Source: Dictyostelium discoideum (lineage: Eukaryota). Taken from it: DNA of 64,000 bases. Where the stretch lies: assembly GCA_000004695.1 (NCBI GenBank), contig CM000150.2, positions 128,001-192,000 on the forward strand. The letters are read 5' to 3'. Shown piece after piece: positions 1 to 64,000 of the stretch. The notes under the pieces were generated by a model. It was not told the origin of the DNA and ran no database searches. It saw only the letters and a program-made list of their open reading frames with translations. Positions within the stretch are counted from its first letter, which is position 1. Every line of letters begins with the position of its first letter. A program made the position numbers and the translations under genes.

Positions 1-117
1 ACTGGACCTTTGATTGAGTCAGGAGTAATAATGAGACATTTGAACGACCACTTCACCAAGTCTGATGATCTTGCTAAACCAAACATTTTACAGAGAACAA
101 GTGTCTTGTTTAATAGC
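1..117 (-). mobile_element. DIRS-1 fragment (ORF2 tyrosine-recombinase region, element coords ~3947-4068): left half of an older minus-oriented DIRS-1 copy split by nested insertion of copy 1
   Basis: Reverse complement of 3947-4068 of copy 1; abuts left ITR of copy 1 at 118; contiguous in element coordinates with fragment starting at 4935. Confidence 0.8.
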
Positions 118-450
118 GCATTTATATTATCATATATATATATATATTATGAATAACATTTATTTATTTGAATTTCCCAAATATTTAAGATAATTTTTTA
201 GAATGTTCTAGAACAATTGAAGAATAAAAAATTTTCGAAAGAAAAGTAAAAATTTCGAACCGGCACAATGACGCGATCATTGCGCAAGGTCGAAAAACTG
301 AAAAATTCCGAACCGACACTATGCACAAAGTTGTGAAGGGTCGAAAACTCTTATTTTTTTGAGTTTTGCGAAATTTTTGAGAAAATAAAAACGTATAAAT
401 AGTGGCACTAAAAACTAAAACAATTTGATTTATTTTATTTGGGAATTCCT
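118..450. repeat. DIRS-1 left inverted terminal repeat
   Basis: Inverted copy of 4596-4934; same sequence recurs at 8430-8752(rc), 10850-11180, 16990-17330. Confidence 0.8.
203..224. promoter_or_regulatory. Heat-shock-element-like GAAnnTTCnnGAA array in the DIRS-1 ITR (this copy has a degenerate 4th unit)
   Basis: gaatgttctagaacaattgaag; DIRS-1 ITR is a known heat-shock promoter (established knowledge). Confidence 0.5.
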
Positions 451-569
451 CCTATATATATTTAAGATACACACACATACAAATTTTATACAAATAATTA
501 TTTCTCTTTATTAATTTTTAATATTATTATTTTTTCTCATATTATAATTTTAGATATCAACAATAAAAT

Positions 570-1577
570 ATGTCTACCACTGTTAATAATAACGAAGCCT
601 CTAGTAGTAGTACCTCTGCCTCTAATAGCGCTGAATCCTTTGATTTAAGAATGAAATCAATGGAGGATCAAATCAACAACCTTTCCTTAGCCTTTACAAG
701 ATTCATGAAAGAACCTATGTTCTCTTCTAATACCAACTCACGTAGCCAACCTTCTCATGATAACTCTGACACCGAGAATGAACAAAGTGAAGATGAATCA
801 AGTAACAATGTCGATGTTCCAACCGATTATCAATTATCCGATACCTTACTTGGTCAGTACAAACATATGGTTAACAATCAAGGTTTACTCGTCGAAGAAG
901 AATGTATCCTCAAGAAAGATGAGATATCCGAATTGAATAAAGTATTCAACTTTCCATCTAACTTCCAAGTGAATGTCGCTCCATTCGGTACACCTGAAGG
1001 TATTACTGTATCATCCAACGTCAAGAACAATGATACTGACTTGTTGATTGTCGAAAAGCGAATCAACGATAGCTTAAAACCTTTGCTTCTCATGTCAAGT
1101 ATGTTATCATCTGATAGCTCCAATGTCGATGTAGAACTTATTAGTTACTTAACTCAGAGTGCAATCGTCTTAGCAGTTAATGCTCAAGCATCGCTTAGTC
1201 GTGTCCGTCGTAACAACATCGCTAAAGAAATCTATGGTTCTGAAGTACTCTTACCAATTAAGATCAAGGATACACCAAAGATGTTTGATGAAACTGAAAC
1301 TGAACGTGTAAGAAAGCTAGCCAAGTCAATCAGAAAGAACAACGAAGCAAAACAATCATTGTTAAAATTAAATTATCATTCCAAGACCAATGCAAAGAAA
1401 TTAGTTAACTCAAGTGGTAATAACACTACAGGAAACAGTAGTAATAGTAAATCCAGTAGTGGGAGTAATGGCCGATCTAACAACTTCAATGGATCACCAA
1501 GTAGTGTTGCATCAGGTAGCAACAATACCAAGTCTGCAAACGGTACCAACAACCGTTTTCAGAAGAACAAGAAGTAA
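570..1577 (+). CDS. DIRS-1 ORF1 (putative Gag-like, Ser/Asn-rich)
   Basis: 335-aa ORF directly downstream of left ITR; same protein in four other copies. Confidence 0.85.
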   Translation: MSTTVNNNEASSSSTSASNSAESFDLRMKSMEDQINNLSLAFTRFMKEPMFSSNTNSRSQPSHDNSDTENEQSEDESSNNVDVPTDYQLSDTLLGQYKHMVNNQGLLVEEECILKKDEISELNKVFNFPSNFQVNVAPFGTPEGITVSSNVKNNDTDLLIVEKRINDSLKPLLLMSSMLSSDSSNVDVELISYLTQSAIVLAVNAQASLSRVRRNNIAKEIYGSEVLLPIKIKDTPKMFDETETERVRKLAKSIRKNNEAKQSLLKLNYHSKTNAKKLVNSSGNNTTGNSSNSKSSSGSNGRSNNFNGSPSSVASGSNNTKSANGTNNRFQKNKK

Positions 1578-4491
1578 ACTTACCAGTAGGTGGACGTCTG
1601 TTCCACCACAAACAAGTTTGGAAAGAATTGGGTCTTCCAAACTTTTGTCAAGAGGTCGTAAATGGATTAAAAGTTCATCTACTTCCAAACTTCAAGCCGA
1701 TGCCAAACCCAATTCCGATTTCAATTCCAGAGGGTCCGAAATCAGATTGCATCACAAAGGAAGTACAAGACTTGTTATTAGACGATGCCATCGAACAAGT
1801 ACTTCCAAACCGTTATTCAAAGCGCGTTTTTTACTCCAACGTGTTTACGGTTCCAAAACCTGGAACGAATCTACATCGTCCAGTTCTCGATCTAAAAAGG
1901 TTAAACACTTACATCAACAACCAATCATTCAAGATGGAAGGAATCAAGAATCTACCATCAATGGTCAAACAAGGTTATTACATGGTAAAACTCGATATCA
2001 AGAAAGCTTACCTACACGTGTTAGTAGATCCACAATACAGAGACTTATTCCGCTTCGTGTGGAAAGGTTCGCACTACCGTTGGAAAACAATGCCGTTCGG
2101 GTTATCGACAGCTCCTCGTATCTTTACAATGCTGTTAAGACCTGCACTTCGAATGTTGAGAGATATCAACGTATCCGTCATCGCTTACTTGGACGATCTA
2201 TTAATCGTAGGTTCAACAAAAGAAGAATGTTTATCCAACCTCAAAAAGACAATGAACTTACTTGTCAAACTAGGTTTCAAGTTAAATCTAGAAAAGAGTG
2301 TTCTCGAACCAACTCAATCAATTACGTTTCTCGGATTACAAATCGATTCGGTATCAATGAAACTTCTTGTTCCCAAAGAAAAGAAGAAAAGTGTAATCAA
2401 GGAAATAAGAAACTTTTTAAAACTAGATTGTTGCTCCCCAAGAAAGCTTGCTGGTTTAAAAGGAAAGCTAATCGCACTGAAAGATGCAGTCATCCCATTC
2501 AGACTTTACACTCGTCGAACAAACAAGTTTCACTCTCAGTGTCTGACTCTAGCCAACGGAGATTGGGATCAATCATTCCCCATTCCTCAAGAGGTCAAGT
2601 CAGAGATTTCACATTGGTTAACAGTTCTAAACCAATGGAATGGAAAAGAAATCAGTCTGTTTCCAAGTTACGACTATGTTCTTACAACCGATGCCTCGGA
2701 ATCAGGTGCAGGTGCCACACTCAAGAAAGGAAACAAGGTAATCAAAACTTGGTCATTCCAGTGGTCAATAACTCAATCAAACATGTCGTCAAATCGTCGA
2801 GAAATGCTCGCGCTGCTAATGGCTTATCAAGCGCTATGTCGGAAACTGAACAACTGCAAGCTGAAGATTCAAACCGACAACACTACCACTCTCTCTTACA
2901 TCAATCGCCAGGGTGGTCAAATACAAGATCTCTCAGTTCTATTCGAACAACTTTGGAAACAATGCCTCAAGAAGAAAGTGAACTTAATTGGAGAGCATAT
3001 TCCAGGATTCTTCAATGTAAAAGCCGACCACCTCAGTCGTCTTTCAGAGATGAATCACAAATCATCGACCAGAGTAATCAAGAGTTACAACTGGCAACTG
3101 AAGAAGGAAGTGTTCAATCGCATTCAACTTCAATTCGGTCAAATACAGATGGATCTGTTCGCATCTCACCTGAACCATCAAACGAACAACTACTCAACAA
3201 TCAGAATGAATGCACTCCACCTCGATTGGAGTCAATGGAAGCAATGTCTGGCCTTCCCACCACCCATTCTTTTGCCTTCTATCCTGGAGAAGATGAACTC
3301 ATCCAGTTCGAAAAAGGTTTCTATAATACTGATCTTCCCAATCTGGAGATCAGCAACTTGGTATCCGATGATTCAAGCACAAGTTCCTCGTCATCATCGT
3401 CACATGTTTCCTCAAGTACTGGGAACATTCCAAGAAGTATTGACCAAACAATCAGTAGAGTCGATACCAATCCAGATTCAACAACGTTGGAAACTGGGGA
3501 TTATTCAACTTTCCAATCTCATGTAATGTCCTTCGCTCGTACAACAAATATAAAAACAGCTGAGCTGTTAATGAAGTCTTGGGAACCTTCCACTCTCAAA
3601 GTATATAGCTCCAGTTATACAAGATTCCGCAATTTCTGTACTTTGAACTCTTTGAATCCAGCAAACATTACCTTAGTTGTTTTCATGGATTATCTTACAC
3701 ATCTGTTCAAACACAAACCTCCGTTAGCCTTCTCAACAATTAACGGTCATCGCTCTATGTTGAACCAGTTGTTACTCCTTAGGAATCAAACTGATATTGT
3801 TAATGATCCATTCATCACAAGAATTATGACTGGTATTCACAAGTTGCGTCCTTCATCTGCAAAGTATAAAGAGATATGGGATGCAAACCAAGTATTCAAG
3901 CACTTATCTACTATCAAAGTTATCCCTAAGTACACATACACTGCGCTATTAAACAAGACACTTGTACTCTGTAAAATGTTTGGTTTAGCAAGATCATCAG
4001 ACTTGGTGAAGTGGTCGTTCAAAGGTCTCATTATTACTCCTGACTCAATCAAAGGTCCAGTTATCAATGCTAAAGAACAAAGAAGTGGTGTTGTTTCAAT
4101 CTTAGAATTAACATCGTTAGATGATACAAACTCTCAAGTATGCCCTGTTCGCCACCTTGCAACATACCTTAGAGCCTCAAAAGGAAGAAGAAAGCCCCAT
4201 TCGGGTGACTCTGTCTTTATTAAGAATGAGGGTGAACCACTCCAAGTTAATGATATTAACTCAATTGTATTATCAACGCTCTCAAAGTCAGGCATTGATA
4301 TTGTCAAGTTCAAATCTCACTCTACCCGTTCCGCTATGGCTTCTCTGCTGTTGTCCAATAACGTTCCGTTCCACGTTGTCAAGAAGATGGGTCGTTGGAA
4401 ATCAAACGATACTGTAGATACCTTCTACGATAAGAGAATCATTGGTGAAAAATCTGGTGGTTTCTTAAATACTGTCGTCCAAATTTCATAA
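1414..4491 (+). CDS. DIRS-1 long ORF2; C-terminal ~320 aa is the tyrosine recombinase (HSTRSA box ~4317-4328, catalytic Tyr in GRWKSNDTVDTFY ~4417-4431); N-terminal part overlaps RT frame and is probably not a globular domain
   Basis: lambda-integrase-like H-x-x-R and terminal Y motifs; established DIRS architecture. Confidence 0.75.
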   Translation: MVITLQETVVIVNPVVGVMADLTTSMDHQVVLHQVATIPSLQTVPTTVFRRTRSKLTSRWTSVPPQTSLERIGSSKLLSRGRKWIKSSSTSKLQADAKPNSDFNSRGSEIRLHHKGSTRLVIRRCHRTSTSKPLFKARFLLQRVYGSKTWNESTSSSSRSKKVKHLHQQPIIQDGRNQESTINGQTRLLHGKTRYQESLPTRVSRSTIQRLIPLRVERFALPLENNAVRVIDSSSYLYNAVKTCTSNVERYQRIRHRLLGRSINRRFNKRRMFIQPQKDNELTCQTRFQVKSRKECSRTNSINYVSRITNRFGINETSCSQRKEEKCNQGNKKLFKTRLLLPKKACWFKRKANRTERCSHPIQTLHSSNKQVSLSVSDSSQRRLGSIIPHSSRGQVRDFTLVNSSKPMEWKRNQSVSKLRLCSYNRCLGIRCRCHTQERKQGNQNLVIPVVNNSIKHVVKSSRNARAANGLSSAMSETEQLQAEDSNRQHYHSLLHQSPGWSNTRSLSSIRTTLETMPQEESELNWRAYSRILQCKSRPPQSSFRDESQIIDQSNQELQLATEEGSVQSHSTSIRSNTDGSVRISPEPSNEQLLNNQNECTPPRLESMEAMSGLPTTHSFAFYPGEDELIQFEKGFYNTDLPNLEISNLVSDDSSTSSSSSSSHVSSSTGNIPRSIDQTISRVDTNPDSTTLETGDYSTFQSHVMSFARTTNIKTAELLMKSWEPSTLKVYSSSYTRFRNFCTLNSLNPANITLVVFMDYLTHLFKHKPPLAFSTINGHRSMLNQLLLLRNQTDIVNDPFITRIMTGIHKLRPSSAKYKEIWDANQVFKHLSTIKVIPKYTYTALLNKTLVLCKMFGLARSSDLVKWSFKGLIITPDSIKGPVINAKEQRSGVVSILELTSLDDTNSQVCPVRHLATYLRASKGRRKPHSGDSVFIKNEGEPLQVNDINSIVLSTLSKSGIDIVKFKSHSTRSAMASLLLSNNVPFHVVKKMGRWKSNDTVDTFYDKRIIGEKSGGFLNTVVQIS
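1628..3526 (+). CDS. DIRS-1 RT/RNase H ORF (reverse transcriptase YLDD motif ~2187-2198; RNase H TTDASESGAG)
   Basis: IAYLDDLLIVG motif; FGLSTAPRIF box; overlaps the long ORF2 in another frame as described for DIRS-1. Confidence 0.85.
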   Translation: MGLPNFCQEVVNGLKVHLLPNFKPMPNPIPISIPEGPKSDCITKEVQDLLLDDAIEQVLPNRYSKRVFYSNVFTVPKPGTNLHRPVLDLKRLNTYINNQSFKMEGIKNLPSMVKQGYYMVKLDIKKAYLHVLVDPQYRDLFRFVWKGSHYRWKTMPFGLSTAPRIFTMLLRPALRMLRDINVSVIAYLDDLLIVGSTKEECLSNLKKTMNLLVKLGFKLNLEKSVLEPTQSITFLGLQIDSVSMKLLVPKEKKKSVIKEIRNFLKLDCCSPRKLAGLKGKLIALKDAVIPFRLYTRRTNKFHSQCLTLANGDWDQSFPIPQEVKSEISHWLTVLNQWNGKEISLFPSYDYVLTTDASESGAGATLKKGNKVIKTWSFQWSITQSNMSSNRREMLALLMAYQALCRKLNNCKLKIQTDNTTTLSYINRQGGQIQDLSVLFEQLWKQCLKKKVNLIGEHIPGFFNVKADHLSRLSEMNHKSSTRVIKSYNWQLKKEVFNRIQLQFGQIQMDLFASHLNHQTNNYSTIRMNALHLDWSQWKQCLAFPPPILLPSILEKMNSSSSKKVSIILIFPIWRSATWYPMIQAQVPRHHRHMFPQVLGTFQEVLTKQSVESIPIQIQQRWKLGIIQLSNLM

Positions 4492-4595
4492 TATATATAT
4501 ATATATGATAATATAAATTAAAAATTTAATTTATTAAATTATATTTTATATTAAATATATATATATATATTGGTCCCATCCCACCCGCCCTTAGT

Positions 4596-4934
4596 CGGAA
4601 TTCCATAAATCAAATTGTTTTAGTTTTTAGTGCCACTATTTATACGTTTTTATTTTCTCAAAAATTTCGCAAAACTCAAAAAAATAAGAGTTTTCGACCC
4701 TTCACAACTTTGTGCATAGTGTCGGTTCGGAATTTTTCAGTTTTTCGACCTTGCGCAATGATCGCGTCATTGTGCCGGTTCGAAATTTTTACTTTTCTTT
4801 CGAAAATTTTTTATTCTTCAATTGTTCTAGAACATTCTAAAAAATTATTTTAAATATTTGGGAAATTCAAATAAATAAATGTTATTCATAATATATATAT
4901 ATATATTTAATATAAAATATAATTTAATAAATTA
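4596..4934. repeat. DIRS-1 right inverted terminal repeat
   Basis: Reverse complement of left ITR core; ends ...aaatttttaa immediately before the host DIRS fragment. Confidence 0.8.
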
Positions 4935-4939
4935 AATTT

Positions 4940-7495
4940 TTAAGTGTATGTGTACTTAGGGATGACTTTGATAGTAGATAAGTGCTTGAATACTTGATTT
5001 GCATCCCATATCTCTTTATACTTTGCTGATGAAGGGCGCAACTTGTGAATACCAGTCATAATTCTTGTAATGAATGGATCATTAACAATATCAGTTTGAT
5101 TCCTAAGGAGTAACAACTGATTCAACATAGAGCGATGACCGTTAATTGTTGAGAAGGCTAACGGAGGTTTGTGCTTGAACAGATGTGTAAGATAATCCAT
5201 GAAAACAACTAAGGTAATGTTTGCTGGATTCAAAGAGTTCAAAGTACAGAAATTGCGGAATCTTGTATAACTGGAGCTATATACTTTGAGAGTTGAAGGT
5301 TCCCAAGACTTCATTAACAGCTCAGCTGTTTTTGTATTTGTTGTACGAGCGAATGACATTACATGAGATTGGAAAGTTGAATAATCCCCAGCTTCCAACG
5401 TTGTTGAATCTGGATTGGTATCGACTCTACTGATTGTTTGGTCAATACTTCTTGGAATGTTCCCAGTATTTGAGGAAACATGTGACGATGATGACGAGGA
5501 ACTTGAGCTTGAATCATCGGATACCAAGTTGCTGATCTCCAGATTGGGAAGATCAGTATTATAGAAACCTTCTTCGAACTGGATGAATTCATCTTCTCCA
5601 GGATAGAAGGCAAAAGAATGGGTGGTGGGAAGGCTAGACATTGCTTCCATTGACTCCAATCGAGGTGGAGTGCATTCATTCTGATTGTTGAGTAGTTGTT
5701 CGTTTGATGGTTGAGATGAGATGCGAACAGATCCATCTGTATTTGACCGAATTGGAGTTGGATGCGATTGAACACTTCCTTCTTCAGTTGCCAGTTGTAA
5801 CTCTTGATTACTCTGGTCGATGATTTGTGATTCATCTCTGAAAGACGACTGAGGTAGTCGGCTTTTACATTGAAGAATCCTGGAATATGCTCTCCAATCA
5901 AGTTCACTTTCTTCTTGAGGCATTGTTTCCATAGTTGTTCGAATAGAACTGAGAGATCCTGTATCTGACCACCCTGGCGATTGATGTAAGAGAGAGTGGT
6001 AGTGTTGTCGGTTTGAATCTTCAGCTTGCAGTTGTTCAGTTTCCGACATAGCGCTTGATAGGCCATTAGCAGCGCGAGCATTTCTCGACGATTTGACGAC
6101 ATGTTTGATTGAGTTGTTGACCACTGGAATGACCAAGTTTTGATTACCTTGTTTCCTTTCTTGAGTGTGGCACCTGCACCTGATTCCGAGGCATCGGTTG
6201 TAAGAACATAGTCGTAACTTGGAAACAGACTGATTTCTTTTCCATTCCATTGGTTTAGAACTGTTAACCAATGTGAAATCTCTGACTTGACCTCTTGAGG
6301 AATGGGGAATGATTGATCCCAATCTCCATTGGCTAGAGTCAGACACTGAGAGTGAAACTTGTTTGTTCGACGAGTGTAAAGTCTGAATGGGATGACTGCA
6401 TCTTTCAGTGCGATTAACTTTCCTTTTAAACCAGCAAGCTTTCTTGGGGAGCAACAATCTAGTTTTAAAAAGTTTCTTATTTCTTTGATGACACTTTTCT
6501 TCTTTTCTTTGGGAACAAGAAGCTTCATTGATACCGAATCGATTTGTAATCCGAGAAAAGTAATTGATTGAGTTGGTTCGAGAACACTCTTTTCTAGATT
6601 TAACTTGAAGCCTAGTTTGACAAGTAAGTCCATAGTCTTTTTGAGGTTGGATAAACATTCTTCTTTTGTTGAACCGACGATTAATAGATCGTCCAAGTAA
6701 GCGATGACGGATACGTTGATATCTCTCAACATTCGAAGTACAGGTCTTAGCAGCATTGTAAAGATACGAGGAGCTGTCGATAACCCGAATGGCATTGTTT
6801 TCCAACGGTAGTGCGAACCTTTCCACACGAAGCGGAATAAGTCTCTGTATTGTGGGTCTACTAACACGTGGAGGTAGGCTTTCTTGATATCGAGTTTTAC
6901 CATGTAATAACCTTGTTTGACCATTGACGGTAGATTCTTGATTCCTTCCATCTTGAATGATTGGTTGTTGATGAAGGTGTTTAACCTTTTTAAATCTAGA
7001 ACTGGACGATGTAGATTCGTTCCAGGTTTTGGAACCGTAAACACGTTGGAGTAAAAAACGCGCTTTGAATAACGGTTTGGAAGTACTTGTTCGATAGCAT
7101 CGTCTAATAACAAGTCTTGTACTTCCTTTGTGATGCAATCTGATTTGGGACCCTCTGGAATTGAAATCGGAATTGGGTTTAGCATCGGCTTGAAATTTGG
7201 AAGCAGATGGACTTTTAATCCATTTACGACCTCTTGACAAAAGTTTGGAAGACCCAATTCTTTCCAAACTTGTTTGTGGTTGAACAGACGTCCACCTACT
7301 GGTAAGTTTACTTCTTGTTCTTCTGAAAACGGTTGTTGGTACCGTTGGCAGACTTGGTATTGTTGCTACCTGATGCAACATTACTTGGTGATCCATTGAA
7401 GTTGTTAGATCGGCCATTACTCCCACTACTGGATTTACTATTGCTACTGTTTCCTGTAGTGTTATTACCACTTGAGTTAACTGATTTCTTGACAT
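4940..7495 (-). pseudogene. DIRS-1 ORF2, interrupted (C-terminal ~190 aa of the recombinase separated to 1-117 and beyond window)
   Basis: 851-aa ORF ends at ...VIPKYTYT, exactly the nested-insertion breakpoint. Confidence 0.7.
5359..7257 (-). CDS. DIRS-1 RT/RNase H ORF (copy 2)
   Basis: 632 aa, ~99% identical to 1628..3526 product. Confidence 0.8.
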   Translation of the reverse strand: MGLPNFCQEVVNGLKVHLLPNFKPMLNPIPISIPEGPKSDCITKEVQDLLLDDAIEQVLPNRYSKRVFYSNVFTVPKPGTNLHRPVLDLKRLNTFINNQSFKMEGIKNLPSMVKQGYYMVKLDIKKAYLHVLVDPQYRDLFRFVWKGSHYRWKTMPFGLSTAPRIFTMLLRPVLRMLRDINVSVIAYLDDLLIVGSTKEECLSNLKKTMDLLVKLGFKLNLEKSVLEPTQSITFLGLQIDSVSMKLLVPKEKKKSVIKEIRNFLKLDCCSPRKLAGLKGKLIALKDAVIPFRLYTRRTNKFHSQCLTLANGDWDQSFPIPQEVKSEISHWLTVLNQWNGKEISLFPSYDYVLTTDASESGAGATLKKGNKVIKTWSFQWSTTQSNMSSNRREMLALLMAYQALCRKLNNCKLKIQTDNTTTLSYINRQGGQIQDLSVLFEQLWKQCLKKKVNLIGEHIPGFFNVKADYLSRLSEMNHKSSTRVIKSYNWQLKKEVFNRIQLQFGQIQMDLFASHLNHQTNNYSTIRMNALHLDWSQWKQCLAFPPPILLPSILEKMNSSSSKKVSIILIFPIWRSATWYPMIQAQVPRHHRHMFPQILGTFQEVLTKQSVESIPIQIQQRWKLGIIQLSNLM

Positions 7496-8312
7496 TGGAC
7501 TTGGAATGATAATTCAATTTTAACAATGATTGTTTAGCTTCGTTGTTCTTTCTGATTGACTTGGCTAGCTTTCTTACACGTTCAGTTTCAGTTTCATCAA
7601 ACATCTTTGGTGTATCCTTGATCTTAATTGGTAAGAGTACTTCAGAACCATAGATTTCTTTAGCGATGTTGTTACGACGGACACGACTAAGCGATGCTTG
7701 AGCATTAACGGCTAAGACGATTGCACTCTGAGTTAAATAACTAATAAGTTCTACATCGACATTAGAGCTATCAGATGATAACATACTTGACATGAGAAGC
7801 AAAGGTTTTAAGCTATCGTTGATTCGCTTTTCGACAATCAACAAGTCAGTATCATTGTTCTTGACGTTGGATGATACAGTAATACCTTCAGGTGTACCGA
7901 ATGGAGCGACATTCACTTGGAAGTTAGATGGAAAGTTGAATACTTTATTCAATTCGGATATCTCATCTTTCTTGAGGATACATTCTTCGACAAGTAAACC
8001 TTGATTGTTTACCATATGTTTGTACTGACCAAGTAAAGTATCGGATAATTGATAATCGGTTGGAACATCGACATTGTTACTTGATTCATCTTCACTTTGT
8101 TCATTCTCGGTGTCAGAGTTATCATGAGAAGGTTGGCTACGTGAATTGGTATTAGATGAGAACATAGGTTCTTTCATGAATCTAGTAAAGGCTAAGGAAA
8201 GGTTGTTGATTTGATCCTCCATTGATTTCATTCTTAAATCAAAGGATTCAGCGCTATTAGAGGCAGAGGTATTGCTACTAGAGGCTTCATTATTATTATC
8301 AGTGGTAGACAT
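7308..8312 (-). CDS. DIRS-1 ORF1 (copy 2)
   Basis: 334 aa, near-identical to 570..1577 product. Confidence 0.8.
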   Translation of the reverse strand: MSTTDNNNEASSSNTSASNSAESFDLRMKSMEDQINNLSLAFTRFMKEPMFSSNTNSRSQPSHDNSDTENEQSEDESSNNVDVPTDYQLSDTLLGQYKHMVNNQGLLVEECILKKDEISELNKVFNFPSNFQVNVAPFGTPEGITVSSNVKNNDTDLLIVEKRINDSLKPLLLMSSMLSSDSSNVDVELISYLTQSAIVLAVNAQASLSRVRRNNIAKEIYGSEVLLPIKIKDTPKMFDETETERVRKLAKSIRKNNEAKQSLLKLNYHSKSNVKKSVNSSGNNTTGNSSNSKSSSGSNGRSNNFNGSPSNVASGSNNTKSANGTNNRFQKNKK

Positions 8313-8429
8313 ATTTTATTGTTGATATCTAAAATTATAATATGAGAAAAATAATAATATTAAAAATTTATAAAGAGAAATAATTATTTGTATAAAATTT
8401 GTGTGTGTGTGTATCTTAAATATATATAG

Positions 8430-8752
8430 GAGGAATTCCCAAATAAAAATTGTTTTTAGTTTTTAGTGCTACTATTTATACGTTTTTATTTTCTTAAAAA
8501 TTTCGCAAAACTCAAAAAAATAAGAGTTTTCGACCCTTCACAACTTTGTGCATAGTGTCGGTTCGGAATTTTTCAGTTTTTCGACCTTGCGCAATGATCG
8601 CGTCATTGTGCCGGTTCGAAATTTTTACTTTTCTTTCGAAAATTTTTTATTCTTCGAATGTTCTAGAACATTCTAAAAAATTATCTTAAATATTTGGGAA
8701 ATTCAAATAAATAAATGTTATTCATAATATATATATATATATGATAATATAA
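8430..8752. repeat. DIRS-1 left ITR (inverted orientation) with HSE-like site at ~8653-8676
   Basis: cgaatgttctagaacattctaaaa; terminus ...gataatataaaa at 8752. Confidence 0.75.
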
Positions 8753-8773
8753 AAGACTGATCAATACCCATCA

Positions 8774-9034
8774 CTAATTTACCATTAGGGCAGGGGATCT
8801 CACGGATACTAGATTGCGCAAAACTTCCCGTATTCTCATCAATAAGAAGATATGTGGTGATTGTATCCACAGTGGGGGCTGGGATGGTCCCAATGCCGTG
8901 TTCCAGGCCTGATAAAACTTATCAGAATTAGAACCGCCATCTTGCACAACTATCGCTGGTGTTAATGTAGCAGCCGCAACAAACAACCCTTGATCAAATT
9001 TTAATCTATTTCCTGCCTTCGCACTAATACGCAC
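8774..9034 (-). CDS. Hypothetical ORF, possibly the frameshifted continuation of the upstream tail-fibre-like gene
   Basis: Same strand, 100 bp downstream, GC-normal codon usage. Confidence 0.2.
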   Translation of the reverse strand: MRISAKAGNRLKFDQGLFVAAATLTPAIVVQDGGSNSDKFYQAWNTALGPSQPPLWIQSPHIFLLMRIREVLRNLVSVRSPALMVN

Positions 9035-9135
9035 ATCTCAACTATCGGAAGCAGGACCCGCCATCATATTTAAAATGATAGGTGTGCCGCCATCTTCCAT
9101 GTACGCTATGAGTGTTGCGTTCTGAATTGTAGGAC

Positions 9136-9519
9136 CTAGTGCACCATTACCGTAAGCTTGAATGAACTGGCCCTTAGGGGTAGGAATACCGTTATCGCGC
9201 CTGGAGCTGATAATATTTCGTTGTCCGTAACATCCTGTTTCGTGTAAGCCGTGTGAGTAGCCACTGATACTTTGGGTGCTGTAAAGACGTCTTTCACAAT
9301 GTCATTAATCTCTGCAGCGGTCACAACACCGCCCTGGATAACTTCCTCTATGTCTGGTAATCCTCCGTTACCACCACCACCGCCCGCTAATGCGATTATA
9401 TCGCCTAACGTTGCTTTCCTTAAGGCTAATCGTCCATCTTCATTTAGTTGGGAAATCGCAACAATCTCCTGACCCGTTATAGTTTGAGCTGCTGGTAATG
9501 TAGAAAATTTAACAGCCAT
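9136..9519 (-). CDS. Hypothetical protein with phage tail-fibre N-terminal-like sequence (MAVKFSTLPAAQTITGQEIVAISQ...GGGGGNGGLPD); likely a truncated gene
   Basis: GGAG Shine-Dalgarno 7 nt upstream of the internal ATG (ttatGGAGcgttattATG); resemblance to P2-gpH/lambda-Stf-type N-termini is from memory, not searched. Confidence 0.35.
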   Translation of the reverse strand: MAVKFSTLPAAQTITGQEIVAISQLNEDGRLALRKATLGDIIALAGGGGGNGGLPDIEEVIQGGVVTAAEINDIVKDVFTAPKVSVATHTAYTKQDVTDNEILSAPGAITVFLPLRASSFKLTVMVH

Positions 9520-10281
9520 AATAACGCTCCATAATTCAACCGATTTAAATGCTAAAATATCAATATATTGCAATGGTCAAAGCATGGGGTTTTATAGGAG
9601 CCCTACTAGACTCTCTCGTTTAAACTTTATACACTACTTATTATTATTGATTTAAAAATGAGTGCAGGACTCATTAAGGCTTGCACAGGGAATTGAACCC
9701 CAATCCACGTTATCGTTGGTGGCTCTAGGCCGCTGTGAGCTACATACATTCTGTCAGAAAGGTAACCTACGTCCCTCCAACTTTAACGCACTCTATTGTT
9801 GAGCTATACAAGCATAACATAAATGACCCAGCCTCGCAGTATTTATTACATTCGCAGCGGCGATGCACGCCTAACCACACAGTTTATGAACCCACTAGAT
9901 TATCAGATCCCGACTGGAAGTTTTGTCACGAACTCTATTGTAGGGTAATTAATCCTACGGTCAAGCCGTCTACCAATTAGTTAAGTACCTAGTAAATGTT
10001 CAACGATTAAGACATCATCCTCTGGACTCAGTCCGTATCTGTTCTTTGCGTGTCTGGCTATTACTGGCTTATTTGTTTGCAGTGGGTCTTTGCTATCATC
10101 GCTGAGACTTGGATGATAAAAATACCAACCAAGTCTTGTTCACCGCTCCACGTATAAGGGGAAAATATTGTCTCCTCAAGACAGCCCGAAGGTAGTCGGT
10201 GGCTAACCACAGCCCAACTCACCTTTTGCTCAGGATTTACCCTAAAAGGCTATTAACTTTATAACCTCATCTTTGAGTGCG

Positions 10282-10849
10282 ATTAGCTTTCCTTTTAAAC
10301 CAGCAAGCTTTCTTGGGGAGCAACAATCTAGTTTTAAAAGTTTCTTATTTCCTTGATGACACTTTTCTTCTTTTCTTTGGGAACAAGAAGCTTCATTGAT
10401 TTTGAATCGATTTGTAATCCGAGAAATGTAATTGATTGAGTTGGTTCAAGAACAATCTTTTCTAGATTCAGCTTGAAACCTAGTTTGACAAGTAAGTCCA
10501 TTGTCTTTTTGAGGTTGGATAAACATTCTTCTTTTGTTGAACCGACGATTAATAGATCGTCCAAGTAAGCGATTACGGACACGTTGATATCTCTCAACAT
10601 TCGAAGTACATGTCTTAACAACATTGTAAAGATACGAGGAGCTGTCGATAACCCGAACGGCATTGTTTTCCAACGGTAGTGCGAACCTTTCCACACGAAG
10701 CGGAATAAGTCTCTGTATTGCGGATCTACTAAAACGTGGAGGTAGGCTTTCTTGATATCGAGTTTTACCATGTAATAACCTTGTTTGACCATTGACGGTA
10801 GATTCTTGATTCCTTCCATCTTGAATGATTGGTTGTTGATGTAAGTGTT
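10282..10849 (-). pseudogene. DIRS-1 RT-region fragment (element coords ~1912-2480), target of another nested DIRS insertion
   Basis: 161-aa ORF 10334..10819 is identical to the RT core; abuts a plus-oriented left ITR at 10850. Confidence 0.8.
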
Positions 10850-11762
10850 TATTTATATTATCATATATATATATATTATGAATAACATTTATTTATTTGA
10901 ATTTCCCAAATATTTAAGATAATTTTTTAGAATGTTCTAGAACATTTGAAGAATAAAAAATTTTCAAAAGAAAAGTAAAAATTTCGAACAGGCACAATGA
11001 CGAGATAATTGCGCAAGGTCGAAAAACATAAAAATACCGAACCGACACAATGCACAAATTTGTGAAGGGTCGAAAACACTTATTTTTTTGAGTTTTGCGA
11101 AATTTTTAAGAAAATAAAAACGTATAAATAGTAGCACTAAAAACTAAAACAATTTGATTTATTTTATTTGGGAATTCCTCCTATATATATTTAAGATATA
11201 CACACACACAAATTTTATACAAATAATTATTTCTCTTTATTAATTTTTAATATTATTATTTTTCTCATATTATAATTTTAGATATCAAAAATAAAATATG
11301 TCTACAACTGTTAATAATAATTATACCTCTAGTAGTAGTACCTCTGCCTCTAATAGCGCTGAATCCTTTGATTTAAGAATGAAATCAATGGAGGATCAAA
11401 TCAACAACCTTTCTTTAGACTTTACAAGATTCATGAAAGAACCTATGTTCTCATCTAATACCAATTCACGTAGCCAACCTTCTCATGATGATTCTGACAC
11501 TGAGAATGAACAAAGTGAAGATGAATCAAGTAACAATGTCGATGTTCCAACCGATTATAAATTATCCGATACCTTACTTGGTCAGTACAAACATATGGTA
11601 AACAATCAAGGTTTACTCGTCGAAGAAGAATGTATCCTCAAGAAAGATGAGATATCCGAATTGAATAAAGTATTCAACTTTCCATCCAACTTCCAAGTCA
11701 ACGTCGCTCCATTCGGTACACCTGAAGGTATTACTGTATCATCCAACGTCAAGAACAATGAT
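10850..11762 (+). mobile_element. DIRS-1 5' fragment: left ITR plus first 155 codons of ORF1, then truncated
   Basis: ITR 10850-11180, HSE at ~10930, ORF1 11298..11765 ends in stop where homology is lost. Confidence 0.8.
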
Positions 11763-11765
11763 TAA
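11298..11765 (+). pseudogene. DIRS-1 ORF1, 3'-truncated
   Basis: 155 aa identical in register to ORF1 N-terminus. Confidence 0.75.
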
Positions 11766-12419
11766 TGTAAAAAAATAAAAAAAAATAATAAAAAAAATGA
11801 AACCATAAAACATAAATAAAATGATATGTTTTATTTTTTAATTTAATTTTGTATAAATATTTGTGAATACAATGAGAAATAATATACCGGGTTACACTGA
11901 ATTATATAAATAATAACATAATCTTTCTGAAAAACTTATTAATTTTTTTTTTTTTTTTTTTTTATTTTTTTATTTTTTTTTTTTTTAGTAATTGTTGACT
12001 AAAACCTATAAATATTTTCATTTATGTAACTACTGTATTCTAAACTTAACTATAATTATATATTTGATATGTGTTTATTAATAATTTACCATTATAAATT
12101 GTAAAATAATTTTTAATTTTTTTTTTTTTTACCTTTTTTTTTATCTTTAATTTTTTTTTATCTTTTTTTTTTAACCTTTTTTTTTTATCTTTTTTTAACC
12201 TTTTTTTTATCTTTTTTTTTTTTTTTCTAAAATATTATTGCTACATTTGTTGTTAAAAAAAAATAGGAATTTTATTTTTTTTTTATATTTTTTTTCATCA
12301 CACATTCACAAACATGCTTTATTTTTTAAAAAAAAAATATTTAAATTAAAAAAACATGCTTTATTTTTTTTTACAAAAATAAATTTTTTTTTTTTTATTT
12401 TTTTTTTTAAACCTATAAA

Positions 12420-13121
12420 CACAGCAAAGAAAAATGCACCTTTAAAGCAAATTTAAAGTAAAGTTGATTTAAATTGGATTTAAATTGAATTTAAAGCCGC
12501 GTTTAAAAAATTCATTTTTAAGGTAATTTTTAAGGTAATTTTTAAGATATTTAAAAATGCCTTTAAAATTTGCTTAAAAATTTATTTTAAAGGTAATTTT
12601 AAAGGTGATTTTTAAGGTAATTTTTAAAATGATTTTTAAGATATTTAAAAATACCTTTAAAATTTATTTTAAATTAATTTTAAATAGGATTTAAAGTAGA
12701 TTTAAAGTAGATTTAAAGTGAATTTAAATTTCCTTAATATATAAATTTAAGGTTTTTAATAAAAAAGATCTAATTATAGATAAAAAAAATGGGGATAAAA
12801 TATTCTATCATTTTTAAATTTTCATCAAAGCAATCAAATGGTCGGGGGATCGAATCCCTTTTGGTAATTTTTGAAAAAATTAAAAAAAAAAAATTTAAAA
12901 AATTTATCCGTTAAATAACGGCTTCGAACTCAGGACCTCGCTTTTAAAGCGATTAAAAAGGTAATTTTAAAGGTAATTTTAAAGGTAATTTTAAAGGTGA
13001 TTTTAAAGTAACCTTAAAAATTACCTTTCAAATTACCTTTAAAATTGCTTTAATTCAGGACTTTAAAGCAAATTTAAATTTAATTTAAAGCGAATTTAAA
13101 GGTGGTTTTTTCTTTGCTGTG
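12420..13121. mobile_element. MITE-like non-coding TIR element (termini cacagcRaagaaaaa...ttttcttYgctgtg), DDT/thug-like Dictyostelium DNA-transposon derivative; family assignment uncertain
   Basis: ~28-bp imperfect terminal inverted repeats, subterminal ggtaattttaaagg repeats, internal T-arm-like motifs. Confidence 0.6.
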
Positions 13122-13473
13122 AAATATTTTGCTTTTTTTTTTTTTTTTTTTTTTTTATTATTTTTTTTTACCAACACATAACGACTCTTCCTTACTTATA
13201 ATATATAAGCAAATAACATTAAAAAAATTGTTAAATTATTTACATAACTTTTACGTAAAAACGAACGGATTTTTATTTTTATTTTTATTTTTTTTCAATT
13301 TTTTTTTTTTTTGTTTCGGTTATTATTTTTCAGACTTAAATTATTATTTATAAATTAAATATAAAAAATAATATTGCATCATCTGGAAATGGTAATTATT
13401 TAAATTGATATTATCCAACTTCGCTTATTTTAAATAAAAATGAAACTGCACTAAATCAAAACTGGTAAGGTAA

Positions 13474-14027
13474 GATGATTTTTAAGGTAATTTTTAAGAT
13501 AATTTTTAAGATATTTAAAAAATACCTTTAAAATTTATTTTAAATTAATTTTAAATAGGATTTAAAGTAGATTTAAAGTATATTTAAAGTGAATTTAAAT
13601 TTCCTTTAAGTATAAATTTAAGGTTTTTAATTAAAAAGATCCATTTTTAGATCAAAAAAATGGGGATAAAATATTCTACCATATTTAAATTTTCATCAAA
13701 GCAATCAAATGGTGTAATGGTTGATGAGACTATCCTTTGATAGAGGGTCGGGGGATCGAATCCCTTTTGGTAATTTTTGAGAAATTAAAAAAAAAAATTT
13801 TAAAAAATTTATCCGTTAAATAACGGCTTCGAACCCAGGACCTCGCTTTTAAAGCGATTAAAAAGGTAATTTTAAAGGTAATTTTAAAGGTAATTTTTAA
13901 GGTGATTTTAAAGTAACCTTAAAAATTACCTTTAAAATTACCTTAAAAATTGCTTTAATTCAGGACTTTAAATTCGCTTTAAATTAAATTTAAATTTGCT
14001 TTAAAGGTGGTTTTTTCTTCGCTGTGT
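13474..14027. mobile_element. MITE-like TIR element, 5'-truncated copy
   Basis: Matches internal and right-terminal parts of 12420-13121; ends ...ggtggttttttcttcgctgtg. Confidence 0.55.
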
Positions 14028-14735
14028 TAATGCCGATTTTTTTCATTTTTTGTTTTGTTTCTAATTTTATTTTGAGGATTTGAAAAATCTTGTTTATTTG
14101 GTTTTGAATTGTGAAAGTCAATAATATCTTTTTGATTTCTAAAATTTCCTTCTTTTAATAAATAATCGACACCTCTTGGTTTATCACATGTATGACATGA
14201 GAAATCATTGCAATTATAATGGTTAATCCTACAAGATGATCTAAATTCTGTTATATGCATTGTTAATCCATATGGTATAATTTCATAATCATTTTCATTA
14301 TTATCTTTAATTTTTAATTTATTATTAAATTGCGCTGAAAATAATTTTTTAATTGTTTGATGTATATTGTGAAACCATTCTTTTGGAACAATAAAAAAAA
14401 CAATTTTATTATTTTTAAAAAATGGACCAACATAATTTTCAAAATCTACCAATAATGTATAATCTGATCTACCTTGATGACTCATTCCTTCACTAAATAT
14501 TCTTAATAAAATAAATTTATATAAAATTGAATTTTTTATTTTATTAAACTGTTCTCCAGATTTATAATTTTTATAAATACCTTGCTCATAGTCTTTTGAG
14601 AAATCTAAATATTCTAAAAAATTTTTTTTTTCAATTAATAATTTAACAACTGAATAAATTTCAAAATAAAAAATTGACTCTTCATTTGTAACTCAAAAAG
14701 TGACCATCGATAGGTAAATTTGCTAAAAATATAGA
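14027..14735 (-). pseudogene. Fragment of a divergent paralogue of the 30505..33024 transposase (covers ~aa 255-485), truncated where the MITE terminus at 14027 begins
   Basis: ...SIFYFEI...LLRIFSEGM...GLTMHITEFRSSCRINHYNCNDFSCHTCDKPRG aligns to the full-length protein; stop codon directly abuts cacagcg. Confidence 0.55.
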
Positions 14736-14743
14736 ATCCATAC

Positions 14744-14783
14744 ACAGCGAAGAAAAAACCACCTTAAAAGCAAATTTAATCTA
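14744..14783. repeat. Solo TIR of the MITE-like family
   Basis: cacagcgaagaaaaaaccaccttaaaagcaaattt, no matching partner nearby. Confidence 0.5.
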
Positions 14784-15410
14784 AAAAAAAAACAAAAAAA
14801 GTATTATTTTAGATTTCTTCAACTTCATCAATAATATCAATGCTTTCAAAACCAATCACCAGTTCTTTTAAAATAAATTGATACTACAATTAAATAATAG
14901 CTGGTAAGTTAATATAATTTTTTTTTAAAAAAAAAAAAAATTAAAAAAAAAAAAAAAATAAATAATAATAATAAAATAAAATAGATAGACTAATTTGAAA
15001 AATAATAATTATATTTTAGGTTACCTTTCTTATTATACCAACAACCACTTCTTTTCAATCAAATTGATACTTCACTTATATAATAACTGGTAAGTCAATA
15101 TAATTTTTTTTTTTTAAAAAAAAAATAATAATATAAAATAAAGAGATTAATATAATTTAAACAATTATATTTTAGGTTGTTTCTTCTTTTATTAGAACCT
15201 GTAAAGTAAATGCTTTTGGTACAAATTATAATGGAAATAAAGTTCTGCTTTTCAAATTAGTCAATTATAAATGTTGTATTACCATTAAATAAAAAAAATT
15301 TCTGATTTCAAATACTTTTACTTTTTAATTAATTCTTTTTTTTTTTTTTTTTTTTTTAAATTTATTTTAAATTATTATTATAAAATGTTATTTTTAATTT
15401 TTATTTTTAA

Positions 15411-15715
15411 GTATTCTTATTAAGTGAACTTTATAATTACCCTTAATAATTACCCTTATTAATTATAATTAATAATTCCACTTAATAGTTATACTTAATA
15501 ATTATACTTAATAATTTTAATTATTAATTATATTTTATTATTATACTTAATAATTATGCTTAATAAATATACTTTTTAATTATACTTAATAAATATACTT
15601 AATAAATATACTTTTTAATTATACTTATTAATTATACTTAATAAATATACTTAATAATTATACTTAATAATTATACTTAATAAATATACTTATTAAGTAT
15701 ACTTAATAATAGTAC
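15411..15715. repeat. AT-rich tandem satellite (unit ~ATACTTAATAAATATAC / TTATACTTAATAA)
   Basis: ~18 imperfect tandem units visible by eye. Confidence 0.6.
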
Positions 15716-15719
15716 TATT

Positions 15720-16989
15720 TACGTTCCTACTTTAAAGATGCTTTTAAGTATTTTTTTTCGCCCCTGTGGAGATTAACACCCTCATTTAGGGGATGTCTTG
15801 ACCAGAACACAGGTTATCCCCTTATTTTTTCTTTTAATTCAATGGAGGAATGTCATGCCATGTAAACCTTTTGATTTTGGTAACAGGACAAAACGCACTG
15901 CAGCGGTCGATAAAGCCAAGCGAGTTGCTAATCCAATTCGTCGTACTCAGTTACTGAAGAAGATTCGTTAATGACTGATCGGAAAGTCAGCATCGCTAGA
16001 ATGGTAGATTGTCGTTGAGATGCAGGGCGTAAAGCCCAGCTATTGGCAAAGATGTAAGCGGCTTAAGAGCCCCTAATTAGTATCCGCGGTCACGGCCGCA
16101 CATCCTAGCCTATGGGCTCACACCAATGCGTAATATGGTAGCAAAAATCATGTCAGATGAAGACATCCCAGATCATGATACCCGTACATGGTATTGTCTC
16201 CAGTATCCAATAACCTCAATCTGCCATCAAACCAAATTATAATATTTAAAAAAAAAAATTTGAATCTCAAAAATCATTTTCTAGATCTGAAAAAACCCAC
16301 TTAAATTATTATTAAATTACTATTTTTTTTAATAATTTAGTAAATAGATATTTTAAGTCATAAATTAAGCGATAAAATCTATTTTTTTGGTTAACCAGCA
16401 TAGTCTAGGTGTTTATCTATTTAATATGTTTTTTGTGGATAATAAAGCATATTTCAATCACTAATGATATTTATTAAATTTATTAAATTTGTTTATTTTT
16501 TTTTTCCGTGATGGAAAATGGTAAGACCATTAGTTCGTTCTGCATTGCCCATTACATCACCACTTCTTACATGTCAGCGTCTGGTGAAGTTACGCTGGGT
16601 GATGCAGCCGATAAAGAGACACAGTTCGCTATTAACTCGACTGGATCGATTAATATGTAAGCGCCACGTTTTGTTCTGAAGGGTATTCGGGATGAGAGAA
16701 CACCTGTTTTTGAATGCTCATGAATTATCCAGCATAGTATGTGGAATTCTATAGACCCTATTACCAGAAATACGACCACGGAAGATCTTGGTTCGCAACG
16801 CGTTTGCTGAAGTGGTTCACACACAACTATCCAACAGCGGTGATTGATGTGGTTAAGTCCGTGGCCCTGGTTCTTGTTAAACATCGCGATTTGATTGGTA
16901 ACCCATCATTCATTGACACAGAGTGGTTTTTGGATGGTGAGTGTTTGCGTCATCTTAATAACGCACTGGTCATGGAAAACGAACCGGTT
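15720..16989. other. GC-normal island B, prokaryote-like
   Basis: Ends exactly at DIRS left-ITR terminus 16990; contains SD-preceded small ORF. Confidence 0.55.
15856..15972 (+). CDS. Small basic ORF (MPCKPFDFGNRTKRTAAVDKAKRVANPIRRTQLLKKIR)
   Basis: GGAGG 6 nt upstream of ATG (caatGGAGGaatgtcATG). Confidence 0.3.
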
Positions 16990-17025
16990 TATTTATATTA
17001 TCATATATATATATATATATTATGA
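16741..17025 (+). CDS. Hypothetical ORF in island B, runs into the DIRS ITR, probably truncated
   Basis: GC-normal codon usage; no recognisable motif. Confidence 0.2.
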   Translation: MEFYRPYYQKYDHGRSWFATRLLKWFTHNYPTAVIDVVKSVALVLVKHRDLIGNPSFIDTEWFLDGECLRHLNNALVMENEPVYLYYHIYIYIL

Positions 17026-17079
17026 ATAACATTTATTTATTTGAATTTCCCAAATATTTAAGATAATTTTTTAGAATGT

Positions 17080-17101
17080 TCTAGAACATTCGAAGAATAA
17101 A
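17080..17101. promoter_or_regulatory. Perfect 4-unit heat-shock element in DIRS ITR (GAAtgTTCtaGAAcaTTCgaag)
   Basis: Alternating GAA/TTC at 5-bp spacing. Confidence 0.55.
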
Positions 17102-17443
17102 AAAAATTTTCCAAAGAAAAGTAAAAATTTCGACCCGGCACAATGATGCGATAATTGTGCAAGGTCGAAAAACTGAAAAATTCGGAACCGACACTATGTA
17201 CAAAGTTGTGAAGGGTCGAAAACTCTTATTTTTTTGAGTTTTGCGAAATTTTTAAGAAAATAAAAACGTATAAATAGTGGCACTAAAAACTAAAACAATT
17301 TGATTTATTTTATTTGGGAATTCCTCCTATATATATTTAAGATACACACACACACAAATTTTATACAAATATTTATTTCTCTTTATTAATTTTTTATATT
17401 ATTATTTTTCTCATATTATAATTTTAGATATCAACAATAAAAT

Positions 17444-19357
17444 ATGTCTACCACTGTTAATAATAATGATGCCTCTAGTAGTAGTGCCTCTGCCTCTAAT
17501 AGCGCTGAATCCTTTGATTTAAGAATAAAATCAATGGAGGATCAAATCAACAACCTTTCTTTAGCCTTTACAAGATTCATGAAAGAACCTATTTTCTCAT
17601 CTAATTCCAATTCACGTAGCCAACCTTCTCATGATAACTCTGACACCGAGAATGAACAAAGTGAAGATGAATCAAGTAACAATGTCGATGTTCCAACCGA
17701 TTATCAATTATCCGATACCTTACTTGGTCAGTACAAACATATGGTAAACAATCAAGGTTTACTCGTCGAAGGAATCAAGAATCTACCATCAATGGTCAAA
17801 CAAGGTTATTACATGGTAAAACTCGATATCAAGAAAGCCTACCTCCACGTTTTAGTAGATCCGCAATACAGAGACTTATTCCGCTTCGTGTGGAAAGGTT
17901 CGCACTACCGTTGGAAAACAATGCCGTTCGGGTTATCGACAGCTCATCGTATCTTTACAATGTTGTTAAGACCTGTACTTCGAATGTTGAGAGATATCAA
18001 CGTATCCGTCATCGCTTACTTGGACGATCTATTAATCGTCGGTTCAACAAAAGAAGAATGTTTATCCAACCTCAAAAAGACGATGGACTTACTTATCAAA
18101 CTAGGTTTCAAGTTAAATCTAGAAAAGAGTGTTCTCGAACCAACTCAATCAATTACGTTTCTCGGATTACAAATCGATTCAAAATCAATGAAGCTTCTTG
18201 TTCCCAAAGAAAAGAAGAAAAGTGTCATCAAGGAAATAAGAAACTTTTTAAAACTAGATTGTTGCTCCCCAAGAAAGCTTGCTGGTTTAAAAGGAAAGCT
18301 AATTGCACTGAAAGATGCAGTTATCCCATTCAGACTTTACACTCGTCGAACAAACAAGTTTCACTCTCAGTGTCTGACTCTAGCCAATGGAGATTGGGAT
18401 CAATCATTCCACATTCCTCAAGATGTCAAGTCAGAGATTTCACATTGGTTAACAGTTCTAAACCAATGGAATGGAAAAGAAATCAGTCTGTTTCCAAGTT
18501 ACGACTATGTTCTTACAACCGATGCCTCGGAATCAGGTGCAGGTGCCACACTCAAGAAAGGAAGCAAAGTAATCAAAACTTGGTCATTCCAGTGGTCAAT
18601 AACTCAATCAAACATGTCGTCAAATCGTCGAGAAATGCTCGCGCTGCTGATGGCCTATCAAGCGCTATGTCAGAAACTGAACAACTGCAAGCTGAAGATT
18701 CAAACCGACAACACTACCACTCTCTCTTACATCAATCGCCAGGGTGGTCAGATACAGGATCTCTCAGTTCTGTTCGAACAACTTTGGAAACAATGCCTCA
18801 AGAAGAAAGTGAACTTGATTGGAGAGCATATTCCAGGATTCTTCAATGTAAAAGCCGACCACCTCAGTCGTCTTTCAGAGATGAATCACAAATCATCGTC
18901 CAGAGTAATCAAGAGTTACAACTGGCAACTGAAGAAGGAAGTGTTCAATCGCATCCAACTTCAATTCGGTCAAATACAGATGGATCTGTTCGCATCTCAC
19001 TTCAACCATCAAACGAACAACTACTCAACAATCAGAATGAATGCACTCCACCTCGATTGGAGTCAATGGAAGCAATGTCTGGCCTTTCCACCACCCATTC
19101 TTTTGCCTTCTATCCTGGAGAAGATGAACTCATCCAGTTCGAAGAAGGTTTCTATAATACTGATCTTCCCAATCTGGAGATCAGCAACTTGGTATCCGAT
19201 GATTCAAGCTCAAGTTCCTCGTCATCATCGTCACATGTTTCCTCAAGTACTGGGAACATTCCAAGAAGTATTGACCAAACAATCAGTAGAGTCGATACCA
19301 ATCCAGATTCAACAACGTTGGAAGCTGGGGATTATTCAACTTTCCAATCTCATGTAA
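17444..19357 (+). CDS. DIRS-1 ORF1(N-terminal 108 aa)-RT/RNase H fusion ORF created by the deletion
   Basis: ...NNQGLLVE|GIKNLPSMVKQGYYM...; 637 aa open. Confidence 0.8.
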   Translation: MSTTVNNNDASSSSASASNSAESFDLRIKSMEDQINNLSLAFTRFMKEPIFSSNSNSRSQPSHDNSDTENEQSEDESSNNVDVPTDYQLSDTLLGQYKHMVNNQGLLVEGIKNLPSMVKQGYYMVKLDIKKAYLHVLVDPQYRDLFRFVWKGSHYRWKTMPFGLSTAHRIFTMLLRPVLRMLRDINVSVIAYLDDLLIVGSTKEECLSNLKKTMDLLIKLGFKLNLEKSVLEPTQSITFLGLQIDSKSMKLLVPKEKKKSVIKEIRNFLKLDCCSPRKLAGLKGKLIALKDAVIPFRLYTRRTNKFHSQCLTLANGDWDQSFHIPQDVKSEISHWLTVLNQWNGKEISLFPSYDYVLTTDASESGAGATLKKGSKVIKTWSFQWSITQSNMSSNRREMLALLMAYQALCQKLNNCKLKIQTDNTTTLSYINRQGGQIQDLSVLFEQLWKQCLKKKVNLIGEHIPGFFNVKADHLSRLSEMNHKSSSRVIKSYNWQLKKEVFNRIQLQFGQIQMDLFASHFNHQTNNYSTIRMNALHLDWSQWKQCLAFPPPILLPSILEKMNSSSSKKVSIILIFPIWRSATWYPMIQAQVPRHHRHMFPQVLGTFQEVLTKQSVESIPIQIQQRWKLGIIQLSNLM

Positions 19358-20322
19358 TGTCCTTCGCTCGTACTACAAATACAAAAACAGCTGAGCTGTT
19401 AATGAAGTCATGGGAACCTTCAACTCTCAAAGTATATAGCTCCAGTTATACAAGATTCCGCAATTTCTGTACGTTGAACTCTTTGAATCCAGCAAACATA
19501 ACCTTAGTTGTTTTCATGGATTATCTTACACATCTGTTCAAGCACAAACCTCCGTTAGCCTTCTCAACAATTAACGGTCATCGCTCTATGTTGAATCAGT
19601 TGTTACTCCTTAGGAATCAAACTGATATTGTTAATGATCCATTCATCACAAGAATTATGACTGGTATTCACAAGTTGCGTCCTTCATCTGCAAAGTATAA
19701 AGAGATATGGGATGCAAATCAAGTATTCAAGCACTTATCTACTGTCAAAGTCATCCCTAAGTACACATACACTGCGCTATTAAACAAGACACTTGTACTC
19801 TGTAAAATGTTTGGTTTAGCAAGATCATCAGACTTGGTGAAGTGGTCGTTCAAAGGTCTCATTATTACTACTGACTCAATCAAAGGTCCAGTCATTAATG
19901 CTAAAGAACAAAGAAGTGGTGTTGTTTCAATATTAGAATTAACTTCGTTAGATGATACAAACTCTCAAGTGTGCCCTGTTCGCCACCTTGCAACATACCT
20001 TAGAGCCTCTAAAGGAAGAAGAAAGCCCCATTCGGGTGACCCTGTCTTTATTAAGAATGAGGGTGAACCGCTCCAAGTTAATGATATTAACTCAATTGTA
20101 CTATCAACGCTCTCAAAGTCAGGCATTGATATTGTCAAGTTCAAATCTCACTCTACCCGTTCCGCTATGGCTTCTCTGCTGTTGTCCAATAACGTTCCGT
20201 TCCACGTTGTCAAGAAGATGGGTCGTTGGAAATCAAACGATACTGTAGATTCCTTCTACGATAAAAGAATCATTGGTGAAAAATCTGGTGGTTTCTTAAA
20301 TACTGTCGTCCAAATTTCATAA
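17890..20322 (+). CDS. DIRS-1 ORF2 (tyrosine recombinase C-terminal domain intact)
   Basis: HSTRSAMAS and GRWKSNDTVDSFY motifs present. Confidence 0.75.
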   Translation: MERFALPLENNAVRVIDSSSYLYNVVKTCTSNVERYQRIRHRLLGRSINRRFNKRRMFIQPQKDDGLTYQTRFQVKSRKECSRTNSINYVSRITNRFKINEASCSQRKEEKCHQGNKKLFKTRLLLPKKACWFKRKANCTERCSYPIQTLHSSNKQVSLSVSDSSQWRLGSIIPHSSRCQVRDFTLVNSSKPMEWKRNQSVSKLRLCSYNRCLGIRCRCHTQERKQSNQNLVIPVVNNSIKHVVKSSRNARAADGLSSAMSETEQLQAEDSNRQHYHSLLHQSPGWSDTGSLSSVRTTLETMPQEESELDWRAYSRILQCKSRPPQSSFRDESQIIVQSNQELQLATEEGSVQSHPTSIRSNTDGSVRISLQPSNEQLLNNQNECTPPRLESMEAMSGLSTTHSFAFYPGEDELIQFEEGFYNTDLPNLEISNLVSDDSSSSSSSSSSHVSSSTGNIPRSIDQTISRVDTNPDSTTLEAGDYSTFQSHVMSFARTTNTKTAELLMKSWEPSTLKVYSSSYTRFRNFCTLNSLNPANITLVVFMDYLTHLFKHKPPLAFSTINGHRSMLNQLLLLRNQTDIVNDPFITRIMTGIHKLRPSSAKYKEIWDANQVFKHLSTVKVIPKYTYTALLNKTLVLCKMFGLARSSDLVKWSFKGLIITTDSIKGPVINAKEQRSGVVSILELTSLDDTNSQVCPVRHLATYLRASKGRRKPHSGDPVFIKNEGEPLQVNDINSIVLSTLSKSGIDIVKFKSHSTRSAMASLLLSNNVPFHVVKKMGRWKSNDTVDSFYDKRIIGEKSGGFLNTVVQIS

Positions 20323-21313
20323 TATATATATATATATGATAATATAAATTAAAAATTTAATTTATTAAATTATATTTTATATTAAATATATATATATATA
20401 TTAGTCCCATCCCACCCGCCCTTAGTCGGAATTCCATAAATCAAATTGTTTTAGTTTTTATTGCCACTATTTATACGTTTTTATTTTCTTAAAAATTTCG
20501 CAAAACTCAAAAAAATAAGTGTTTTCGACCCTTCACAACTTTGTGCATAGTTTCGGTTCAGAATTTTTCAGTTTTTCGACCTTGTGCAATGATCGCGTCA
20601 TTGTGCCGGTTCGAAATTTTTACTTTTCTTTCGAAAATTTTTTTTATTCTTCGAATGTTCTAGAACATTCTAAAAAATTATCTTAAATATTTGGGAAATT
20701 CAAATAAATAAATGTTATTCATAATATATATATATATATTTAATATAAAATATAATTTAATAAATTAAATTTGTAATTAAACAGAACCCTGAGACGTATG
20801 TGGTCTACCAGAAGGTATCAAATGTAGCAAATCGCGTGCTTTAGAACAATCGCATGTATTCGGTGTGTTATGTATTCCAACGTACCATACCCGTAATCAT
20901 TCGTTTGGTTTCAAATATGTGTTGGTATCGAAGAACCTACAGCGTCTTCAACCAGGTGAGCACCTTGCGGCGGGGGACAATTTTTGCACACTCCCCTAAT
21001 TTGACAGAGGGCGGTGACTAAATACGGGTGTGAAACTAACGTGTGTTTCATGTCACTACCAGAAGTCGAACAGGATGGAATGATTGCTACGGAATCATTC
21101 GTTAATGCCATGGCGTGTGATAAGATGGAGAGTCGTTTATTGCAATGGGGTGAGAACAATGTACTTGTTAAACAACTACAAACCTTATCCAGTGATCGGG
21201 GAACAAATTCGGGATGATGGTTTTTTATTCGCAATGCGCAATATCGAATCTGATGTTGGTCTGGTCAACATGACTGCGAAAGCATTGATGGAAGTGGATG
21301 TCATCTTGGATAA

Positions 21314-21835
21314 ATGCGTGTACGGCGACCTAGTGCAACGGTAATCAACATTACCATCAAGTCCAACCGCCTGCGTACAGGTCGTTCAGAAGTTCAGTTC
21401 TATGATAAACAATCCGACCCCTATGAAAAAGCAGACCGTGACTTTCCTATCAATCTGCGTGGTGTGTATGAAACATTATTGAGTCGTCACCCACATACCT
21501 TAATGTTAGAGCCTAGTCTGAACACTTTGGTCAATAATGCCATATCTGATACCGGTGGTTTGGATCGTCGAATGAATGCCCAAACTGGTGCAATCTTGGC
21601 GATGGATAAAGGTGTTCAGATCTATAACAAGTTCCTATCGGCTACTGGCGTGCTTAGATCTCTTTTGTTAAATGCATTGTGGCAGGTGTGCGTTTCAAGA
21701 TCTCTGACAGTCATGAGGGTAAAGGTGTTATCGTTCATGTCTTTAAAGATGAAGATGCACCGACATGGCGTGCGTACAGATGTCATCGTGGATAACGCCT
21801 CTATCACTAAAACTCTATTGAACAGTTTGAGTTGA
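21314..21835 (+). CDS. Hypothetical protein (173 aa)
   Basis: GC-normal ORF, stop overlaps next start. Confidence 0.3.
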   Translation: MRVRRPSATVINITIKSNRLRTGRSEVQFYDKQSDPYEKADRDFPINLRGVYETLLSRHPHTLMLEPSLNTLVNNAISDTGGLDRRMNAQTGAILAMDKGVQIYNKFLSATGVLRSLLLNALWQVCVSRSLTVMRVKVLSFMSLKMKMHRHGVRTDVIVDNASITKTLLNSLS

Positions 21836-22452
21836 TGTCCAACAGTCCTATCTATCAGTCCAAAGCAAACCGTGATCATCATGTGAGCTGGGTGATTGAA
21901 CATGAAGTAGAGCTGCTAGCGTTAACTGATCGCTTGTATTATGGGGCAGAGCAGATTCTTCGCATTAAGAAGAACCATGACTTCCCAACATATCCTGCTC
22001 GTTATCGAGCACCTTATGGGAGGTTTGTGATAACTCGTGATCCAGTAATGATTGTACCAGTGTATATCATCCTGTTGGAAAAGATGAGGGAATATTTGGT
22101 TTCCTATGCAGTGCCTAAGTTAATGCACTTCGGTACTTTATCTATTATTACTCAAGTAGACAAGTACGCCCTCCCTTGGCGTAATGTACCAACTCGTTTG
22201 GCTGGTGAGTCAGACATTCGTCTGTTCTGGCGGCTGGTACACAAACCGTCTATTATCATTGCCAATACACCGGCAATGCAGAAAGCAGTAGGTAAGTTAT
22301 TGCGTCATGAGAATCCAATGCGTATTGACAATTTGATGGATGAAAGTGTATCTCCACTAGGTCGTAATCGACCAGTGCAGATGTATAAACACATGCAAGC
22401 TTGTCGTGGTATTCGCTTTGAACGTCAATTGTTAACTGAAGGGGCCGCTTAA
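21832..22452 (+). CDS. Hypothetical protein (206 aa)
   Basis: ATGA/TGATG translational-coupling junction with upstream ORF. Confidence 0.3.
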   Translation: MMSNSPIYQSKANRDHHVSWVIEHEVELLALTDRLYYGAEQILRIKKNHDFPTYPARYRAPYGRFVITRDPVMIVPVYIILLEKMREYLVSYAVPKLMHFGTLSIITQVDKYALPWRNVPTRLAGESDIRLFWRLVHKPSIIIANTPAMQKAVGKLLRHENPMRIDNLMDESVSPLGRNRPVQMYKHMQACRGIRFERQLLTEGAA

Positions 22453-22468
22453 AGCAGATCGGCAAGAT

Positions 22469-23059
22469 TTGCTAATGAATGGAGAGCAGATCTGGTCGTT
22501 AGATCCTCAGTGTAATAATCCTAAAGTTCAGGTTCTCGCTGAGGATAAAACTTTTGAGATGTTGGTGCGTCCTCTGATAGCCAGCTGGCCAATTCAGAAG
22601 TTCCAAGAAGGGATGGCTCTGGGTAAGCGGCATTTCTTAACAGGGTTCCGCATTTCAAACAAAGGTATCCGTAACATACTGACCGAAGGGTATCGTGACT
22701 ACGATATGATCATTGTACAACTAATGGGCACTGATCTGACCGGTGGGTTCATCGATGTAGTGAAATTTAACTCATTACAAGCCCGTACCATTAACCATAT
22801 CAACAACGCCTTTGTTGCAAGAATTCCTGAATATGTCACTACTGCAAGTATGGTTGACTATTTAGAGATTCTATTATTCGTCAAGTTCGAGCAGGTCTGG
22901 TTTAGTTCCAGAAATCTATCGGCTAGGCTTATAAGAAAGGACTGGGCCATATCAAAAACCCTGATAAATTTCCAAAGAATCAAATCGCTGAGGATATCAA
23001 ACAAGGCGGTGTTTCCGATGGCCAGACTGCTCAGGTGTTTATCTCATGTGGTTACCTAA
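22469..23059 (+). CDS. Hypothetical protein (196 aa)
   Basis: 16 bp after previous stop, same strand. Confidence 0.3.
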   Translation: MLMNGEQIWSLDPQCNNPKVQVLAEDKTFEMLVRPLIASWPIQKFQEGMALGKRHFLTGFRISNKGIRNILTEGYRDYDMIIVQLMGTDLTGGFIDVVKFNSLQARTINHINNAFVARIPEYVTTASMVDYLEILLFVKFEQVWFSSRNLSARLIRKDWAISKTLINFQRIKSLRISNKAVFPMARLLRCLSHVVT

Positions 23060-23718
23060 CCGACCATAACTCCAGGATCTTTGTTCGTCCTGTTACGGTC
23101 AAGGTATTGGTAGCTTCTATGAAGCCTTTGTTGAATCACATTCTGCTACTGAGGCCATGATCTTTACCAAGAAACCATTGGAGGATTCAGAATGGTTTAA
23201 CCGTAAGTTACAATTGGTCGGTTAGGCCATACAGCGCGTCCATCTTGGTGAGGATTGAGGTACTCAAATTACAGTACCGGTAATAATGCGTCCAGGCTGG
23301 TCCGGTGTAATGGCGGGTAAGTATTACGTAGACGACAGTGGTCAGATGTAAGCCATTCATGAGAAAGATGAAGGTAAACTGCTGCGTATAAGGTCACTAA
23401 TGTATTGTCAGCATAAATATCGTTCGGGTGTTTATGAGCGCTGTTATGGTAAGTTGGCTATGTCGATCCCGTATTTCAACGTACTGGGCAAGATAGGGAA
23501 AAACGAAGCCATTGCTGGGCACGTGTCCGCAACAGAATTTGATGCTGCTTTATAACAGAAGATGTTGTCCACTAAACACCTGGATACTTCTTCTACGGTG
23601 GATCCGTTTATCATTCATCGTGAAGATGCAATTTATATAACGTGTGGTATTCGTGATAATACTGCTGGTTTAAACCTACGACTGAAAGGGCAGAATGTAG
23701 CCAGATGACGTAGGGATT

Positions 23719-24099
23719 GTGCTTGATCAGTTCTTAGAGTTACTTAACCGACTTCTACAGGTGAATATCGTTCATGCTGAAATGATTCTGTACTCGGTAA
23801 TGGTGCGTGACCCAAGCAAGTTGGATCATTGCTTACCGCGCGCTAACGAACAACGGCAGTTTAGTTCTTATCACGAATGTATCGAATTCCCCAGTCTTTT
23901 GGTGCAGTTGCTGTATCAAGAGCAAGCGGATGTTATGATGAAACCCATGACGTTCTTAATTGATAACCGTCAGTCACATCGGCAGATAGATTATATTACC
24001 CATCTGTTCAAGCACAAACCTCCGTTAGCCTTCTCAACAATTAACGGTCATCGATCAATGTTGAATCAGTTGTTACTCCTTAGTATCTTTGCAGACTAA
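23719..24099 (+). CDS. Hypothetical ORF whose C-terminus is encoded by an embedded DIRS-1 ORF2 fragment
   Basis: ...ITHLFKHKPPLAFSTINGHRSMLNQLLLL is DIRS ORF2 sequence. Confidence 0.25.
   Translation: MLDQFLELLNRLLQVNIVHAEMILYSVMVRDPSKLDHCLPRANEQRQFSSYHECIEFPSLLVQLLYQEQADVMMKPMTFLIDNRQSHRQIDYITHLFKHKPPLAFSTINGHRSMLNQLLLLSIFAD
23994..24083 (+). mobile_element. 90-bp DIRS-1 ORF2 fragment embedded inside island C
   Basis: ~97% identical to 19534-19620 (copy-3 variant); flanks on both sides are GC-normal non-DIRS sequence. Confidence 0.8.
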
Positions 24100-24110
24100 G
24101 GGGTAGGGCG

Positions 24111-24506
24111 ATGCGCACTACGGCAACGCTTATCATTGGTAATCATGGATTTACGGTTAAAGACTACAATGATGAGTTCTACAGTAAGGCAAGGGCGTAC
24201 TGCGCACGTTTCGTTAAATACCGGATTGAATCTAAGGTCGTCCAAGGACGGAGATCTTTTGTCAAGGTACCAGATCGTGTATTCGGCTCAGCTTCGAAGG
24301 ACCGTAAAGAGCTACACATTAACTGTTTAGCTGAATTTAAACAATTTATGTTGAATAGTGGTTGGAACCCTGAACGGTTCAAAGAAATCACCAGGGAATT
24401 ACCTGAGGGACGAGATGTCAATTCCAATGACCACCAGGTTGCAGTACCAGTTAGAGAAAGATCCTTCTGGTATCACGACCCGAATCAATACATTGCAAAC
24501 GGGTAA
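24111..24506 (+). CDS. Hypothetical protein (131 aa)
   Basis: taAGGGGtagggcgATG SD-like context. Confidence 0.3.
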   Translation: MRTTATLIIGNHGFTVKDYNDEFYSKARAYCARFVKYRIESKVVQGRRSFVKVPDRVFGSASKDRKELHINCLAEFKQFMLNSGWNPERFKEITRELPEGRDVNSNDHQVAVPVRERSFWYHDPNQYIANG

Positions 24507-24615
24507 AGGAAAGACATTCTATGCCATATACAACATGTTCAAACTGCAGAAGCTCACTGGCATTATGTTAATGCCGAAGTACATCACGACTTGGCATACT
24601 GGCTTACATGACTTT

Positions 24616-25334
24616 CACAGCGAAGAAAAAACCACCTTTAAAGCAAATTTAAAGCAAATTTGATTTAAATTGGATTTAAATTGAATTTAAAGCCGCGTTT
24701 AAAAAATTCATTTTTAAGGTAATTTTTAAGGTAATTTTTAAGATATTTAAAAATGCCTTTAAAATTTGCTTTAAATTAAATTTTTAAGCAATTTTTAAGG
24801 TAATTTTTAAGGTGATTTTTAAGATAATTTTAAGATATTTTAAAAATACCTTTAAAATTTATTTTAAAGTAATTTTAAAGAAGATTAAAAGTAGATTTAA
24901 AGTGAATTTAAATTTCCTTTAAACATAAATTTAAGGTTTTTAATAAAAAAGATCTAGTTTTAGAACAAAAAAATGGTGATAAAATATTCTATCATTTTTA
25001 AATTTTTCATCAAAGCAATCAAATGGTGTAATGGTTGATGAGACTATCCTTTGATAGAGGGTCGGGGGATCGAATCCCTTTTGGTAATTTTTGAAAAAAT
25101 TAAAAAAAAAATTTAAAAAATTTATCCGTTAAATAACGGCTTCGAACTCAGGACCTCGCTTTTAAAGCGATTAAAAAGGTAATTTTAAAGGTAATTTTAA
25201 AGGTAATTTTAAAGGTAATTTTAAAGTAACCTTAAAAATTACCTTTAAAATTACCTTTAAAATTGCTTTAATTCAGGACTTTAAAGCAAATTTAAATTTA
25301 AAGCGAATTTAAAGGTGGTTTTTTCTTCGCTGTG
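24616..25334. mobile_element. MITE-like TIR element copy
   Basis: cacagcgaag... to ...cttcgctgtg. Confidence 0.6.
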
Positions 25335-25469
25335 AAAAGATAATAATTTAATAAACTTTAAATGTTTTTTGAAAAAACACATTTAGGGTCAGTGATTTTT
25401 TTTTTCACTGCGCTACTGTAGTGAAATTAAATAATAAAATTAACTACGCTACTGTAGTGAAATTTTATT

Positions 25470-26825
25470 GAAAATTCCCTACAACAATTTGGTTTGGTTG
25501 AGTGAAAATTTGTAATATCATCTTGTTTTCATAATGTACCTGATTGGCAAATAAATAAACCATCTCTTGGCTTGTCACATGTGTGACATGAATATTCATT
25601 TGAATTATGTCCATTAAGTTTACACGATGCTCTAAATTCTGGAATATCCATTGTCAGTCCCAACGGTACAACATCTATTTGTTCGTTTTCAATAATTAAA
25701 TTAAAGCCAATACCAATAAAAGATGAAAACAATGTCATAATGGTTTGATGAAAATTAAGTAACCAATCATTTGGTACTACAAATAATAATAATTTATTGT
25801 TTTTAAATTCATTTCCAATATAATTTTCTATATCCAGCATTATAGAATAATCTTTCTTGTATTGACACCGCATACTATCAGTGAATATTCTAAGTAAAAC
25901 AATTTTATTTTTATTTTTATTTTTCGAATCTTTAAATTGTTGACCACTTTTATAATTTGTATAAATTCCAGTTTCAAAATGTGTATCAAAATCAATTCTA
26001 TTAAAAAATTGCTTTTTATTCAATAAAGTTTCTAATACTTTTTTAATTTCAAAATAAAAAATTGAGTGATCATAATTTTTATTTATAAATGTTTCTCCTT
26101 TTATTTGAAAATTTTCCATAAATAATTTATCCATATATAGAGGTGTGTATCTTATTAGATTTAAATTAGTTTATTTTTGTCAATAAAACTTTTAAATTTT
26201 TCAAGTAGCTTTAAACTTATTGAGTTTTCAATTCCCAACATTAAAAATTCAATTTCAGTTTCATTTAATTTTTTTTTGATTTTTTATTATCTAAATTATT
26301 ATTTTGATTATTATTTATTGGTTCATTTTGACCATTTTCATTATTTTCATTATTTTCATTATTTTTTGCTCCATTTTGATCTATTATATTTTCATCATCA
26401 CTATGTCGCAACCTAATTGTATCATGATTTTCTTCATTATCAATTGTTTGATTGTTTTCATTATTTTCATTATTTTCTTGATAAATAATTTCATCTTGGT
26501 TTTGGTTACATAAATGTTTACATGGGTCATCTATATCATTTGTTGGATATTTTATTTTTTCACCAGTAATATCCATTGATTTTTTATAAAAGCTATCTCT
26601 TTTTGGATTATTTGTAATAATTTTACTTTGTTCATTTTTACATTTTTTGGTGTTGAAATGTCCATTTCCATCATAAAATTGTTTATAAGAACGGTAATAT
26701 GAAAGACAAAATGGACATATATTTTTATGCATAATATAATGAATAATAATATTTTTAAAATTCTTTAATTTTTCTCTGCAATTAATGCATGATATGTTAT
26801 TTAAATTCATTTTGTTTGCAGTCAA
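25470..26825 (-). pseudogene. Degenerate copy of the zinc-finger transposase gene (frameshift between 26134 and 26265, nonsense TGA at 25529, 3' truncated)
   Basis: ORFs 26265..26825 and 25529..26134 match aa 1-180 and 230-430 of the 839-aa protein; homology continues past the stop (KQDDITNFHS). Confidence 0.65.
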
Positions 26826-26902
26826 ATGACCTATCAGTGAATAATTGAATTAATTATAATTAACTCAGCATATTTTAAAAAAGATGGAGTTATCCTAGAA
26901 AT

Positions 26903-27472
26903 CACAGCGAAGAAAAAACCACCTTTAAATTCGCTTTAAATTAAATTTAAATTTGCTTTAAAGTCCTGAATTAAAGCAATTTTAAAGGTAATTTTAAAGG
27001 TAATTTTTAAGGTTACTTTAAAATTACCTTTAAAATTACCTTTAAAATTACCTTTTTAATCGCTTTAAAAGCGAGGTCCTGAGTTCGAAGCCGTTATTTA
27101 ACGGATAAATTTTTTAAATTTTTTTTTTTAATTTTTCAAAAATTACCAAAAGGGATTCGATCCCCCGACCCTCTATTAAAGGATACTCTCATCAACCATT
27201 ACACCATTTGATTGCTTTGATGAAAAATTTAAAAATGATAGAATATTTTATCCCCATTTTTTTGTCTAAAATTAGATCTTTTTTTATTAAAAACCTTAAA
27301 TTTATTTTAAAGCGATTAAAAAGGTAATTTTAAAGGTAATTTTTAAGGTGATTTTAAAGTAACCTTAAAAATTACCTTTAAAATTACCTTAAAAATTGCT
27401 TTAATTCAGGACTTTAAATTCGCTTTAAATTAAATTTAAATTTGCTTTAAAGGTGGTTTTTTCTTCGCCGTG
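26903..27472. mobile_element. MITE-like TIR element copy, inverted orientation, terminus ~90 bp upstream of the minus transposase pseudogene
   Basis: cacagcgaagaaaaaaccacctttaaattcgc ... cttcgccgtg. Confidence 0.6.
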
Positions 27473-27725
27473 CTTAAAAATCACCTTTAAAATAAACTTT
27501 AAAATGACCTTGAAAATTACCTTTAAAATTATCTTTAAAATGACCTTTAAAATTACCTTTAAAATGCTCTTTAAAATTAAGTTTAAAATGCCCTTTAAAA
27601 TTAACTTTATAATGCTCTTTAAAATTACTTAAAAATATGATTAAAAATTATATTAATAATTACATTTTAAAGTTCCTTAAAAATTGAATTTTAAAGTTTA
27701 TTAATAATTACATTAAAGCACCTTA
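27473..27725. repeat. Fragment of a second MITE family (C-family), reverse complement of 34259-34507
   Basis: Direct comparison of the two stretches. Confidence 0.5.
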
Positions 27726-28865
27726 CACAGCAAAGAAAAATGCACCTTTAAAGCCAATTTCAAGCAAATACAATTTAAATTTGCTTTAAATTGGCTTTAA
27801 ATTTGCTTTTTAAAAAGGTAATTTTAAGGATATTTTTAAGGTCATTTAAAATTACATTAAAAATGACCTTTTAAATTTATTATAAAGCGGTTTTTAAATA
27901 ATGTTTTAATCACTTTATAATAAATTTAAAAAAGTTATTTTTAATGTAATTTAAAATAACTTATCAATCCTTTTTTAAGCTTTTATTACACAGCAAAGAA
28001 AAAACCACCTTTAAATTCGCTTTAAATTAAATTTAAATTTGCTTTAAAGTCCTGAATTAAAGCAATTTTAAAGGTAATTTTAAAGCGAATTTAAAGGTGG
28101 TTTTTTCTTTGCTGTGTAATAAAAGCTTAAAAAAGGATTGATAAGTTATTTTAAATTACATTAAAAATAACTTTTTTAAATTTATTATAAAGTGATTAAA
28201 ACATTATTAAAACCGCTTATAATAATTAAAAGGCATTTTATGTAATTTAAGACCTAAAAATCCTAAATACCTTTTTAATGGCTTTAAAAGCGAGGTCCTG
28301 AGTTCGAATCCGTTATTTACGAATAATTTTTTAAATTTTTTTTTTATTTTTCAAAAATTACCCAAAAGGGATTCGATCCCCCGACCCTCTATCAAAGGGT
28401 AGTCTCATCAACCATTACACCATTTGATTGCTTTGATGAAAAATTTAAAAATGATAGAATATTTTATCCCCATTTTTTTGTGCTAAAATTAGATCTTTTT
28501 TATTAAAAACCTTAAATTTATGTTTAAAGGAAATTTAAATTCACTTTAAATCTACTTTTAATCTACTTTAAATCCTATTTAAAATTAATTTAAAATAAAT
28601 TTTAAAGGTATTTTTAAATATCTTAAAAATTATCTTAAAAATTACCTTAAAAATCACCTTTAAAATCACCTTTAAAATCACCTTTAAAATTGCTTAAAAA
28701 TTTATTTTAAAGCAAATTTTAAAGGCATTTTTAAATATCTTAAAAATTACCTTAAAAATTACCTTAAAAATGAATTTTTTAAACGCGGCTTTAAATTCAA
28801 TTTAAATCCAATTTAAATCAACTTTTCTTTAAATTTGCTTTAAAGGTGCATTTTTCTTTGCTGTG
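27726..28865. mobile_element. Nested cluster of MITE-like copies including a 128-bp mini-element (27989-28116) flanked by inverted repeats
   Basis: Multiple cacagcaaag / ctttgctgtg termini; 27900-27996 is inverse of 28127-28225. Confidence 0.5.
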
Positions 28866-29471
28866 TAATTATATTTTTTAAAATACATTTTAAATGCATT
28901 TTAAATACATTTCAAATCAATTTTTACACTATTTATTCCAAATTTATTAAAAAAAAAAAAAAAAAATAAGAAAATAAAAAAAAAAAAAAAAATTAAGAAA
29001 ATTAAAAAAAAAAAAAACTAAAAAGATAACCAAATTAATTTTAATTCTTTATTTATTTGTTTCAGTGGCAATTGAATTCTATTATTATTATTTTTATTAA
29101 TTAATAAAAAATAAGTGTTTCAGTTGCCTTGGGTTTTATATTATTTTATTTTAAATTTTACTTCTCATTTCAAAAAGCGAAAAATATCAAAAAAAAAAAA
29201 AAAAAAATTTAATTATTTGTTTTGCATATTTATATTATAAGTATAAACATACATATAAAAAAAGATTTTTTATTTTTTATTTTTAATAATTAATAAACAA
29301 TTAACGAGTGCACAGGTATATTATTGCATTAGTGTAGTTTTACAATAAATTGGGCAGATTTTATAGTTTTTTTTTTAATATTTTAAAAAGAAAAAGGTAT
29401 AGACAGGGTCATAGGTTCCCCGTCATTTTTTGAAAATGGGGTATATCCCTCTAAATATAAAATTCTAAGTA

Positions 29472-30373
29472 CACAGCAAAGAAAAATGCACCTTTAAAGC
29501 AAATTTAAAGAAAAGTTGATTTAAATTAGATTTAAATTGAATTTAAAGCCGCGTTTAAAAAATTCATTTTTAAGGTAATTTTTAAGGTAATTTTTAAGAT
29601 ATTTAAAAATGCCTTTAAAATTTGCTTTAAAATAAATTTTTAAGCAATTTTAAAGGTGATTTTAAAGGTGATTTTAAAGGTAATTTTTAAGGTAATTTTT
29701 AAGATAATTTTTAAGATATTTAAAAATACCTTTAAAATTTATTTTAAATTAATTTTAAATAGGATTTAAAGTAGATTTAAAGTAGATTTAAAGTGAATTT
29801 AAATTTCCTTTAAACATAAATTTAAGGTTTTTAATAAAAAAGATCTAATTTTAGAACAAAAAAATGGTGATAAAATATTCTATCATTTTTAAATTTTTCA
29901 TCAAAGCAATCAAATGGTGTAATGGTTGATGAGAATACCCTTTGATAGAGGGTCGGGGGGATCGAATCCCTTTTGGTAATTTTAGAACAAAAAAATGGTG
30001 ATAAAATATTCTATCATTTTTAAATTTTTCATCAAAGCAATCAAATGGTGTAATGGTTGATGAGACTATCCTTTGATAGAGGGTCGGGGGATCGAATCCC
30101 TTTTGGTAATTTTTGAAAAATTAAAAAAAAAAATTTAAAAAATTTATCCGTTAAATAACGGCTTCGAACTCAGGACCTCGCTTTTAAAGCGATTAAAAAG
30201 GTAATTTTAAAGGTAATTTTAAAGGTAATTTTAAAGGTAATTTTAAAGGTAATTTTAAAGTAACCTTAAAAATCACCTTTAAAATTACCTTTAAAATTGC
30301 TTTAATTCAGGACTTTAAAGCAAATTTAAATTTAATTAAAAGCGAATTTAAAGGTGGTTTTTTCTTCGCTGTG
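29472..30373. mobile_element. MITE-like TIR element (with ~100-bp internal tandem duplication at 29900-30090) ending 131 bp upstream of the transposase ATG
   Basis: TIRs at both ends; duplication of the ...ggtgtaatggttgatgag...gggtcggggggatcgaatccc segment. Confidence 0.6.
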
Positions 30374-30504
30374 TACTAAATCATATATCTACTTTCTATA
30401 ATGCTAAAATTTGAATAAAATGAAAAAAAAAAAAAAAAAAACGTAAAAACTCGAGGAAAAAAAAAAAAAAAAATATTATTTTTAATTTCCAGCCAGCAAA
30501 CAAA

Positions 30505-33024
30505 ATGAATTTAAATAACATATCATGCATTAATTGCAGAGAAAAATTAAAGAATTTTAAAAATATTATTATTCATTATATTATGCATAAAAATATATGT
30601 CCATTTTGTCTTGCATATTACCGTTCTTATAAACAATTTTATGATGTAAATGGACATTTCAACACCAAAAAATGTAAAAATGAACAAAATAAAATTATTA
30701 CAAATAATCAAAAAAGAGATAGCTTTTATAAAAAATTAATGGATATTACTGGTGAAAAAATAAAATATCCAACAAATGATCCAGATGACCCATGTAAACA
30801 TTTATGTAACCAAAACCAAGATGAAATTTTTTATCAAGAAAATAATGAAAATAATGAAAATAATCAAACAATTGATAATGAAGAAAATCATGATATAATT
30901 GGGTTGGTACATAGTGAAGATGAAAACAATGAAATTAGAATAGATGAAAATGAAGCAAACATTAATAATGAAAATAATGAAAATAATGAAAATGAAAATG
31001 CTCAAAACGAACCAATAAATAATAATCTAAATAATAATTTAGATAATGAAAAATCAAAAAAAAAATTAAATGAAACTGAAATTGAATTTTTAATGTTGGG
31101 AATTGAAAACTCAATAAGTTTAAAGCTACTTGAAAAATTTAAAAGTTTTATTGACAAAAATAAAACCAATTTAAATCAAATAAGATACACACCTCAATAT
31201 ATGGATAAATTATTTATGGAAGATTTTCAAATAAAAGGAGAAACATTTATAAATAAAAATTATGATCACTCAATTTTTTATTTTGAAATTAAAAAAGTAT
31301 TAGAAACTTTATTAAATAAAAAGCAATTTTTTGAAAGAATAGATTTTGATACAGATTTTGAAACTGGAATTTATACAAATTATAAAAGTGGTCAACAATT
31401 TAAAGATTTAAAAAATAAAAATAAAAATAAAATTGTTTTACTTAGAATATTCACTGATAGTATGCAGTGTCAAAACAAGAAAGATTATACTATAATGCTG
31501 GATATAGAAAATTATATTGGAAATGAATTTAAAAATAATAAATTATTATTATTTGTAGTACCAAATGATTGGTTACTTAATTTTCATCAAACAATTAGGG
31601 CATTGTTTTCATCTTTTATTGGTAATGGCTTTAATTTAATTATTGAAAATGAACAAATAGATGTTGTACCGTTTGGACTGACAATGGATATTCCAGAATT
31701 TAGAGCATCGTGTAAACTTAATGGACATAATTCAAATGAATATGCATGTCACACATGTGACAAACCAAGAGATGGTTTATTTATTTGCAAATCAGGTACA
31801 TTAAGAAAACAAGAAGATATTACAAATTTTCACTCCAACAAACCAAATTATGCTGAATTAAATGCTGATATAGAATTAAAAAAAGTATGGGAAAAAAAAG
31901 CAAAAGATATTGGTATCAAAGGTGTGGACAGAGGGTGGGTCGAACCCTTGTCCATTAATTATTTAAAAACACAACCAGACATATTACATAATATTTTATT
32001 AGGTGTCGCACAAAGATGTTTAAATTACATTTTTGATAAATATAAAAATAAAATTGCAAATTTTTTAAATAATTTAAAAAATGCAAAAATAATAGATAAC
32101 AAACCAAAACCTTCAATTTCACTATTTGCAAATAAAACAAGGAAAGGAAGAGAGAATAGATCAATATTATATTACCTTTTAATATCAATTAAAAATCAAA
32201 TATCAAATGATGATTTTTTAATTATGGAACAATTAGTAACTATATGTTTTAAATTATATAGTGACTCTTTTGATGAAAATGATTTAAATTCACTTCAAGT
32301 ATTAATTGAATCGTTTAATGCAAAAGTAAATTTAATTATTGAAACAGAAATAATGAATTTCCACTTGTTGTTACATTATCCAATTTATATAAAAAATTGG
32401 GGTGCACCAAAATACACTTCAGCTGAAACTTTTGAAGCACAATTATCAAGAATTAAAAATTATTTAAAAAATAATACAAATAATAGGGATGAACAATATG
32501 AAAGGGTTACCAAATTAAACATGGTGAAATTTTTTAATTCAGTAGATAAATTAAAAAGTATTGAACCTGAAAGTACAGCATTAATTATTGGTAACAAAAT
32601 AAAAAATCCAGATAATTTAGATAACATAAAAATTAAATTAGATTCATTATTTCAAAATTATAAAAATATAACTTTTCACTCATCAATTAAAAATAATAAA
32701 GAAATATACAATGTTGGTGATGCAGTTGAAGTTGCATCAGATAATGAACTTTCAGGTAGATGGTCAGGTATTATCAATTCAATATCAATGATTGAAATGG
32801 ATGATAACATAATAAAACATGCAATATTATTAAATTATTTTGACAAATATGTTGGTGACCAATTTAATAAATACCATTTTCTTTCAAATGAATTAAATTA
32901 TATTACATATGATAATATTCTAAATAATGTTATACCAATTCAAATTGATGATACCAATTACCTTATTATTTACAAGTGCCACGATAAATTCTCGGCTTCA
33001 AAAAATAAAAAATCAAAAAATTAA
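30505..33024 (+). CDS. Putative DNA transposase (839 aa): N-terminal C2H2-like zinc finger (CINC...HYIMHKNICPFC), Asn/Glu-rich linker, DDE-type core with FGLTMDIPEF and ACHTCDKPRD motifs reminiscent of CACTA/En-Spm (CMC) superfamily; likely the DDT-type autonomous partner of the MITE-like units
   Basis: Long intact ORF in AT-rich background; two degenerate paralogues in window; superfamily assignment is inference from motif similarity, not searched. Confidence 0.6.
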   Translation: MNLNNISCINCREKLKNFKNIIIHYIMHKNICPFCLAYYRSYKQFYDVNGHFNTKKCKNEQNKIITNNQKRDSFYKKLMDITGEKIKYPTNDPDDPCKHLCNQNQDEIFYQENNENNENNQTIDNEENHDIIGLVHSEDENNEIRIDENEANINNENNENNENENAQNEPINNNLNNNLDNEKSKKKLNETEIEFLMLGIENSISLKLLEKFKSFIDKNKTNLNQIRYTPQYMDKLFMEDFQIKGETFINKNYDHSIFYFEIKKVLETLLNKKQFFERIDFDTDFETGIYTNYKSGQQFKDLKNKNKNKIVLLRIFTDSMQCQNKKDYTIMLDIENYIGNEFKNNKLLLFVVPNDWLLNFHQTIRALFSSFIGNGFNLIIENEQIDVVPFGLTMDIPEFRASCKLNGHNSNEYACHTCDKPRDGLFICKSGTLRKQEDITNFHSNKPNYAELNADIELKKVWEKKAKDIGIKGVDRGWVEPLSINYLKTQPDILHNILLGVAQRCLNYIFDKYKNKIANFLNNLKNAKIIDNKPKPSISLFANKTRKGRENRSILYYLLISIKNQISNDDFLIMEQLVTICFKLYSDSFDENDLNSLQVLIESFNAKVNLIIETEIMNFHLLLHYPIYIKNWGAPKYTSAETFEAQLSRIKNYLKNNTNNRDEQYERVTKLNMVKFFNSVDKLKSIEPESTALIIGNKIKNPDNLDNIKIKLDSLFQNYKNITFHSSIKNNKEIYNVGDAVEVASDNELSGRWSGIINSISMIEMDDNIIKHAILLNYFDKYVGDQFNKYHFLSNELNYITYDNILNNVIPIQIDDTNYLIIYKCHDKFSASKNKKSKN

Positions 33025-33142
33025 AAACTTTTTTACATAATTTTTACATTGTTATGTAAATAATGATTTTTTTTTTTTAATTTTTTTTCATTTTCGGGCA
33101 GACTGAAAAAGCGAAAATGATTTCAATACATATTTTTTTAAA

Positions 33143-33448
33143 ATGAATTCATCTGCAAATTTTATAGCACCAAATGGTAATGTACCTGATTTTAATCAAT
33201 CACCAATCCAAAGAAGAACAAACAATAATATTTCTATCGGAGATGAATCATTTAATAATTTGTCAATAGGTAATGTATTAGGAAATGCAAATGTTCCAAA
33301 CCCAATGGAAAACCAGAGAATAATAATTAGAAGAGTTCCAAGGCCAACTGTTCCACCAATCCAAGAAACAGTGCAAATAGCCACAAACCCACGTGTAACA
33401 TACATATTGGAATACGAAAGTCTTCAGAAAGTTTGTCAAAGTAAATAA
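33143..33448 (+). CDS. Hypothetical ORF (host gene exon or transposon accessory ORF), Asn/Pro-rich
   Basis: 101-aa ORF; possible GTAAAT donor at ~33444 and exon 33535-33777. Confidence 0.25.
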   Translation: MNSSANFIAPNGNVPDFNQSPIQRRTNNNISIGDESFNNLSIGNVLGNANVPNPMENQRIIIRRVPRPTVPPIQETVQIATNPRVTYILEYESLQKVCQSK

Positions 33449-33481
33449 TATTCAGATGGCGATGTATGTTACCAGATTAAT

Positions 33482-33516
<35 letters not shown>

Positions 33517-33797
33517 AAATAATTTATATAAATAGGTTTCAAATTTCTTTATTACTGGAATAATTAAACAAGCTGGTGGTAGTAACGAAGATTGTACCAG
33601 TCAAAATATTTTTGCAAGGTTAACGAAATGGGTAAGTAATAAGGAAAGTAACACAAGAACAAAAGTAGCTGACAGTTTAGCCATTTATTCAAAAGGTGAA
33701 AAAAACCACAATCTTAAAGTTTATATTTCCGATAGCCAAGTATTTTTTGGTAATGAAATTGTGTGTATAAATTAATATAATCAAAATTTACAAAATA

Positions 33798-33836
<39 letters not shown>

Positions 33837-33892
33837 GAAATATAGTTTTCCCCTGCTTTACTTTCTCTTTTTCTCAGCCACATTAATTATGA

Positions 33893-34112
33893 AAATTATC
33901 AAAATGATATTTTCATAAAAGAGTTTGTTGACTCTTGTAAAACAGGTGAAGAGAAACACTGGTACCCAGATTCAGTTCCTTTAATAAAGAGATTAATTTC
34001 AATATTAAATGATTTTAGTAGTAAATTTGACTCTAAGGCTAAAATGAGAAAAGATGCACAAGAAGCTTTTCAATTTCCTCATTCTGCACTTTACTTAAAT
34101 TCTTCCCAATAA
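33893..34112 (+). CDS. Terminal exon of a host gene (...HINYENYQNDIFIKEFVDSCKTGEEKHWYPDSVPLIKRLISILNDFSSKFDSKAKMRKDAQEAFQFPHSALYLNSSQ*)
   Basis: Preceded by pyrimidine tract and AG (ttctcag|), Dictyostelium codon usage; same exon recurs inverted at 63840-64000. Confidence 0.4.
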
Positions 34113-34258
34113 AAGTTTTAAATTAATTTTTAAAATTTAAAAATAAATTTTATTATTAAAAAATAATATATCTGTGTATTTTATTGTTCACATAAAATTT
34201 TATTTCATACTATAGTTTTAAAATAATTTTTAAATTTTTTTTATTTATTTTTGTAGCA

Positions 34259-34507
34259 TTATAAATAAGGTGCTTTTAAATGTAATTATTAATAAACTTT
34301 AAAATTCAATTTTTAAGGAGCTTTAAAATGTAATTATTAATATAATTTTTAATCATATTTTTAAGTAATTTTAAAGAGCATTATAAAGTTAATTTTAAAG
34401 GGCATTTTAAAGGTAATTTTAAAGGTAATTTTAAAGGTCATTTTAAAGGTAATTTTCAAGGTCATTTTAAAGTTAATTTTAAAGGTAAGTTTAAAGGTGA
34501 TTTTAAA
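34259..34507. repeat. C-family MITE part, interrupted by the Skipper insertion
   Basis: Other half at 63518-63667 ends with TIR cacagcgatgaaaattacacc(rc); TTAAA at both junctions. Confidence 0.5.
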
Positions 34508-34897
34508 TGTAAAAGTCACTCACACTAATCTTCAATCCATTGTCACATTTGTTCAATCTTAAATCAAACAGTCCAATCTTTAAAGTAATGTATTTTAATA
34601 TGAAGGATAGAAAGAGTGAAAGACTAATATCATAAAAGTAAACATACATAAAAGAGATAATTAAAAGTAAGGGCGTTATGAAACTAAACCGAAAATCAGA
34701 ATTTTTATTATTTTTTTTAAATTTTAATTTAATTTAATTTTTTTTAATTTAATTTTTTATTTTTTTGACTGAAAAAATAAAAAATTAAAAAATAAAAATA
34801 AAAATTAAATGAAATATTTTTACATGGAGATGCGCGAATTTGTTACGTTGTTGAGCTCATACTAACTTTAAATTAATTTAGTTTTGAGTCTCTAACA
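34508..34897 (-). repeat. Skipper 3' LTR (390 bp) followed by polypurine tract GAAGGAAGGGGAAGG at 34898-34912 (minus sense)
   Basis: Identical to 41115-41504; boundary defined by divergence from flank and by copy-3 LTR. Confidence 0.85.
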
Positions 34898-34940
34898 CCT
34901 TCCCCTTCCTTCTTTAGGCTAGCTATGGCTCAGAGGTGGA

Positions 34941-37900
34941 CTATAAACTCTTGGGTGTAACTTTTCTTCCTGATCTAGTTGTTTTAATTTGTAAACTAAG
35001 ATCAAGTTCATCATCCTCACTTGAAGTATTTTGATTTCTTGATTTTCTTTTCTTTGATTGGTTTCTTTGATTTGAGATGGAGTTTTGTTGTCTTGGAGTA
35101 ATTGGTTGCAATGTTTGAGAACTTTGAACTTCTTGGGAGAGTGGAGGTGACACAATTGGCTCAACGGCTTCTGTAGTTACATTCTCTCTTTCTCTTCTTG
35201 AGTTCAATTGTTTCTTCTGCACGTTATTCCAATACTCTCTGACTAACTCTTCACAGTCTGTATCGACTTCTTTGATCCATTCAGGTTCTGGGTAACCTTT
35301 GAACTTCACTAGGTACATCTTTTTGACTTTATCGTGATTGAGAATACTTTCAACTTCGTAACTTGCTTCGTCCATCTCCTCAGGTTCGGGCATCGATATC
35401 TCTTCTCTTAACCACTCACTGTCCTCGTATAGTTTTACGATTTGATCCTTGTTGAACACATTGTGTTTCTTTGGATAACCTACTAAATCGAGTGTTACAT
35501 TATTACCATGAACGGCAGTGATTATGAATGGTCCACAATTCTTGGATTCAAGTTTGTGAGAGATTAGATCTTTTGAAAGATTAGTTTGGAAGAATTTTCT
35601 TTTAACCATCACCTTTTCTCCGACTACGAAGATAACATCACCACGACCTCGGTTGTAATACTTTTGAGCATTGATTTGAGCATCTAGTATATTATCACGG
35701 ACAATCTTTTTGATGTTGCTCATTGGTATACGAGTCTTTGTTAATGAATTGAAATGATTAACGGGAGTTGGTGGATTGAATCCATATACGATTTGGAATG
35801 GTGACATCTTTGTAGACTTGCTCATTGATGAGTTCATTGCAAATTCAATAAGTGGAATGATATCTGACCAATTCTCCCCATACTCTGTTGAGGCTTTAGT
35901 TAATATTCTAATAATTTCTCTATTCATTCTTTCAGTTTGACCATCAGCTTGTGCTCTGTGTGCCACAGTCATCTTGAGTTTAGAATCCATCGTCTTTGCC
36001 CATCTCTCCCATATTTCTGAAAGGAATCTTGGATCTCTATCGGAGACGATTGTTCTTGGATAACCATGGAGTCTGAACACATGATTCAACAATAATTGAG
36101 CAGTATGTTGGGCATCTATTGTCTTATGACATGGAACTATATGAACCATTTTAGATAATCTACAAACAATGACACAAACTTGATCGACTTCAACTGTAAA
36201 TCCGTTTATTGCATACATTGTTTTTGGTAGCGATAAGAAATCGATTGATATATCTCTCCAAACTTCAAAGGGAATTTCTAAACTTTGGAGTATACCATTA
36301 TCTTTACGGTTAATGTTCAATTGACATGTTGCACAAGACTTTATGTACCTCTTGATAATAGAAAACATTTCTTTGAAATAGTAATCTTGTCTTATATTAT
36401 TGTATGTGATATCTAAAGCGTGATGACCACTATATTTGGTATCGTGATATTCTCTAATGACGGTATGAATAGTTTCTTTATCTATGATGATTAATTTCTT
36501 GAACCCATCTTCACTAAGGTAACAGATATCATTAATTTCTTCAATGCATAAATTTGGATTCTTTTTCATCTCTAATAGCCATTGAGAATTGATTTGTTCT
36601 TCCTTAATTTTATTTAAAAACGATTCATCCCATTGGAAATTATCATATTTACGAGATAAGAAATCAGCTATACCATTCTTTTTACCACTTATATGTCTTA
36701 ATTCATAATCAAATTCTTTAATATATTTCATATAATTATCTTGTCTCTTTGTGAACGGTTTATCGTTTGACTTATTGATAATATATGTAAGATTTTGGTG
36801 ATCAGTGTAGATTGAAACCTTTTTACCAATTAATAAATGTTGAAACTTCTTTAGAGAATCAATGATTGAAAGGAACTCTCTATCACCTATGCTGTACCTC
36901 TTTTGAGTATCAGTAAGTTTTCTACTATGAAACCAAATGACTTTGAATTTATTACCTTGAATTTGATATAATACACCTGATAATGCTTTATCACTAACAT
37001 CACAATACAAGTGAAAACTACCATTGTTTAGATTATTATTATCTGAATGGATTGGCATGTCTGTTGATGCTTTAACCTTTTCGATATCTATTGGTATGGA
37101 GTTATCTTGTTCAATTGGAATAGCGACAATATTTTCACCTTCAAACTCTTTCTTTAGATTATTGAATTCTTTGAGTGATTCATCAGAAAGTGTTTTCTTG
37201 TTTTTTCCTTTTGATTCTTTGGAAAGGTGATAGGTTTTTTCAGCGTAATTTTCAATGTGTCTCCTGAAGAATCCAAAAAGACCTAATGCAGCTTCAGCTT
37301 CTTTGGCGTTTCTTGGTTCAGGTAACTCAGAGATAGCTCTAACCTTTGCAGCTCTTGGAGATATACCATCTTTATGAATGTGGAAACCAAGGAAATCTAC
37401 TTCAGTCTTTAACATTTCACTCTTTTCTCTTGAAATGAATAATAGGTACTTTCTACAATATAGAAGCATTCTAATGATTTCAATGAAATGTACCATGTAG
37501 TCGAGTTTTGAATGAACCAAAAGATCATCAAAGTATTGTAATAAACTTTTGATTTTTCCAAATATTTCGACCATCAATCTGGCGAATGTGGATGGAGAGT
37601 TGACTAAACCTTGTGGCATTCTAGTATATTCAAATTTACCAATATGTGTAATGAAAGCGGTGTACTTTGCGTGTTCTGGATTAATTAACACTTGGAAATA
37701 ACCCATAATCATGTCAAACTTTGAGAAAAGCTTTGAATCTTTACATTGATTTAAAAGACTATCAACCGGAGTGAATGGATGATCGTCTCTAACAGTGACT
37801 TTATTTAGTTGACGATAGTCGTGGACTACACGCCATGAATCTCTCTTCTTTAATAACATGATTGGAGATGAGTAATTTGATTCTGATCTTTTGATAATAC

Positions 37901-39224
37901 CTAAATCTATAAATTTGAGAACCATTTCTTCGACATGTCTCTTATGATCATCTGTTGAATAATAGATTTGTTTCTTTGTTGGTTCAACATCTTGATCTTT
38001 CTTTAATATGATATTATGTATGATATTACCTCTTCTGGAATTGTTAATCTGATCTGGAATATCAGGAAGTTTATCTACTATAACATCTTCGAATGAATCA
38101 TTAATGAAATCACGTACTGCTTGTATCTCTTCTTCTTCTGGATTAGTTTTAACCAGTATATCACAAAGTTGTGATGGGATGCTTTCAACAAACTTTGTAA
38201 CTTGTTCTTTGATATCTTCATCATCATCTAGTAGATTATGTGACTGTGACTGATTATCATTGGATACGGTAACATGTTTTCTTGGAGCTTTTACATTACA
38301 ATGTAATTGATTCGACTGTTGATAATTAATTTTGTATGTACTGTTATTCAACTTGATTATTTTATCTTTTTGGTTAATGATAGAGTCCTTAAGGATATCA
38401 TTACCGAAAAGTACATCAATGATATCCAATTCTATAATAAAGAAGTTATGAATTTCATTGTTAACTTGTATATTGATTTGTTCAACAAACTCTTCTTTGA
38501 CGTCTAGTAGCGGGAAGTTAATCTTGGCTTTCGTTTTGTGAACGTGGTTCTTCATATCTTTTGAAATCAACCTCTTATTGATTAAACTAACATTACTTCC
38601 AGTATCGAGAATTAATTTGAATTGTTTTTCTTTGGAATGAGAGTTAATTATAATCTTGGGTTTATCCATGTTTTCTCTGTTTGGAACGATTAAACATTTT
38701 AGAGTCGGAATGAGAGCAGTATCACTTGTACCAGTACTATGTAATAATGAGATGATTGGTTTGTTTGTTTCTTTATCGAATTTAATTGTGTAAAGCAATT
38801 CATCTTCTTCATCATTAATTAATTCTTTACTAGAATTTAATATCTTTGGACGATTGAATATGTTAACAGTATAGTTTTTATCTTGAACATTTGTTAACTC
38901 TGTTGGAGTATTAAATTCAATCTTCTGTGGTTTATACTTCATCTCTGATTCAACAGCTTTTGGAATTGGAACGGTTGTATCAGGAACTAGTTTTATACCA
39001 TATGAGTCTTTGACGTATTCTTTAAGTTTGTTGATGTTTTTATGAACATCATGTTGCTGGCTTTGTTGATGTAACTGTTTAACAATGTTTTGATTATAAA
39101 AAGAGTTAAGAGTATAAAGTGAATCTTTGTTCACTGGGTAATCATTATCCTCAAGGTGATGATATTGTGAAATTTTATAATTTTTATTTAAAATCTTTGA
39201 CTTGGACTCATCACCTTCATCGAG
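34941..39224 (-). CDS. pol: Skipper Pol polyprotein: protease (DTGS ~38596), RT (YFDD ~37520), RNase H, integrase (HHCC 36320-36450, DDE), C-terminal chromodomain (~35240-35350); in frame with gag through a single UGA
   Basis: LILDTGSNVSLI, QYFDDLLVHS, HHALD...CATCQ, YEVESILNHDKVKKMYLVKFKGYPEPEWIKEV. Confidence 0.85.
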   Translation of the reverse strand, partial: LDEGDESKSKILNKNYKISQYHHLEDNDYPVNKDSLYTLNSFYNQNIVKQLHQQSQQHDVHKNINKLKEYVKDSYGIKLVPDTTVPIPKAVESEMKYKPQKIEFNTPTELTNVQDKNYTVNIFNRPKILNSSKELINDEEDELLYTIKFDKETNKPIISLLHSTGTSDTALIPTLKCLIVPNRENMDKPKIIINSHSKEKQFKLILDTGSNVSLINKRLISKDMKNHVHKTKAKINFPLLDVKEEFVEQINIQVNNEIHNFFIIELDIIDVLFGNDILKDSIINQKDKIIKLNNSTYKINYQQSNQLHCNVKAPRKHVTVSNDNQSQSHNLLDDDEDIKEQVTKFVESIPSQLCDILVKTNPEEEEIQAVRDFINDSFEDVIVDKLPDIPDQINNSRRGNIIHNIILKKDQDVEPTKKQIYYSTDDHKRHVEEMVLKFIDLGIIKRSESNYSSPIMLLKKRDSWRVVHDYRQLNKVTVRDDHPFTPVDSLLNQCKDSKLFSKFDMIMGYFQVLINPEHAKYTAFITHIGKFEYTRMPQGLVNSPSTFARLMVEIFGKIKSLLQYFDDLLVHSKLDYMVHFIEIIRMLLYCRKYLLFISREKSEMLKTEVDFLGFHIHKDGISPRAAKVRAISELPEPRNAKEAEAALGLFGFFRRHIENYAEKTYHLSKESKGKNKKTLSDESLKEFNNLKKEFEGENIVAIPIEQDNSIPIDIEKVKASTDMPIHSDNNNLNNGSFHLYCDVSDKALSGVLYQIQGNKFKVIWFHSRKLTDTQKRYSIGDREFLSIIDSLKKFQHLLIGKKVSIYTDHQNLTYIINKSNDKPFTKRQDNYMKYIKEFDYELRHISGKKNGIADFLSRKYDNFQWDESFLNKIKEEQINSQWLLEMKKNPNLCIEEINDICYLSEDGFKKLIIIDKETIHTVIREYHDTKYSGHHALDITYNNIRQDYYFKEMFSIIKRYIKSCATCQLNINRKDNGILQSLEIPFEVWRDISIDFLSLPKTMYAINGFTVEVDQVCVIVCRLSKMVHIVPCHKTIDAQHTAQLLLNHVFRLHGYPRTIVSDRDPRFLSEIWERWAKTMDSKLKMTVAHRAQADGQTERMNREIIRILTKASTEYGENWSDIIPLIEFAMNSSMSKSTKMSPFQIVYGFNPPTPVNHFNSLTKTRIPMSNIKKIVRDNILDAQINAQKYYNRGRGDVIFVVGEKVMVKRKFFQTNLSKDLISHKLESKNCGPFIITAVHGNNVTLDLVGYPKKHNVFNKDQIVKLYEDSEWLREEISMPEPEEMDEASYEVESILNHDKVKKMYLVKFKGYPEPEWIKEVDTDCEELVREYWNNVQKKQLNSRRERENVTTEAVEPIVSPPLSQEVQSSQTLQPITPRQQNSISNQRNQSKKRKSRNQNTSSEDDELDLSLQIKTTRSGRKVTPKSL

Positions 39225-40388
39225 TCATTGTTGCTTTTTGGCTGATGGACCTGGATTGGCTTTGGCATCGACCGGATCAATTCTACATGTAGATGTGGAG
39301 TGATTTGATTTACCACAATTGAGACAGTAGCCTTTGTTTTGACGGTAAACGATGAAACTGCTTCTTATCTTTTTGAGGTCTACCTTAGAGTCTTTTCTTA
39401 TTTCGGGTAATATTGCAGCTCTAATCTTATCAGCTTGAGCATCAAAGGAATTCCTGTTATGAGAGTTATGATTTGGAGTAGCATGATTCTTTTTTAATAG
39501 AAACTTCTCATCAGTATTCGATGCAGAATCGGAAGGTCTTCTTCTCGAGAACTTATCAGCATTGTTAAGAACCAACTCGGTGATGGCTTCACGACACTCG
39601 GTGATATCGGTTTGAGTGTTGAGTTTGATTGCAACATCAGTTTGTAACCAGTCTGGTACGACCATCTTTAACAAAGCAAGGATATTATTATCTAAAATTG
39701 ATCTTAGATACTCTAATTGAACTTCAGCAGTACCATGGATGAGATACACCGGATTAATTACATTGTGGTAACTCATAATGGCTTCGATGTTTTTTATAAC
39801 ATCTTGGGCTGAGTAGCAGTTACGATGGTTAATAGCTTCGACTACTTTAGTGTTGGCAGCTTCGTAGTCAGTTTTGAATGGAACCAAAGTCTTGGATCTA
39901 AAGTTACGGTGGATTAGCTTCTTTAATGTTTCACCTTCAATTTTATCGTTGTTCTTAACTGATTCATTGTGGGTAGGTTGAAGCAATTGAAATAATTCAT
40001 TTGATGCAGCACCATTGTCCATAATGGTCTTCAAGGTTGGTTCAACACCATTCTGGGAGCAGTGGATGGTAAAGAGATTCATGAAGATGACAGCAGTGGC
40101 AGCATTTTTTAAAGCGTCAATGGTTTTAGCTTCAATCGAATTGGTCTTTGATTTCTTTGGCACTTTCTCTCTGACTTCGACGTCGGATACATCAGTGCTT
40201 TCAGTTGAATAAATTTCATCATCAACTTCAGTGGGACGAAGAGTCTTTTTTGATTTTACTTGAACAGTAATAGCATCATCGGAGGCAGTTGTCACTTCAG
40301 CGGCACGTTTGGCGGTGGAAGACACTTTGGCTTTACGGATGGCTTTCTTTGAATGAGTAGTAGTTGATGACATGACTTTCACCAACAA
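39225..40388 (-). CDS. gag: Skipper Gag (387 aa) with CCHC zinc knuckle CLNCGKSNHSTSTC
   Basis: C-x2-C-x4-H-x4-C near C-terminus at ~39290-39335. Confidence 0.85.
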   Translation of the reverse strand: MLVKVMSSTTTHSKKAIRKAKVSSTAKRAAEVTTASDDAITVQVKSKKTLRPTEVDDEIYSTESTDVSDVEVREKVPKKSKTNSIEAKTIDALKNAATAVIFMNLFTIHCSQNGVEPTLKTIMDNGAASNELFQLLQPTHNESVKNNDKIEGETLKKLIHRNFRSKTLVPFKTDYEAANTKVVEAINHRNCYSAQDVIKNIEAIMSYHNVINPVYLIHGTAEVQLEYLRSILDNNILALLKMVVPDWLQTDVAIKLNTQTDITECREAITELVLNNADKFSRRRPSDSASNTDEKFLLKKNHATPNHNSHNRNSFDAQADKIRAAILPEIRKDSKVDLKKIRSSFIVYRQNKGYCLNCGKSNHSTSTCRIDPVDAKANPGPSAKKQQ

Positions 40389-40631
40389 TTATATATAAAA
40401 TTTATTAAATATAATTTAATTTTATAATTTAATTTTTTTATTTAATTTACATAATTTAATTATATAATTTAATTTAATTTATTTAATTTAATTTAATTTA
40501 ATTTTTAATTAAATAATTAAATATAAGTATTAATATATGTTAACTGTTATTCCACTAATATATTTTTATTGTGGTGTCTTTATATTATTTAATTGATAAT
40601 AAATATTATCTTAAATTATTTTAATTATAAC

Positions 40632-40818
40632 AATGCATCAATATAACTGTTATTCCACTAATAATTTATATTGTGGTGTCTTTATTTAACTGTTATTCCA
40701 CTAATAATTTATATTGTGGTGTCTTTATTTAACTGTTATTCCACTAATAATTTATATTGTGGTGTCTTTGTTTAACTGTTATTCCACTAATAATTTATAT
40801 TGTGGTGTCTTTGTATTT
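40632..40818. repeat. 43-bp tandem repeat x4 in Skipper 5' leader (AACTGTTATTCCACTAATAATTTATATTGTGGTGTCTTTATTT)
   Basis: Direct head-to-tail copies between LTR and gag ATG. Confidence 0.8.
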
Positions 40819-41114
40819 GAGCATTATTATTAAATTAATTGATACAATCTTGTTTTATATTACTTTATAAAAGATGCATGTTTACAATGTGAGTAGGAAG
40901 TGTCGTTGTACCGCCTAAGCAGTACAGCGTTAATCTTGCAAACAGAAGGGCCATTGTAATGCATTTTTATTTTGTTTTAAATACTACTGTTATTCCTCTA
41001 ATCTGAAGAGTCGACTTCTTCATCATGAGGTGTCATTGTATACGAAATATAAGGATTGTATCTAATTATTTGTTTTAATGTATTTGTTTTATGTTAAAAT
41101 TAGAAAAAAAAAAG

Positions 41115-41504
41115 TGTAAAAGTCACTCACACTAATCTTCAATCCATTGTCACATTTGTTCAATCTTTTATCAAACAGTCCAATCTTTAAAGTAATGTTT
41201 TTTAATATGAAGGATAGAAAGAGTGAAAGACTAATATCATAAAAGTAAACATACATAAAAGAGATAATTAAAAGTAAGGGCGTTATTCCAACTAAACCGA
41301 AAAATCAGAATTTTTATTATTTTTTTAAATTTTAATTTAATTTAATTTTTTTTAATTTAATTTTTTATTTTTTGACTGAAAAAATAAAAAATTAAAAAAT
41401 AAAAATAAAAATTAAATGAAATATTTTTACATGGAGATGCGCGAATTTGTTACGTTGTTGAGCTCATACTAACTTTAAATTAATTTAGTTTTGAGTCTCT
41501 AACA
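41115..41504 (-). repeat. Skipper LTR shared between copy 1 (as 5' LTR) and copy 2 (as 3' LTR)
   Basis: Single LTR separates two complete internal regions. Confidence 0.85.
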
Positions 41505-41547
41505 CCTTCCCCTTCCTTCTTTAGGCTAGCTATGGCTCAGAGGTGGA

Positions 41548-44500
41548 CTATAAACTCTTGGGTGTAACTTTTCTTCCTGATCTAGTTGTTTTAATTTGTA
41601 AACTAAGATCAAGTTCATCATCATCACTTGAAGTATTTTGATTTCTTGATTTTCTTTTCTTTGATTGGTTTCTTTGATTTGAGATGGAGTTTTGTTGTCT
41701 TGGAGTAATTGGTTGCAATGTTTGAGAACTTTGAACTTCTTGGGAGAGTGGAGGTGACACAATTGGCTCAACGGCTTCTGTAGTTACATTCTCTCTTTCT
41801 CTTCTTGAGTTCAATTGTTTCTTCTGCACGTTATTCCAATACTCTCTGACTAACTCTTCACAGTCTGTATCGACTTCTTTGATCCATTCAGGTTCTGGGT
41901 AACCTTTGAACTTCACTAGGTACATCTTTTTGACTTTATCGTGATTGAGAATACTTTCAACTTCGTAACTTGCTTCGTCCATCTCCTCAGGTTCCGGCAT
42001 CGATATCTCTTCTCTTAACCACTCACTGTCCTCGTATAGTTTTACGATTTGATCTTTGTTGAACACATTGTGTTTCTTTGGATAACCTACTAAATCGAGT
42101 GTTACATTATTACCATGAACGGCAGTGATTATGAATGGTCCACAATTCTTGGATTCAAGTTTGTGAGAGATTAGATCTTTTGAAAGATTAGTTTGGAAGA
42201 ATTTTCTTTTAACCATCACCTTTTCTCCGACTACGAAGATAACATCACCACGACCTCGGTTGTAATACTTTTGAGCATTGATTTGAGCATCTAGTATATT
42301 ATCACGGACAATCTTTTTGATGTTGCTCATTGGTATACGAGTCTTTGTTAATGAATTGAAATGATTAACGGGAGTTGGTGGATTGAATCCATAAACGATT
42401 TGGAATGGTGACATCTTTGTAGACTTGCTCATTGATGAGTTCATTGCAAATTCAATAAGTGGAATGATATCTGACCAATTCTCCCCATACTCTGTTGAGG
42501 CTTTAGTTAATATTCTAATAATTTCTCTATTCATTCTTTCAGTTTGACCATCAGCTTGTGCTCTGTGTGCCACAGTCATCTTGAGTTTAGAATCCATCGT
42601 CTTTGCCCATCTCTCCCATATTTCTGAAAGGAATCTTGGATCTCTATCGGAGACGATTGTTCTTGGATAACCATGGAGTCTGAACACATGATTCAACAAT
42701 AATTGAGCGGTATGTTGGGCATCTATTGTCTTATGACATGGAACTATATGAACCATTTTAGATAATCTACAAACAATGACACAAACTTGATCGACTTCAA
42801 CTGTAAATCCGTTTATTGCATACATTGTTTTTGGTAGCGATAAGAAATCGATTGATATATCTCTCCAAACTTCAAAGGGAATTTCTAAACTTTGGAGTAT
42901 ACCATTATCTTTACGGTTAATGTTCAATTGACATGTTGCACAAGACTTTATGTACCTCTTGATAATAGAAAACATTTCTTTGAAATAGTAATCTTGTCTT
43001 ATATTATTGTATGTGATATCTAAAGCGTGATGACCACTATATTTGGTATCGTGATATTCTCTAATGACGGTATGAATAGTTTCTTTATCTATGATGATTA
43101 ATTTCTTGAACCCATCTTCACTAAGGTAACAGATATCATTAATTTCTTCAATGCATAAATTTGGATTCTTTTTCATCTCTAATAGCCATTGAGAATTGAT
43201 TTGTTCTTCCTTAATTTTATTTAAAAACGATTCATCCCATTGGAAATTATCATATTTACGAGATAAAAAATCAGCTATACCATTCTTTTTACCACTTATA
43301 TGTCTTAATTCATAATCAAATTCTTTAATATATTTCATATAATTATCTTGTCTCTTTGTGAACGGTTTATCGTTTGACTTATTGATAATATATGTAAGAT
43401 TTTGGTGATCAGTGTAGATTGAAACCTTTTTACCAATTAATAAATGTTGAAACTTCTTTAGAGAATCAATGATTGAAAGGAACTCTCTATCACCTATGCT
43501 GTACCTCTTTTGAGTATCAGTAAGTTTTCTACTGTGAAACCAAATGACTTTGAATTTATTACCTTGAATTTGATATAATACACCTGATAATGCTTTATCA
43601 CTAACATCACAATACAAGTGAAAACTACCATTGTTTAGATTATTATTATCTGAATGGATTGGCATGTCTGTTGATGCTTTAACCTTTTCGATATCTATTG
43701 GTATGGAGTTATCTTGTTCAATTGGAATAGCGACAATATTTTCACCTTCAAACTCTTTCTTTAGATTATTGAATTCTTTGAGTGATTCATCAGAAAGTGT
43801 TTTCTTGTTTTTTCCTTTTGATTCTTTGGAAAGGTGATAGGTTTTTTCAGCGTAATTTTCAATGTGTCTCCTGAAGAATCCAAAAAGACCTAATGCAGCT
43901 TCAGCTTCTTTGGCGTTTCTTGGTTCAGGTAACTCAGAGATAGCTCTAACCTTTGCAGCTCTTGGAGATATACCATCTTTATGAATGTGGAAACCAAGGA
44001 AATCTACTTCAGTCTTTAACATTTCACTCTTTTCTCTTGAAATGAATAATAGGTACTTTCTACAATATAGAAGCATTCTAATTATTTCAATGAAATGTAC
44101 CATGTAGTCGAGTTTTGAATGAACCAAAAGATCATCAAAGTATTGTAATAAACTTTTGATTTTTCCAAATATTTCGACCATCAATCTGGCGAATGTGGAT
44201 GGAGAGTTGACTAAACCTTGTGGCATTCTAGTATATTCAAATTTACCAATATGTGTAATGAAAGCGGTGTACTTTGCGTGTTCTGGATTAATTAACACTT
44301 GGAAATAACCCATAATCATGTCAAACTTTGAGAAAAGCTTTGAATCTTTACATTGATTTAAAAGACTATCAACCGGAGTGAATGGATGATCGTCTCTAAC
44401 AGTGACTTTATTTAGTTGACGATAGTCGTGGACTACACACCATGAATCTCTCTTCTTTAATAACATGATTGGAGATGAGTAATTTGATTCTGATCTTTTG

Positions 44501-45831
44501 ATAATACCTAAATCTATAAATTTGATAACCATTTCTTCGACATGTCTCTTATGATCATCTGTTGAATAATAGATTTGTTTCTTTGTTGGTTCAACATCTT
44601 GATCTTTCTTTATTATGATATTATGTATGATATTACCTCTTCTGGAATTGTTAATCTGATCTGGAATATCAGGAAGTTTATCTACTATAACATCTTCGAA
44701 TGAATCATTAATGAAATCACGTACTGCTTGTATCTCTTCTTCTTCTGGATTAGTTTTAACCAGTATATCACAAAGTTGTGATGGGATGCTTTCAACAAAC
44801 TTTGTAACTTGTTCTTTGATATCTTCATCATCATCTAGTAGATTATGTGACTGTGACTGATTATCATTGGATACGGTAACATGTTTTCTTGGAGCTTTTA
44901 CATTACAATGTAATTGATTCGACTGTTGATAATTAATTTTGTATGTACTGTTATTCAACTTGATTATTTTATCTTTTTGGTTAATGATAGAGTCCTTAAG
45001 GATATCATTACCGAAAAGTACATCAATGATATCCAATTCTATAATAAAGAAGTTATGAATTTCATTGTTAACTTGTATATTGATTTGTTCAACAAACTCT
45101 TCTTTGACGTCTAGTAGCGGGAAGTTAATCTTGGCTTTCGTTTTGTGAACGTGGTTCTTCATATCTTTTGAAATCAACCTCTTATTGATTAAACTAACAT
45201 TACTTCCAGTATCGAGAATTAATTTGAATTGTTTTTCTTTGGAATGAGAGTTAATTATAATCTTGGGTTTATCCATGTTTTCTCTGTTTGGAACGATTAA
45301 ACATTTTAGAGTCGGAATGAGAGCAGTATCACTTGTACCAGTACTATGTAATAATGAGATGATTGGTTTGTTTGTTTCTTTATCGAATTTAATTGTGTAA
45401 AGCAATTCATCTTCTTCATCATTAATTAATTCTTTACTAGAATTTAATATCTTTGGACGATTGAATATGTTAACAGTATAGTTTTTATCTTGAACATTTG
45501 TTAACTCTGTTGGAGTATTAAATTCAATCTTCTGTGGTTTATACTTCATCTCTGATTCAACAGCTTTTGGAATTGGAACGGTTGTATCAGGAACTAGTTT
45601 TATACCATATGAGTCTTTGACGTATTCTTTAAGTTTGTTGATGTTTTTATGAACATCATGTTGCTGGCTTTGTTGATGTAACTGTTTAACAATGTTTTGA
45701 TTATAAAAAGAGTTAAGAGTATAAAGTGAATCTTTGTTCACTGGGTAATCATTATCCTCAAGGTGATGATATTGTGAAATTTTATAATTTTTATTTAAAA
45801 TCTTTGACTTGGACTCATCACCTTCATCGAG
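41548..45831 (-). CDS. pol: Skipper Pol, copy 2 (3 aa substitutions vs copy 1)
   Basis: 1397-aa ORF plus upstream in-frame extension to gag stop. Confidence 0.85.
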   Translation of the reverse strand, partial: LDEGDESKSKILNKNYKISQYHHLEDNDYPVNKDSLYTLNSFYNQNIVKQLHQQSQQHDVHKNINKLKEYVKDSYGIKLVPDTTVPIPKAVESEMKYKPQKIEFNTPTELTNVQDKNYTVNIFNRPKILNSSKELINDEEDELLYTIKFDKETNKPIISLLHSTGTSDTALIPTLKCLIVPNRENMDKPKIIINSHSKEKQFKLILDTGSNVSLINKRLISKDMKNHVHKTKAKINFPLLDVKEEFVEQINIQVNNEIHNFFIIELDIIDVLFGNDILKDSIINQKDKIIKLNNSTYKINYQQSNQLHCNVKAPRKHVTVSNDNQSQSHNLLDDDEDIKEQVTKFVESIPSQLCDILVKTNPEEEEIQAVRDFINDSFEDVIVDKLPDIPDQINNSRRGNIIHNIIIKKDQDVEPTKKQIYYSTDDHKRHVEEMVIKFIDLGIIKRSESNYSSPIMLLKKRDSWCVVHDYRQLNKVTVRDDHPFTPVDSLLNQCKDSKLFSKFDMIMGYFQVLINPEHAKYTAFITHIGKFEYTRMPQGLVNSPSTFARLMVEIFGKIKSLLQYFDDLLVHSKLDYMVHFIEIIRMLLYCRKYLLFISREKSEMLKTEVDFLGFHIHKDGISPRAAKVRAISELPEPRNAKEAEAALGLFGFFRRHIENYAEKTYHLSKESKGKNKKTLSDESLKEFNNLKKEFEGENIVAIPIEQDNSIPIDIEKVKASTDMPIHSDNNNLNNGSFHLYCDVSDKALSGVLYQIQGNKFKVIWFHSRKLTDTQKRYSIGDREFLSIIDSLKKFQHLLIGKKVSIYTDHQNLTYIINKSNDKPFTKRQDNYMKYIKEFDYELRHISGKKNGIADFLSRKYDNFQWDESFLNKIKEEQINSQWLLEMKKNPNLCIEEINDICYLSEDGFKKLIIIDKETIHTVIREYHDTKYSGHHALDITYNNIRQDYYFKEMFSIIKRYIKSCATCQLNINRKDNGILQSLEIPFEVWRDISIDFLSLPKTMYAINGFTVEVDQVCVIVCRLSKMVHIVPCHKTIDAQHTAQLLLNHVFRLHGYPRTIVSDRDPRFLSEIWERWAKTMDSKLKMTVAHRAQADGQTERMNREIIRILTKASTEYGENWSDIIPLIEFAMNSSMSKSTKMSPFQIVYGFNPPTPVNHFNSLTKTRIPMSNIKKIVRDNILDAQINAQKYYNRGRGDVIFVVGEKVMVKRKFFQTNLSKDLISHKLESKNCGPFIITAVHGNNVTLDLVGYPKKHNVFNKDQIVKLYEDSEWLREEISMPEPEEMDEASYEVESILNHDKVKKMYLVKFKGYPEPEWIKEVDTDCEELVREYWNNVQKKQLNSRRERENVTTEAVEPIVSPPLSQEVQSSQTLQPITPRQQNSISNQRNQSKKRKSRNQNTSSDDDELDLSLQIKTTRSGRKVTPKSL

Positions 45832-46493
45832 TCATTGTTGCTTTTTGGCTGATGGACCTGGATTGGCTTTGGCATCGACCGGATCAATTCTACATGTAGA
45901 TGTGGAGTGATTTGATTTACCACAATTGAGACAGTAGCCTTTGTTTTGACGGTAAACGATGAAACTGCTTCTTATCTTTTTGAGGTCTACCTTAGAGTCT
46001 TTTCTTATTTCGGGTAATATTGCAGCTCTAATCTTATCAGCTTGAGCATCAAAGGAATTCCTGTTATGAGAGTTATGATTTGGAGTAGCATGATTCTTTT
46101 TTAATAGAAACTTCTCATCAGTATTCGATGCAGAATCGGAAGGTCTTCTTCTCGAGAACTTATCAGCATTGTTAAGAACCAACTCGGTGATGGCTTCACG
46201 ACACTCGGTGATATCGGTTTGAGTGTTGAGTTTGATTGCAACATCAGTTTGTAACCAGTCTGGTACGACCATCTTTAACAAAGCAAGGATATTATTATCT
46301 AAAATTGATCTTAGATACTCTAATTGAACTTCAGCAGTACCATGGATGAGATACACCGGATTAATTACATTGTGGTAACTCATAATGGCTTCGATGTTTT
46401 TTATAACATCTTGGGCTGAGTAGCAGTTACGATGGTTAATAGCTTCGACTACTTTAGTGTTGGCAGCTTCGTAGTCAGTTTTGAATGGAACCA
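45832..46493 (-). CDS. gag: Skipper Gag, copy 2, 5' part lost in assembly gap
   Basis: Identical to copy-1 gag C-terminal 220 aa; runs into N-run. Confidence 0.7.
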
Positions 46494-46593
46494 NNNNNNN
46501 NNNNNNNNNNNNNNNNNNNNNNNNNNNNNNNNNNNNNNNNNNNNNNNNNNNNNNNNNNNNNNNNNNNNNNNNNNNNNNNNNNNNNNNNNNNNN
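46494..46593. other. 100-N scaffold gap
   Basis: Run of n. Confidence 1.
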
Positions 46594-47916
46594 TGGCATT
46601 ACTATTGCTACTGTTTCCTGTAGTGTTATTACCACTTGAGTTAACTGATTTCTTGACATTGGACTTGGAATGATAATTCAATTTTAACAATGATTGTTTA
46701 GCTTCGTTGTTCTTTCTGATTGACTTGGCTAGCTTTCTTACACGTTCAGTTTCAGTTTCATCAAACATCTTTGGTGTATCCTTGATCTTAATTGGTAAGA
46801 GTACTTCAGAACCATAGATTTCTTTAGCGATGTTGTTACGACGGACACGACTAAGCGATGCTTGAGCATTAACGGCTAAGACGATTGCACTCTGAGTTAA
46901 ATAACTAATAAGTTCTACATCGACATTAGAGCTATCAGATGATAACATACTTGACATGAGAAGCAAAGGTTTTAAGCTATCGTTGATTCGCTTTTCGACA
47001 ATCAACAAGTCAGTATCATTGTTCTTGACGTTGGATGATACAGAAATACCTTCAGGTGTACCGAATGGAGCGACATTCACTTGGATGTGAGATGGAAAGT
47101 TGAATACTTTATTCAATGCGGATATCTTATCTTTCTTGAGTACATTCTTCGACAAGTGAAAACCTATTGTTTACCATATGTTTGTACTGACCAAGTAAAG
47201 TATCGGATAATTGATAATCGGTTGGAACATCGACATTGTTACTTGATTCATCTTCACTTTGTTCATTCTCGGTGTCAGAGTTATCATGAGAAGGTTGGCT
47301 ACGTGAATTGGTATTATATGAGAACATAGGTTCTTTCATGAATCTAGTAAAGGCTAAGGAAAGGTTGTTGATTTGATCCTCCATTGATTTCATTCTTAAA
47401 TCAAAGGATTCAGCGCTATTAAAGGCAGAGGTATTGCTACTAAAGGCTTCATATTATTATTATCAGTGGTAGACATATTTTATTGTTGATATCTAAAATT
47501 ATAATATGAGAAAAATAATAATATTAAAAATTTATAAAGAGAAATAATTATTTGTATAAAATTTGTGTGTGTGTGTATCTTAAATATATATAGGAGGAAT
47601 TCCCAAATAAAAATTGTTTTTAGTTTTTAGTGCTACTATTTATACGTTTTTATTTTCTTAAAAATTTCGCAAAACTCAAAAAAATAAGAGTTTTCGACCC
47701 TTCACAACTTTGTGCATAGTGTCGGTTCGGAATTTTTCAGTTTTTCGACCTTGCGCAATGATCGCGTCATTGTGCCGGTTCGAAATTTTTACTTTTCTTT
47801 CGAAAATTTTTTATTCTTCGAATGTTCTAGAACATTCTAAAAAATTATCTTAAATATTTGGGAAATTCAAATAAATAAATGTTATTCATAATATATATAT
47901 ATATATGATAATATAA

Positions 47917-49445
47917 AAGACTGATCAATACCCATCACTAATTTACCATTAGGGCAGGGGATCTCACGGATACTAGATTGCGCAAAACTTCCCGTATTCT
48001 CATCAATAAGAAGATATGTGGTGATTGTATCCACAGTGGGGGCTGGGATGGTCCCAATGCCGTGTTCCAGGCCTGATAAAACTTATCAGAATTAGAACCG
48101 CCATCTTGCACAACTATCGCTGGTGTTAATGTAGCAGCCGCAACAAACAACCCTTGATCAAATTTTAATCTATTTCCTGCCTTCGCACTAATACGCACAT
48201 CTCAACTATCGGAAGCAGGACCCGCCATCATATTTAAAATGATAGGTGTGCCGCCATCTTCCATGTACGCTATGAGTGTTGCGTTCTGAATTGTAGGACC
48301 TAGTGCACCATTACCGTAAGCTTGAATGAACTGGCCCTTAGGGGTAGGAATACCGTTATCGCGCCTGGAGCTGATAATATTTCGTTGTCCGTAACATCCT
48401 GTTTCGTGTAAGCCGTGTGAGTAGCCACTGATACTTTGGGTGCTGTAAAGACGTCTTTCACAATGTCATTAATCTCTGCAGCGGTCACAACACCGCCCTG
48501 GATAACTTCCTCTATGTCTGGTAATCCTCCGTTACCACCACCACCGCCCGCTAATGCGATTATATCGCCTAACGTTGCTTTCCTTAAGGCTAATCGTCCA
48601 TCTTCATTTAGTTGGGAAATCGCAACAATCTCCTGACCCGTTATAGTTTGAGCTGCTGGTAATGTAGAAAATTTAACAGCCATAATAACGCTCCATAATT
48701 CAACCGATTTAAATGCTAAAATATCAATATATTGCAATGGTCAAAGCATGGGGTTTTATAGGAGCCCTACTAGACTCTCTCGTTTAAACTTTATACACTA
48801 CTTATTATTATTGATTTAAAAATGAGTGCAGGACTCATTAAGGCTTGCACAGGGAATTGAACCCCAATCCACGTTATCGTTGGTGGCTCTAGGCCGCTGT
48901 GAGCTACATACATTCTGTCAGAAAGGTAACCTACGTCCCTCCAACTTTAACGCACTCTATTGTTGAGCTATACAAGCATAACATAAATGACCCAGCCTCG
49001 CAGTATTTATTACATTCGCAGCGGCGATGCACGCCTAACCACACAGTTTATGAACCCACTAGATTATCAGATCCCGACTGGAAGTTTTGTCACGAACTCT
49101 ATTGTAGGGTAATTAATCCTACGGTCAAGCCGTCTACCAATTAGTTAAGTACCTAGTAAATGTTCAACGATTAAGACATCATCCTCTGGACTCAGTCCGT
49201 ATCTGTTCTTTGCGTGTCTGGCTATTACTGGCTTATTTGTTTGCAGTGGGTCTTTGCTATCATCGCTGAGACTTGGATGATAAAAATACCAACCAAGTCT
49301 TGTTCACCGCTCCACGTATAAGGGGAAAATATTGTCTCCTCAAGACAGCCCGAAGGTAGTCGGTGGCTAACCACAGCCCAACTCACCTTTTGCTCAGGAT
49401 TTACCCTAAAAGGCTATTAACTTTATAACCTCATCTTTGAGTGCG
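47917..49445. other. GC-normal island A' (duplicate of 8753-10281) including tail-fibre-like CDS 48300..48683 (-)
   Basis: Identical translation products. Confidence 0.6.
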
Positions 49446-50926
49446 ATTAGCTTTCCTTTTAAACCAGCAAGCTTTCTTGGGGAGCAACAATCTAGTTTTA
49501 AAAGTTTCTTATTTCCTTGATGACACTTTTCTTCTTTTCTTTGGGAACAAGAAGCTTCATTGATTTTGAATCGATTTGTAATCCGAGAAATGTAATTGAT
49601 TGAGTTGGTTCAAGAACAATCTTTTCTAGATTCAGCTTGAAACCTAGTTTGACAAGTAAGTCCATTGTCTTTTTGAGGTTGGATAAACATTCTTCTTTTG
49701 TTGAACCGACGATTAATAGATCGTCCAAGTAAGCGATTACGGACACGTTGATATCTCTCAACATTCGAAGTACATGTCTTAACAACATTGTAAAGATACG
49801 AGGAGCTGTCGATAACCCGAACGGCATTGTTTTCCAACGGTAGTGCGAACCTTTCCACACGAAGCGGAATAAGTCTCTGTATTGCGGATCTACTAAAACG
49901 TGGAGGTAGGCTTTCTTGATATCGAGTTTTACCATGTAATAACCTTGTTTGACCATTGACGGTAGATTCTTGATTCCTTCCATCTTGAATGATTGGTTGT
50001 TGATGTAAGTGTTTATTTATATTATCATATATATATATATTATGAATAACATTTATTTATTTGAATTTCCCAAATATTTAAGATAATTTTTTAGAATGTT
50101 CTAGAACATTTGAAGAATAAAAAATTTTCAAAAGAAAAGTAAAAATTTCGAACAGGCACAATGACGAGATAATTGCGCAAGGTCGAAAAACATAAAAATA
50201 CCGAACCGACACAATGCACAAATTTGTGAAGGGTCGAAAACACTTATTTTTTTGAGTTTTGCGAAATTTTTAAGAAAATAAAAACGTATAAATAGTAGCA
50301 CTAAAAACTAAAACAATTTGATTTATTTTATTTGGGAATTCCTCCTATATATATTTAAGATATACACACACACAAATTTTATACAAATAATTATTTCTCT
50401 TTATTAATTTTTAATATTATTATTTTTCTCATATTATAATTTTAGATATCAAAAATAAAATATGTCTACAACTGTTAATAATAATTATACCTCTAGTAGT
50501 AGTACCTCTGCCTCTAATAGCGCTGAATCCTTTGATTTAAGAATGAAATCAATGGAGGATCAAATCAACAACCTTTCTTTAGACTTTACAAGATTCATGA
50601 AAGAACCTATGTTCTCATCTAATACCAATTCACGTAGCCAACCTTCTCATGATGATTCTGACACTGAGAATGAACAAAGTGAAGATGAATCAAGTAACAA
50701 TGTCGATGTTCCAACCGATTATAAATTATCCGATACCTTACTTGGTCAGTACAAACATATGGTAAACAATCAAGGTTTACTCGTCGAAGAAGAATGTATC
50801 CTCAAGAAAGATGAGATATCCGAATTGAATAAAGTATTCAACTTTCCATCCAACTTCCAAGTCAACGTCGCTCCATTCGGTACACCTGAAGGTATTACTG
50901 TATCATCCAACGTCAAGAACAATGAT
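49446..50926. mobile_element. Duplicate of DIRS RT fragment (-) plus ITR/ORF1 5' fragment (+)
   Basis: Offset +39164 from 10282-11762. Confidence 0.75.
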
Positions 50927-51583
50927 TAATGTAAAAAAATAAAAAAAAATAATAAAAAAAATGAAACCATAAAACATAAATAAAATGATATGTTTTATTT
51001 TTTAATTTAATTTTGTATAAATATTTGTGAATACAATGAGAAATAATATACCGGGTTACACTGAATTATATAAATAATAACATAATCTTTCTGAAAAACT
51101 TATTAATTTTTTTTTTTTTTTTTTTTTATTTTTTTATTTTTTTTTTTTTTAGTAATTGTTGACTAAAACCTATAAATATTTTCATTTATGTAACTACTGT
51201 ATTCTAAACTTAACTATAATTATATATTTGATATGTGTTTATTAATAATTTACCATTATAAATTGTAAAATAATTTTTAATTTTTTTTTTTTTTACCTTT
51301 TTTTTTATCTTTAATTTTTTTTTATCTTTTTTTTTTAACCTTTTTTTTTTATCTTTTTTTAACCTTTTTTTTATCTTTTTTTTTTTTTTTCTAAAATATT
51401 ATTGCTACATTTGTTGTTAAAAAAAAATAGGAATTTTATTTTTTTTTTATATTTTTTTTCATCACACATTCACAAACATGCTTTATTTTTTAAAAAAAAA
51501 ATATTTAAATTAAAAAAACATGCTTTATTTTTTTTTACAAAAATAAATTTTTTTTTTTTTATTTTTTTTTTTAAACCTATAAA

Positions 51584-53899
51584 CACAGCAAAGAAAAATG
51601 CACCTTTAAAGCAAATTTAAAGTAAAGTTGATTTAAATTGGATTTAAATTGAATTTAAAGCCGCGTTTAAAAAATTCATTTTTAAGGTAATTTTTAAGGT
51701 AATTTTTAAGATATTTAAAAATGCCTTTAAAATTTGCTTAAAAATTTATTTTAAAGGTAATTTTAAAGGTGATTTTTAAGGTAATTTTTAAAATGATTTT
51801 TAAGATATTTAAAAATACCTTTAAAATTTATTTTAAATTAATTTTAAATAGGATTTAAAGTAGATTTAAAGTAGATTTAAAGTGAATTTAAATTTCCTTA
51901 ATATATAAATTTAAGGTTTTTAATAAAAAAGATCTAATTATAGATAAAAAAAATGGGGATAAAATATTCTATCATTTTTAAATTTTCATCAAAGCAATCA
52001 AATGGTCGGGGGATCGAATCCCTTTTGGTAATTTTTGAAAAAATTAAAAAAAAAAAATTTAAAAAATTTATCCGTTAAATAACGGCTTCGAACTCAGGAC
52101 CTCGCTTTTAAAGCGATTAAAAAGGTAATTTTAAAGGTAATTTTAAAGGTAATTTTAAAGGTGATTTTAAAGTAACCTTAAAAATTACCTTTCAAATTAC
52201 CTTTAAAATTGCTTTAATTCAGGACTTTAAAGCAAATTTAAATTTAATTTAAAGCGAATTTAAAGGTGGTTTTTTCTTTGCTGTGAAATATTTTGCTTTT
52301 TTTTTTTTTTTTTTTTTTTTATTATTTTTTTTTACCAACACATAACGACTCTTCCTTACTTATAATATATAAGCAAATAACATTAAAAAAATTGTTAAAT
52401 TATTTACATAACTTTTACGTAAAAACGAACGGATTTTTATTTTTATTTTTATTTTTTTTCAATTTTTTTTTTTTTTGTTTCGGTTATTATTTTTCAGACT
52501 TAAATTATTATTTATAAATTAAATATAAAAAATAATATTGCATCATCTGGAAATGGTAATTATTTAAATTGATATTATCCAACTTCGCTTATTTTAAATA
52601 AAAATGAAACTGCACTAAATCAAAACTGGTAAGGTAAGATGATTTTTAAGGTAATTTTTAAGATAATTTTTAAGATATTTAAAAAATACCTTTAAAATTT
52701 ATTTTAAATTAATTTTAAATAGGATTTAAAGTAGATTTAAAGTATATTTAAAGTGAATTTAAATTTCCTTTAAGTATAAATTTAAGGTTTTTAATTAAAA
52801 AGATCCATTTTTAGATCAAAAAAATGGGGATAAAATATTCTACCATATTTAAATTTTCATCAAAGCAATCAAATGGTGTAATGGTTGATGAGACTATCCT
52901 TTGATAGAGGGTCGGGGGATCGAATCCCTTTTGGTAATTTTTGAGAAATTAAAAAAAAAAATTTTAAAAAATTTATCCGTTAAATAACGGCTTCGAACCC
53001 AGGACCTCGCTTTTAAAGCGATTAAAAAGGTAATTTTAAAGGTAATTTTAAAGGTAATTTTTAAGGTGATTTTAAAGTAACCTTAAAAATTACCTTTAAA
53101 ATTACCTTAAAAATTGCTTTAATTCAGGACTTTAAATTCGCTTTAAATTAAATTTAAATTTGCTTTAAAGGTGGTTTTTTCTTCGCTGTGTTAATGCCGA
53201 TTTTTTTCATTTTTTGTTTTGTTTCTAATTTTATTTTGAGGATTTGAAAAATCTTGTTTATTTGGTTTTGAATTGTGAAAGTCAATAATATCTTTTTGAT
53301 TTCTAAAATTTCCTTCTTTTAATAAATAATCGACACCTCTTGGTTTATCACATGTATGACATGAGAAATCATTGCAATTATAATGGTTAATCCTACAAGA
53401 TGATCTAAATTCTGTTATATGCATTGTTAATCCATATGGTATAATTTCATAATCATTTTCATTATTATCTTTAATTTTTAATTTATTATTAAATTGCGCT
53501 GAAAATAATTTTTTAATTGTTTGATGTATATTGTGAAACCATTCTTTTGGAACAATAAAAAAAACAATTTTATTATTTTTAAAAAATGGACCAACATAAT
53601 TTTCAAAATCTACCAATAATGTATAATCTGATCTACCTTGATGACTCATTCCTTCACTAAATATTCTTAATAAAATAAATTTATATAAAATTGAATTTTT
53701 TATTTTATTAAACTGTTCTCCAGATTTATAATTTTTATAAATACCTTGCTCATAGTCTTTTGAGAAATCTAAATATTCTAAAAAATTTTTTTTTTCAATT
53801 AATAATTTAACAACTGAATAAATTTCAAAATAAAAAATTGACTCTTCATTTGTAACTCAAAAAGTGACCATCGATAGGTAAATTTGCTAAAAATATAGA
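51584..53899. mobile_element. Duplicates of MITE-like copies (51584-52285; 52638-53191) and transposase fragment (53191-53899, minus)
   Basis: Offset +39164. Confidence 0.55.
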
Positions 53900-54883
53900 A
53901 TCCATACACAGCGAAGAAAAAACCACCTTAAAAGCAAATTTAATCTAAAAAAAAAACAAAAAAAGTATTATTTTAGATTTCTTCAACTTCATCAATAATA
54001 TCAATGCTTTCAAAACCAATCACCAGTTCTTTTAAAATAAATTGATACTACAATTAAATAATAGCTGGTAAGTTAATATAATTTTTTTTTAAAAAAAAAA
54101 AAAATTAAAAAAAAAAAAAAAATAAATAATAATAATAAAATAAAATAGATAGACTAATTTGAAAAATAATAATTATATTTTAGGTTACCTTTCTTATTAT
54201 ACCAACAACCACTTCTTTTCAATCAAATTGATACTTCACTTATATAATAACTGGTAAGTCAATATAATTTTTTTTTTTTAAAAAAAAAATAATAATATAA
54301 AATAAAGAGATTAATATAATTTAAACAATTATATTTTAGGTTGTTTCTTCTTTTATTAGAACCTGTAAAGTAAATGCTTTTGGTACAAATTATAATGGAA
54401 ATAAAGTTCTGCTTTTCAAATTAGTCAATTATAAATGTTGTATTACCATTAAATAAAAAAAATTTCTGATTTCAAATACTTTTACTTTTTAATTAATTCT
54501 TTTTTTTTTTTTTTTTTTTTTAAATTTATTTTAAATTATTATTATAAAATGTTATTTTTAATTTTTATTTTTAAGTATTCTTATTAAGTGAACTTTATAA
54601 TTACCCTTAATAATTACCCTTATTAATTATAATTAATAATTCCACTTAATAGTTATACTTAATAATTATACTTAATAATTTTAATTATTAATTATATTTT
54701 ATTATTATACTTAATAATTATGCTTAATAAATATACTTTTTAATTATACTTAATAAATATACTTAATAAATATACTTTTTAATTATACTTATTAATTATA
54801 CTTAATAAATATACTTAATAATTATACTTAATAATTATACTTAATAAATATACTTATTAAGTATACTTAATAATAGTACTATT

Positions 54884-56153
54884 TACGTTCCTACTTTAAA
54901 GATGCTTTTAAGTATTTTTTTTCGCCCCTGTGGAGATTAACACCCTCATTTAGGGGATGTCTTGACCAGAACACAGGTTATCCCCTTATTTTTTCTTTTA
55001 ATTCAATGGAGGAATGTCATGCCATGTAAACCTTTTGATTTTGGTAACAGGACAAAACGCACTGCAGCGGTCGATAAAGCCAAGCGAGTTGCTAATCCAA
55101 TTCGTCGTACTCAGTTACTGAAGAAGATTCGTTAATGACTGATCGGAAAGTCAGCATCGCTAGAATGGTAGATTGTCGTTGAGATGCAGGGCGTAAAGCC
55201 CAGCTATTGGCAAAGATGTAAGCGGCTTAAGAGCCCCTAATTAGTATCCGCGGTCACGGCCGCACATCCTAGCCTATGGGCTCACACCAATGCGTAATAT
55301 GGTAGCAAAAATCATGTCAGATGAAGACATCCCAGATCATGATACCCGTACATGGTATTGTCTCCAGTATCCAATAACCTCAATCTGCCATCAAACCAAA
55401 TTATAATATTTAAAAAAAAAAATTTGAATCTCAAAAATCATTTTCTAGATCTGAAAAAACCCACTTAAATTATTATTAAATTACTATTTTTTTTAATAAT
55501 TTAGTAAATAGATATTTTAAGTCATAAATTAAGCGATAAAATCTATTTTTTTGGTTAACCAGCATAGTCTAGGTGTTTATCTATTTAATATGTTTTTTGT
55601 GGATAATAAAGCATATTTCAATCACTAATGATATTTATTAAATTTATTAAATTTGTTTATTTTTTTTTTCCGTGATGGAAAATGGTAAGACCATTAGTTC
55701 GTTCTGCATTGCCCATTACATCACCACTTCTTACATGTCAGCGTCTGGTGAAGTTACGCTGGGTGATGCAGCCGATAAAGAGACACAGTTCGCTATTAAC
55801 TCGACTGGATCGATTAATATGTAAGCGCCACGTTTTGTTCTGAAGGGTATTCGGGATGAGAGAACACCTGTTTTTGAATGCTCATGAATTATCCAGCATA
55901 GTATGTGGAATTCTATAGACCCTATTACCAGAAATACGACCACGGAAGATCTTGGTTCGCAACGCGTTTGCTGAAGTGGTTCACACACAACTATCCAACA
56001 GCGGTGATTGATGTGGTTAAGTCCGTGGCCCTGGTTCTTGTTAAACATCGCGATTTGATTGGTAACCCATCATTCATTGACACAGAGTGGTTTTTGGATG
56101 GTGAGTGTTTGCGTCATCTTAATAACGCACTGGTCATGGAAAACGAACCGGTT
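54884..56153. other. GC-normal island B' (duplicate of 15720-16989)
   Basis: Offset +39164. Confidence 0.55.
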
Positions 56154-58469
56154 TATTTATATTATCATATATATATATATATATTATGAATAACATTTAT
56201 TTATTTGAATTTCCCAAATATTTAAGATAATTTTTTAGAATGTTCTAGAACATTCGAAGAATAAAAAAAATTTTCCAAAGAAAAGTAAAAATTTCGACCC
56301 GGCACAATGATGCGATAATTGTGCAAGGTCGAAAAACTGAAAAATTCGGAACCGACACTATGTACAAAGTTGTGAAGGGTCGAAAACTCTTATTTTTTTG
56401 AGTTTTGCGAAATTTTTAAGAAAATAAAAACGTATAAATAGTGGCACTAAAAACTAAAACAATTTGATTTATTTTATTTGGGAATTCCTCCTATATATAT
56501 TTAAGATACACACACACACAAATTTTATACAAATATTTATTTCTCTTTATTAATTTTTTATATTATTATTTTTCTCATATTATAATTTTAGATATCAACA
56601 ATAAAATATGTCTACCACTGTTAATAATAATGATGCCTCTAGTAGTAGTGCCTCTGCCTCTAATAGCGCTGAATCCTTTGATTTAAGAATAAAATCAATG
56701 GAGGATCAAATCAACAACCTTTCTTTAGCCTTTACAAGATTCATGAAAGAACCTATTTTCTCATCTAATTCCAATTCACGTAGCCAACCTTCTCATGATA
56801 ACTCTGACACCGAGAATGAACAAAGTGAAGATGAATCAAGTAACAATGTCGATGTTCCAACCGATTATCAATTATCCGATACCTTACTTGGTCAGTACAA
56901 ACATATGGTAAACAATCAAGGTTTACTCGTCGAAGGAATCAAGAATCTACCATCAATGGTCAAACAAGGTTATTACATGGTAAAACTCGATATCAAGAAA
57001 GCCTACCTCCACGTTTTAGTAGATCCGCAATACAGAGACTTATTCCGCTTCGTGTGGAAAGGTTCGCACTACCGTTGGAAAACAATGCCGTTGGGGTTAT
57101 CGACAGCTCATGGTATCTTTACAATGTTGTTAAGACCTGTACTTGGAATGTTGAGAGATATCAACGTATCCGTCATCGCTTACTTGGACGATCTATTAAT
57201 CGTCGGTTCAACAAAAGAAGAATGTTTATCCAACCTCAAAAAGACGATGGACTTACTTATCAAACTAGGTTTCAAGTTAAATCTAGAAAAGAGTGTTCTC
57301 GAACCAACTCAATCAATTACGTTTCTCGGATTACAAATCGATTCAAAATCAATGAAGCTTCTTGTTCCCAAAGAAAAGAAGAAAAGTGTCATCAAGGAAA
57401 TAAGAAACTTTTTAAAACTAGATTGTTGCTCCCCAAGAAAGCTTGCTGGTTTAAAAGGAAAGCTAATTGCACTGAAAGATGCAGTTATCCCATTCAGACT
57501 TTACACTCGTAGAACAAACAAGTTTCACTCTCAGTGTCTGACTCTAGCCAATGGAGATTGGGATCAATCATTCCCCATTCCTCAAGAGGTCAAGTCAGAG
57601 ATTTCACATTGGTTAACAGTTCTAAACCAATGGAATGGAAAAGAAATCAGTCTGTTTCCAAGTTACGACTATGTTCTTACAACCGATGCCTCGGAATCAG
57701 GTGCAGGTGCCACTCTCAAGAAAGGAAACAAGGTAATCAAAACTTGGTCATTCCAGTGGTCAACAACTCAATCAAACATGTCGTCAAATCGTCGAGAAAT
57801 GCTCGCGCTGCTAATGGCCTATCAAGCGCTATGTCAGAAACTGAACAACTGCAAGCTGAAGATTCAAACCGACAACACTACCACTCTCTCTTACATCAAT
57901 CGCCAGGGTGGTCAGATACAGGATCTCTCAGTTCTGTTCGAACAACTTTGGAAACAATGCCTCAAGAAGAAAGTGAACTTGATTGGAGAGCATATTCCAG
58001 GATTCTTCAATGTAAAAGCCGACCACCTCAGTCGTCTTTCAGAGATGAATCACAAATCATCGTCCAGAGTAATCAAGAGTTACAACTGGCAACTGAAGAA
58101 GGAAGTGTTCAATCGCATCCAACTTCAATTCGGTCAAATACAGATGGATCTGTTCGCATCTCACTTCAACCATCAAACGAACAACTACTCAACAATCAGA
58201 ATGAATGCACTCCACCTCGATTGGAGTCAATGGAAGCAATGTCTGGCCTTTCCACCACCCATTCTTTTGCCTTCTATCCTGGAGAAGATGAACTCATCCA
58301 GTTCGAAGAAGGTTTCTATAATACTGATCTTCCCAATCTGGAGATCAGCAACTTGGTATCCGATGATTCAAGCTCAAGTTCCTCGTCATCATCGTCACAT
58401 GTTTCCTCAAGTACTGGGAACATTCCAAGAAGTATTGACCAAACAATCAGTAGAGTCGATACCAATCCA
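56154..58469 (+). mobile_element. DIRS-1 copy 3' (same 1041-bp deletion), truncated by N-gap; ORF1-RT fusion 56608..58469
   Basis: Same junction ctcgtcgaaggaatcaag; differs from copy 3 at several sites including a C-to-G cluster 57090-57150. Confidence 0.85.
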
Positions 58470-58569
58470 NNNNNNNNNNNNNNNNNNNNNNNNNNNNNNN
58501 NNNNNNNNNNNNNNNNNNNNNNNNNNNNNNNNNNNNNNNNNNNNNNNNNNNNNNNNNNNNNNNNNNNNN
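58470..58569. other. 100-N scaffold gap
   Basis: Run of n. Confidence 1.
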
Positions 58570-61221
58570 TAATAGCCATTGAGAATTGATTTGTTCTTCC
58601 TTAATTTTATTTAAAAACGATTCATCCCATTGGAAATTATCATATTTACGAGATAAGAAATCAGCTATACCATTCTTTTTACCACTTATATGTCTTAATT
58701 CATAATCAAATTCTTTAATATATTTCATATAATTATCTTGTCTCTTTGTGAACGGTTTATCGTTTGACTTATTGATAATATATGTAAGATTTTGGTGATC
58801 AGTGTAGATTGAAACCTTTTTACCAATTAATAAATGTTGAAACTTCTTTAGAGAATCAATGATTGAAAGGAACTCTCTATCACCTATGCTGTACCTCTTT
58901 TGAGTATCAGTAAGTTTTCTACTATGAAACCAAATGACTTTGAATTTATTACCTTGAATTTGATATAATACACCTGATAATGCTTTATCACTAACATCAC
59001 AATACAAGTGAAAACTACCATTGTTTAGATTATTATTATCTGAATGGATTGGCATGTCTGTTGATGCTTTAACCTTTTCGATATCTATTGGTATGGAGTT
59101 ATCTTGTTCAATTGGAATAGCGACAATATTTTCACCTTCAAACTCTTTCTTTAGATTATTGAATTCTTTGAGTGATTCATCAGAAAGTGTTTTCTTGTTT
59201 TTTCCTTTTGATTCTTTGGAAAGGTGATAGGTTTTTTCAGCGTAATTTTCAATGTGTCTCCTGAAGAATCCAAAAAGACCTAATGCAGCTTCAGCTTCTT
59301 TGGCGTTTCTTGGTTCAGGTAACTCAGAGATAGCTCTAACCTTTGCAGCTCTTGGAGATATACCATCTTTATGAATGTGGAAACCAAGGAAATCTACTTC
59401 AGTCTTTAACATTTCACTCTTTTCTCTTGAAATGAATAATAGGTACTTTCTACAATATAGAAGCATTCTAATGATTTCAATGAAATGTACCATGTAGTCG
59501 AGTTTTGAATGAACCAAAAGATCATCAAAGTATTGTAATAAACTTTTGATTTTTCCAAATATTTCGACCATCAATCTGGCGAATGTGGATGGAGAGTTGA
59601 CTAAACCTTGTGGCATTCTAGTATATTCAAATTTACCAATATGTGTAATGAAAGCGGTGTACTTTGCGTGTTCTGGATTAATTAACACTTGGAAATAACC
59701 CATAATCATGTCAAACTTTGAGAAAAGCTTTGAATCTTTACATTGATTTAAAAGACTATCAACCGGAGTGAATGGATGATCGTCTCTAACAGTGACTTTA
59801 TTTAGTTGACGATAGTCGTGGACTACACGCCATGAATCTCTCTTCTTTAATAACATGATTGGAGATGAGTAATTTGATTCTGATCTTTTGATAATACCTA
59901 AATCTATAAATTTGAGAACCATTTCTTCGACATGTCTCTTATGATCATCTGTTGAATAATAGATTTGTTTCTTTGTTGGTTCAACATCTTGATCTTTCTT
60001 TAATATGATATTATGTATGATATTACCTCTTCTGGAATTGTTAATCTGATCTGGAATATCAGGAAGTTTATCTACTATAACATCTTCGAATGAATCATTA
60101 ATGAAATCACGTACTGCTTGTATCTCTTCTTCTTCTGGATTAGTTTTAACCAGTATATCACAAAGTTGTGATGGGATGCTTTCAACAAACTTTGTAACTT
60201 GTTCTTTGATATCTTCATCATCATCTAGTAGATTATGTGACTGTGACTGATTATCATTGGATACGGTAACATGTTTTCTTGGAGCTTTTACATTACAATG
60301 TAATTGATTCGACTGTTGATAATTAATTTTGTATGTACTGTTATTCAACTTGATTATTTTATCTTTTTGGTTAATGATAGAGTCCTTAAGGATATCATTA
60401 CCGAAAAGTACATCAATGATATCCAATTCTATAATAAAGAAGTTATGAATTTCATTGTTAACTTGTATATTGATTTGTTCAACAAACTCTTCTTTGACGT
60501 CTAGTAGCGGGAAGTTAATCTTGGCTTTCGTTTTGTGAACGTGGTTCTTCATATCTTTTGAAATCAACCTCTTATTGATTAAACTAACATTACTTCCAGT
60601 ATCGAGAATTAATTTGAATTGTTTTTCTTTGGAATGAGAGTTAATTATAATCTTGGGTTTATCCATGTTTTCTCTGTTTGGAACGATTAAACATTTGAGA
60701 GTCGGAATGAGAGCAGTATCACTTGTACCAGTACTATGTAATAATGAGATGATTGGTTTGTTTGTTTCTTTATCGAATTTAATTGTGTAAAGCAATTCAT
60801 CTTCTTCATCGTTAATTAATTCTTTACTAGAATTCAATATCTTTGGACGATTGAATATGTTTACAGTATAGTTTTTATCTTGAACATTTGTTAACTCTGT
60901 TGGAGTATTAAATTCAATCTTCTGTGGTTTATACTTCATCTCTGATTCAACAGCTTTTGGAATTGGAACGGTTGTATCAGGAACTAGTTTTATACCATAT
61001 GAGTCTTTGACGTATTCTTTAAGTTTGTTGATGTTTTTATGAACATCATGTTGCTGGCTTTGTTGATGTAACTGTTTAACAATGTTTTGATTATAAAAAG
61101 AGTTAAGAGTATAAAGTGAATCTTTGTTCACTGGGTAATCATTATCCTCAAGGTGATGATATTGTGAAATTTTATAATTTTTATTTAAAATCTTTGACTT
61201 GGACTCATCACCTTCATCGAG
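58570..61221 (-). CDS. pol: Skipper Pol, copy 3, C-terminal integrase/chromodomain part missing (gap)
   Basis: Identical to copy-1 Pol over PR-RT-RH. Confidence 0.75.
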
Positions 61222-62385
61222 TCATTGTTGCTTTTTGGCTGATGGACCTGGATTGGCTTTGGCATCGACCGGATCAATTCTACATGTAGATGTGGAGTGA
61301 TTTGATTTACCACAATTGAGACAGTAGCCTTTGCTCTGACGGTAAACGATGAAACTGCTTCTTATCTTTTTGAGGTCTACCTTAGAGTCTTTTCTTATTT
61401 CAGGTAATATTGCAGCTCTAATCTTATCAGCTTGTGCATCAAAGGAATTCCTGTTATGAGAGTTATGATTTGGAGTAGCATGATTCTTTTTTAATGGAAA
61501 CTTCTCATCATTATTCGATGCGGAATCGGAAGGTCTTCTTCTCGAGAACTTATCAGCATTGTTAAGAACCAACTCGGTGATGGCTTCACGACACTCGGTG
61601 ATATCGGTTTGAGTGTTGAGTTTGATTGCAACATCAGTTTGTAACCAGTCTGGTACGACCATCTTTAACAAAGCAAGGATATTATTATCTAAAATTGATC
61701 TTAGATACTCTAATTGAACTTCAGCAGTACCATGGATTAGATACACCGGATTAATTACATTGTGGTAACTCATAATGGCTTCGATGTTTTTTATAACATC
61801 TTGGGCTGAGTAGCAGTTACGATGGTTAATAGCTTCGACTACTTTAGTGTTGGCAGCTTCGTAGTCAGTTTTGAATGGAACCAAAGTCTTGGATCTAAAG
61901 TTACGGTGTATTAGCTTCTTCAATGTTTCACCTTCAATTTTATCGTTGTTCTTAACTGATTCATTGTGGGTAGGTTGAAGCAATTGAAATAATTCATTTG
62001 ATGCAGCACCATTGTCCATAATGGTCTTCAAGGTTGGTTCAACACCATTCTGGGAGCAGTGGATGGTAAAGAGATTCATGAAGATGACAGCAGTGGCAGC
62101 ATTTTTTAAAGCGTCAATGGTTTTAGCTTCAATGGAATTGGTCTTTGATTTCTTTGGCACTTTCTCTCTGACTTCGACGTCGGATACATCAGTGCTTTCA
62201 GTTGAATAAATTTCATCATCGACTTCAGTGGGACGAAGAGTCTTTTTTGATTTTACTTGAACAGTAATAGCATCATCGGAGGCGGTTGTCACTTCAGTGG
62301 CACGTTTGGCGGTGGAAGACACTTTGGCTTTACGGATGGCTTTCTTTGAAGGAGTAGTAGTTGATGACATGACTTTCACCAACAA
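61222..62385 (-). CDS. gag: Skipper Gag, copy 3
   Basis: 387 aa, CCHC knuckle conserved. Confidence 0.85.
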   Translation of the reverse strand: MLVKVMSSTTTPSKKAIRKAKVSSTAKRATEVTTASDDAITVQVKSKKTLRPTEVDDEIYSTESTDVSDVEVREKVPKKSKTNSIEAKTIDALKNAATAVIFMNLFTIHCSQNGVEPTLKTIMDNGAASNELFQLLQPTHNESVKNNDKIEGETLKKLIHRNFRSKTLVPFKTDYEAANTKVVEAINHRNCYSAQDVIKNIEAIMSYHNVINPVYLIHGTAEVQLEYLRSILDNNILALLKMVVPDWLQTDVAIKLNTQTDITECREAITELVLNNADKFSRRRPSDSASNNDEKFPLKKNHATPNHNSHNRNSFDAQADKIRAAILPEIRKDSKVDLKKIRSSFIVYRQSKGYCLNCGKSNHSTSTCRIDPVDAKANPGPSAKKQQ

Positions 62386-62642
62386 TTATATATAAAATTT
62401 ATTAAATATAATTTAATTTTATAATTTAATTTTATAATTTAAATTATATAATTTAATTATATAATTTAATTTAATTTATTTAATTTAATTTAATTTAATT
62501 TTTAATTGAATAATTAAATATAAGTATTAATATATGTTAACTGTTATTCCACTAATATATTTTTTTTGTGGTGTCTTTATATTATTTAATTGATAATAAA
62601 TATTATCTTAAATTATTTTAATTATAACAATGGCATCAATAT

Positions 62643-62900
62643 AACTGTTATTCCACTAATAATTTATATTGTGGTGTCTTTATTTAACTGTTATTCCACT
62701 AATAATTTATATTGTGGTGTCTTTGTTTAACTGTTATTCCACTAATAATTTATATTGTGGTGTCTTTGTTTAACTGTTATTCCACTAATAATTTATATTG
62801 TGGTGTCTTTGTTTAACTGTTATTCCACTAATAATTTATATTGTGGTGTCTTTGTTTAACTGTTATTCCACTAATAATTTATATTGTGGTGTCTTTGTAT
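62643..62900. repeat. 43-bp Skipper leader tandem repeat x6
   Basis: Two more units than copies 1/2. Confidence 0.8.
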
Positions 62901-63189
62901 TTGAGCATTATTATTAAATTAATTGATACAATCTTGTTTTATATTACTTTATAAAAGATGCATGTTTACAATGTGAGTAGGAAGTGTCGTTGTACCGCCT
63001 AAGCAGTACAGCGTTAATCTTGCAAACAGAAGGGCCATTGTAATGCATTTTTATTTTGTTTTAAATACTACTGTTATTCCTCTAATCTGAAGAGTCGACT
63101 TCTTCATCATGAGGTGTCATTGTATACGAAATATAAGGATTGTATCTAATTATTTGTTTTAATGTATTTGTTTTATGTTAAAATTAGAA

Positions 63190-63517
63190 AAAAAAAGTGT
63201 AAAAGTCACTCACACTAATCTTCAATCCATTGTCACATTTGTTCAATCTTAAATCAAACAGTCCAATATAAAAGAGATAATTAAAAGTAAGGGCGTTATG
63301 AAACTAANCCGAAAATCAGAATTTTTATTATTTTTTTTAAATTTTAATTTAATTTAATTTTTTTTAATTTAATTTTTTATTTTTTTGACTGAAAAAATAA
63401 AAAATTAAAAAATAAAAATAAAAATTAAATGAAATATTTTTACATGGAGATGCGCGAATTTGTTACGTTGTTGAGCTCATACTAACTTTAAATTAATTTA
63501 GTTTTGAGTCTCTAACA
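63190..63517 (-). repeat. Skipper 5' LTR of copy 3 with ~70-bp internal deletion and one N (63308)
   Basis: Alignment to 34508-34897: segment ...ctttaaagtaatgtattttaatatgaaggatagaaagagtgaaagactaatatcataaaagtaaacatac missing. Confidence 0.8.
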
Positions 63518-63667
63518 TTAAAGGTGGTTTTAAAGGTGATTTTAAAGGTGATTTTAAAGGTCATTTAAAAAATTGCTTTTAAATTAATTTTTAAGTGACT
63601 TTTTTATAGGACTTTAAATCCACTTTTAATTTAATTTAAAGTTGCTTTAAAGGTGTAATTTTCATCG
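63518..63667. repeat. C-family MITE TIR half (other side of the Skipper insertion site)
   Basis: Ends ...gtgtaattttcatcgctgtg; begins with TTAAA matching 34503-34507. Confidence 0.5.
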
Positions 63668-64000
63668 CTGTGTATTAATAATGCTACAAAAATAAATAAA
63701 AAAAATTTAAAAATTATTTTAAAACTATAGTATTAAATAAAATTTTATGTGAACAATAAAATACACAGATATATTATTTTTTAATAATAAAATTTATTTT
63801 TAAAGTAGAAACTTTTATTGGGAAGAATTTAAGTAAAGTGCAGAATGAGGAAATTGAAAAGCTTCTTGTGCATCTTTTCTCATTTTAGCCTTAGAGTCAA
63901 ATTTACTACTAAAATCATTTAATATTGAAATTAATCTCTTTATTAAAGGAACTGAATCTGGGTACCAGTGTGACTCTTCACCTGTTTTACAAGAGTCAAC
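63668..64000 (-). other. Inverted copy of host gene 3' UTR and terminal exon (rc of ~33930-34258)
   Basis: Near-identical reverse complement; exon part 63840-64000. Confidence 0.7.

Follow-up and report, generated by a model that had tools for sequence, protein, structure and literature searches.

A DIRS-1 recombinase fragment inserted in jumbo-phage RNA polymerase remnants of the Dictyostelium discoideum chromosome 1 centromere

Results and Discussion

A 98-bp piece of the retroelement DIRS-1 is found at positions 23986-24083 of a 64,000-nucleotide stretch of Dictyostelium discoideum DNA (the window), close to the end of a broken gene that can be assigned by homology to a bacteriophage. It is likely that a dead fragment of jumbo-phage DNA, residing in the DIRS-1-rich centromere of chromosome 1, later received approximately 93-98 bp from the interior of DIRS-1 as filler during DNA repair, and that this piece has no function. 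The surrounding island is shown to be decayed phage DNA and the piece to come from DIRS-1; the piece is absent in phage relatives, has clean junctions and is present in independent assemblies. The mechanism of repair, its route and the uptake of the phage DNA from infected prey are inferred. Four other explanations were considered and rejected: a chimeric join, a functional chimeric gene, gene conversion, and the insertion of a full element with later deletion.

Phage origin of the island

The island around the piece spans positions 20779-24611. Judged by homology, it is a dead fragment of the genome of a phiKZ-like jumbo bacteriophage and contains the remains of the genes for the beta and beta' subunits of the non-virion RNA polymerase (nvRNAP), as well as the start of an SF2 helicase gene. 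A blastn comparison with phage genomes gave 21 records, all from jumbo phages, with an identity of approximately 67% over beta, beta' and helicase. Nineteen of these are Erwinia phages (Agricanvirus and relatives), and the remaining two are Salmonella phage SA002 and one Proteus phage. In the annotation of phage RAY the matching RNA polymerase genes are given as the non-virion RNAP subunits. The island is colinear with the genes of phiKZ-like Enterobacterales jumbo phages, including the intergenic spacer, and both order and spacing are those of AH06, SA002, SNUABM_48 and Desertfox.

The gene pieces, all on the plus strand, were defined by tblastn of the AH06 and SA002 proteins against the window. 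The beta pseudogene (20779-22440, the tblastn match beginning at 20776) covers residues 94-701 of the 701-704 residues of the phage subunit, so that its 5' end is missing. It consists of four pieces in frames 1, 3, 2 and 1, contains in-frame stops and lacks approximately 160 bp. The open reading frame (ORF) 21832-22452 matches phrog_3295, 'RNA polymerase beta subunit', with an E-value of 9e-45. The beta' pseudogene is present as residues 7-424 at 22460-23699 (frames 2, 1 and 3, with two frameshifts and several nonsense mutations) and, in frame 1, as residues 556 to approximately 649 at 23701-23985, which form the body of ORF 23719-24099. In this last piece the 93 residues of the tblastn match (556-648 at 23701-23979) are 72% identical to AH06 and 68% identical to SA002, and residues 2-87 of the ORF match positions 556-642 of 653 in phrog_3015 (E 3.7e-23). 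The assignment of beta' to phrog_3015 is based on family homology and on the beta, beta', helicase neighborhood, the full-length frame being no longer intact. The helicase pseudogene (24111-24615) comprises residues 1-182 with one frameshift, residues 1-120 being in frame 3 and residues 124-182 in frame 1. It matches phrog_16, 'DNA helicase' (E 4e-4), and its 3' end is cut by an AT-rich repeat.

Six ORFs of the island gave no matches in Pfam and were named by PHROGs. ORF 23719-24099 was regarded in a preliminary description as a prokaryote-like gene of bacterial style; the tblastn and PHROGs results show it to be a mechanical ORF that covers the end of the beta' pseudogene of a jumbo-phage nvRNAP.

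For an intact stretch of 206 residues, 175 phage records match at the protein level, the best with approximately 60% identity and the next group, other phiKZ-like phages, with approximately 34%. When the island's own allele (99%) is set aside, the closest of the cluster representatives from 1.84 billion proteins reaches 61% identity. No relative above approximately 61% protein identity was found; a scan of IMG/VR with exact peptide words and a plasmid search were both empty, and an exact look-up of ten ORF variants of the island among 15 billion proteins found none of them present. Since the best relatives are only 60-61% identical, the phage donor would be an unsampled member of this jumbo-phage clade.

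It is useful to compare the island with the nvRNAP operon of the phiKZ-like phages (Agricanvirus Ea35-70, RAY and AH06; SA002; Erwinia phage pEa_SNUABM_48). The gene order and the spacer are the same, with 50-72% protein and approximately 67% nucleotide identity. Unlike the phage operons, the island has lost both of its ends, contains frameshifts, nonsense mutations and a deletion of 131 codons, and is located on a eukaryotic chromosome; its GC content is 0.435, compared with 0.47-0.49 for the homologous phage regions and 0.35 for DIRS-1.

Borders of the island

The island starts where a DIRS-1 terminal repeat stops (20778/20779) and runs into an AT-rich repeat on the other side (24612); both of its ends are truncated. 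On the left it is abutted and truncated by the right terminal repeat of a DIRS-1 copy (20436-20778, plus strand), a sequence of which the window contains eight further copies that are 93-96% identical. The copy itself, 17768-20776, aligns with 1937-4943 at 97.5%. On the right it is truncated by an AT-rich dispersed repeat (24613-25337), of which the window holds at least ten copies with 80-91% identity. Going by the composition of the centromere given in PMC2665215, this repeat is probably a DDT-type element. Inside these borders the flanks of the DIRS-1 piece are single-copy in the window, and their GC contents are 0.435 (20779-23985) and 0.434 (24084-24611), in agreement with the earlier view that sequence of normal GC content and non-DIRS character lies on both sides.

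Decay of the island

Every gene piece in the island contains in-frame stops, at least seven of them in beta'. Within 23094-23699 four in-frame stops stand in place of the residues Q, C, K and S of the AH06 and SA002 proteins, and by reading of the codons each of the four appears to be one nucleotide away from a sense codon for the corresponding residue. At the deletion junction 23700-23701 (plus strand), residues 425-555 of beta' are missing (131 codons, approximately 393 bp), the tblastn pieces ending at residue 424 (23699) and resuming at residue 556 (23701). This deletion at 23699-23701 is clean and contains no filler. Lying only 285 bp upstream of the DIRS-1 piece, it represents another scar of repair or deletion.

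A second allele of the island is available as a Logan short-read contig (L003; SRR26869267, the same contig in 8 samples), which corresponds to window positions 20733-24030 with 98.85% identity. The species of these samples is inferred from their DIRS-1 flanks and not from metadata. Compared with the window, L003 has a dozen or so substitutions; it also lacks 4 bp (21488-21491), has 9 additional bp after position 23368 and carries a different 7-bp block at 22901-22907. The TAA stop of the window at 23349-23351 is CAA, a sense codon, in L003, which also has fewer stops than the window in two segments. These differences between the alleles, including TAA/CAA at 23349, indicate that the phage remnant is polymorphic and that its decay is still going on within D. 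discoideum.

Insertion site

In four phage relatives, AH06, SA002, SNUABM_48 and Desertfox, the beta' protein ends with the uninterrupted sequence ...RQPHP[A/M]D[S/E]IF(VD/K)*, in which the DIRS piece is absent. The stop codon is followed by a spacer of 10-14 nt and then by the ATG of the helicase. In the window the residues RQSHRQ are followed by IDYITHLFKHKPPLAFSTINGHRSMLNQLLLL (IDYITHLFK...LLLL), then by SIFAD*, and finally by GGGGTAGGGCG and ATG. The SIFAD* segment (24082-24099, plus strand) corresponds to the native last five codons and stop of the phage beta' gene and aligns with ...ADSIFVD* of SA002 and SNUABM_48 and with ...MDEIFK* of AH06 and Desertfox. It is followed on the same strand by the phage intergenic spacer (24100-24110) with the ribosome-binding-site-like GGGGTAGGGCG; SA002 and SNUABM_48 have GGGGTAAACC at this place, directly before the helicase ATG.

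The site has gained 93 bp net (94 bp on the assumption of a 1-nt upstream deletion) and has lost one codon (3 bp) at most. Since all four relatives are uninterrupted here, the DIRS piece represents a clean net gain with no more than 3 bp lost. The piece had been thought to supply the C-terminus of ORF 23719-24099. It accounts instead for residues of approximately 90-121 of 126, and the ORF is ended by the native SIFAD*.

The homology to DIRS-1 breaks off sharply on both sides of the piece. At the right junction AG or TAG is common to DIRS-1 (CTCCTTAG followed by G) and to the phage (..AGT ATC), which leaves the boundary ambiguous by 2-3 nt. At the left junction ATAG is one mismatch away from both the ATGG of DIRS-1 and the ACAG of SA002-type phages, and the boundary is ambiguous by approximately 4 nt. 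Any junction microhomology is short: 2-3 nt are shared on the right, and on the left there are 4 nt that could be derived from either the phage or DIRS-1. There is no target-site duplication at the insert beyond the flanking 3-nt TAG, and there are no terminal repeats.

The DIRS-1 piece and its possible donors

The inserted piece (23986-24083, plus strand) is an internal fragment of the tyrosine-recombinase ORF of DIRS-1, from the region of the SAM-like N-terminal domain. In a self-BLAST of the window its 98 bp match 19516-19613 on the plus strand and 5200-5103 on the minus strand with 94.9% identity (E 1e-38), and 3685-3782 with 92.9%; the exact counts are 93/98 for the first two copies and 91/98 for the third. 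An earlier reading gave the piece as 90 bp with approximately 97% identity to DIRS-1. The match to DIRS-1 is indeed real and far beyond chance (E 1e-38), but the figure of 97% is true only of an 80-bp core (78/80, 97.5%); over the 90 bp as a whole (23994-24083 compared with 19524-19613) the count is 86/90, or 95.6%. In addition, the homology begins 8 bp earlier, at 23986, and the partner coordinates given at that time (19534-19620) are shifted by approximately 10 bp.

The donor-type segment in the neighboring DIRS-1 copy (19516-19613, plus strand, 93/98) is located 4.47 kb upstream of the piece in the same orientation and is in phase within ORF 17890-20322. An equally close donor-type segment lies at 5103-5200 on the minus strand (93/98), and the third copy, at 3685-3782 on the plus strand (91/98), has two further differences. 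An alignment of the fragment to the DIRS copies, proposed previously as a way of finding its donor, was carried out for these three copies, which are those in the window that cover the segment. Two of them tie at 93/98, all five differences from these two are private to the insert, and no single copy could be selected as the donor. The insert-specific bases which distinguish the piece from DIRS-1 are ATAGATTATATTACC and CATCGATCAATG. Of the five differences from DIRS-1, four affect the third position of a codon (binomial P approximately 0.045), three of them synonymously. This third-position bias gives a weak hint that the true donor may have been a diverged, still-coding DIRS-1 variant that is absent from the window.

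The piece has the same codon phase as ORF 23719-24099 and as the DIRS-1 recombinase ORF 17890-20322, and it had been described correctly as in-frame. The DIRS-1 copy contains the domains RVT_1, RT_RNaseH and Dam in ORF 17444-19357 and Phage_integrase and SAM-like domains in ORF 19300-20322; the piece maps inside the region of the latter ORF where the SAM-like domain is detected. It is classified as a DIRS-1 fragment on the basis of nucleotide identity and of the RT/RNase H and tyrosine recombinase domains in the reference copies. Neither inverted terminal repeats nor an internal complementary region was found at the insert, where the homology consists of 98 interior bases only.

In ORF 17444-19357, the RT ORF of DIRS-1, the Dam-type N6-adenine methyltransferase-like domain (PF05869, E 2.9e-11) is located after the RNase H domain. 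A domain of this type is a known feature of DIRS elements.

Authenticity of the junctions

The possibility that the 98 bp were joined to the phage sequence by mis-assembly of the centromere or by a chimeric clone deserves attention. The window is a scaffold interrupted by two gaps of 100 N each (46494-46593 and 58470-58569), the contig between these gaps is 99.8% identical to 7435-19305, and the chromosome 1 centromere was put together manually (PMC2665215). Against such a chimera, another D. discoideum assembly (contig JBTAPE010000027.1 of GCA_054883475.1, called L005 here) covers window positions 20904-28092 at 99.96% and is identical over 23900-24170, a range that includes both junctions. 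L005 is taken as independent of the AX4 reference, which is an assumption. The diverged short-read allele L003, present in 8 samples, has the same left junction and the insert-specific bases. Furthermore, the phage sequence continues after the insert from the very point at which it was interrupted, an outcome not to be expected of a random mis-join. We consider an assembly or cloning chimera to be extremely unlikely.

The extent of this support differs for the two junctions. L003 extends from the junction between the DIRS-1 end and the island through the complete beta-beta' pseudogene and across the left junction into the first 45 bp of the piece, among which are three junction-proximal bases that differ from DIRS-1. 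It ends 45 bp into the piece, at the point where the sequence becomes identical to high-copy DIRS-1, as is expected of a short-read unitig. For the right junction, which L003 does not reach, support comes from the window and a single near-identical assembly, L005. The left junction and the insert-specific bases are common to L003 and the window, and this indicates, as far as the two sequences can be compared, that the insertion is older than the split of these alleles.

The preliminary description had left a choice between an island resident for long enough to receive a DIRS insertion scar and an artificial or chimeric join. The identity of L005 over 23900-24170 and the passage of L003 (8 samples) across the left junction speak against the join. 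The first alternative holds: the frameshifts, the nonsense mutations, the 131-codon deletion and the second allele mark the island as old resident foreign DNA, and the DIRS piece is an insertion scar in it.

Mechanism of the insertion

The insert is short, copied from elsewhere and free of element ends, while the recipient sequence is continuous with the loss of one codon at most; these are the characteristics of a filler insertion. The absence of terminal repeats, the apparent microhomology of 2-3 nt and the loss of no more than 3 bp fit filler DNA of break repair or of template switching. The following course of events may be proposed. Phage DNA would have been taken up from phage-infected prey bacteria. 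A fragment of it came to be fixed in the centromere of D. discoideum chromosome 1, which is rich in DIRS-1, and has been decaying since. The DIRS-1 piece was acquired only once the phage DNA already lay in the amoeba genome; a break or a stalled replication fork near the last beta' codons was probably repaired with approximately 93-98 bp copied from the DIRS-1 interior. The filler could have been obtained by either of two routes. In the first, end-joining would capture a fragment of DIRS-1 extrachromosomal cDNA or of other DNA; DIRS-1 is known to make linear single-stranded extrachromosomal cDNA (PMC7192593). In the second, a short microhomology would prime a template switch to a nearby DIRS-1 copy, such as the one located 4.5 kb upstream in the same orientation. 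DIRS-1 constitutes approximately 47% of the chromosome 1 centromere (PMC2665215). Both routes fit the evidence and are not separable here.

A complete DIRS-1 element could instead have transposed into beta', with later deletions leaving 98 internal bases. The high degree of fragmentation of centromeric DIRS-1 elements (PMC2665215) and the deletions in the island itself speak for this course. It would require, however, two independent deletions, each ending 0-3 bp from the insertion site with the phage flanks left intact, and the remnant is part of an interior ORF more than 1.1 kb from the nearest end of the element, without a trace of the terminal repeats. This makes the insertion of a full element improbable, though less so than the other rejected explanations.

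Gene conversion had been named earlier, beside insertion, as a possible origin of the scar. Gene conversion or ectopic recombination with a DIRS-1 copy would proceed through pre-existing similarity; DIRS-1 copies are plentiful and near, and the DIRS-1 recombinase belongs to the same fold family as phage integrases. However, the site is in an RNA polymerase beta' gene and not in an integrase gene. The four phage relatives have no DIRS-like sequence at this site, where they are shorter by approximately 93 bp, and the homology ends abruptly on both sides. Because the relatives lack any homology to DIRS-1 at the site, this origin is highly unlikely.

ORF 23719-24099 and gene model DDB_G0267346

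The preferred explanation, repair filler, assigns no function to the piece, and it is important to examine whether the chimeric ORF or the AX4 gene model DDB_G0267346 might nevertheless be a functional domesticated gene in which the DIRS-1 piece is coding. The insert preserves the frame and the original stop, the 133 codons of 23701-24099 contain no internal stop, and the AX4 annotation has a model at this place. Yet the ORF represents only the last 93 or so residues of a 655-residue subunit, and upstream of it the gene is broken by frameshifts, stops and the deletion. In the annotated model the DIRS piece is removed with an intron, and beta' remnants are joined to helicase remnants. Pfam finds no domain, no exact copy of any island ORF occurs among 15 billion proteins, and the second allele has a nonsynonymous change as well as indels elsewhere in the island. 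A functional gene is thus scarcely credible. ORF 23719-24099 arises incidentally, in that the frame runs on from the beta' remnant across the insert to the stop codon of the phage gene. Since the gene is broken upstream, the in-frame state of the piece carries no functional weight.

The model DDB_G0267346 (206 aa; 23286-24500) combines beta' sequence at 23286-23315 and 23737-23967 with helicase sequence at approximately 24168-24500, joined by predicted GT..AG introns. Within the predicted intron 23968-24167 lie the DIRS piece, the stop codon of the phage gene and the beginning of the helicase. The exons of this model and the protein DDB_G0267332, both from AX4 chromosome 1, match the window at 100%, and the window is accordingly the centromere region of AX4 chromosome 1 or a sequence identical to it. 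At least this one AX4 model, DDB_G0267346, is in all likelihood an artefact of annotation, a prediction assembled from the remains of phage pseudogenes, and it should be flagged accordingly.

Comparison with known systems

Filler DNA and templated insertions are known from repaired double-strand breaks, including the capture of Ty1 cDNA in yeast and insertions of the NUMT type. The DIRS piece resembles them in being short and copied from elsewhere, without element termini or target-site duplication. It also resembles them in the nearly complete retention of the flanks, in an apparent microhomology of a few nucleotides and in its source, a retroelement that makes extrachromosomal cDNA (PMC7192593). 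It differs from the studied cases in that the event is read from sequence and not observed, with cDNA capture and template switch both fitting. With canonical DIRS-1 retrotransposition it has in common the DIRS-1 sequence and the DIRS-1-rich centromere. In the canonical process the tyrosine recombinase inserts a complete element, preferentially into other DIRS-1 copies, whereas the piece described here has only 98 internal bases of the recombinase ORF, lacks the inverted terminal repeats and the internal complementary region, and is located in a non-DIRS target.

The scar thus belongs to a known class, templated or captured filler, and its host to another, decayed horizontally acquired DNA; the phage origin, as identified by homology, is the more notable result. 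The DIRS piece taken by itself is a routine repair scar. It could be acquired only inside the amoeba nucleus, and it is common to diverged alleles, so that it serves as a marker of residence: the surrounding island is genuine, long-resident chromosomal DNA and not contamination. The phiKZ-like jumbo phages are strictly lytic and have no integration machinery, which makes them an unusual donor of DNA. The presence of phage DNA in a bacterivorous amoeba is consistent with uptake from phage-infected prey.

The centromere of chromosome 1 has been described by Gloeckner and Heidel in 2009 as 86.5% repetitive, with DIRS, DDT and Skipper elements and scars of rearrangement (PMC2665215). The repeated motifs of non-transposon nature are described there as having neither coding capacity nor a difference in GC content. 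The word 'phage' is absent from PMC2665215, and its available passages mention no prokaryote-derived sequence. No report of jumbo-phage DNA in a D. discoideum centromere was found in the searchable literature, and a search of the literature for the gene identifier and for the run and assembly accessions gave nothing relevant.

A more speculative idea is that the centromeric DIRS-1 cluster acts as a trap, storing ingested foreign DNA and tagging it with DIRS-1. If this were true, transcripts of foreign segments would be recognized by the abundant DIRS-1 siRNAs and RrpC-dependent silencing would spread over them, in the manner of a piRNA cluster in an amoeba. The one observation behind this idea is that the DIRS-1 piece lies within a segment treated as transcribed by automated annotation, and we regard the idea as very unlikely.

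Other features of the window

A second island of normal GC content (approximately 0.44) and non-DIRS sequence is located between DIRS-1 terminal repeats at 8754-10270, with a second copy at 47918-49434. On its minus strand there is a tRNA-like sequence (9678-9813) with a 71-nt insertion in the anticodon loop, to which the Rfam tRNA model gives 31.6 bits (E 3e-4); ARAGORN reported no tRNA in the island. The tRNA-like sequence is followed by a GGAG-ATG ORF with the N-terminus MAVKFSTLPAAQTITGQEIVAISQ, which is annotated in AX4 as DDB_G0267332. We take this N-terminus to resemble those of phage tail fibres. The island has no phage match by DNA comparison, tblastn or PHROGs.

The window also contains an 11.9-kb duplicate, in which 7435-19305 and 46599-58469 are 99.77% identical, and the second copy exactly fills the contig between the 100-N gaps at 46494-46593 and 58470-58569. 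It could be that 46599-58469 entered the scaffold as a redundant contig, in which case the segmental duplication would not be real. Two other pairs of blocks are nearly identical as well: 34505-39886 and 41112-46493 (99.6%), and 43180-46493 and 58570-61883 (99.5%).

Follow-up and report, generated by a model that had tools for sequence, protein, structure and literature searches.

Our analysis of a 64,000-nucleotide stretch of Dictyostelium discoideum DNA (the window) indicates that a gene within it, ORF1, very probably encodes the cut-and-paste DDE transposase of a centromere-associated TIR DNA transposon, most likely DDT-A/DDT-B, and that this enzyme is a divergent CMC transposase with a fold of the RAG1/Transib type. 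CMC elements are thereby extended to Amoebozoa. Neither the superfamily assignment nor the possible BAH-like domain at the C-terminus seems to have been described before. ORF1 has the following parts:

30505..33024, + strand: ORF1, single-exon transposase gene (uninterrupted 839-aa ORF, ATG start)
30526-30675, + strand: putative C2H2 and C2HC fingers, aa 8-57
aa 100-190, + strand: N/E-rich linker
aa ~300-650, + strand: RNase-H-like DDE core
31456, 31687, 31747-31758 and 31987, + strand: core residues D318, D395, C415/C418 and H495
32362-32376 and 32434, + strand: core residues H620/H624 and E644
32602-33021, + strand: all-beta, BAH-like C-terminal domain predicted in the structural model, aa 700-839

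At a GC content of 0.22 and a per-codon stop probability of ~0.10, a run of 839 open codons has a chance probability of ~3e-40. ORF1 is under purifying selection (dN/dS of 0.24 relative to the copy at locus L001 of D. cf. discoideum) and, being intact here, could still supply transposase. The original prediction of an intact frame with an N-terminal C2H2-type finger and an Asn/Glu-rich linker agrees with the sequence throughout. As read from the sequence, the first finger has the C2H2 pattern C8-x2-C11-x12-H24-x3-H28, and it is followed by a second finger, C32-x2-C35-x15-H51-x5-C57. Both Cys/His fingers are kept in subfamily 1 and subfamily 2 of the transposase, and Pfam zinc-finger models score E ~0.1 on the ORF1 N-terminus (best 0.12, on the second finger). 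The linker contains 31 Asn and 18 Glu among its 91 residues.

In direct searches with the whole 839-aa protein, neither Pfam (E<=1) nor the PDB sequences gave a match, and the CMC link therefore rests on profile and structure methods. The protein falls below the gathering thresholds of both PF02992 (Transposase_21) and PF13960 (DUF4218), and an exact-sequence look-up returned no record. ORF1 is outside these two curated families as now delimited, and is linked to them through profiles and fold. A profile of the ORF1 core, searched through 1.84 billion representative proteins, gave ~95 non-Dictyostelium matches, with E values from 4e-9 to 1e-3. The only recurrent Pfam families among the 92 distant matches scanned were Transposase_21 (14 proteins), DUF4218 (12), DUF1258 (9) and Plavaka (3). 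In an independent test, a Dictyostelium-only core was compared by hhalign with 38 metazoan Transposase_21 proteins, which gave a probability of 96.6% and an E value of 6.6e-10 over 446 aligned columns. This alignment sets D318, D395 and C415/C418 opposite the invariant D197, D284 and C303/C306 of the metazoan family, and H495, H620/H624 and E644 opposite its invariant H383, H520/H524 and E544. Across an alignment of 49 sequences, D395, H620/H624 and E644 are invariant, C415/C418 are near-invariant, and D318 and H495 are likewise invariant or close to it. The placement of C415-x2-C418 and H620-x3-H624 between D395 and E644 is the CMC/Transib/RAG1 signature.

The fold points the same way. Foldseek comparison of the AF2 model of the transposase (pLDDT 77, pTM 0.80) with the PDB retrieves RAG1 at E 7.7e-10 and HzTransib at 2.5e-6. 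In model numbering, D318 lies in strand 115-128 (beta-1), D395 directly after strand 189-200 (beta-4), and E644 in the late helix 447-461. The ORF1 catalytic core is thus shown, in the model, to be an RNase-H-like domain with a DDE triad.

The profile search, hhalign, the 49-sequence alignment and Foldseek all agree with the original reading of ORF1 as a CACTA/CMC-like transposase, and a check for profile matches to a non-transposase family found none. The motifs quoted for that reading, VVPFGLTMDIPEF (which contains D395), ACHTCDKPRDG (C415 and C418) and ILHNILLGVAQRCLNY (H495), are all present in ORF1, but one of them has to be reassigned. VVPFGLTMDIPEF had been taken as the counterpart of LxLxxDGxNPF, whereas it is LLRIFTD318SM that corresponds to that first-Asp motif; VVPFGLTMDIPEF is instead the second-Asp motif (GLTMD395IPEF), the equivalent of 'GTaDLPA'/'tinDfPAy'.

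The same scan bears on the KDZ group (Kyakuja/Dileera/Zisupton), which the original prediction also suggested. Three distant matches fit the Plavaka Pfam model and Plavaka was formerly grouped near KDZ, but current classification puts it with CACTA/Transib (PMC12730594). The 92 distant matches scanned yielded no recurrent KDZ-family Pfam model, and Zisupton makes 8-bp target duplications (PMC12730594) as opposed to 2 bp here, which leaves KDZ membership extremely improbable.

A check of whether the gene lies outside any TIR-bounded unit in all copies found that it does not: complete elements in related loci are ~5.0-5.6 kb long, or 7.8 kb in subfamily 2.

L002 9218-14251: autonomous copy, 5034 bp, 2-bp duplication TG
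L001 8979-14558: autonomous copy, 2-bp duplication AA
L003 9229-19739: autonomous copy, 2-bp duplication TC
L004 6434-14226: subfamily-2 copy, ends CACAGGGGC...GCCCCTGTG, TA duplication

The elements end in inverted repeats of ~30 bp (5'-CACAGC...GCTGTG-3' in subfamily 1) that match at 29-39 of 40 positions, and the window contains 16 occurrences of the terminus motif versus 0.02 expected. A 2-bp target duplication flanks all three autonomous copies, 5-6 of 8 short units (TA, AA, TA, TT and GG) and the L004 copy; a 3-bp duplication matches once only in the termini table. Subterminally, the elements carry arrays of a 12-bp repeat, the core of which, ACCTTTAAA, is present inside the inverted repeat too. 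This core occurs 79 times versus 2.6 expected and is confined to these elements. A second gene, ORF2, encodes ~275 aa in three exons when intact, according to spliced reconstructions from L002, L001 and L004; no significant Pfam family was found for ORF2 or for the N-terminal finger region of ORF1. The transposase genes occur in multiple copies, many of which are frameshifted, and only in D. discoideum and D. cf. discoideum; they form two subfamilies with ~50% aa identity.

The flanks of several units read TTA...TAA or GTA...TAC, resembling the 3-bp TAA/TTA duplications of a PIF/Harbinger-type two-gene element, and the element does have two ORFs. However, the three flanking bases are inverted rather than direct, and the inner 2 bp alone form a direct repeat, including TG, TC and GG. 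A 3-bp TAA duplication is refuted by the target-duplication table of all termini, both fold and profiles point to CMC/RAG1 and not to Harbinger, and ORF2 has no Myb/SANT match, so that we assign the PIF/Harbinger reading next to no probability.

The RSS heptamer is CACAGTG, and the termini of the Dictyostelium element likewise begin CACAG. Together with a weak in-register profile alignment to zebrafish RAG1 (E 0.18), this would fit a Transib/RAG-like (ProtoRAG-type) transposase rather than a CMC one. However, we know of no CMC transposase with a solved structure, and RAG1 is simply the nearest solved relative. Among the significant distant relatives by sequence, the domains are Transposase_21, DUF4218, DUF1258 or Plavaka and in no case RAG1/Transib, and the hhalign match is to the Transposase_21 family. 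The target duplication is 2 bp, compared to 5 bp for Transib/ProtoRAG, and no RAG2-like partner gene was identified. We therefore consider a Transib/RAG affiliation unlikely and retain CMC as the placement of ORF1.

The copy that houses ORF1 includes, besides the gene itself:

28879..29471, + strand: remaining 5' leader of the autonomous copy (homology to L001-L003)
29472..30373, + strand: nested non-autonomous unit U, 902 bp, with its own inverted ends and TA duplication
30374..30504, + strand: proximal leader from the nested unit to the ATG, 131 bp, colinear with L002 and L003
33143..34109, + strand: ORF2 pseudogene (tblastn of the reconstructed ORF2 against the window)
34357..34512, + strand: right subterminal array, 13 copies of the 12-bp repeat ATTTTAAAGGTA

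Within the leader, 28949-29463 matches L001 9325-9844, and 29180-29460 matches L002 9588-9845 and L003 9587-9860. The left termini of these loci (L001 8979, L002 9218 and L003 9229) lie ~280-350 bp further out than the leader reaches here; the left terminus of the window copy is missing, cut at the inner edge of an inverted duplication (28878/29459). At the other end, homology to L002 stops at 34513, equivalent to L002 14003, with the L002 right terminus at 14251. A Skipper LTR retrotransposon, identified by its Pfam domains, including a Chromo match, starts at ~34505 and cuts the window copy ~250 bp short of its right terminus, and none of the remainder of the right end was found in the 64-kb window. 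ORF2 has an in-frame stop at 33449-33451 (CQSK-stop). The window copy cannot move, because its left end was lost in the inverted duplication, its right end was separated by Skipper and its ORF2 carries the stop codon.

The end of a MITE-like unit had been placed 131 bp upstream of the ATG, and there it lies, ending at 30373 with a gap of 30374-30504. The further proposal that such units are the terminal regions of the autonomous element fails for the unit beside the ATG, which is a complete 902-bp element in its own right and nested; it stands insofar as the ends are shared. Unit U has imperfect inverted ends of ~30 bp (CACAGCAAAGAAAAA... and ...TTTTTCTTCGCTGTG), a TA target duplication at 29470-29471 and 30374-30375, and 12-bp subterminal repeat arrays. 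It also contains a tRNA-like A/B-box piece of 131 bp, present twice in tandem (29846-30117), for which neither ARAGORN nor Rfam made a call. Rfam 'miRNA' matches in the unit are far under threshold and reflect hairpins of inverted 12-mers. Because L002 and L003 have an empty, uninterrupted site, unit U is an insertion into the 5' leader, with the target duplication at the empty site blurred by local divergence. It is probably DDT-S-like. Other short units in the window are:

12420..13121, + strand: short non-autonomous unit, 702 bp, AA target duplication
24616-25334, 27726-28865 and 51584-52285: further short units

The unit pairs 24616-25334 and 26903-27472 are without matching 2-bp flanks. 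The short units share the ~30-bp ends and ~180 bp of subterminal sequence with the autonomous element, and, judging by these sequences, they are likely its non-autonomous passengers.

The claim of two decayed relatives and at least two subfamilies is borne out by the remaining copies in the window:

25486..26819, - strand: inverted, decayed duplicate of the 5' 1.35 kb of ORF1 (31849-30496 by blastn, 95% identity)
26903..28865, - strand: inverted duplicate of unit U, in two parts (26903-27312 and 28265-28865)
14066..14741, - strand: subfamily-2 transposase fragment (tblastn)
63673..64000, - strand: 3' part of ORF2 from another copy, next to a unit terminus (63672) and cut off by the end of the window

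By tblastn, 25487-26810(-) covers aa 1-448 of ORF1 at ~90% identity in three frames. A unit terminus at 26903 lies upstream of the ATG at 26810, with a gap of 92 bp, and this similar geometry had been offered as support for the terminal-region proposal. It is not independent support, as the minus copy is an inverted duplication of the same copy: blastn shows 25486-28878 to be an inverted duplication of 29459-31849, nested unit U included. The duplicate of U has been split by later insertions (27313-28264), among them a 128-bp mini-element at 27989-28116 with TA duplications. We rejected a reading of the minus copy and its flanking units as an internally deleted element with long inverted repeats, because the arms 25486-28878 and 31849-29459 are a segmental duplication that includes 13 bp outside U, and because the flanks of 24616-25334 do not match either.

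The fragment at 14066-14741(-) is 87% identical to the subfamily-2 protein P0012 (aa 207-434) and 50% identical to ORF1 (aa ~207-448), and it is flanked by two outward-facing unit termini, at 14026 and 14743. A third fragment, 53230-53905(-), which the original prediction missed, is identical to it. This fragment sits in an 11.9-kb block (46599-58469, 99.8% identical to 7435-19305) between two 100-N assembly gaps, and the repeated block may be assembly redundancy.

ORF1 is intact and under purifying selection, whereas the copy around it is without its own ends and has a broken ORF2, and the protein is annotated solely as a hypothetical protein. These features could also describe a domesticated, transposase-derived host gene that is no longer mobile. 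We consider this very unlikely, since an active transposon family compared across species should show purifying selection as well. Moreover, each genome carries dozens of copies, which fall into two subfamilies and many of which are frameshifted, their positions differ between assemblies, and other copies lie between inverted ends with target duplications; the gene itself sits in a transposon graveyard. With ORF1 read as the gene of a mobile element, dozens of D. discoideum "hypothetical proteins", including AX4 DDB_G0294226 and DDB_G0267336, should be relabelled as transposase genes.

The element is probably DDT-A/B and the short units DDT-S, a naming based on species, genomic context, size and the A/B-box. 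Glockner et al. are said to have described DDT-A, DDT-B and DDT-S in 2001 as 'putative DNA transposons' of Dictyostelium discoideum, the same species as the window element. DDT is strongly enriched in the DIRS-1/Skipper centromere clusters (PMC2665215), as in the context of the window, and D. discoideum centromeres consist of ~49% DIRS, 19% DDT and 10% Skipper (PMC2665215), a composition that the window matches. DDT also has autonomous forms of ~5-5.5 kb, short forms and A/B-box-like sequence, the DDT-B consensus being 5471 bp with an A/B-box (PMC9012585). According to a 2017 review, DDT transposases resemble no known transposase (PMC5633606), and this reported lack of significant similarity is consistent with the empty Pfam result for ORF1. 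No published superfamily assignment of DDT was found in the literature searched. If the identity with DDT is true, the present analysis adds to earlier work a superfamily assignment, catalytic residues, a 2-bp target duplication and a fold. DDT elements are still "putative DNA transposons" in the literature consulted, and a CMC/RAG1-fold placement makes these orphan repeats testable in a haploid organism that is amenable to genetics, with named catalytic and zinc-binding residues, CACAG... ends, a 2-bp duplication, candidate binding repeats and non-autonomous passengers to work from.

We suggest that the N-terminal C2H2/C2HC fingers and/or ORF2 would bind the ACCTTTAAA repeats and pair the two ends, after which the DDE site would nick at the CAC termini, excise the element and insert it at a target cut with a 2-bp stagger. 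The analogy of RAG1, Transib and hAT suggests that the flanking DNA would probably be left with a hairpin after excision. Short units of 0.7-0.9 kb would be mobilised in trans, because they have kept the ends and repeats.

The BAH-like call for aa 700-839 comes from a medium-confidence model; a search for sequence-level BAH support (PF01426) in the C-terminal domain found none, and the domain is absent from distant relatives of ORF1. We tentatively raise the possibility that the C-terminal domain is a lineage-specific BAH-like reader that tethers integration to centromeric heterochromatin, and that the family, with its CACAG termini and RAG1-like zinc site, is a deep branch of CMC in Amoebozoa. 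Such tethering, if true, would explain the element's share of ~19% of D. discoideum centromeres versus ~1% of the remaining genome, and a real BAH-like domain would provide a concrete mechanism for a DNA transposon helping to build transposon-based centromeres. A deep-branching lineage would be useful to root the CMC / Transib / RAG1 relationship.

Compared to CMC transposases (CACTA/En-Spm TnpD, Mirage, Chapaev), ORF1 has the same DDE triad on an RNase-H-like fold, and its DxxH 'DILHN' block and 'HxxxHxP...G(A/P)...FE' block align residue for residue. The element shares 5'-CAC...GTG-3' termini, a short target duplication, short subterminal repeats and a second gene. However, ORF1 has <20% identity to any CMC protein and lies under every Pfam threshold. 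Where the animal CMC family has a CxxC...CxxxxC cluster, the N-terminus of ORF1 has fingers of C2H2/C2HC pattern, the extra predicted BAH-like domain sets it apart from distant CMC relatives, and ORF2 has no recognisable sequence similarity to CACTA TnpA. Mirage, in Repbase, makes 2-bp target duplications. The 2-bp duplication of the Dictyostelium element, which differs from the 3 bp of classical CACTA, fits the wider CMC clade (2-5 bp), in which PlavakaA and the TA-duplicating ESTA lineage also make 2-bp duplications (PMC12730594).

The comparison with RAG1, ProtoRAG RAG1L and Transib is one of fold. ORF1 has the same Cys2/His2 pair flanking an insertion domain, and its spacing (20 residues from D395 to C415 and 20 from H624 to E644) is near-identical to that of mouse RAG1 (19 from D708 to C727 and 20 from H942 to E962). 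Unlike these systems, ORF1 shows no significant sequence similarity to RAG1/Transib, only the fold being common, and neither a nonamer-like element nor a RAG2-like partner was identified in the Dictyostelium element. A different parallel is with chromovirus integrases such as that of Skipper, itself present in the window, which also carry a C-terminal beta domain of the chromatin-reader type on a mobile-element enzyme, a likeness that is model-based for ORF1. Like Skipper, the element accumulates in centromeric heterochromatin, but the enzyme is a DDE transposase rather than a retroviral-type integrase, and its predicted reader is BAH-like rather than of the chromo fold.

The 839-aa transposase gene, ORF1 (30505-33024, plus strand), runs for 839 codons without interruption in DNA of 22% G+C, where about one in ten random codons is a stop and so long an open frame would arise by chance at about 3e-40. 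Its dN/dS is 0.24 against the intact copy from D. cf. discoideum, and all 25 of its close protein matches are 'hypothetical proteins' of D. discoideum or D. cf. discoideum, AX4 genes among them. The features named in the original prediction can be read in the protein: an N-terminal finger that fits the C2H2 pattern (C8-x2-C11-x12-H24-x3-H28), a linker rich in Asn and Glu (aa 100-190, with 31 N and 18 E) and the core motifs GLTMD395IPEF, AC415HTC418DKPR and DILH495NILLG. A second Cys/His cluster (C32-x2-C35-x15-H51-x5-C57) follows the first finger.

Direct searches of the ORF1 sequence against Pfam and PDB gave no match. We therefore rely on a profile of the core (aa 195-705, both subfamilies; alignment A2), searched exhaustively against 1.84 billion representative proteins, which matched 14 Dictyostelium copies and about 95 other proteins at E values of 4e-9 to 1e-3. 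Most of these other proteins match the region DILHN...NFHLLLHYP...WGAP...FE. Only four Pfam families recurred in the 92 distant matches scanned, Transposase_21 (14), DUF4218 (12), DUF1258 (9) and Plavaka (3), and all are of the CACTA/Mirage/Chapaev (CMC) world. As a less circular test, we gathered the family of one Transposase_21-positive distant match, P0112, and compared it with a Dictyostelium-only profile. The family comprises 242 relatives from cnidarians, molluscs, hemichordates and insects, with the PF02992 annotation on nearly every one; an alignment of 38 of them (A6) paired with the Dictyostelium profile by hhalign at 96.6% probability (E 6.6e-10, 446 columns), with the following correspondences.

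Invariant residues of A6 and their ORF1 counterparts (hhalign)
D197, motif NTDG: ORF1 D318
D284, motif DLPA: ORF1 D395
C303/C306, motif C(2)C: ORF1 C415/C418
H383, motif MH: ORF1 H495
H520/H524, motif H(3)H: ORF1 H620/H624
E544, motif FE: ORF1 E644

Across a 49-sequence alignment, D395, H620, H624, G633 and E644 are invariant and C415, C418, R434 and H495 nearly so. Because D318 falls at NTDG and D395 at DLPA, the original pairing of the core motif with LxLxxDG was misplaced: GLTMDIPEF is the second-Asp block, and the LxLxxDG counterpart is LLRIFTD318.

The core was modelled with AlphaFold2 from the same 49 sequences (mean pLDDT 77, pTM 0.80), and the model has the expected order of strands, D, helical insertion and E. 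Foldseek against PDB places RAG1 at the top (E 7.7e-10, TM 0.55), then HzTransib (2.5e-6) and Hermes; a profile search of PDB sequences reaches no better than E 0.18 for RAG1, with the second Asp, the CxxC and the H...E block nonetheless in register. Since we know of no solved structure of any CMC transposase, we take RAG1 to be the nearest solved relative and not evidence for the Transib superfamily. Residues 700-839 are kept in both subfamilies and missing from distant CMC relatives. Modelled from seven sequences, they are all-beta at medium quality (pLDDT 63, pTM 0.64), and the model makes a BAH-like domain possible, as a lead only. If the assignment is true, the transposase would carry a chromatin-reader domain, which could account for the centromeric build-up of these elements, and the Skipper chromodomain would offer a parallel.

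We fetched four related loci (L001-L004), with which the window is colinear from 30369 to 34513, where a Skipper starts. The window has 16 occurrences of the terminus motif CACAGC[A/G]A[A/T]GAAAA, where 0.02 would be expected. The search for full elements with both ends, proposed in the original prediction, delimited three with this motif.

Complete elements
L001 (D. cf. discoideum), 8979-14558: 5580 bp
L002, 9218-14251: 5034 bp
L003, 9229-19739: includes insertions

Each runs from its left end through a leader of about 0.8-1.0 kb, ORF1, ORF2 and an array of 12-bp repeats to its right end. ORF2 (about 275 aa in three exons; 33143-34109, plus strand, in the window) is conserved across both subfamilies and has no match in Pfam. 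The two ends form an imperfect inverted repeat of about 30-40 bp, matching at 29-39 of 40 positions. The 2 bp that flank it are directly repeated in each of the three autonomous copies (TG, AA, TC) and in the majority of short units (TA, AA, TA, TT, GG); a 3-bp repeat, tested at element and unit termini, fits just once. The subfamily-2 element (L004, 6434-14226) ends in CACAGGGGC...GCCCCTGTG with a TA duplication. Classical CACTA elements have a 3-bp duplication, whereas the Dictyostelium element has 2 bp; CAC...GTG termini with a 2-bp duplication are inside the range of the CACTA/Mirage/Chapaev/Transib clade (PMC12730594). Taken together, profile homology, fold and element ends are three independent lines behind the original CMC guess, and they confirm ORF1 as a CMC-type transposase gene.

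Each inverted repeat contains the core ACCTTTAAA, which is repeated at 12-bp spacing in both orientations close to both ends; its 79 occurrences in the window (2.6 expected) are confined to these elements. In En/Spm, subterminal repeats serve as protein-binding sites, and by analogy these repeats are natural candidates for such sites.

A 5.3-kb insertion (L003 12764-18057) splits the L003 ORF2; it consists of two tandem repeats of pieces matching window 11764-12250, 13106-13469 and 14954-15768, and probably derives from the subfamily-2 element as a non-autonomous form with a long array of tandem repeats. In L001, an intact 411-aa ORF (14650-15885) begins directly outside a DDT-like terminus and is a separate transposon family; an overlapping gene call is annotated Pfam DDE_1 (pogo/Tigger type), and L001 7740-8475 holds inverted partial copies that are almost perfect.

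The MITE-like units had been suggested to be terminal regions of the autonomous element. The likeness is real, in that unit U (29472-30373, 902 bp) shares about 77% identity with the element's two ends over its first 180 bp and its last 175 bp. The unit is itself complete: a short element that has both of its ends and is flanked by a TA duplication. At its position L002 and L003 have an uninterrupted site, and once the unit and one TA are taken out the window is colinear with both over the junction. Because those sites are empty, unit U is an insertion nested in the leader and not the copy's own end; the shared ends make it a plausible non-autonomous relative, presumably mobilised in trans.

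A tRNA-like piece of 131 bp, whose sequence includes an A-box-like and a B-box-like stretch (GGTGTAATGGT ... GGGGGATCGAATCCC), is also present twice in tandem in unit U, at 29846-30117. Another piece, T-arm-like and reversed, lies at 30160-30185; ARAGORN and Rfam called no tRNA in the tRNA-like piece. The published insertion of TRE5-A upstream of an A/B-box in DDT-B (PMC9012585) suggests that tRNA-like pieces can attract tRNA-gene-targeting retrotransposons. Elsewhere, a 128-bp mini-element (27989-28116) with two 'right-type' ends (39/40 positions matching as an inverted repeat, TA/TA flanks) sits within a 1140-bp unit (27726-28865) whose ends are both 'left-type'; the two look like foldback-like derivatives of the same family.

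The distances from unit to ATG, 131 bp from the unit end (30373) at ORF1 and 92 bp at the minus copy, are as originally stated. They do not count as separate observations, because the minus copy and its adjacent unit form one arm of an inverted duplication, from which the geometry comes.

Inverted duplication
25486-26819 = 31849-30496, 95%
26903-27274 = 30373-29977, 92%
28341-28878 = 29995-29459, 97%

This duplication removed the left end of the window copy. Its right end is cut by Skipper about 250 bp short of the terminus, and the rest was not found elsewhere in the 64-kb window. ORF2 has an in-frame TAA (33449-33451) at a Tyr of intact copies (CQSK*YSDG vs CQSKYYTYG), so that the copy combines an intact ORF1 with a broken ORF2; the L002 and L003 ORF1 copies are frameshifted. 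The CMC guess stands, and the anatomy of the neighbouring units is corrected by the empty sites and the inverted duplication.

Both decayed relatives predicted in the window were recovered by tblastn, the minus paralogue as a frameshifted copy of aa 1-448 (25487-26810, minus strand, about 90% identical) and the divergent fragment at 14066-14741 (minus strand, 50% identity with ORF1). A third, at 53230-53905 (minus strand), is identical to the latter and lies in a block, 46599-58469, that repeats 7435-19305 (11.9 kb, 99.8% identical). Because two 100-N assembly gaps (46494-46593 and 58470-58569) flank this block, the duplication, second subfamily-2 fragment included, may be assembly redundancy rather than biology. 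The subfamily-2 fragment sits exactly between outward-facing termini 14026 and 14743 (also 53190-53907), and the two truncated relatives break off no more than about 12 codons apart, around aa 448-460.

The large ORFs flanking ORF1 belong to DIRS-1 (tyrosine-recombinase domains) and Skipper (RT, RNase H, integrase, chromodomain), and the window is a D. discoideum repeat cluster. This mix is the one known from D. discoideum centromeres, which consist of about 49% DIRS, 19% DDT, 10% Skipper and 3% Tdd (PMC2665215). Skipper stands in tandem LTR-internal-LTR-internal order (34505-39886 = 41111-46493, 99.6%), with a third copy after the second gap (58570-63267); its pol ORF gives a weak Chromo match. 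Three consecutive ORFs of 173, 206 and 196 aa lie where the window's GC content is highest (21314-23059, about 0.43); Pfam gave a family for none of them.

ORF1 is real and mostly ordinary, a transposase gene that belongs to a known repeat family and lies in a centromere region built of transposons. Autonomous DDT-A and DDT-B and short DDT-S elements were reportedly described by Glockner et al. in 2001. The window element is probably DDT-A/DDT-B and the short units DDT-S, a name drawn from descriptions rather than consensus sequences. DDT elements are still termed putative DNA transposons with transposases unlike known ones (PMC5633606, PMC4559204, PMC9012585); our literature search found no superfamily assignment for them, and Repbase may already have a classification. 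The added value is modest: a superfamily assignment, defined catalytic residues, a 2-bp duplication and a possible BAH-like domain. The likeness to the DDT elements lies in the species, the centromeric enrichment and the presence of short derivatives beside autonomous forms of about 5-5.5 kb, and, for DDT-B, whose 5471-bp consensus has an A/B-box (PMC9012585), in the A/B-box-like tRNA fragment of unit U.

Follow-up and report, generated by a model that had tools for sequence, protein, structure and literature searches.

A tandem Skipper-1 array in the chromosome-1 centromere of the Dictyostelium discoideum AX4 reference is probably a single element inflated during assembly

The window analysed here is a stretch of 64,000 nucleotides from the chromosome-1 centromere region of Dictyostelium discoideum AX4, and all coordinates below are window positions unless another sequence is named. 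It contains three long terminal repeats (LTRs) and three bodies of the retrotransposon Skipper. Sequence comparison confirmed two LTRs and head-to-tail bodies where the original prediction had placed them. The LTRs at 34508-34897 and 41115-41504 are each 390 bp long with TG...CA ends, and 34505-39886 matches 41111-46493 at 99.6%, so that the arrangement LTR-body-LTR-body is contiguous until an N gap at 46494. A further match of 99.4% connects 36573-40814 with 58570-62812. The third LTR (63198-63517) measures 320 bp owing to an internal 70-bp deletion, a feature absent from the original prediction. A polypurine tract adjoins each of the first two LTRs (LTR1 and LTR2), which places Skipper on the minus strand and makes 63198-63517 the 5' LTR; a third body ending with its 5' LTR at 63517 is thus confirmed. 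In the following list gamma and beta denote two Skipper haplotypes, L002 and L003 are paralogues of the host element, and L005 and L008 are the orthologous locus and a solitary Skipper in an independent assembly.

30373-34507, plus strand: main part of the host element, a transposon-like repeat of about 4.3 kb with an 839-aa open reading frame (ORF) and a tandem repeat found by TRF; contiguous in the L002 and L003 paralogues
34503-34507, no strand: left TTAAA copy of the target-site duplication (TSD); junction the same as in L005
34508-34897, minus strand: 3' LTR of the real gamma Skipper-1, 390 bp; 0 mismatches to 63198-63517 besides the 70-bp deletion, with a polypurine tract immediately to the right on the plus strand
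34898-38006, minus strand: gamma Skipper body, C-terminal two thirds of pol; alleles of body 3 and L005, unlike body 2
38007-38699, minus strand: zone in which body 1 switches from gamma to beta; 694-bp interval without gamma/beta differences
38700-41114, minus strand: beta Skipper with N-terminal pol, gag and a 5' UTR in which a 43-bp repeat occurs 3.9 times; alleles of body 2, L008 and L006, unlike body 3 and L005
41115-41504, minus strand: "shared" middle LTR of beta type; the same as both L008 LTRs
41505-46493, minus strand: body 2, beta Skipper, ended by a gap; its pol protein equals DDB_G0270954 and the L008 pol
46494-46593, no strand: scaffold gap of 100 N
46594-58469, no strand: gap-bounded contig duplicating 7435-19305, each end formed by DIRS-1 fragments and the core AT-rich and repeat-bearing
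58470-58569, no strand: scaffold gap of 100 N
58570-63197, minus strand: body 3, gamma Skipper with N-terminal pol, gag and a 5' UTR in which the 43-bp repeat occurs 6.0 times; apparently the genuine 5' part of the insertion
63198-63517, minus strand: 5' LTR of the gamma Skipper with the 70-bp deletion, which L005 shares
63518-63522, no strand: right TTAAA copy of the TSD; junction the same as in L005
63518-63672, plus strand: right terminal part of the host element, about 155 bp; similarity to L002 and L003 stops at 63672-63674, and the sequence is 100% identical to L005
63673-64000, minus strand: inverted partial copy of the host-element family outside the host element; reverse complement of 33927-34267 at 94%

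The elements are copies of Dd-Skipper-1, reportedly described by Leng and co-workers in 1998 as a Ty3/gypsy chromovirus of D. discoideum. Dd-Skipper-1 has the same size, the same layout of gag, stop and PR-RT-RNaseH-IN-chromodomain (with a sub-threshold chromodomain match here), the same polypyrimidine tract and the same centromeric setting among DIRS-1 and DNA transposons, and the proteins encoded here are identical to those of annotated AX4 genes. Nothing essential is different, except that the genuine copy at this site lacks 70 bp of its 5' LTR and has two additional copies of a 43-bp repeat in its 5' UTR.

In detail, body 1 measures 6997 bp from LTR to LTR, with LTRs of 390 bp (TGTAAAAG...TCTAACA), and the published consensus is 6998 bp long with an LTR of 390 bp (Spaller et al. 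2016, PMC5006619, Table 1). A 387-codon frame is followed by one stop and a 1427-codon frame in the same phase. Gag contains a CX2CX4HX4C zinc knuckle (CLNCGKSNHSTSTC), and pol matches the Pfam families RVT_1, RT_RNaseH, Integrase_H2C2 and rve. The protease signal in pol is only weak (Peptidase_A3B, E=0.005; RVP, E=0.075), and the Chromo match covers profile positions 1-52 of 53 (E=1.4e-4) at 22.1 bits, under the gathering score of 25.1 bits. On the minus strand a polypyrimidine tract follows the 5' LTR (...CTTTTACA joined to CTTTTTTTTTTCTAA) and replaces the TGG primer-binding site, as has been described for Skipper (PMC5006619), and a polypurine tract precedes the 3' LTR (AAGAAGGAAGGGGAAGG joined to TGTTAGAG). 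Exact protein matches were found between body 1 pol, DDB_G0267356 and the L005 pol, between body 1 gag and DDB_G0267358, between the gag of the beta segment of body 1 (38700-41114) and DDB_G0270952, and between body 3 gag and DDB_G0267368.

The sequence TTAAA is indeed present at both outer junctions (34503-34507 and 63518-63522). The flanks consist of 12-bp tandem repeats (ATTTTAAAGGTA, found by TRF) in which TTAAA recurs every 12 bp, and the match by itself is therefore weak evidence. As a real TSD it becomes convincing because excision of one TTAAA copy preserves the 12-bp phase across the Skipper site, because paralogues are uninterrupted at this position (L002 at 13276-14437 and 14488-14644, L003 at 17614-18615 and 18636-18790, and the window itself at 27473-27725) and because both Skipper junctions are the same at the orthologous locus L005. 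The solitary beta copy L008 is likewise flanked by a 5-bp duplication, TTGTT. That the flanks are the two halves of one element also holds: this element covers 30373-34507 and 63518-63672 and is continuous in the L002 and L003 paralogues. These results support a single insertion of Skipper that duplicated the 5 bp TTAAA and split one pre-existing element.

The label of a C-family MITE, which had been given to this host, is not established. Its last 240 bp or so (34266-34507), formerly taken as the left MITE half, are the 12-bp tandem repeats. The terminal module of about 390 bp runs unbroken into the 4.3-kb element with its 839-aa ORF (30505-33024; no Pfam match) in three copies, namely in the window, L002 and L003, and one detached copy of the module lies at 27473-27725. 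The host is the end of a transposon-like, ORF-bearing element of about 4.3 kb rather than a demonstrated MITE.

The three bodies represent only two haplotypes, gamma and beta, which are separated by 58 differences (0.8%). Body 1 agrees with body 3, unlike body 2, at six sites within 36660-38006, and with body 2, unlike body 3, at 12 sites within 38700-39741; sites with three alleles among the bodies do not occur, and 3.3 kb of sequence contain 18 sites at which bodies 2 and 3 differ. In body 1, a gamma/beta chimera, the last gamma-diagnostic site is at 38006 and the first beta-diagnostic site at 38700. The switch interval of 694 bp is the longest variant-free stretch of the element, among 58 differences in total. 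A crossover would also be likelier a priori in the longest such interval, and the position of the switch is therefore only modest evidence for misassembly. By its alleles the segment 34898-38006, in which Pfam recognizes RT, RNase H, integrase and a putative chromodomain, appears to be a genuine part of the insertion at this site. The segment 38700-41114 is very probably misjoined here and would belong to a solitary copy in a chromosome-1 arm. Further to the right, 58570-60696 equals 36573-38699 at 100% identity. The two outer LTRs show 0 mismatches between them, and the middle LTR differs from them at nine positions (5 mismatches and 4 indels).

The "N-gapped block" that had been described as interrupting the array is a near-exact copy of upstream DNA. 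The stretch 46599-58469 copies 7435-19305 at 99.77% over 11,874 bp. The counterpart 8289-17928 shows 0 differences across 9.6 kb of AT-rich, repeat-bearing DNA, and of the 31 differing columns all lie in 7880-8288 and 17929-18649, inside DIRS-1 ends, with the exception of two mismatched columns (7433-7434) at the extreme left edge of the contig. As in a redundant contig, the block is bounded by gaps, contained in 7435-19305 and different only within high-copy DIRS-1 sequence.

The decisive comparison comes from GCA_054883475.1, a genome assembled de novo from Nanopore and Illumina reads (PMC12745789). We infer that it represents AX2-214, and hence a sister laboratory strain which split from the AX4 lineage decades ago, not AX4 itself. 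The study reports 79x coverage and, by a CRAQ check, high structural assembly quality for all its genomes (PMC12745789). Joining 34308-38699 to 60697-63717 yields one gamma Skipper of 7013 bp with its flanks. This reconstruct aligns to L005 (contig CM142508.1) over 7413 of 7413 positions with 0 gaps, the sole mismatch being an N of the window. L005 has exactly two LTR starts and one element of 7013 bp, with both junctions the same as in the window and the same 70-bp deletion in the 5' LTR. CM142508.1 begins only 1.27 kb to the left of Skipper, and in this left flank it differs from the window in a poly-T run, an 8-bp indel and two SNPs.

The remaining Skipper sequence, 38700-46493, was unrolled into a beta reconstruct (41115-46493 joined to 39887-41504), which is identical to L008 at 6997 of 6997 positions. 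L008 is a solitary element on a gene-bearing chromosome arm (contig JBTAPE010000039.1), and both of its LTRs are the same as the middle LTR of the window. This copy is also annotated in AX4, in a different part of chromosome 1 (DDB_G0270952/DDB_G0270954), where it lies within a TRE element in the arm. DDB_G0270954 (XP_646285) has the pol sequence of body 2 and L008, and the arm copy also has the full-length beta gag DDB_G0270952; the body 2 gag in the window is truncated by the gap. The chromosomal neighbour of DDB_G0270954, DDB_G0270638 (XP_646286), is a TRE-ORF1-like protein absent from the window, and its 20 C-terminal residues come from translation of a beta-type LTR, with 100% identity to LTR2 and 95% to LTR1.

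Taken together, the two-haplotype mosaic, the exact match of both reconstructs to single elements and the redundancy of the contig suggest that the 29-kb array is one 7-kb Skipper-1 inflated by a second Skipper copy and a redundantly placed contig, to which we assign a probability of roughly 0.85. Of the two explanations offered originally, assembly inflation is favoured by the mosaic haplotypes, the single L005 element and the redundant block. A gamma Skipper-1 in minus-strand orientation would have inserted into the 4.3-kb transposon-like element of the chromosome-1 centromere, at the end made of 12-bp repeats, duplicating TTAAA and giving an element of 7013 bp whose 5' LTR carries the 70-bp deletion; being common to the AX2 strain, this element would be old. 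During assembly, beta sequence may have been threaded into the centromeric gamma element within the 694-bp identical stretch. Because the two LTRs of beta are identical, the path could then have run from body to LTR to body again, producing the "shared LTR" and a second body that ends at the contig end 46493. The contig duplicating 7435-19305 would have been scaffolded between two gaps, and the true gamma continuation would have been left over as "body 3". This order of events in the original AX4 assembly is our reconstruction.

The published method for the AX4 centromeres fits such a misassembly account. For chromosome 1, the centromere was put together by hand from shotgun reads enriched for the chromosome (Glockner and Heidel 2009, PMC2665215), and repeats exceeding 5 kb posed particular difficulty, as the clones available had short inserts only (PMC2665215). 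The centromeres of chromosomes 2 and 3, built with the same technique, contain gaps without read-pair support and a contig order derived from overlaps with transposon consensus sequences, and the authors caution that the contigs could be ordered differently and that the gaps could hold other sequence (PMC2665215). As in these repeat-induced errors of the Sanger era, the Skipper element here exceeds the clone limit of about 5 kb; the paper itself makes no mention of this locus, and the specific error is proposed by the present analysis. The join of body 1, LTR2 and body 2 lies within one gap-free contig, which counts against misassembly, as some evidence must have convinced the original assemblers.

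This same join speaks for a real rearrangement specific to AX4 after the split from AX2, in which ectopic recombination between beta DNA (in the form of cDNA, of a 1-LTR circle or of the arm copy) and the gamma element of the centromere gave an LTR-sharing multimer and a duplicated 11.9-kb block. Homologous integration would yield a gamma/beta recombinant, private duplications are known in AX4, at least one of them large (PMC12745789), and centromere rearrangements have been reported by Glockner and Heidel (PMC2665215). However, one beta circle predicts a body 2 whose left part is beta and whose right part is gamma, and integration of a dimer predicts beta in 36573-38006 of body 3; neither pattern is seen, so that this account would require a minimum of three or four bodies or several distinct events. 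Moreover, the inserted block lies between gaps and over 9.6 kb shows 100% identity to DNA upstream of it. The beta sequence and the arm copy also agree at 100%, leaving no divergence since the supposed event, and the simplest merge of the two contig ends recreates the AX2 structure exactly. We consider this rearrangement unlikely, though the best of the alternatives.

Somewhat less probable still is that only the Skipper part is artefactual and that the block is a genuine, very recent segmental duplication that lies somewhere in the centromere and was assigned to this position because nothing better was known. Rearrangements of DIRS clusters do occur in the centromeres (PMC2665215), and the copies are not byte-identical, with 29 differing columns within DIRS-1 ends. 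These differences, however, fall into two high-copy DIRS-1 patches, each flanked by 100% identity, as expected where repeats recruit alternative reads; by contrast, no difference at all occurs in 9.6 kb of AT-rich, indel-prone sequence, and both block ends are contig ends within DIRS-1.

It is also improbable, and slightly more so, that the array is real and ancestral and was reduced to one unit when the sister strain was assembled from Nanopore reads. Tandem units that are nearly identical can be collapsed by long-read assemblers, and the element lies 1.27 kb from the end of the comparison contig. A collapse would nevertheless give a beta/gamma consensus, whereas L005 carries the gamma allele at every one of the 58 diagnostic positions and is identical to the gamma reconstruct. 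The two unique junctions are 7013 bp apart on a single contig, and beta was fully and separately assembled in the arm; the reported coverage of 79x and the high CRAQ quality (PMC12745789) likewise argue against it.

LTR-sharing multimers of the form LTR-body-LTR-body-LTR, which arise by unequal LTR or cDNA recombination, are found with yeast Ty1 and in plant genomes. The assembled layout is the same here, with three LTRs, head-to-tail bodies and one TSD pair, but the flanking element is not the source of the middle LTR and the bodies, and the array is neither physically continuous nor reproducible, being broken by two 100-N gaps and the foreign 11.9-kb block and represented by a single unit in GCA_054883475.1. 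Hence a real tandem array formed by unequal crossing-over between the LTRs of a single inserted element, the other explanation offered originally, can be rejected as most improbable: LTR-body-LTR-body with one TSD pair is its classic product and the outer LTRs are identical, yet the middle LTR, necessarily a recombinant of two identical LTRs, differs at nine positions, the bodies should be identical and differ at 18 sites between bodies 2 and 3 and by 58 events between beta and gamma, sequencing errors as the source of the beta alleles are excluded by the exact match to L008, and the presumed AX2 assembly has one 7013-bp element at the site.

In biological terms the locus is unremarkable: one known retrotransposon lies in a centromeric transposon cluster that is likewise known. 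In practice the analysis is useful for curating the AX4 reference: some 22 kb of its chromosome-1 centromere (38700-60696) are probably spurious or misplaced, and the annotated gag gene DDB_G0267358 is probably part of a chimeric element. Such duplicated sequence can distort counts of "intact" Skipper-1 copies and estimates of centromere length in AX4, as well as the mapping of small-RNA and ChIP data over Skipper and DIRS-1. Solitary copies of the beta haplotype, identical or nearly so, occur in chromosome arms, which marks this haplotype as a recently active Skipper-1 lineage. If the AX4 structure were real after all, this active lineage would have recombined homologously into the centromeric gamma element within roughly 50 years of axenic culture, and the locus would be a directly dated case of recombination-driven centromere expansion in Dictyostelium.

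Self-comparison of the window, which is AT-rich in composition (31% GC) and contains two gaps of 100 N (46494-46593 and 58470-58569) as well as a single N at 63308, showed that 34505-39886 is repeated at 41111-46493 (99.6%) and 36573-40814 at 58570-62812 (99.4%), and that the 3' part of the LTR is seen again at 63268-63517. The sequence layout of the original prediction, with its LTR positions and both TTAAA junctions, agrees with these repeats. A polypurine tract lies directly to the right of LTR1 and LTR2 on the plus strand, which places Skipper on the minus strand. The features concerned are:

30373-34507 and 63518-63672, host element of about 4.3 kb in two parts, with an ORF of 839 aa at 30505-33024
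34503-34507 and 63518-63522, the outer junction copies of TTAAA
34508-34897, minus strand, LTR1, 390 bp, TG...CA ends
34898-41114, Skipper internal region, body 1
41115-41504, minus strand, LTR2 (the middle LTR), 390 bp, TG...CA ends
41505-46493, Skipper internal region, body 2
58570-63197, Skipper internal region, body 3
63198-63517, minus strand, LTR3, 320 bp, 5' LTR of the genuine copy
63673-64000, inverted partial copy of the host-element family, found by self-comparison against 33927-34267

From LTR to LTR, body 1 measures 6997 bp and has a gag frame of 387 codons, separated by one stop from a second frame of 1427 codons. The gag carries a CX2CX4HX4C knuckle, and the longer frame has RT, RNase H, integrase zinc-binding and integrase core domains, together with a chromodomain match below threshold and a weak protease signal. 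A polypyrimidine tract is found in place of a tRNA primer-binding site. Size, LTRs, coding layout, gag knuckle and polypyrimidine tract all agree with the published features of Dd-Skipper-1, the consensus of which is 6998 bp long with LTRs of 390 bp (PMC5006619). Exact protein matches on the AX4 chromosome taken to be chromosome 1 were obtained for the body 1 pol (DDB_G0267356) and gag (DDB_G0267358) and for the body 3 gag (DDB_G0267368). The surroundings comprise DIRS-1 copies with a tyrosine recombinase and further repeats, no tRNA genes were found in the window, and such a context fits the centromere of chromosome 1 in the AX4 reference. The genuine feature is an element already known, in its expected location.

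Both flanks of the array are made up of 12-bp tandem repeats, so that TTAAA occurs every 12 bp and a match of the target-site duplication (TSD) is by itself weak evidence. The match becomes convincing because the 12-bp phase is regained once a single TTAAA is removed, because paralogues run uninterrupted across the insertion site (13276-14437 with 14488-14644 in locus L002, 17614-18615 with 18636-18790 in locus L003, and a further one within the window at 27473-27725), and because both junctions are identical in L005, the orthologous locus of another assembly. Phase conservation, paralogues and orthologue likewise rule out a chance match of the flank halves through the 12-bp repeat, and the single Skipper insertion proposed in the original prediction is thus supported. 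The 839-aa ORF, and likewise a fragment of Skipper, led only to paralogues (L002, L003 and L004) when used to look for the orthologous locus; these are centromere segments of other chromosomes and serve as uninterrupted 'empty-site' comparisons. The solitary Skipper at L008 has the 5-bp duplication TTGTT on its two sides, from which it follows that a 5-bp TSD is the product of the Skipper integrase.

The description of the host as a MITE is not established: in three copies its terminal module of about 390 bp runs unbroken into an element of about 4.3 kb. A Pfam search with the 839-aa ORF gave no match; its relatives (42–96% identity) were found in Dictyostelium assemblies only, some of them annotated just as 'C2H2-type domain-containing'. 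The host repeat is probably a DDT-type DNA transposon. The window also contains long inverted repeats of 94–97% (25486-26819 versus 30496-31849, 33927-34267 versus 63673-64000 and 28341-28878 versus 29459-29995), which are opposite-orientation copies of the same transposon families.

Three-way alignment of the bodies showed that at 6/6 variable sites in 36660-38006 body 1 carries the allele of body 3 and not that of body 2, whereas at 12/12 in 38700-39741 it agrees with body 2 against body 3; no three-allele sites were present in this alignment. In terms of two haplotypes, gamma and beta, body 1 is gamma on the left and beta on the right, body 2 is beta and body 3 is gamma. Between the haplotypes there are 58 differences, of which 46 are SNPs and 12 indels (0.8%), and the 43-bp tandem repeat of the Skipper 5' UTR has 3.9 copies in beta (40644-40812) versus 6.0 in gamma (62642-62898). 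The switch point in body 1 lies within the 694-bp interval 38006-38700, the longest variant-free stretch of the element. LTR1 and LTR3 are identical except for the N and an internal 70-bp deletion (corresponding to 34578-34647 in LTR1), which is why LTR3 has only 320 bp, whereas LTR2 differs from the outer LTRs by 5 substitutions and 4 indels.

For comparison, exact matches to the sequences of the two gag proteins led to loci in GCA_054883475.1, one of the genomes assembled de novo from Nanopore and Illumina reads by Holland et al. 2025 (PMC12745789), which we take to represent the lab strain AX2-214, in part because AX4 has identical counterparts of many of its proteins. The orthologue of the insertion locus, L005 (CM142508.1 1-17115), contains exactly one Skipper between the flanks, 7013 bp long and with two LTR starts. 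Its right flank is identical to that of the window at 483/483 positions; on the left the 593 bp adjacent to the element are identical, and farther out the two sequences differ in the length of a poly-T run, by an 8-bp indel and at 2 SNPs. When 34308-38699 and 60697-63717 are joined, they align to L005 over 7413/7413 positions with 0 gaps, the sole mismatch being the N of the window. L005 is gamma at all diagnostic sites; it shares the 70-bp LTR deletion, has six copies of the 43-bp repeat, and its pol protein is DDB_G0267356. As the LTR3 deletion is also found in this independent assembly, it is real and older than the AX2/AX4 split.

The beta sequence, unrolled as 41115-46493 followed by 39887-41504, is identical to L008 at 6997/6997 positions. 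L008 lies inside a TRE element on a gene-bearing arm, adjoining glycosyl hydrolase and prenyltransferase genes, and both its LTRs are identical to LTR2. On AX4 chromosome 1, DDB_G0270954 (XP_646285) has exactly the pol sequence of body 2 and L008, and its partner DDB_G0270952 is the full-length beta gag, which in body 2 is cut by the gap. The AX4 context beyond the window was deduced from protein accession order, in which DDB_G0270638 (XP_646286), a TRE-ORF1-like protein, comes next; its counterpart in the window is limited to the last 20 residues, which represent a translated beta-type LTR (100% to LTR2, 95% to LTR1). This gene model reads across a transposon junction and has its L008 counterpart at 15477-17091. 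Judged from these sequence matches, AX4 annotates the beta arm copy on chromosome 1, and together with the L008 identity this gives two Skippers on that chromosome, gamma in the centromere and beta on the arm. The beta sequence of the window can all be accounted for by the arm copy.

Glockner and Heidel (PMC2665215) describe how the centromere of chromosome 1 was rebuilt manually from chromosome-enriched shotgun libraries; as only short-insert clones were available, repeats of more than about 5 kb posed particular difficulty in assembly (PMC2665215). For the centromeres of chromosomes 2 and 3, treated by the same technique, gaps without read-pair support were left over, which were bridged, and the contigs ordered, with the help of transposon consensus sequences; the paper expressly allows for different sequence and for a different order of the contigs (PMC2665215). 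This difficulty applies precisely here, where a 7-kb Skipper shares its chromosome bin with a sibling that is 0.8% divergent. The array probably arose from an assembly walk that would have started at the left flank along gamma reads, changed over to beta reads within the identical 694 bp and arrived at the beta LTR. Because the two beta LTRs are identical, the walk could then have gone back into the beta body, generating the 'shared LTR' and a second body that ends at 46493, and the real gamma continuation would have been stranded as a contig of its own from 58570 onward. The first 2127 bp of that contig are 100% identical to 36573-38699.

The block between the gaps (46599-58469) is a 99.77% copy of 7435-19305, a match that the original prediction does not mention. 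Compared over 46594-58469 and 7433-19305, the copies differ at 31 columns, all of them within 7880-8288 or 17929-18649 except for two mismatched columns at the extreme left of the contig (7433-7434). Both patches lie inside DIRS-1 fragments, one at each contig end, and the central 9.6 kb (8289-17928), with 20–30% GC and many short tandem repeats, are 100% identical. An identical AT-rich core with differences in DIRS-1 only indicates one locus assembled or placed twice; this pattern does not match a diverging segmental duplication. The differences probably reflect different read recruitment in the high-copy DIRS-1 ends, and the duplicate itself is probably a contig placed redundantly in the reference. 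Within the core, 15354-15719 (copy 54518-54883) is a diverged tandem or overlapping internal repeat array with 78–86% self-similarity.

Of the two origins offered by the original prediction, assembly inflation is therefore strongly supported by the gamma/beta mosaic, the exact matches to L005 and L008 and the redundant block. That the array is a real, AX4-specific recombination product is improbable; some probability, under one chance in ten, is kept for it because the comparison was made with a sister lab strain, whose identity is itself deduced, and because private rearrangements are known in AX4. Integration of a beta circle would be one such route, and the allele patterns it predicts are absent: with a monomer, the right half of body 2 should be gamma, and with a dimer, the left part of body 3 should be beta. 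The remaining rival explanations together account for a few percent. Unequal LTR crossover of one element, the other origin proposed, is ruled out by the two-haplotype pattern, as it predicts identical bodies and a middle LTR matching the outer LTRs.

Skipper copies elsewhere show other arrangements. In L007 (8855-21149) the element is broken at the equivalent of 37704/37705 by an insertion of about 5.5 kb whose encoded protein matches AX4 DDB_G0267250 exactly. A natural tandem array was considered for L001, which comes from a wild isolate (GCA_054859385.1, probably strain CR116C) and turned out to be a Skipper nested in a Skipper (5920-19743, at element position ~3011-3016), with only 87–95% identity to the AX4 element. 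Identical or near-identical beta-type copies of Skipper-1 are present outside this centromere in GCA_054883475.1 (L006, L007 and L008). L006 differs from the beta reconstruct by 2 mismatches and an 8-bp indel, one of its LTRs holds another inserted element, and its pol differs by one residue from DDB_G0281535 on AX4 chromosome 3.

These copies suggest, at the sequence level, that beta is a recently active Skipper-1 lineage. The 70-bp LTR3 deletion may affect transcription of the genuine Skipper copy, and the hairpin-capable inverted repeats of the window could act as sources of centromeric small RNAs.
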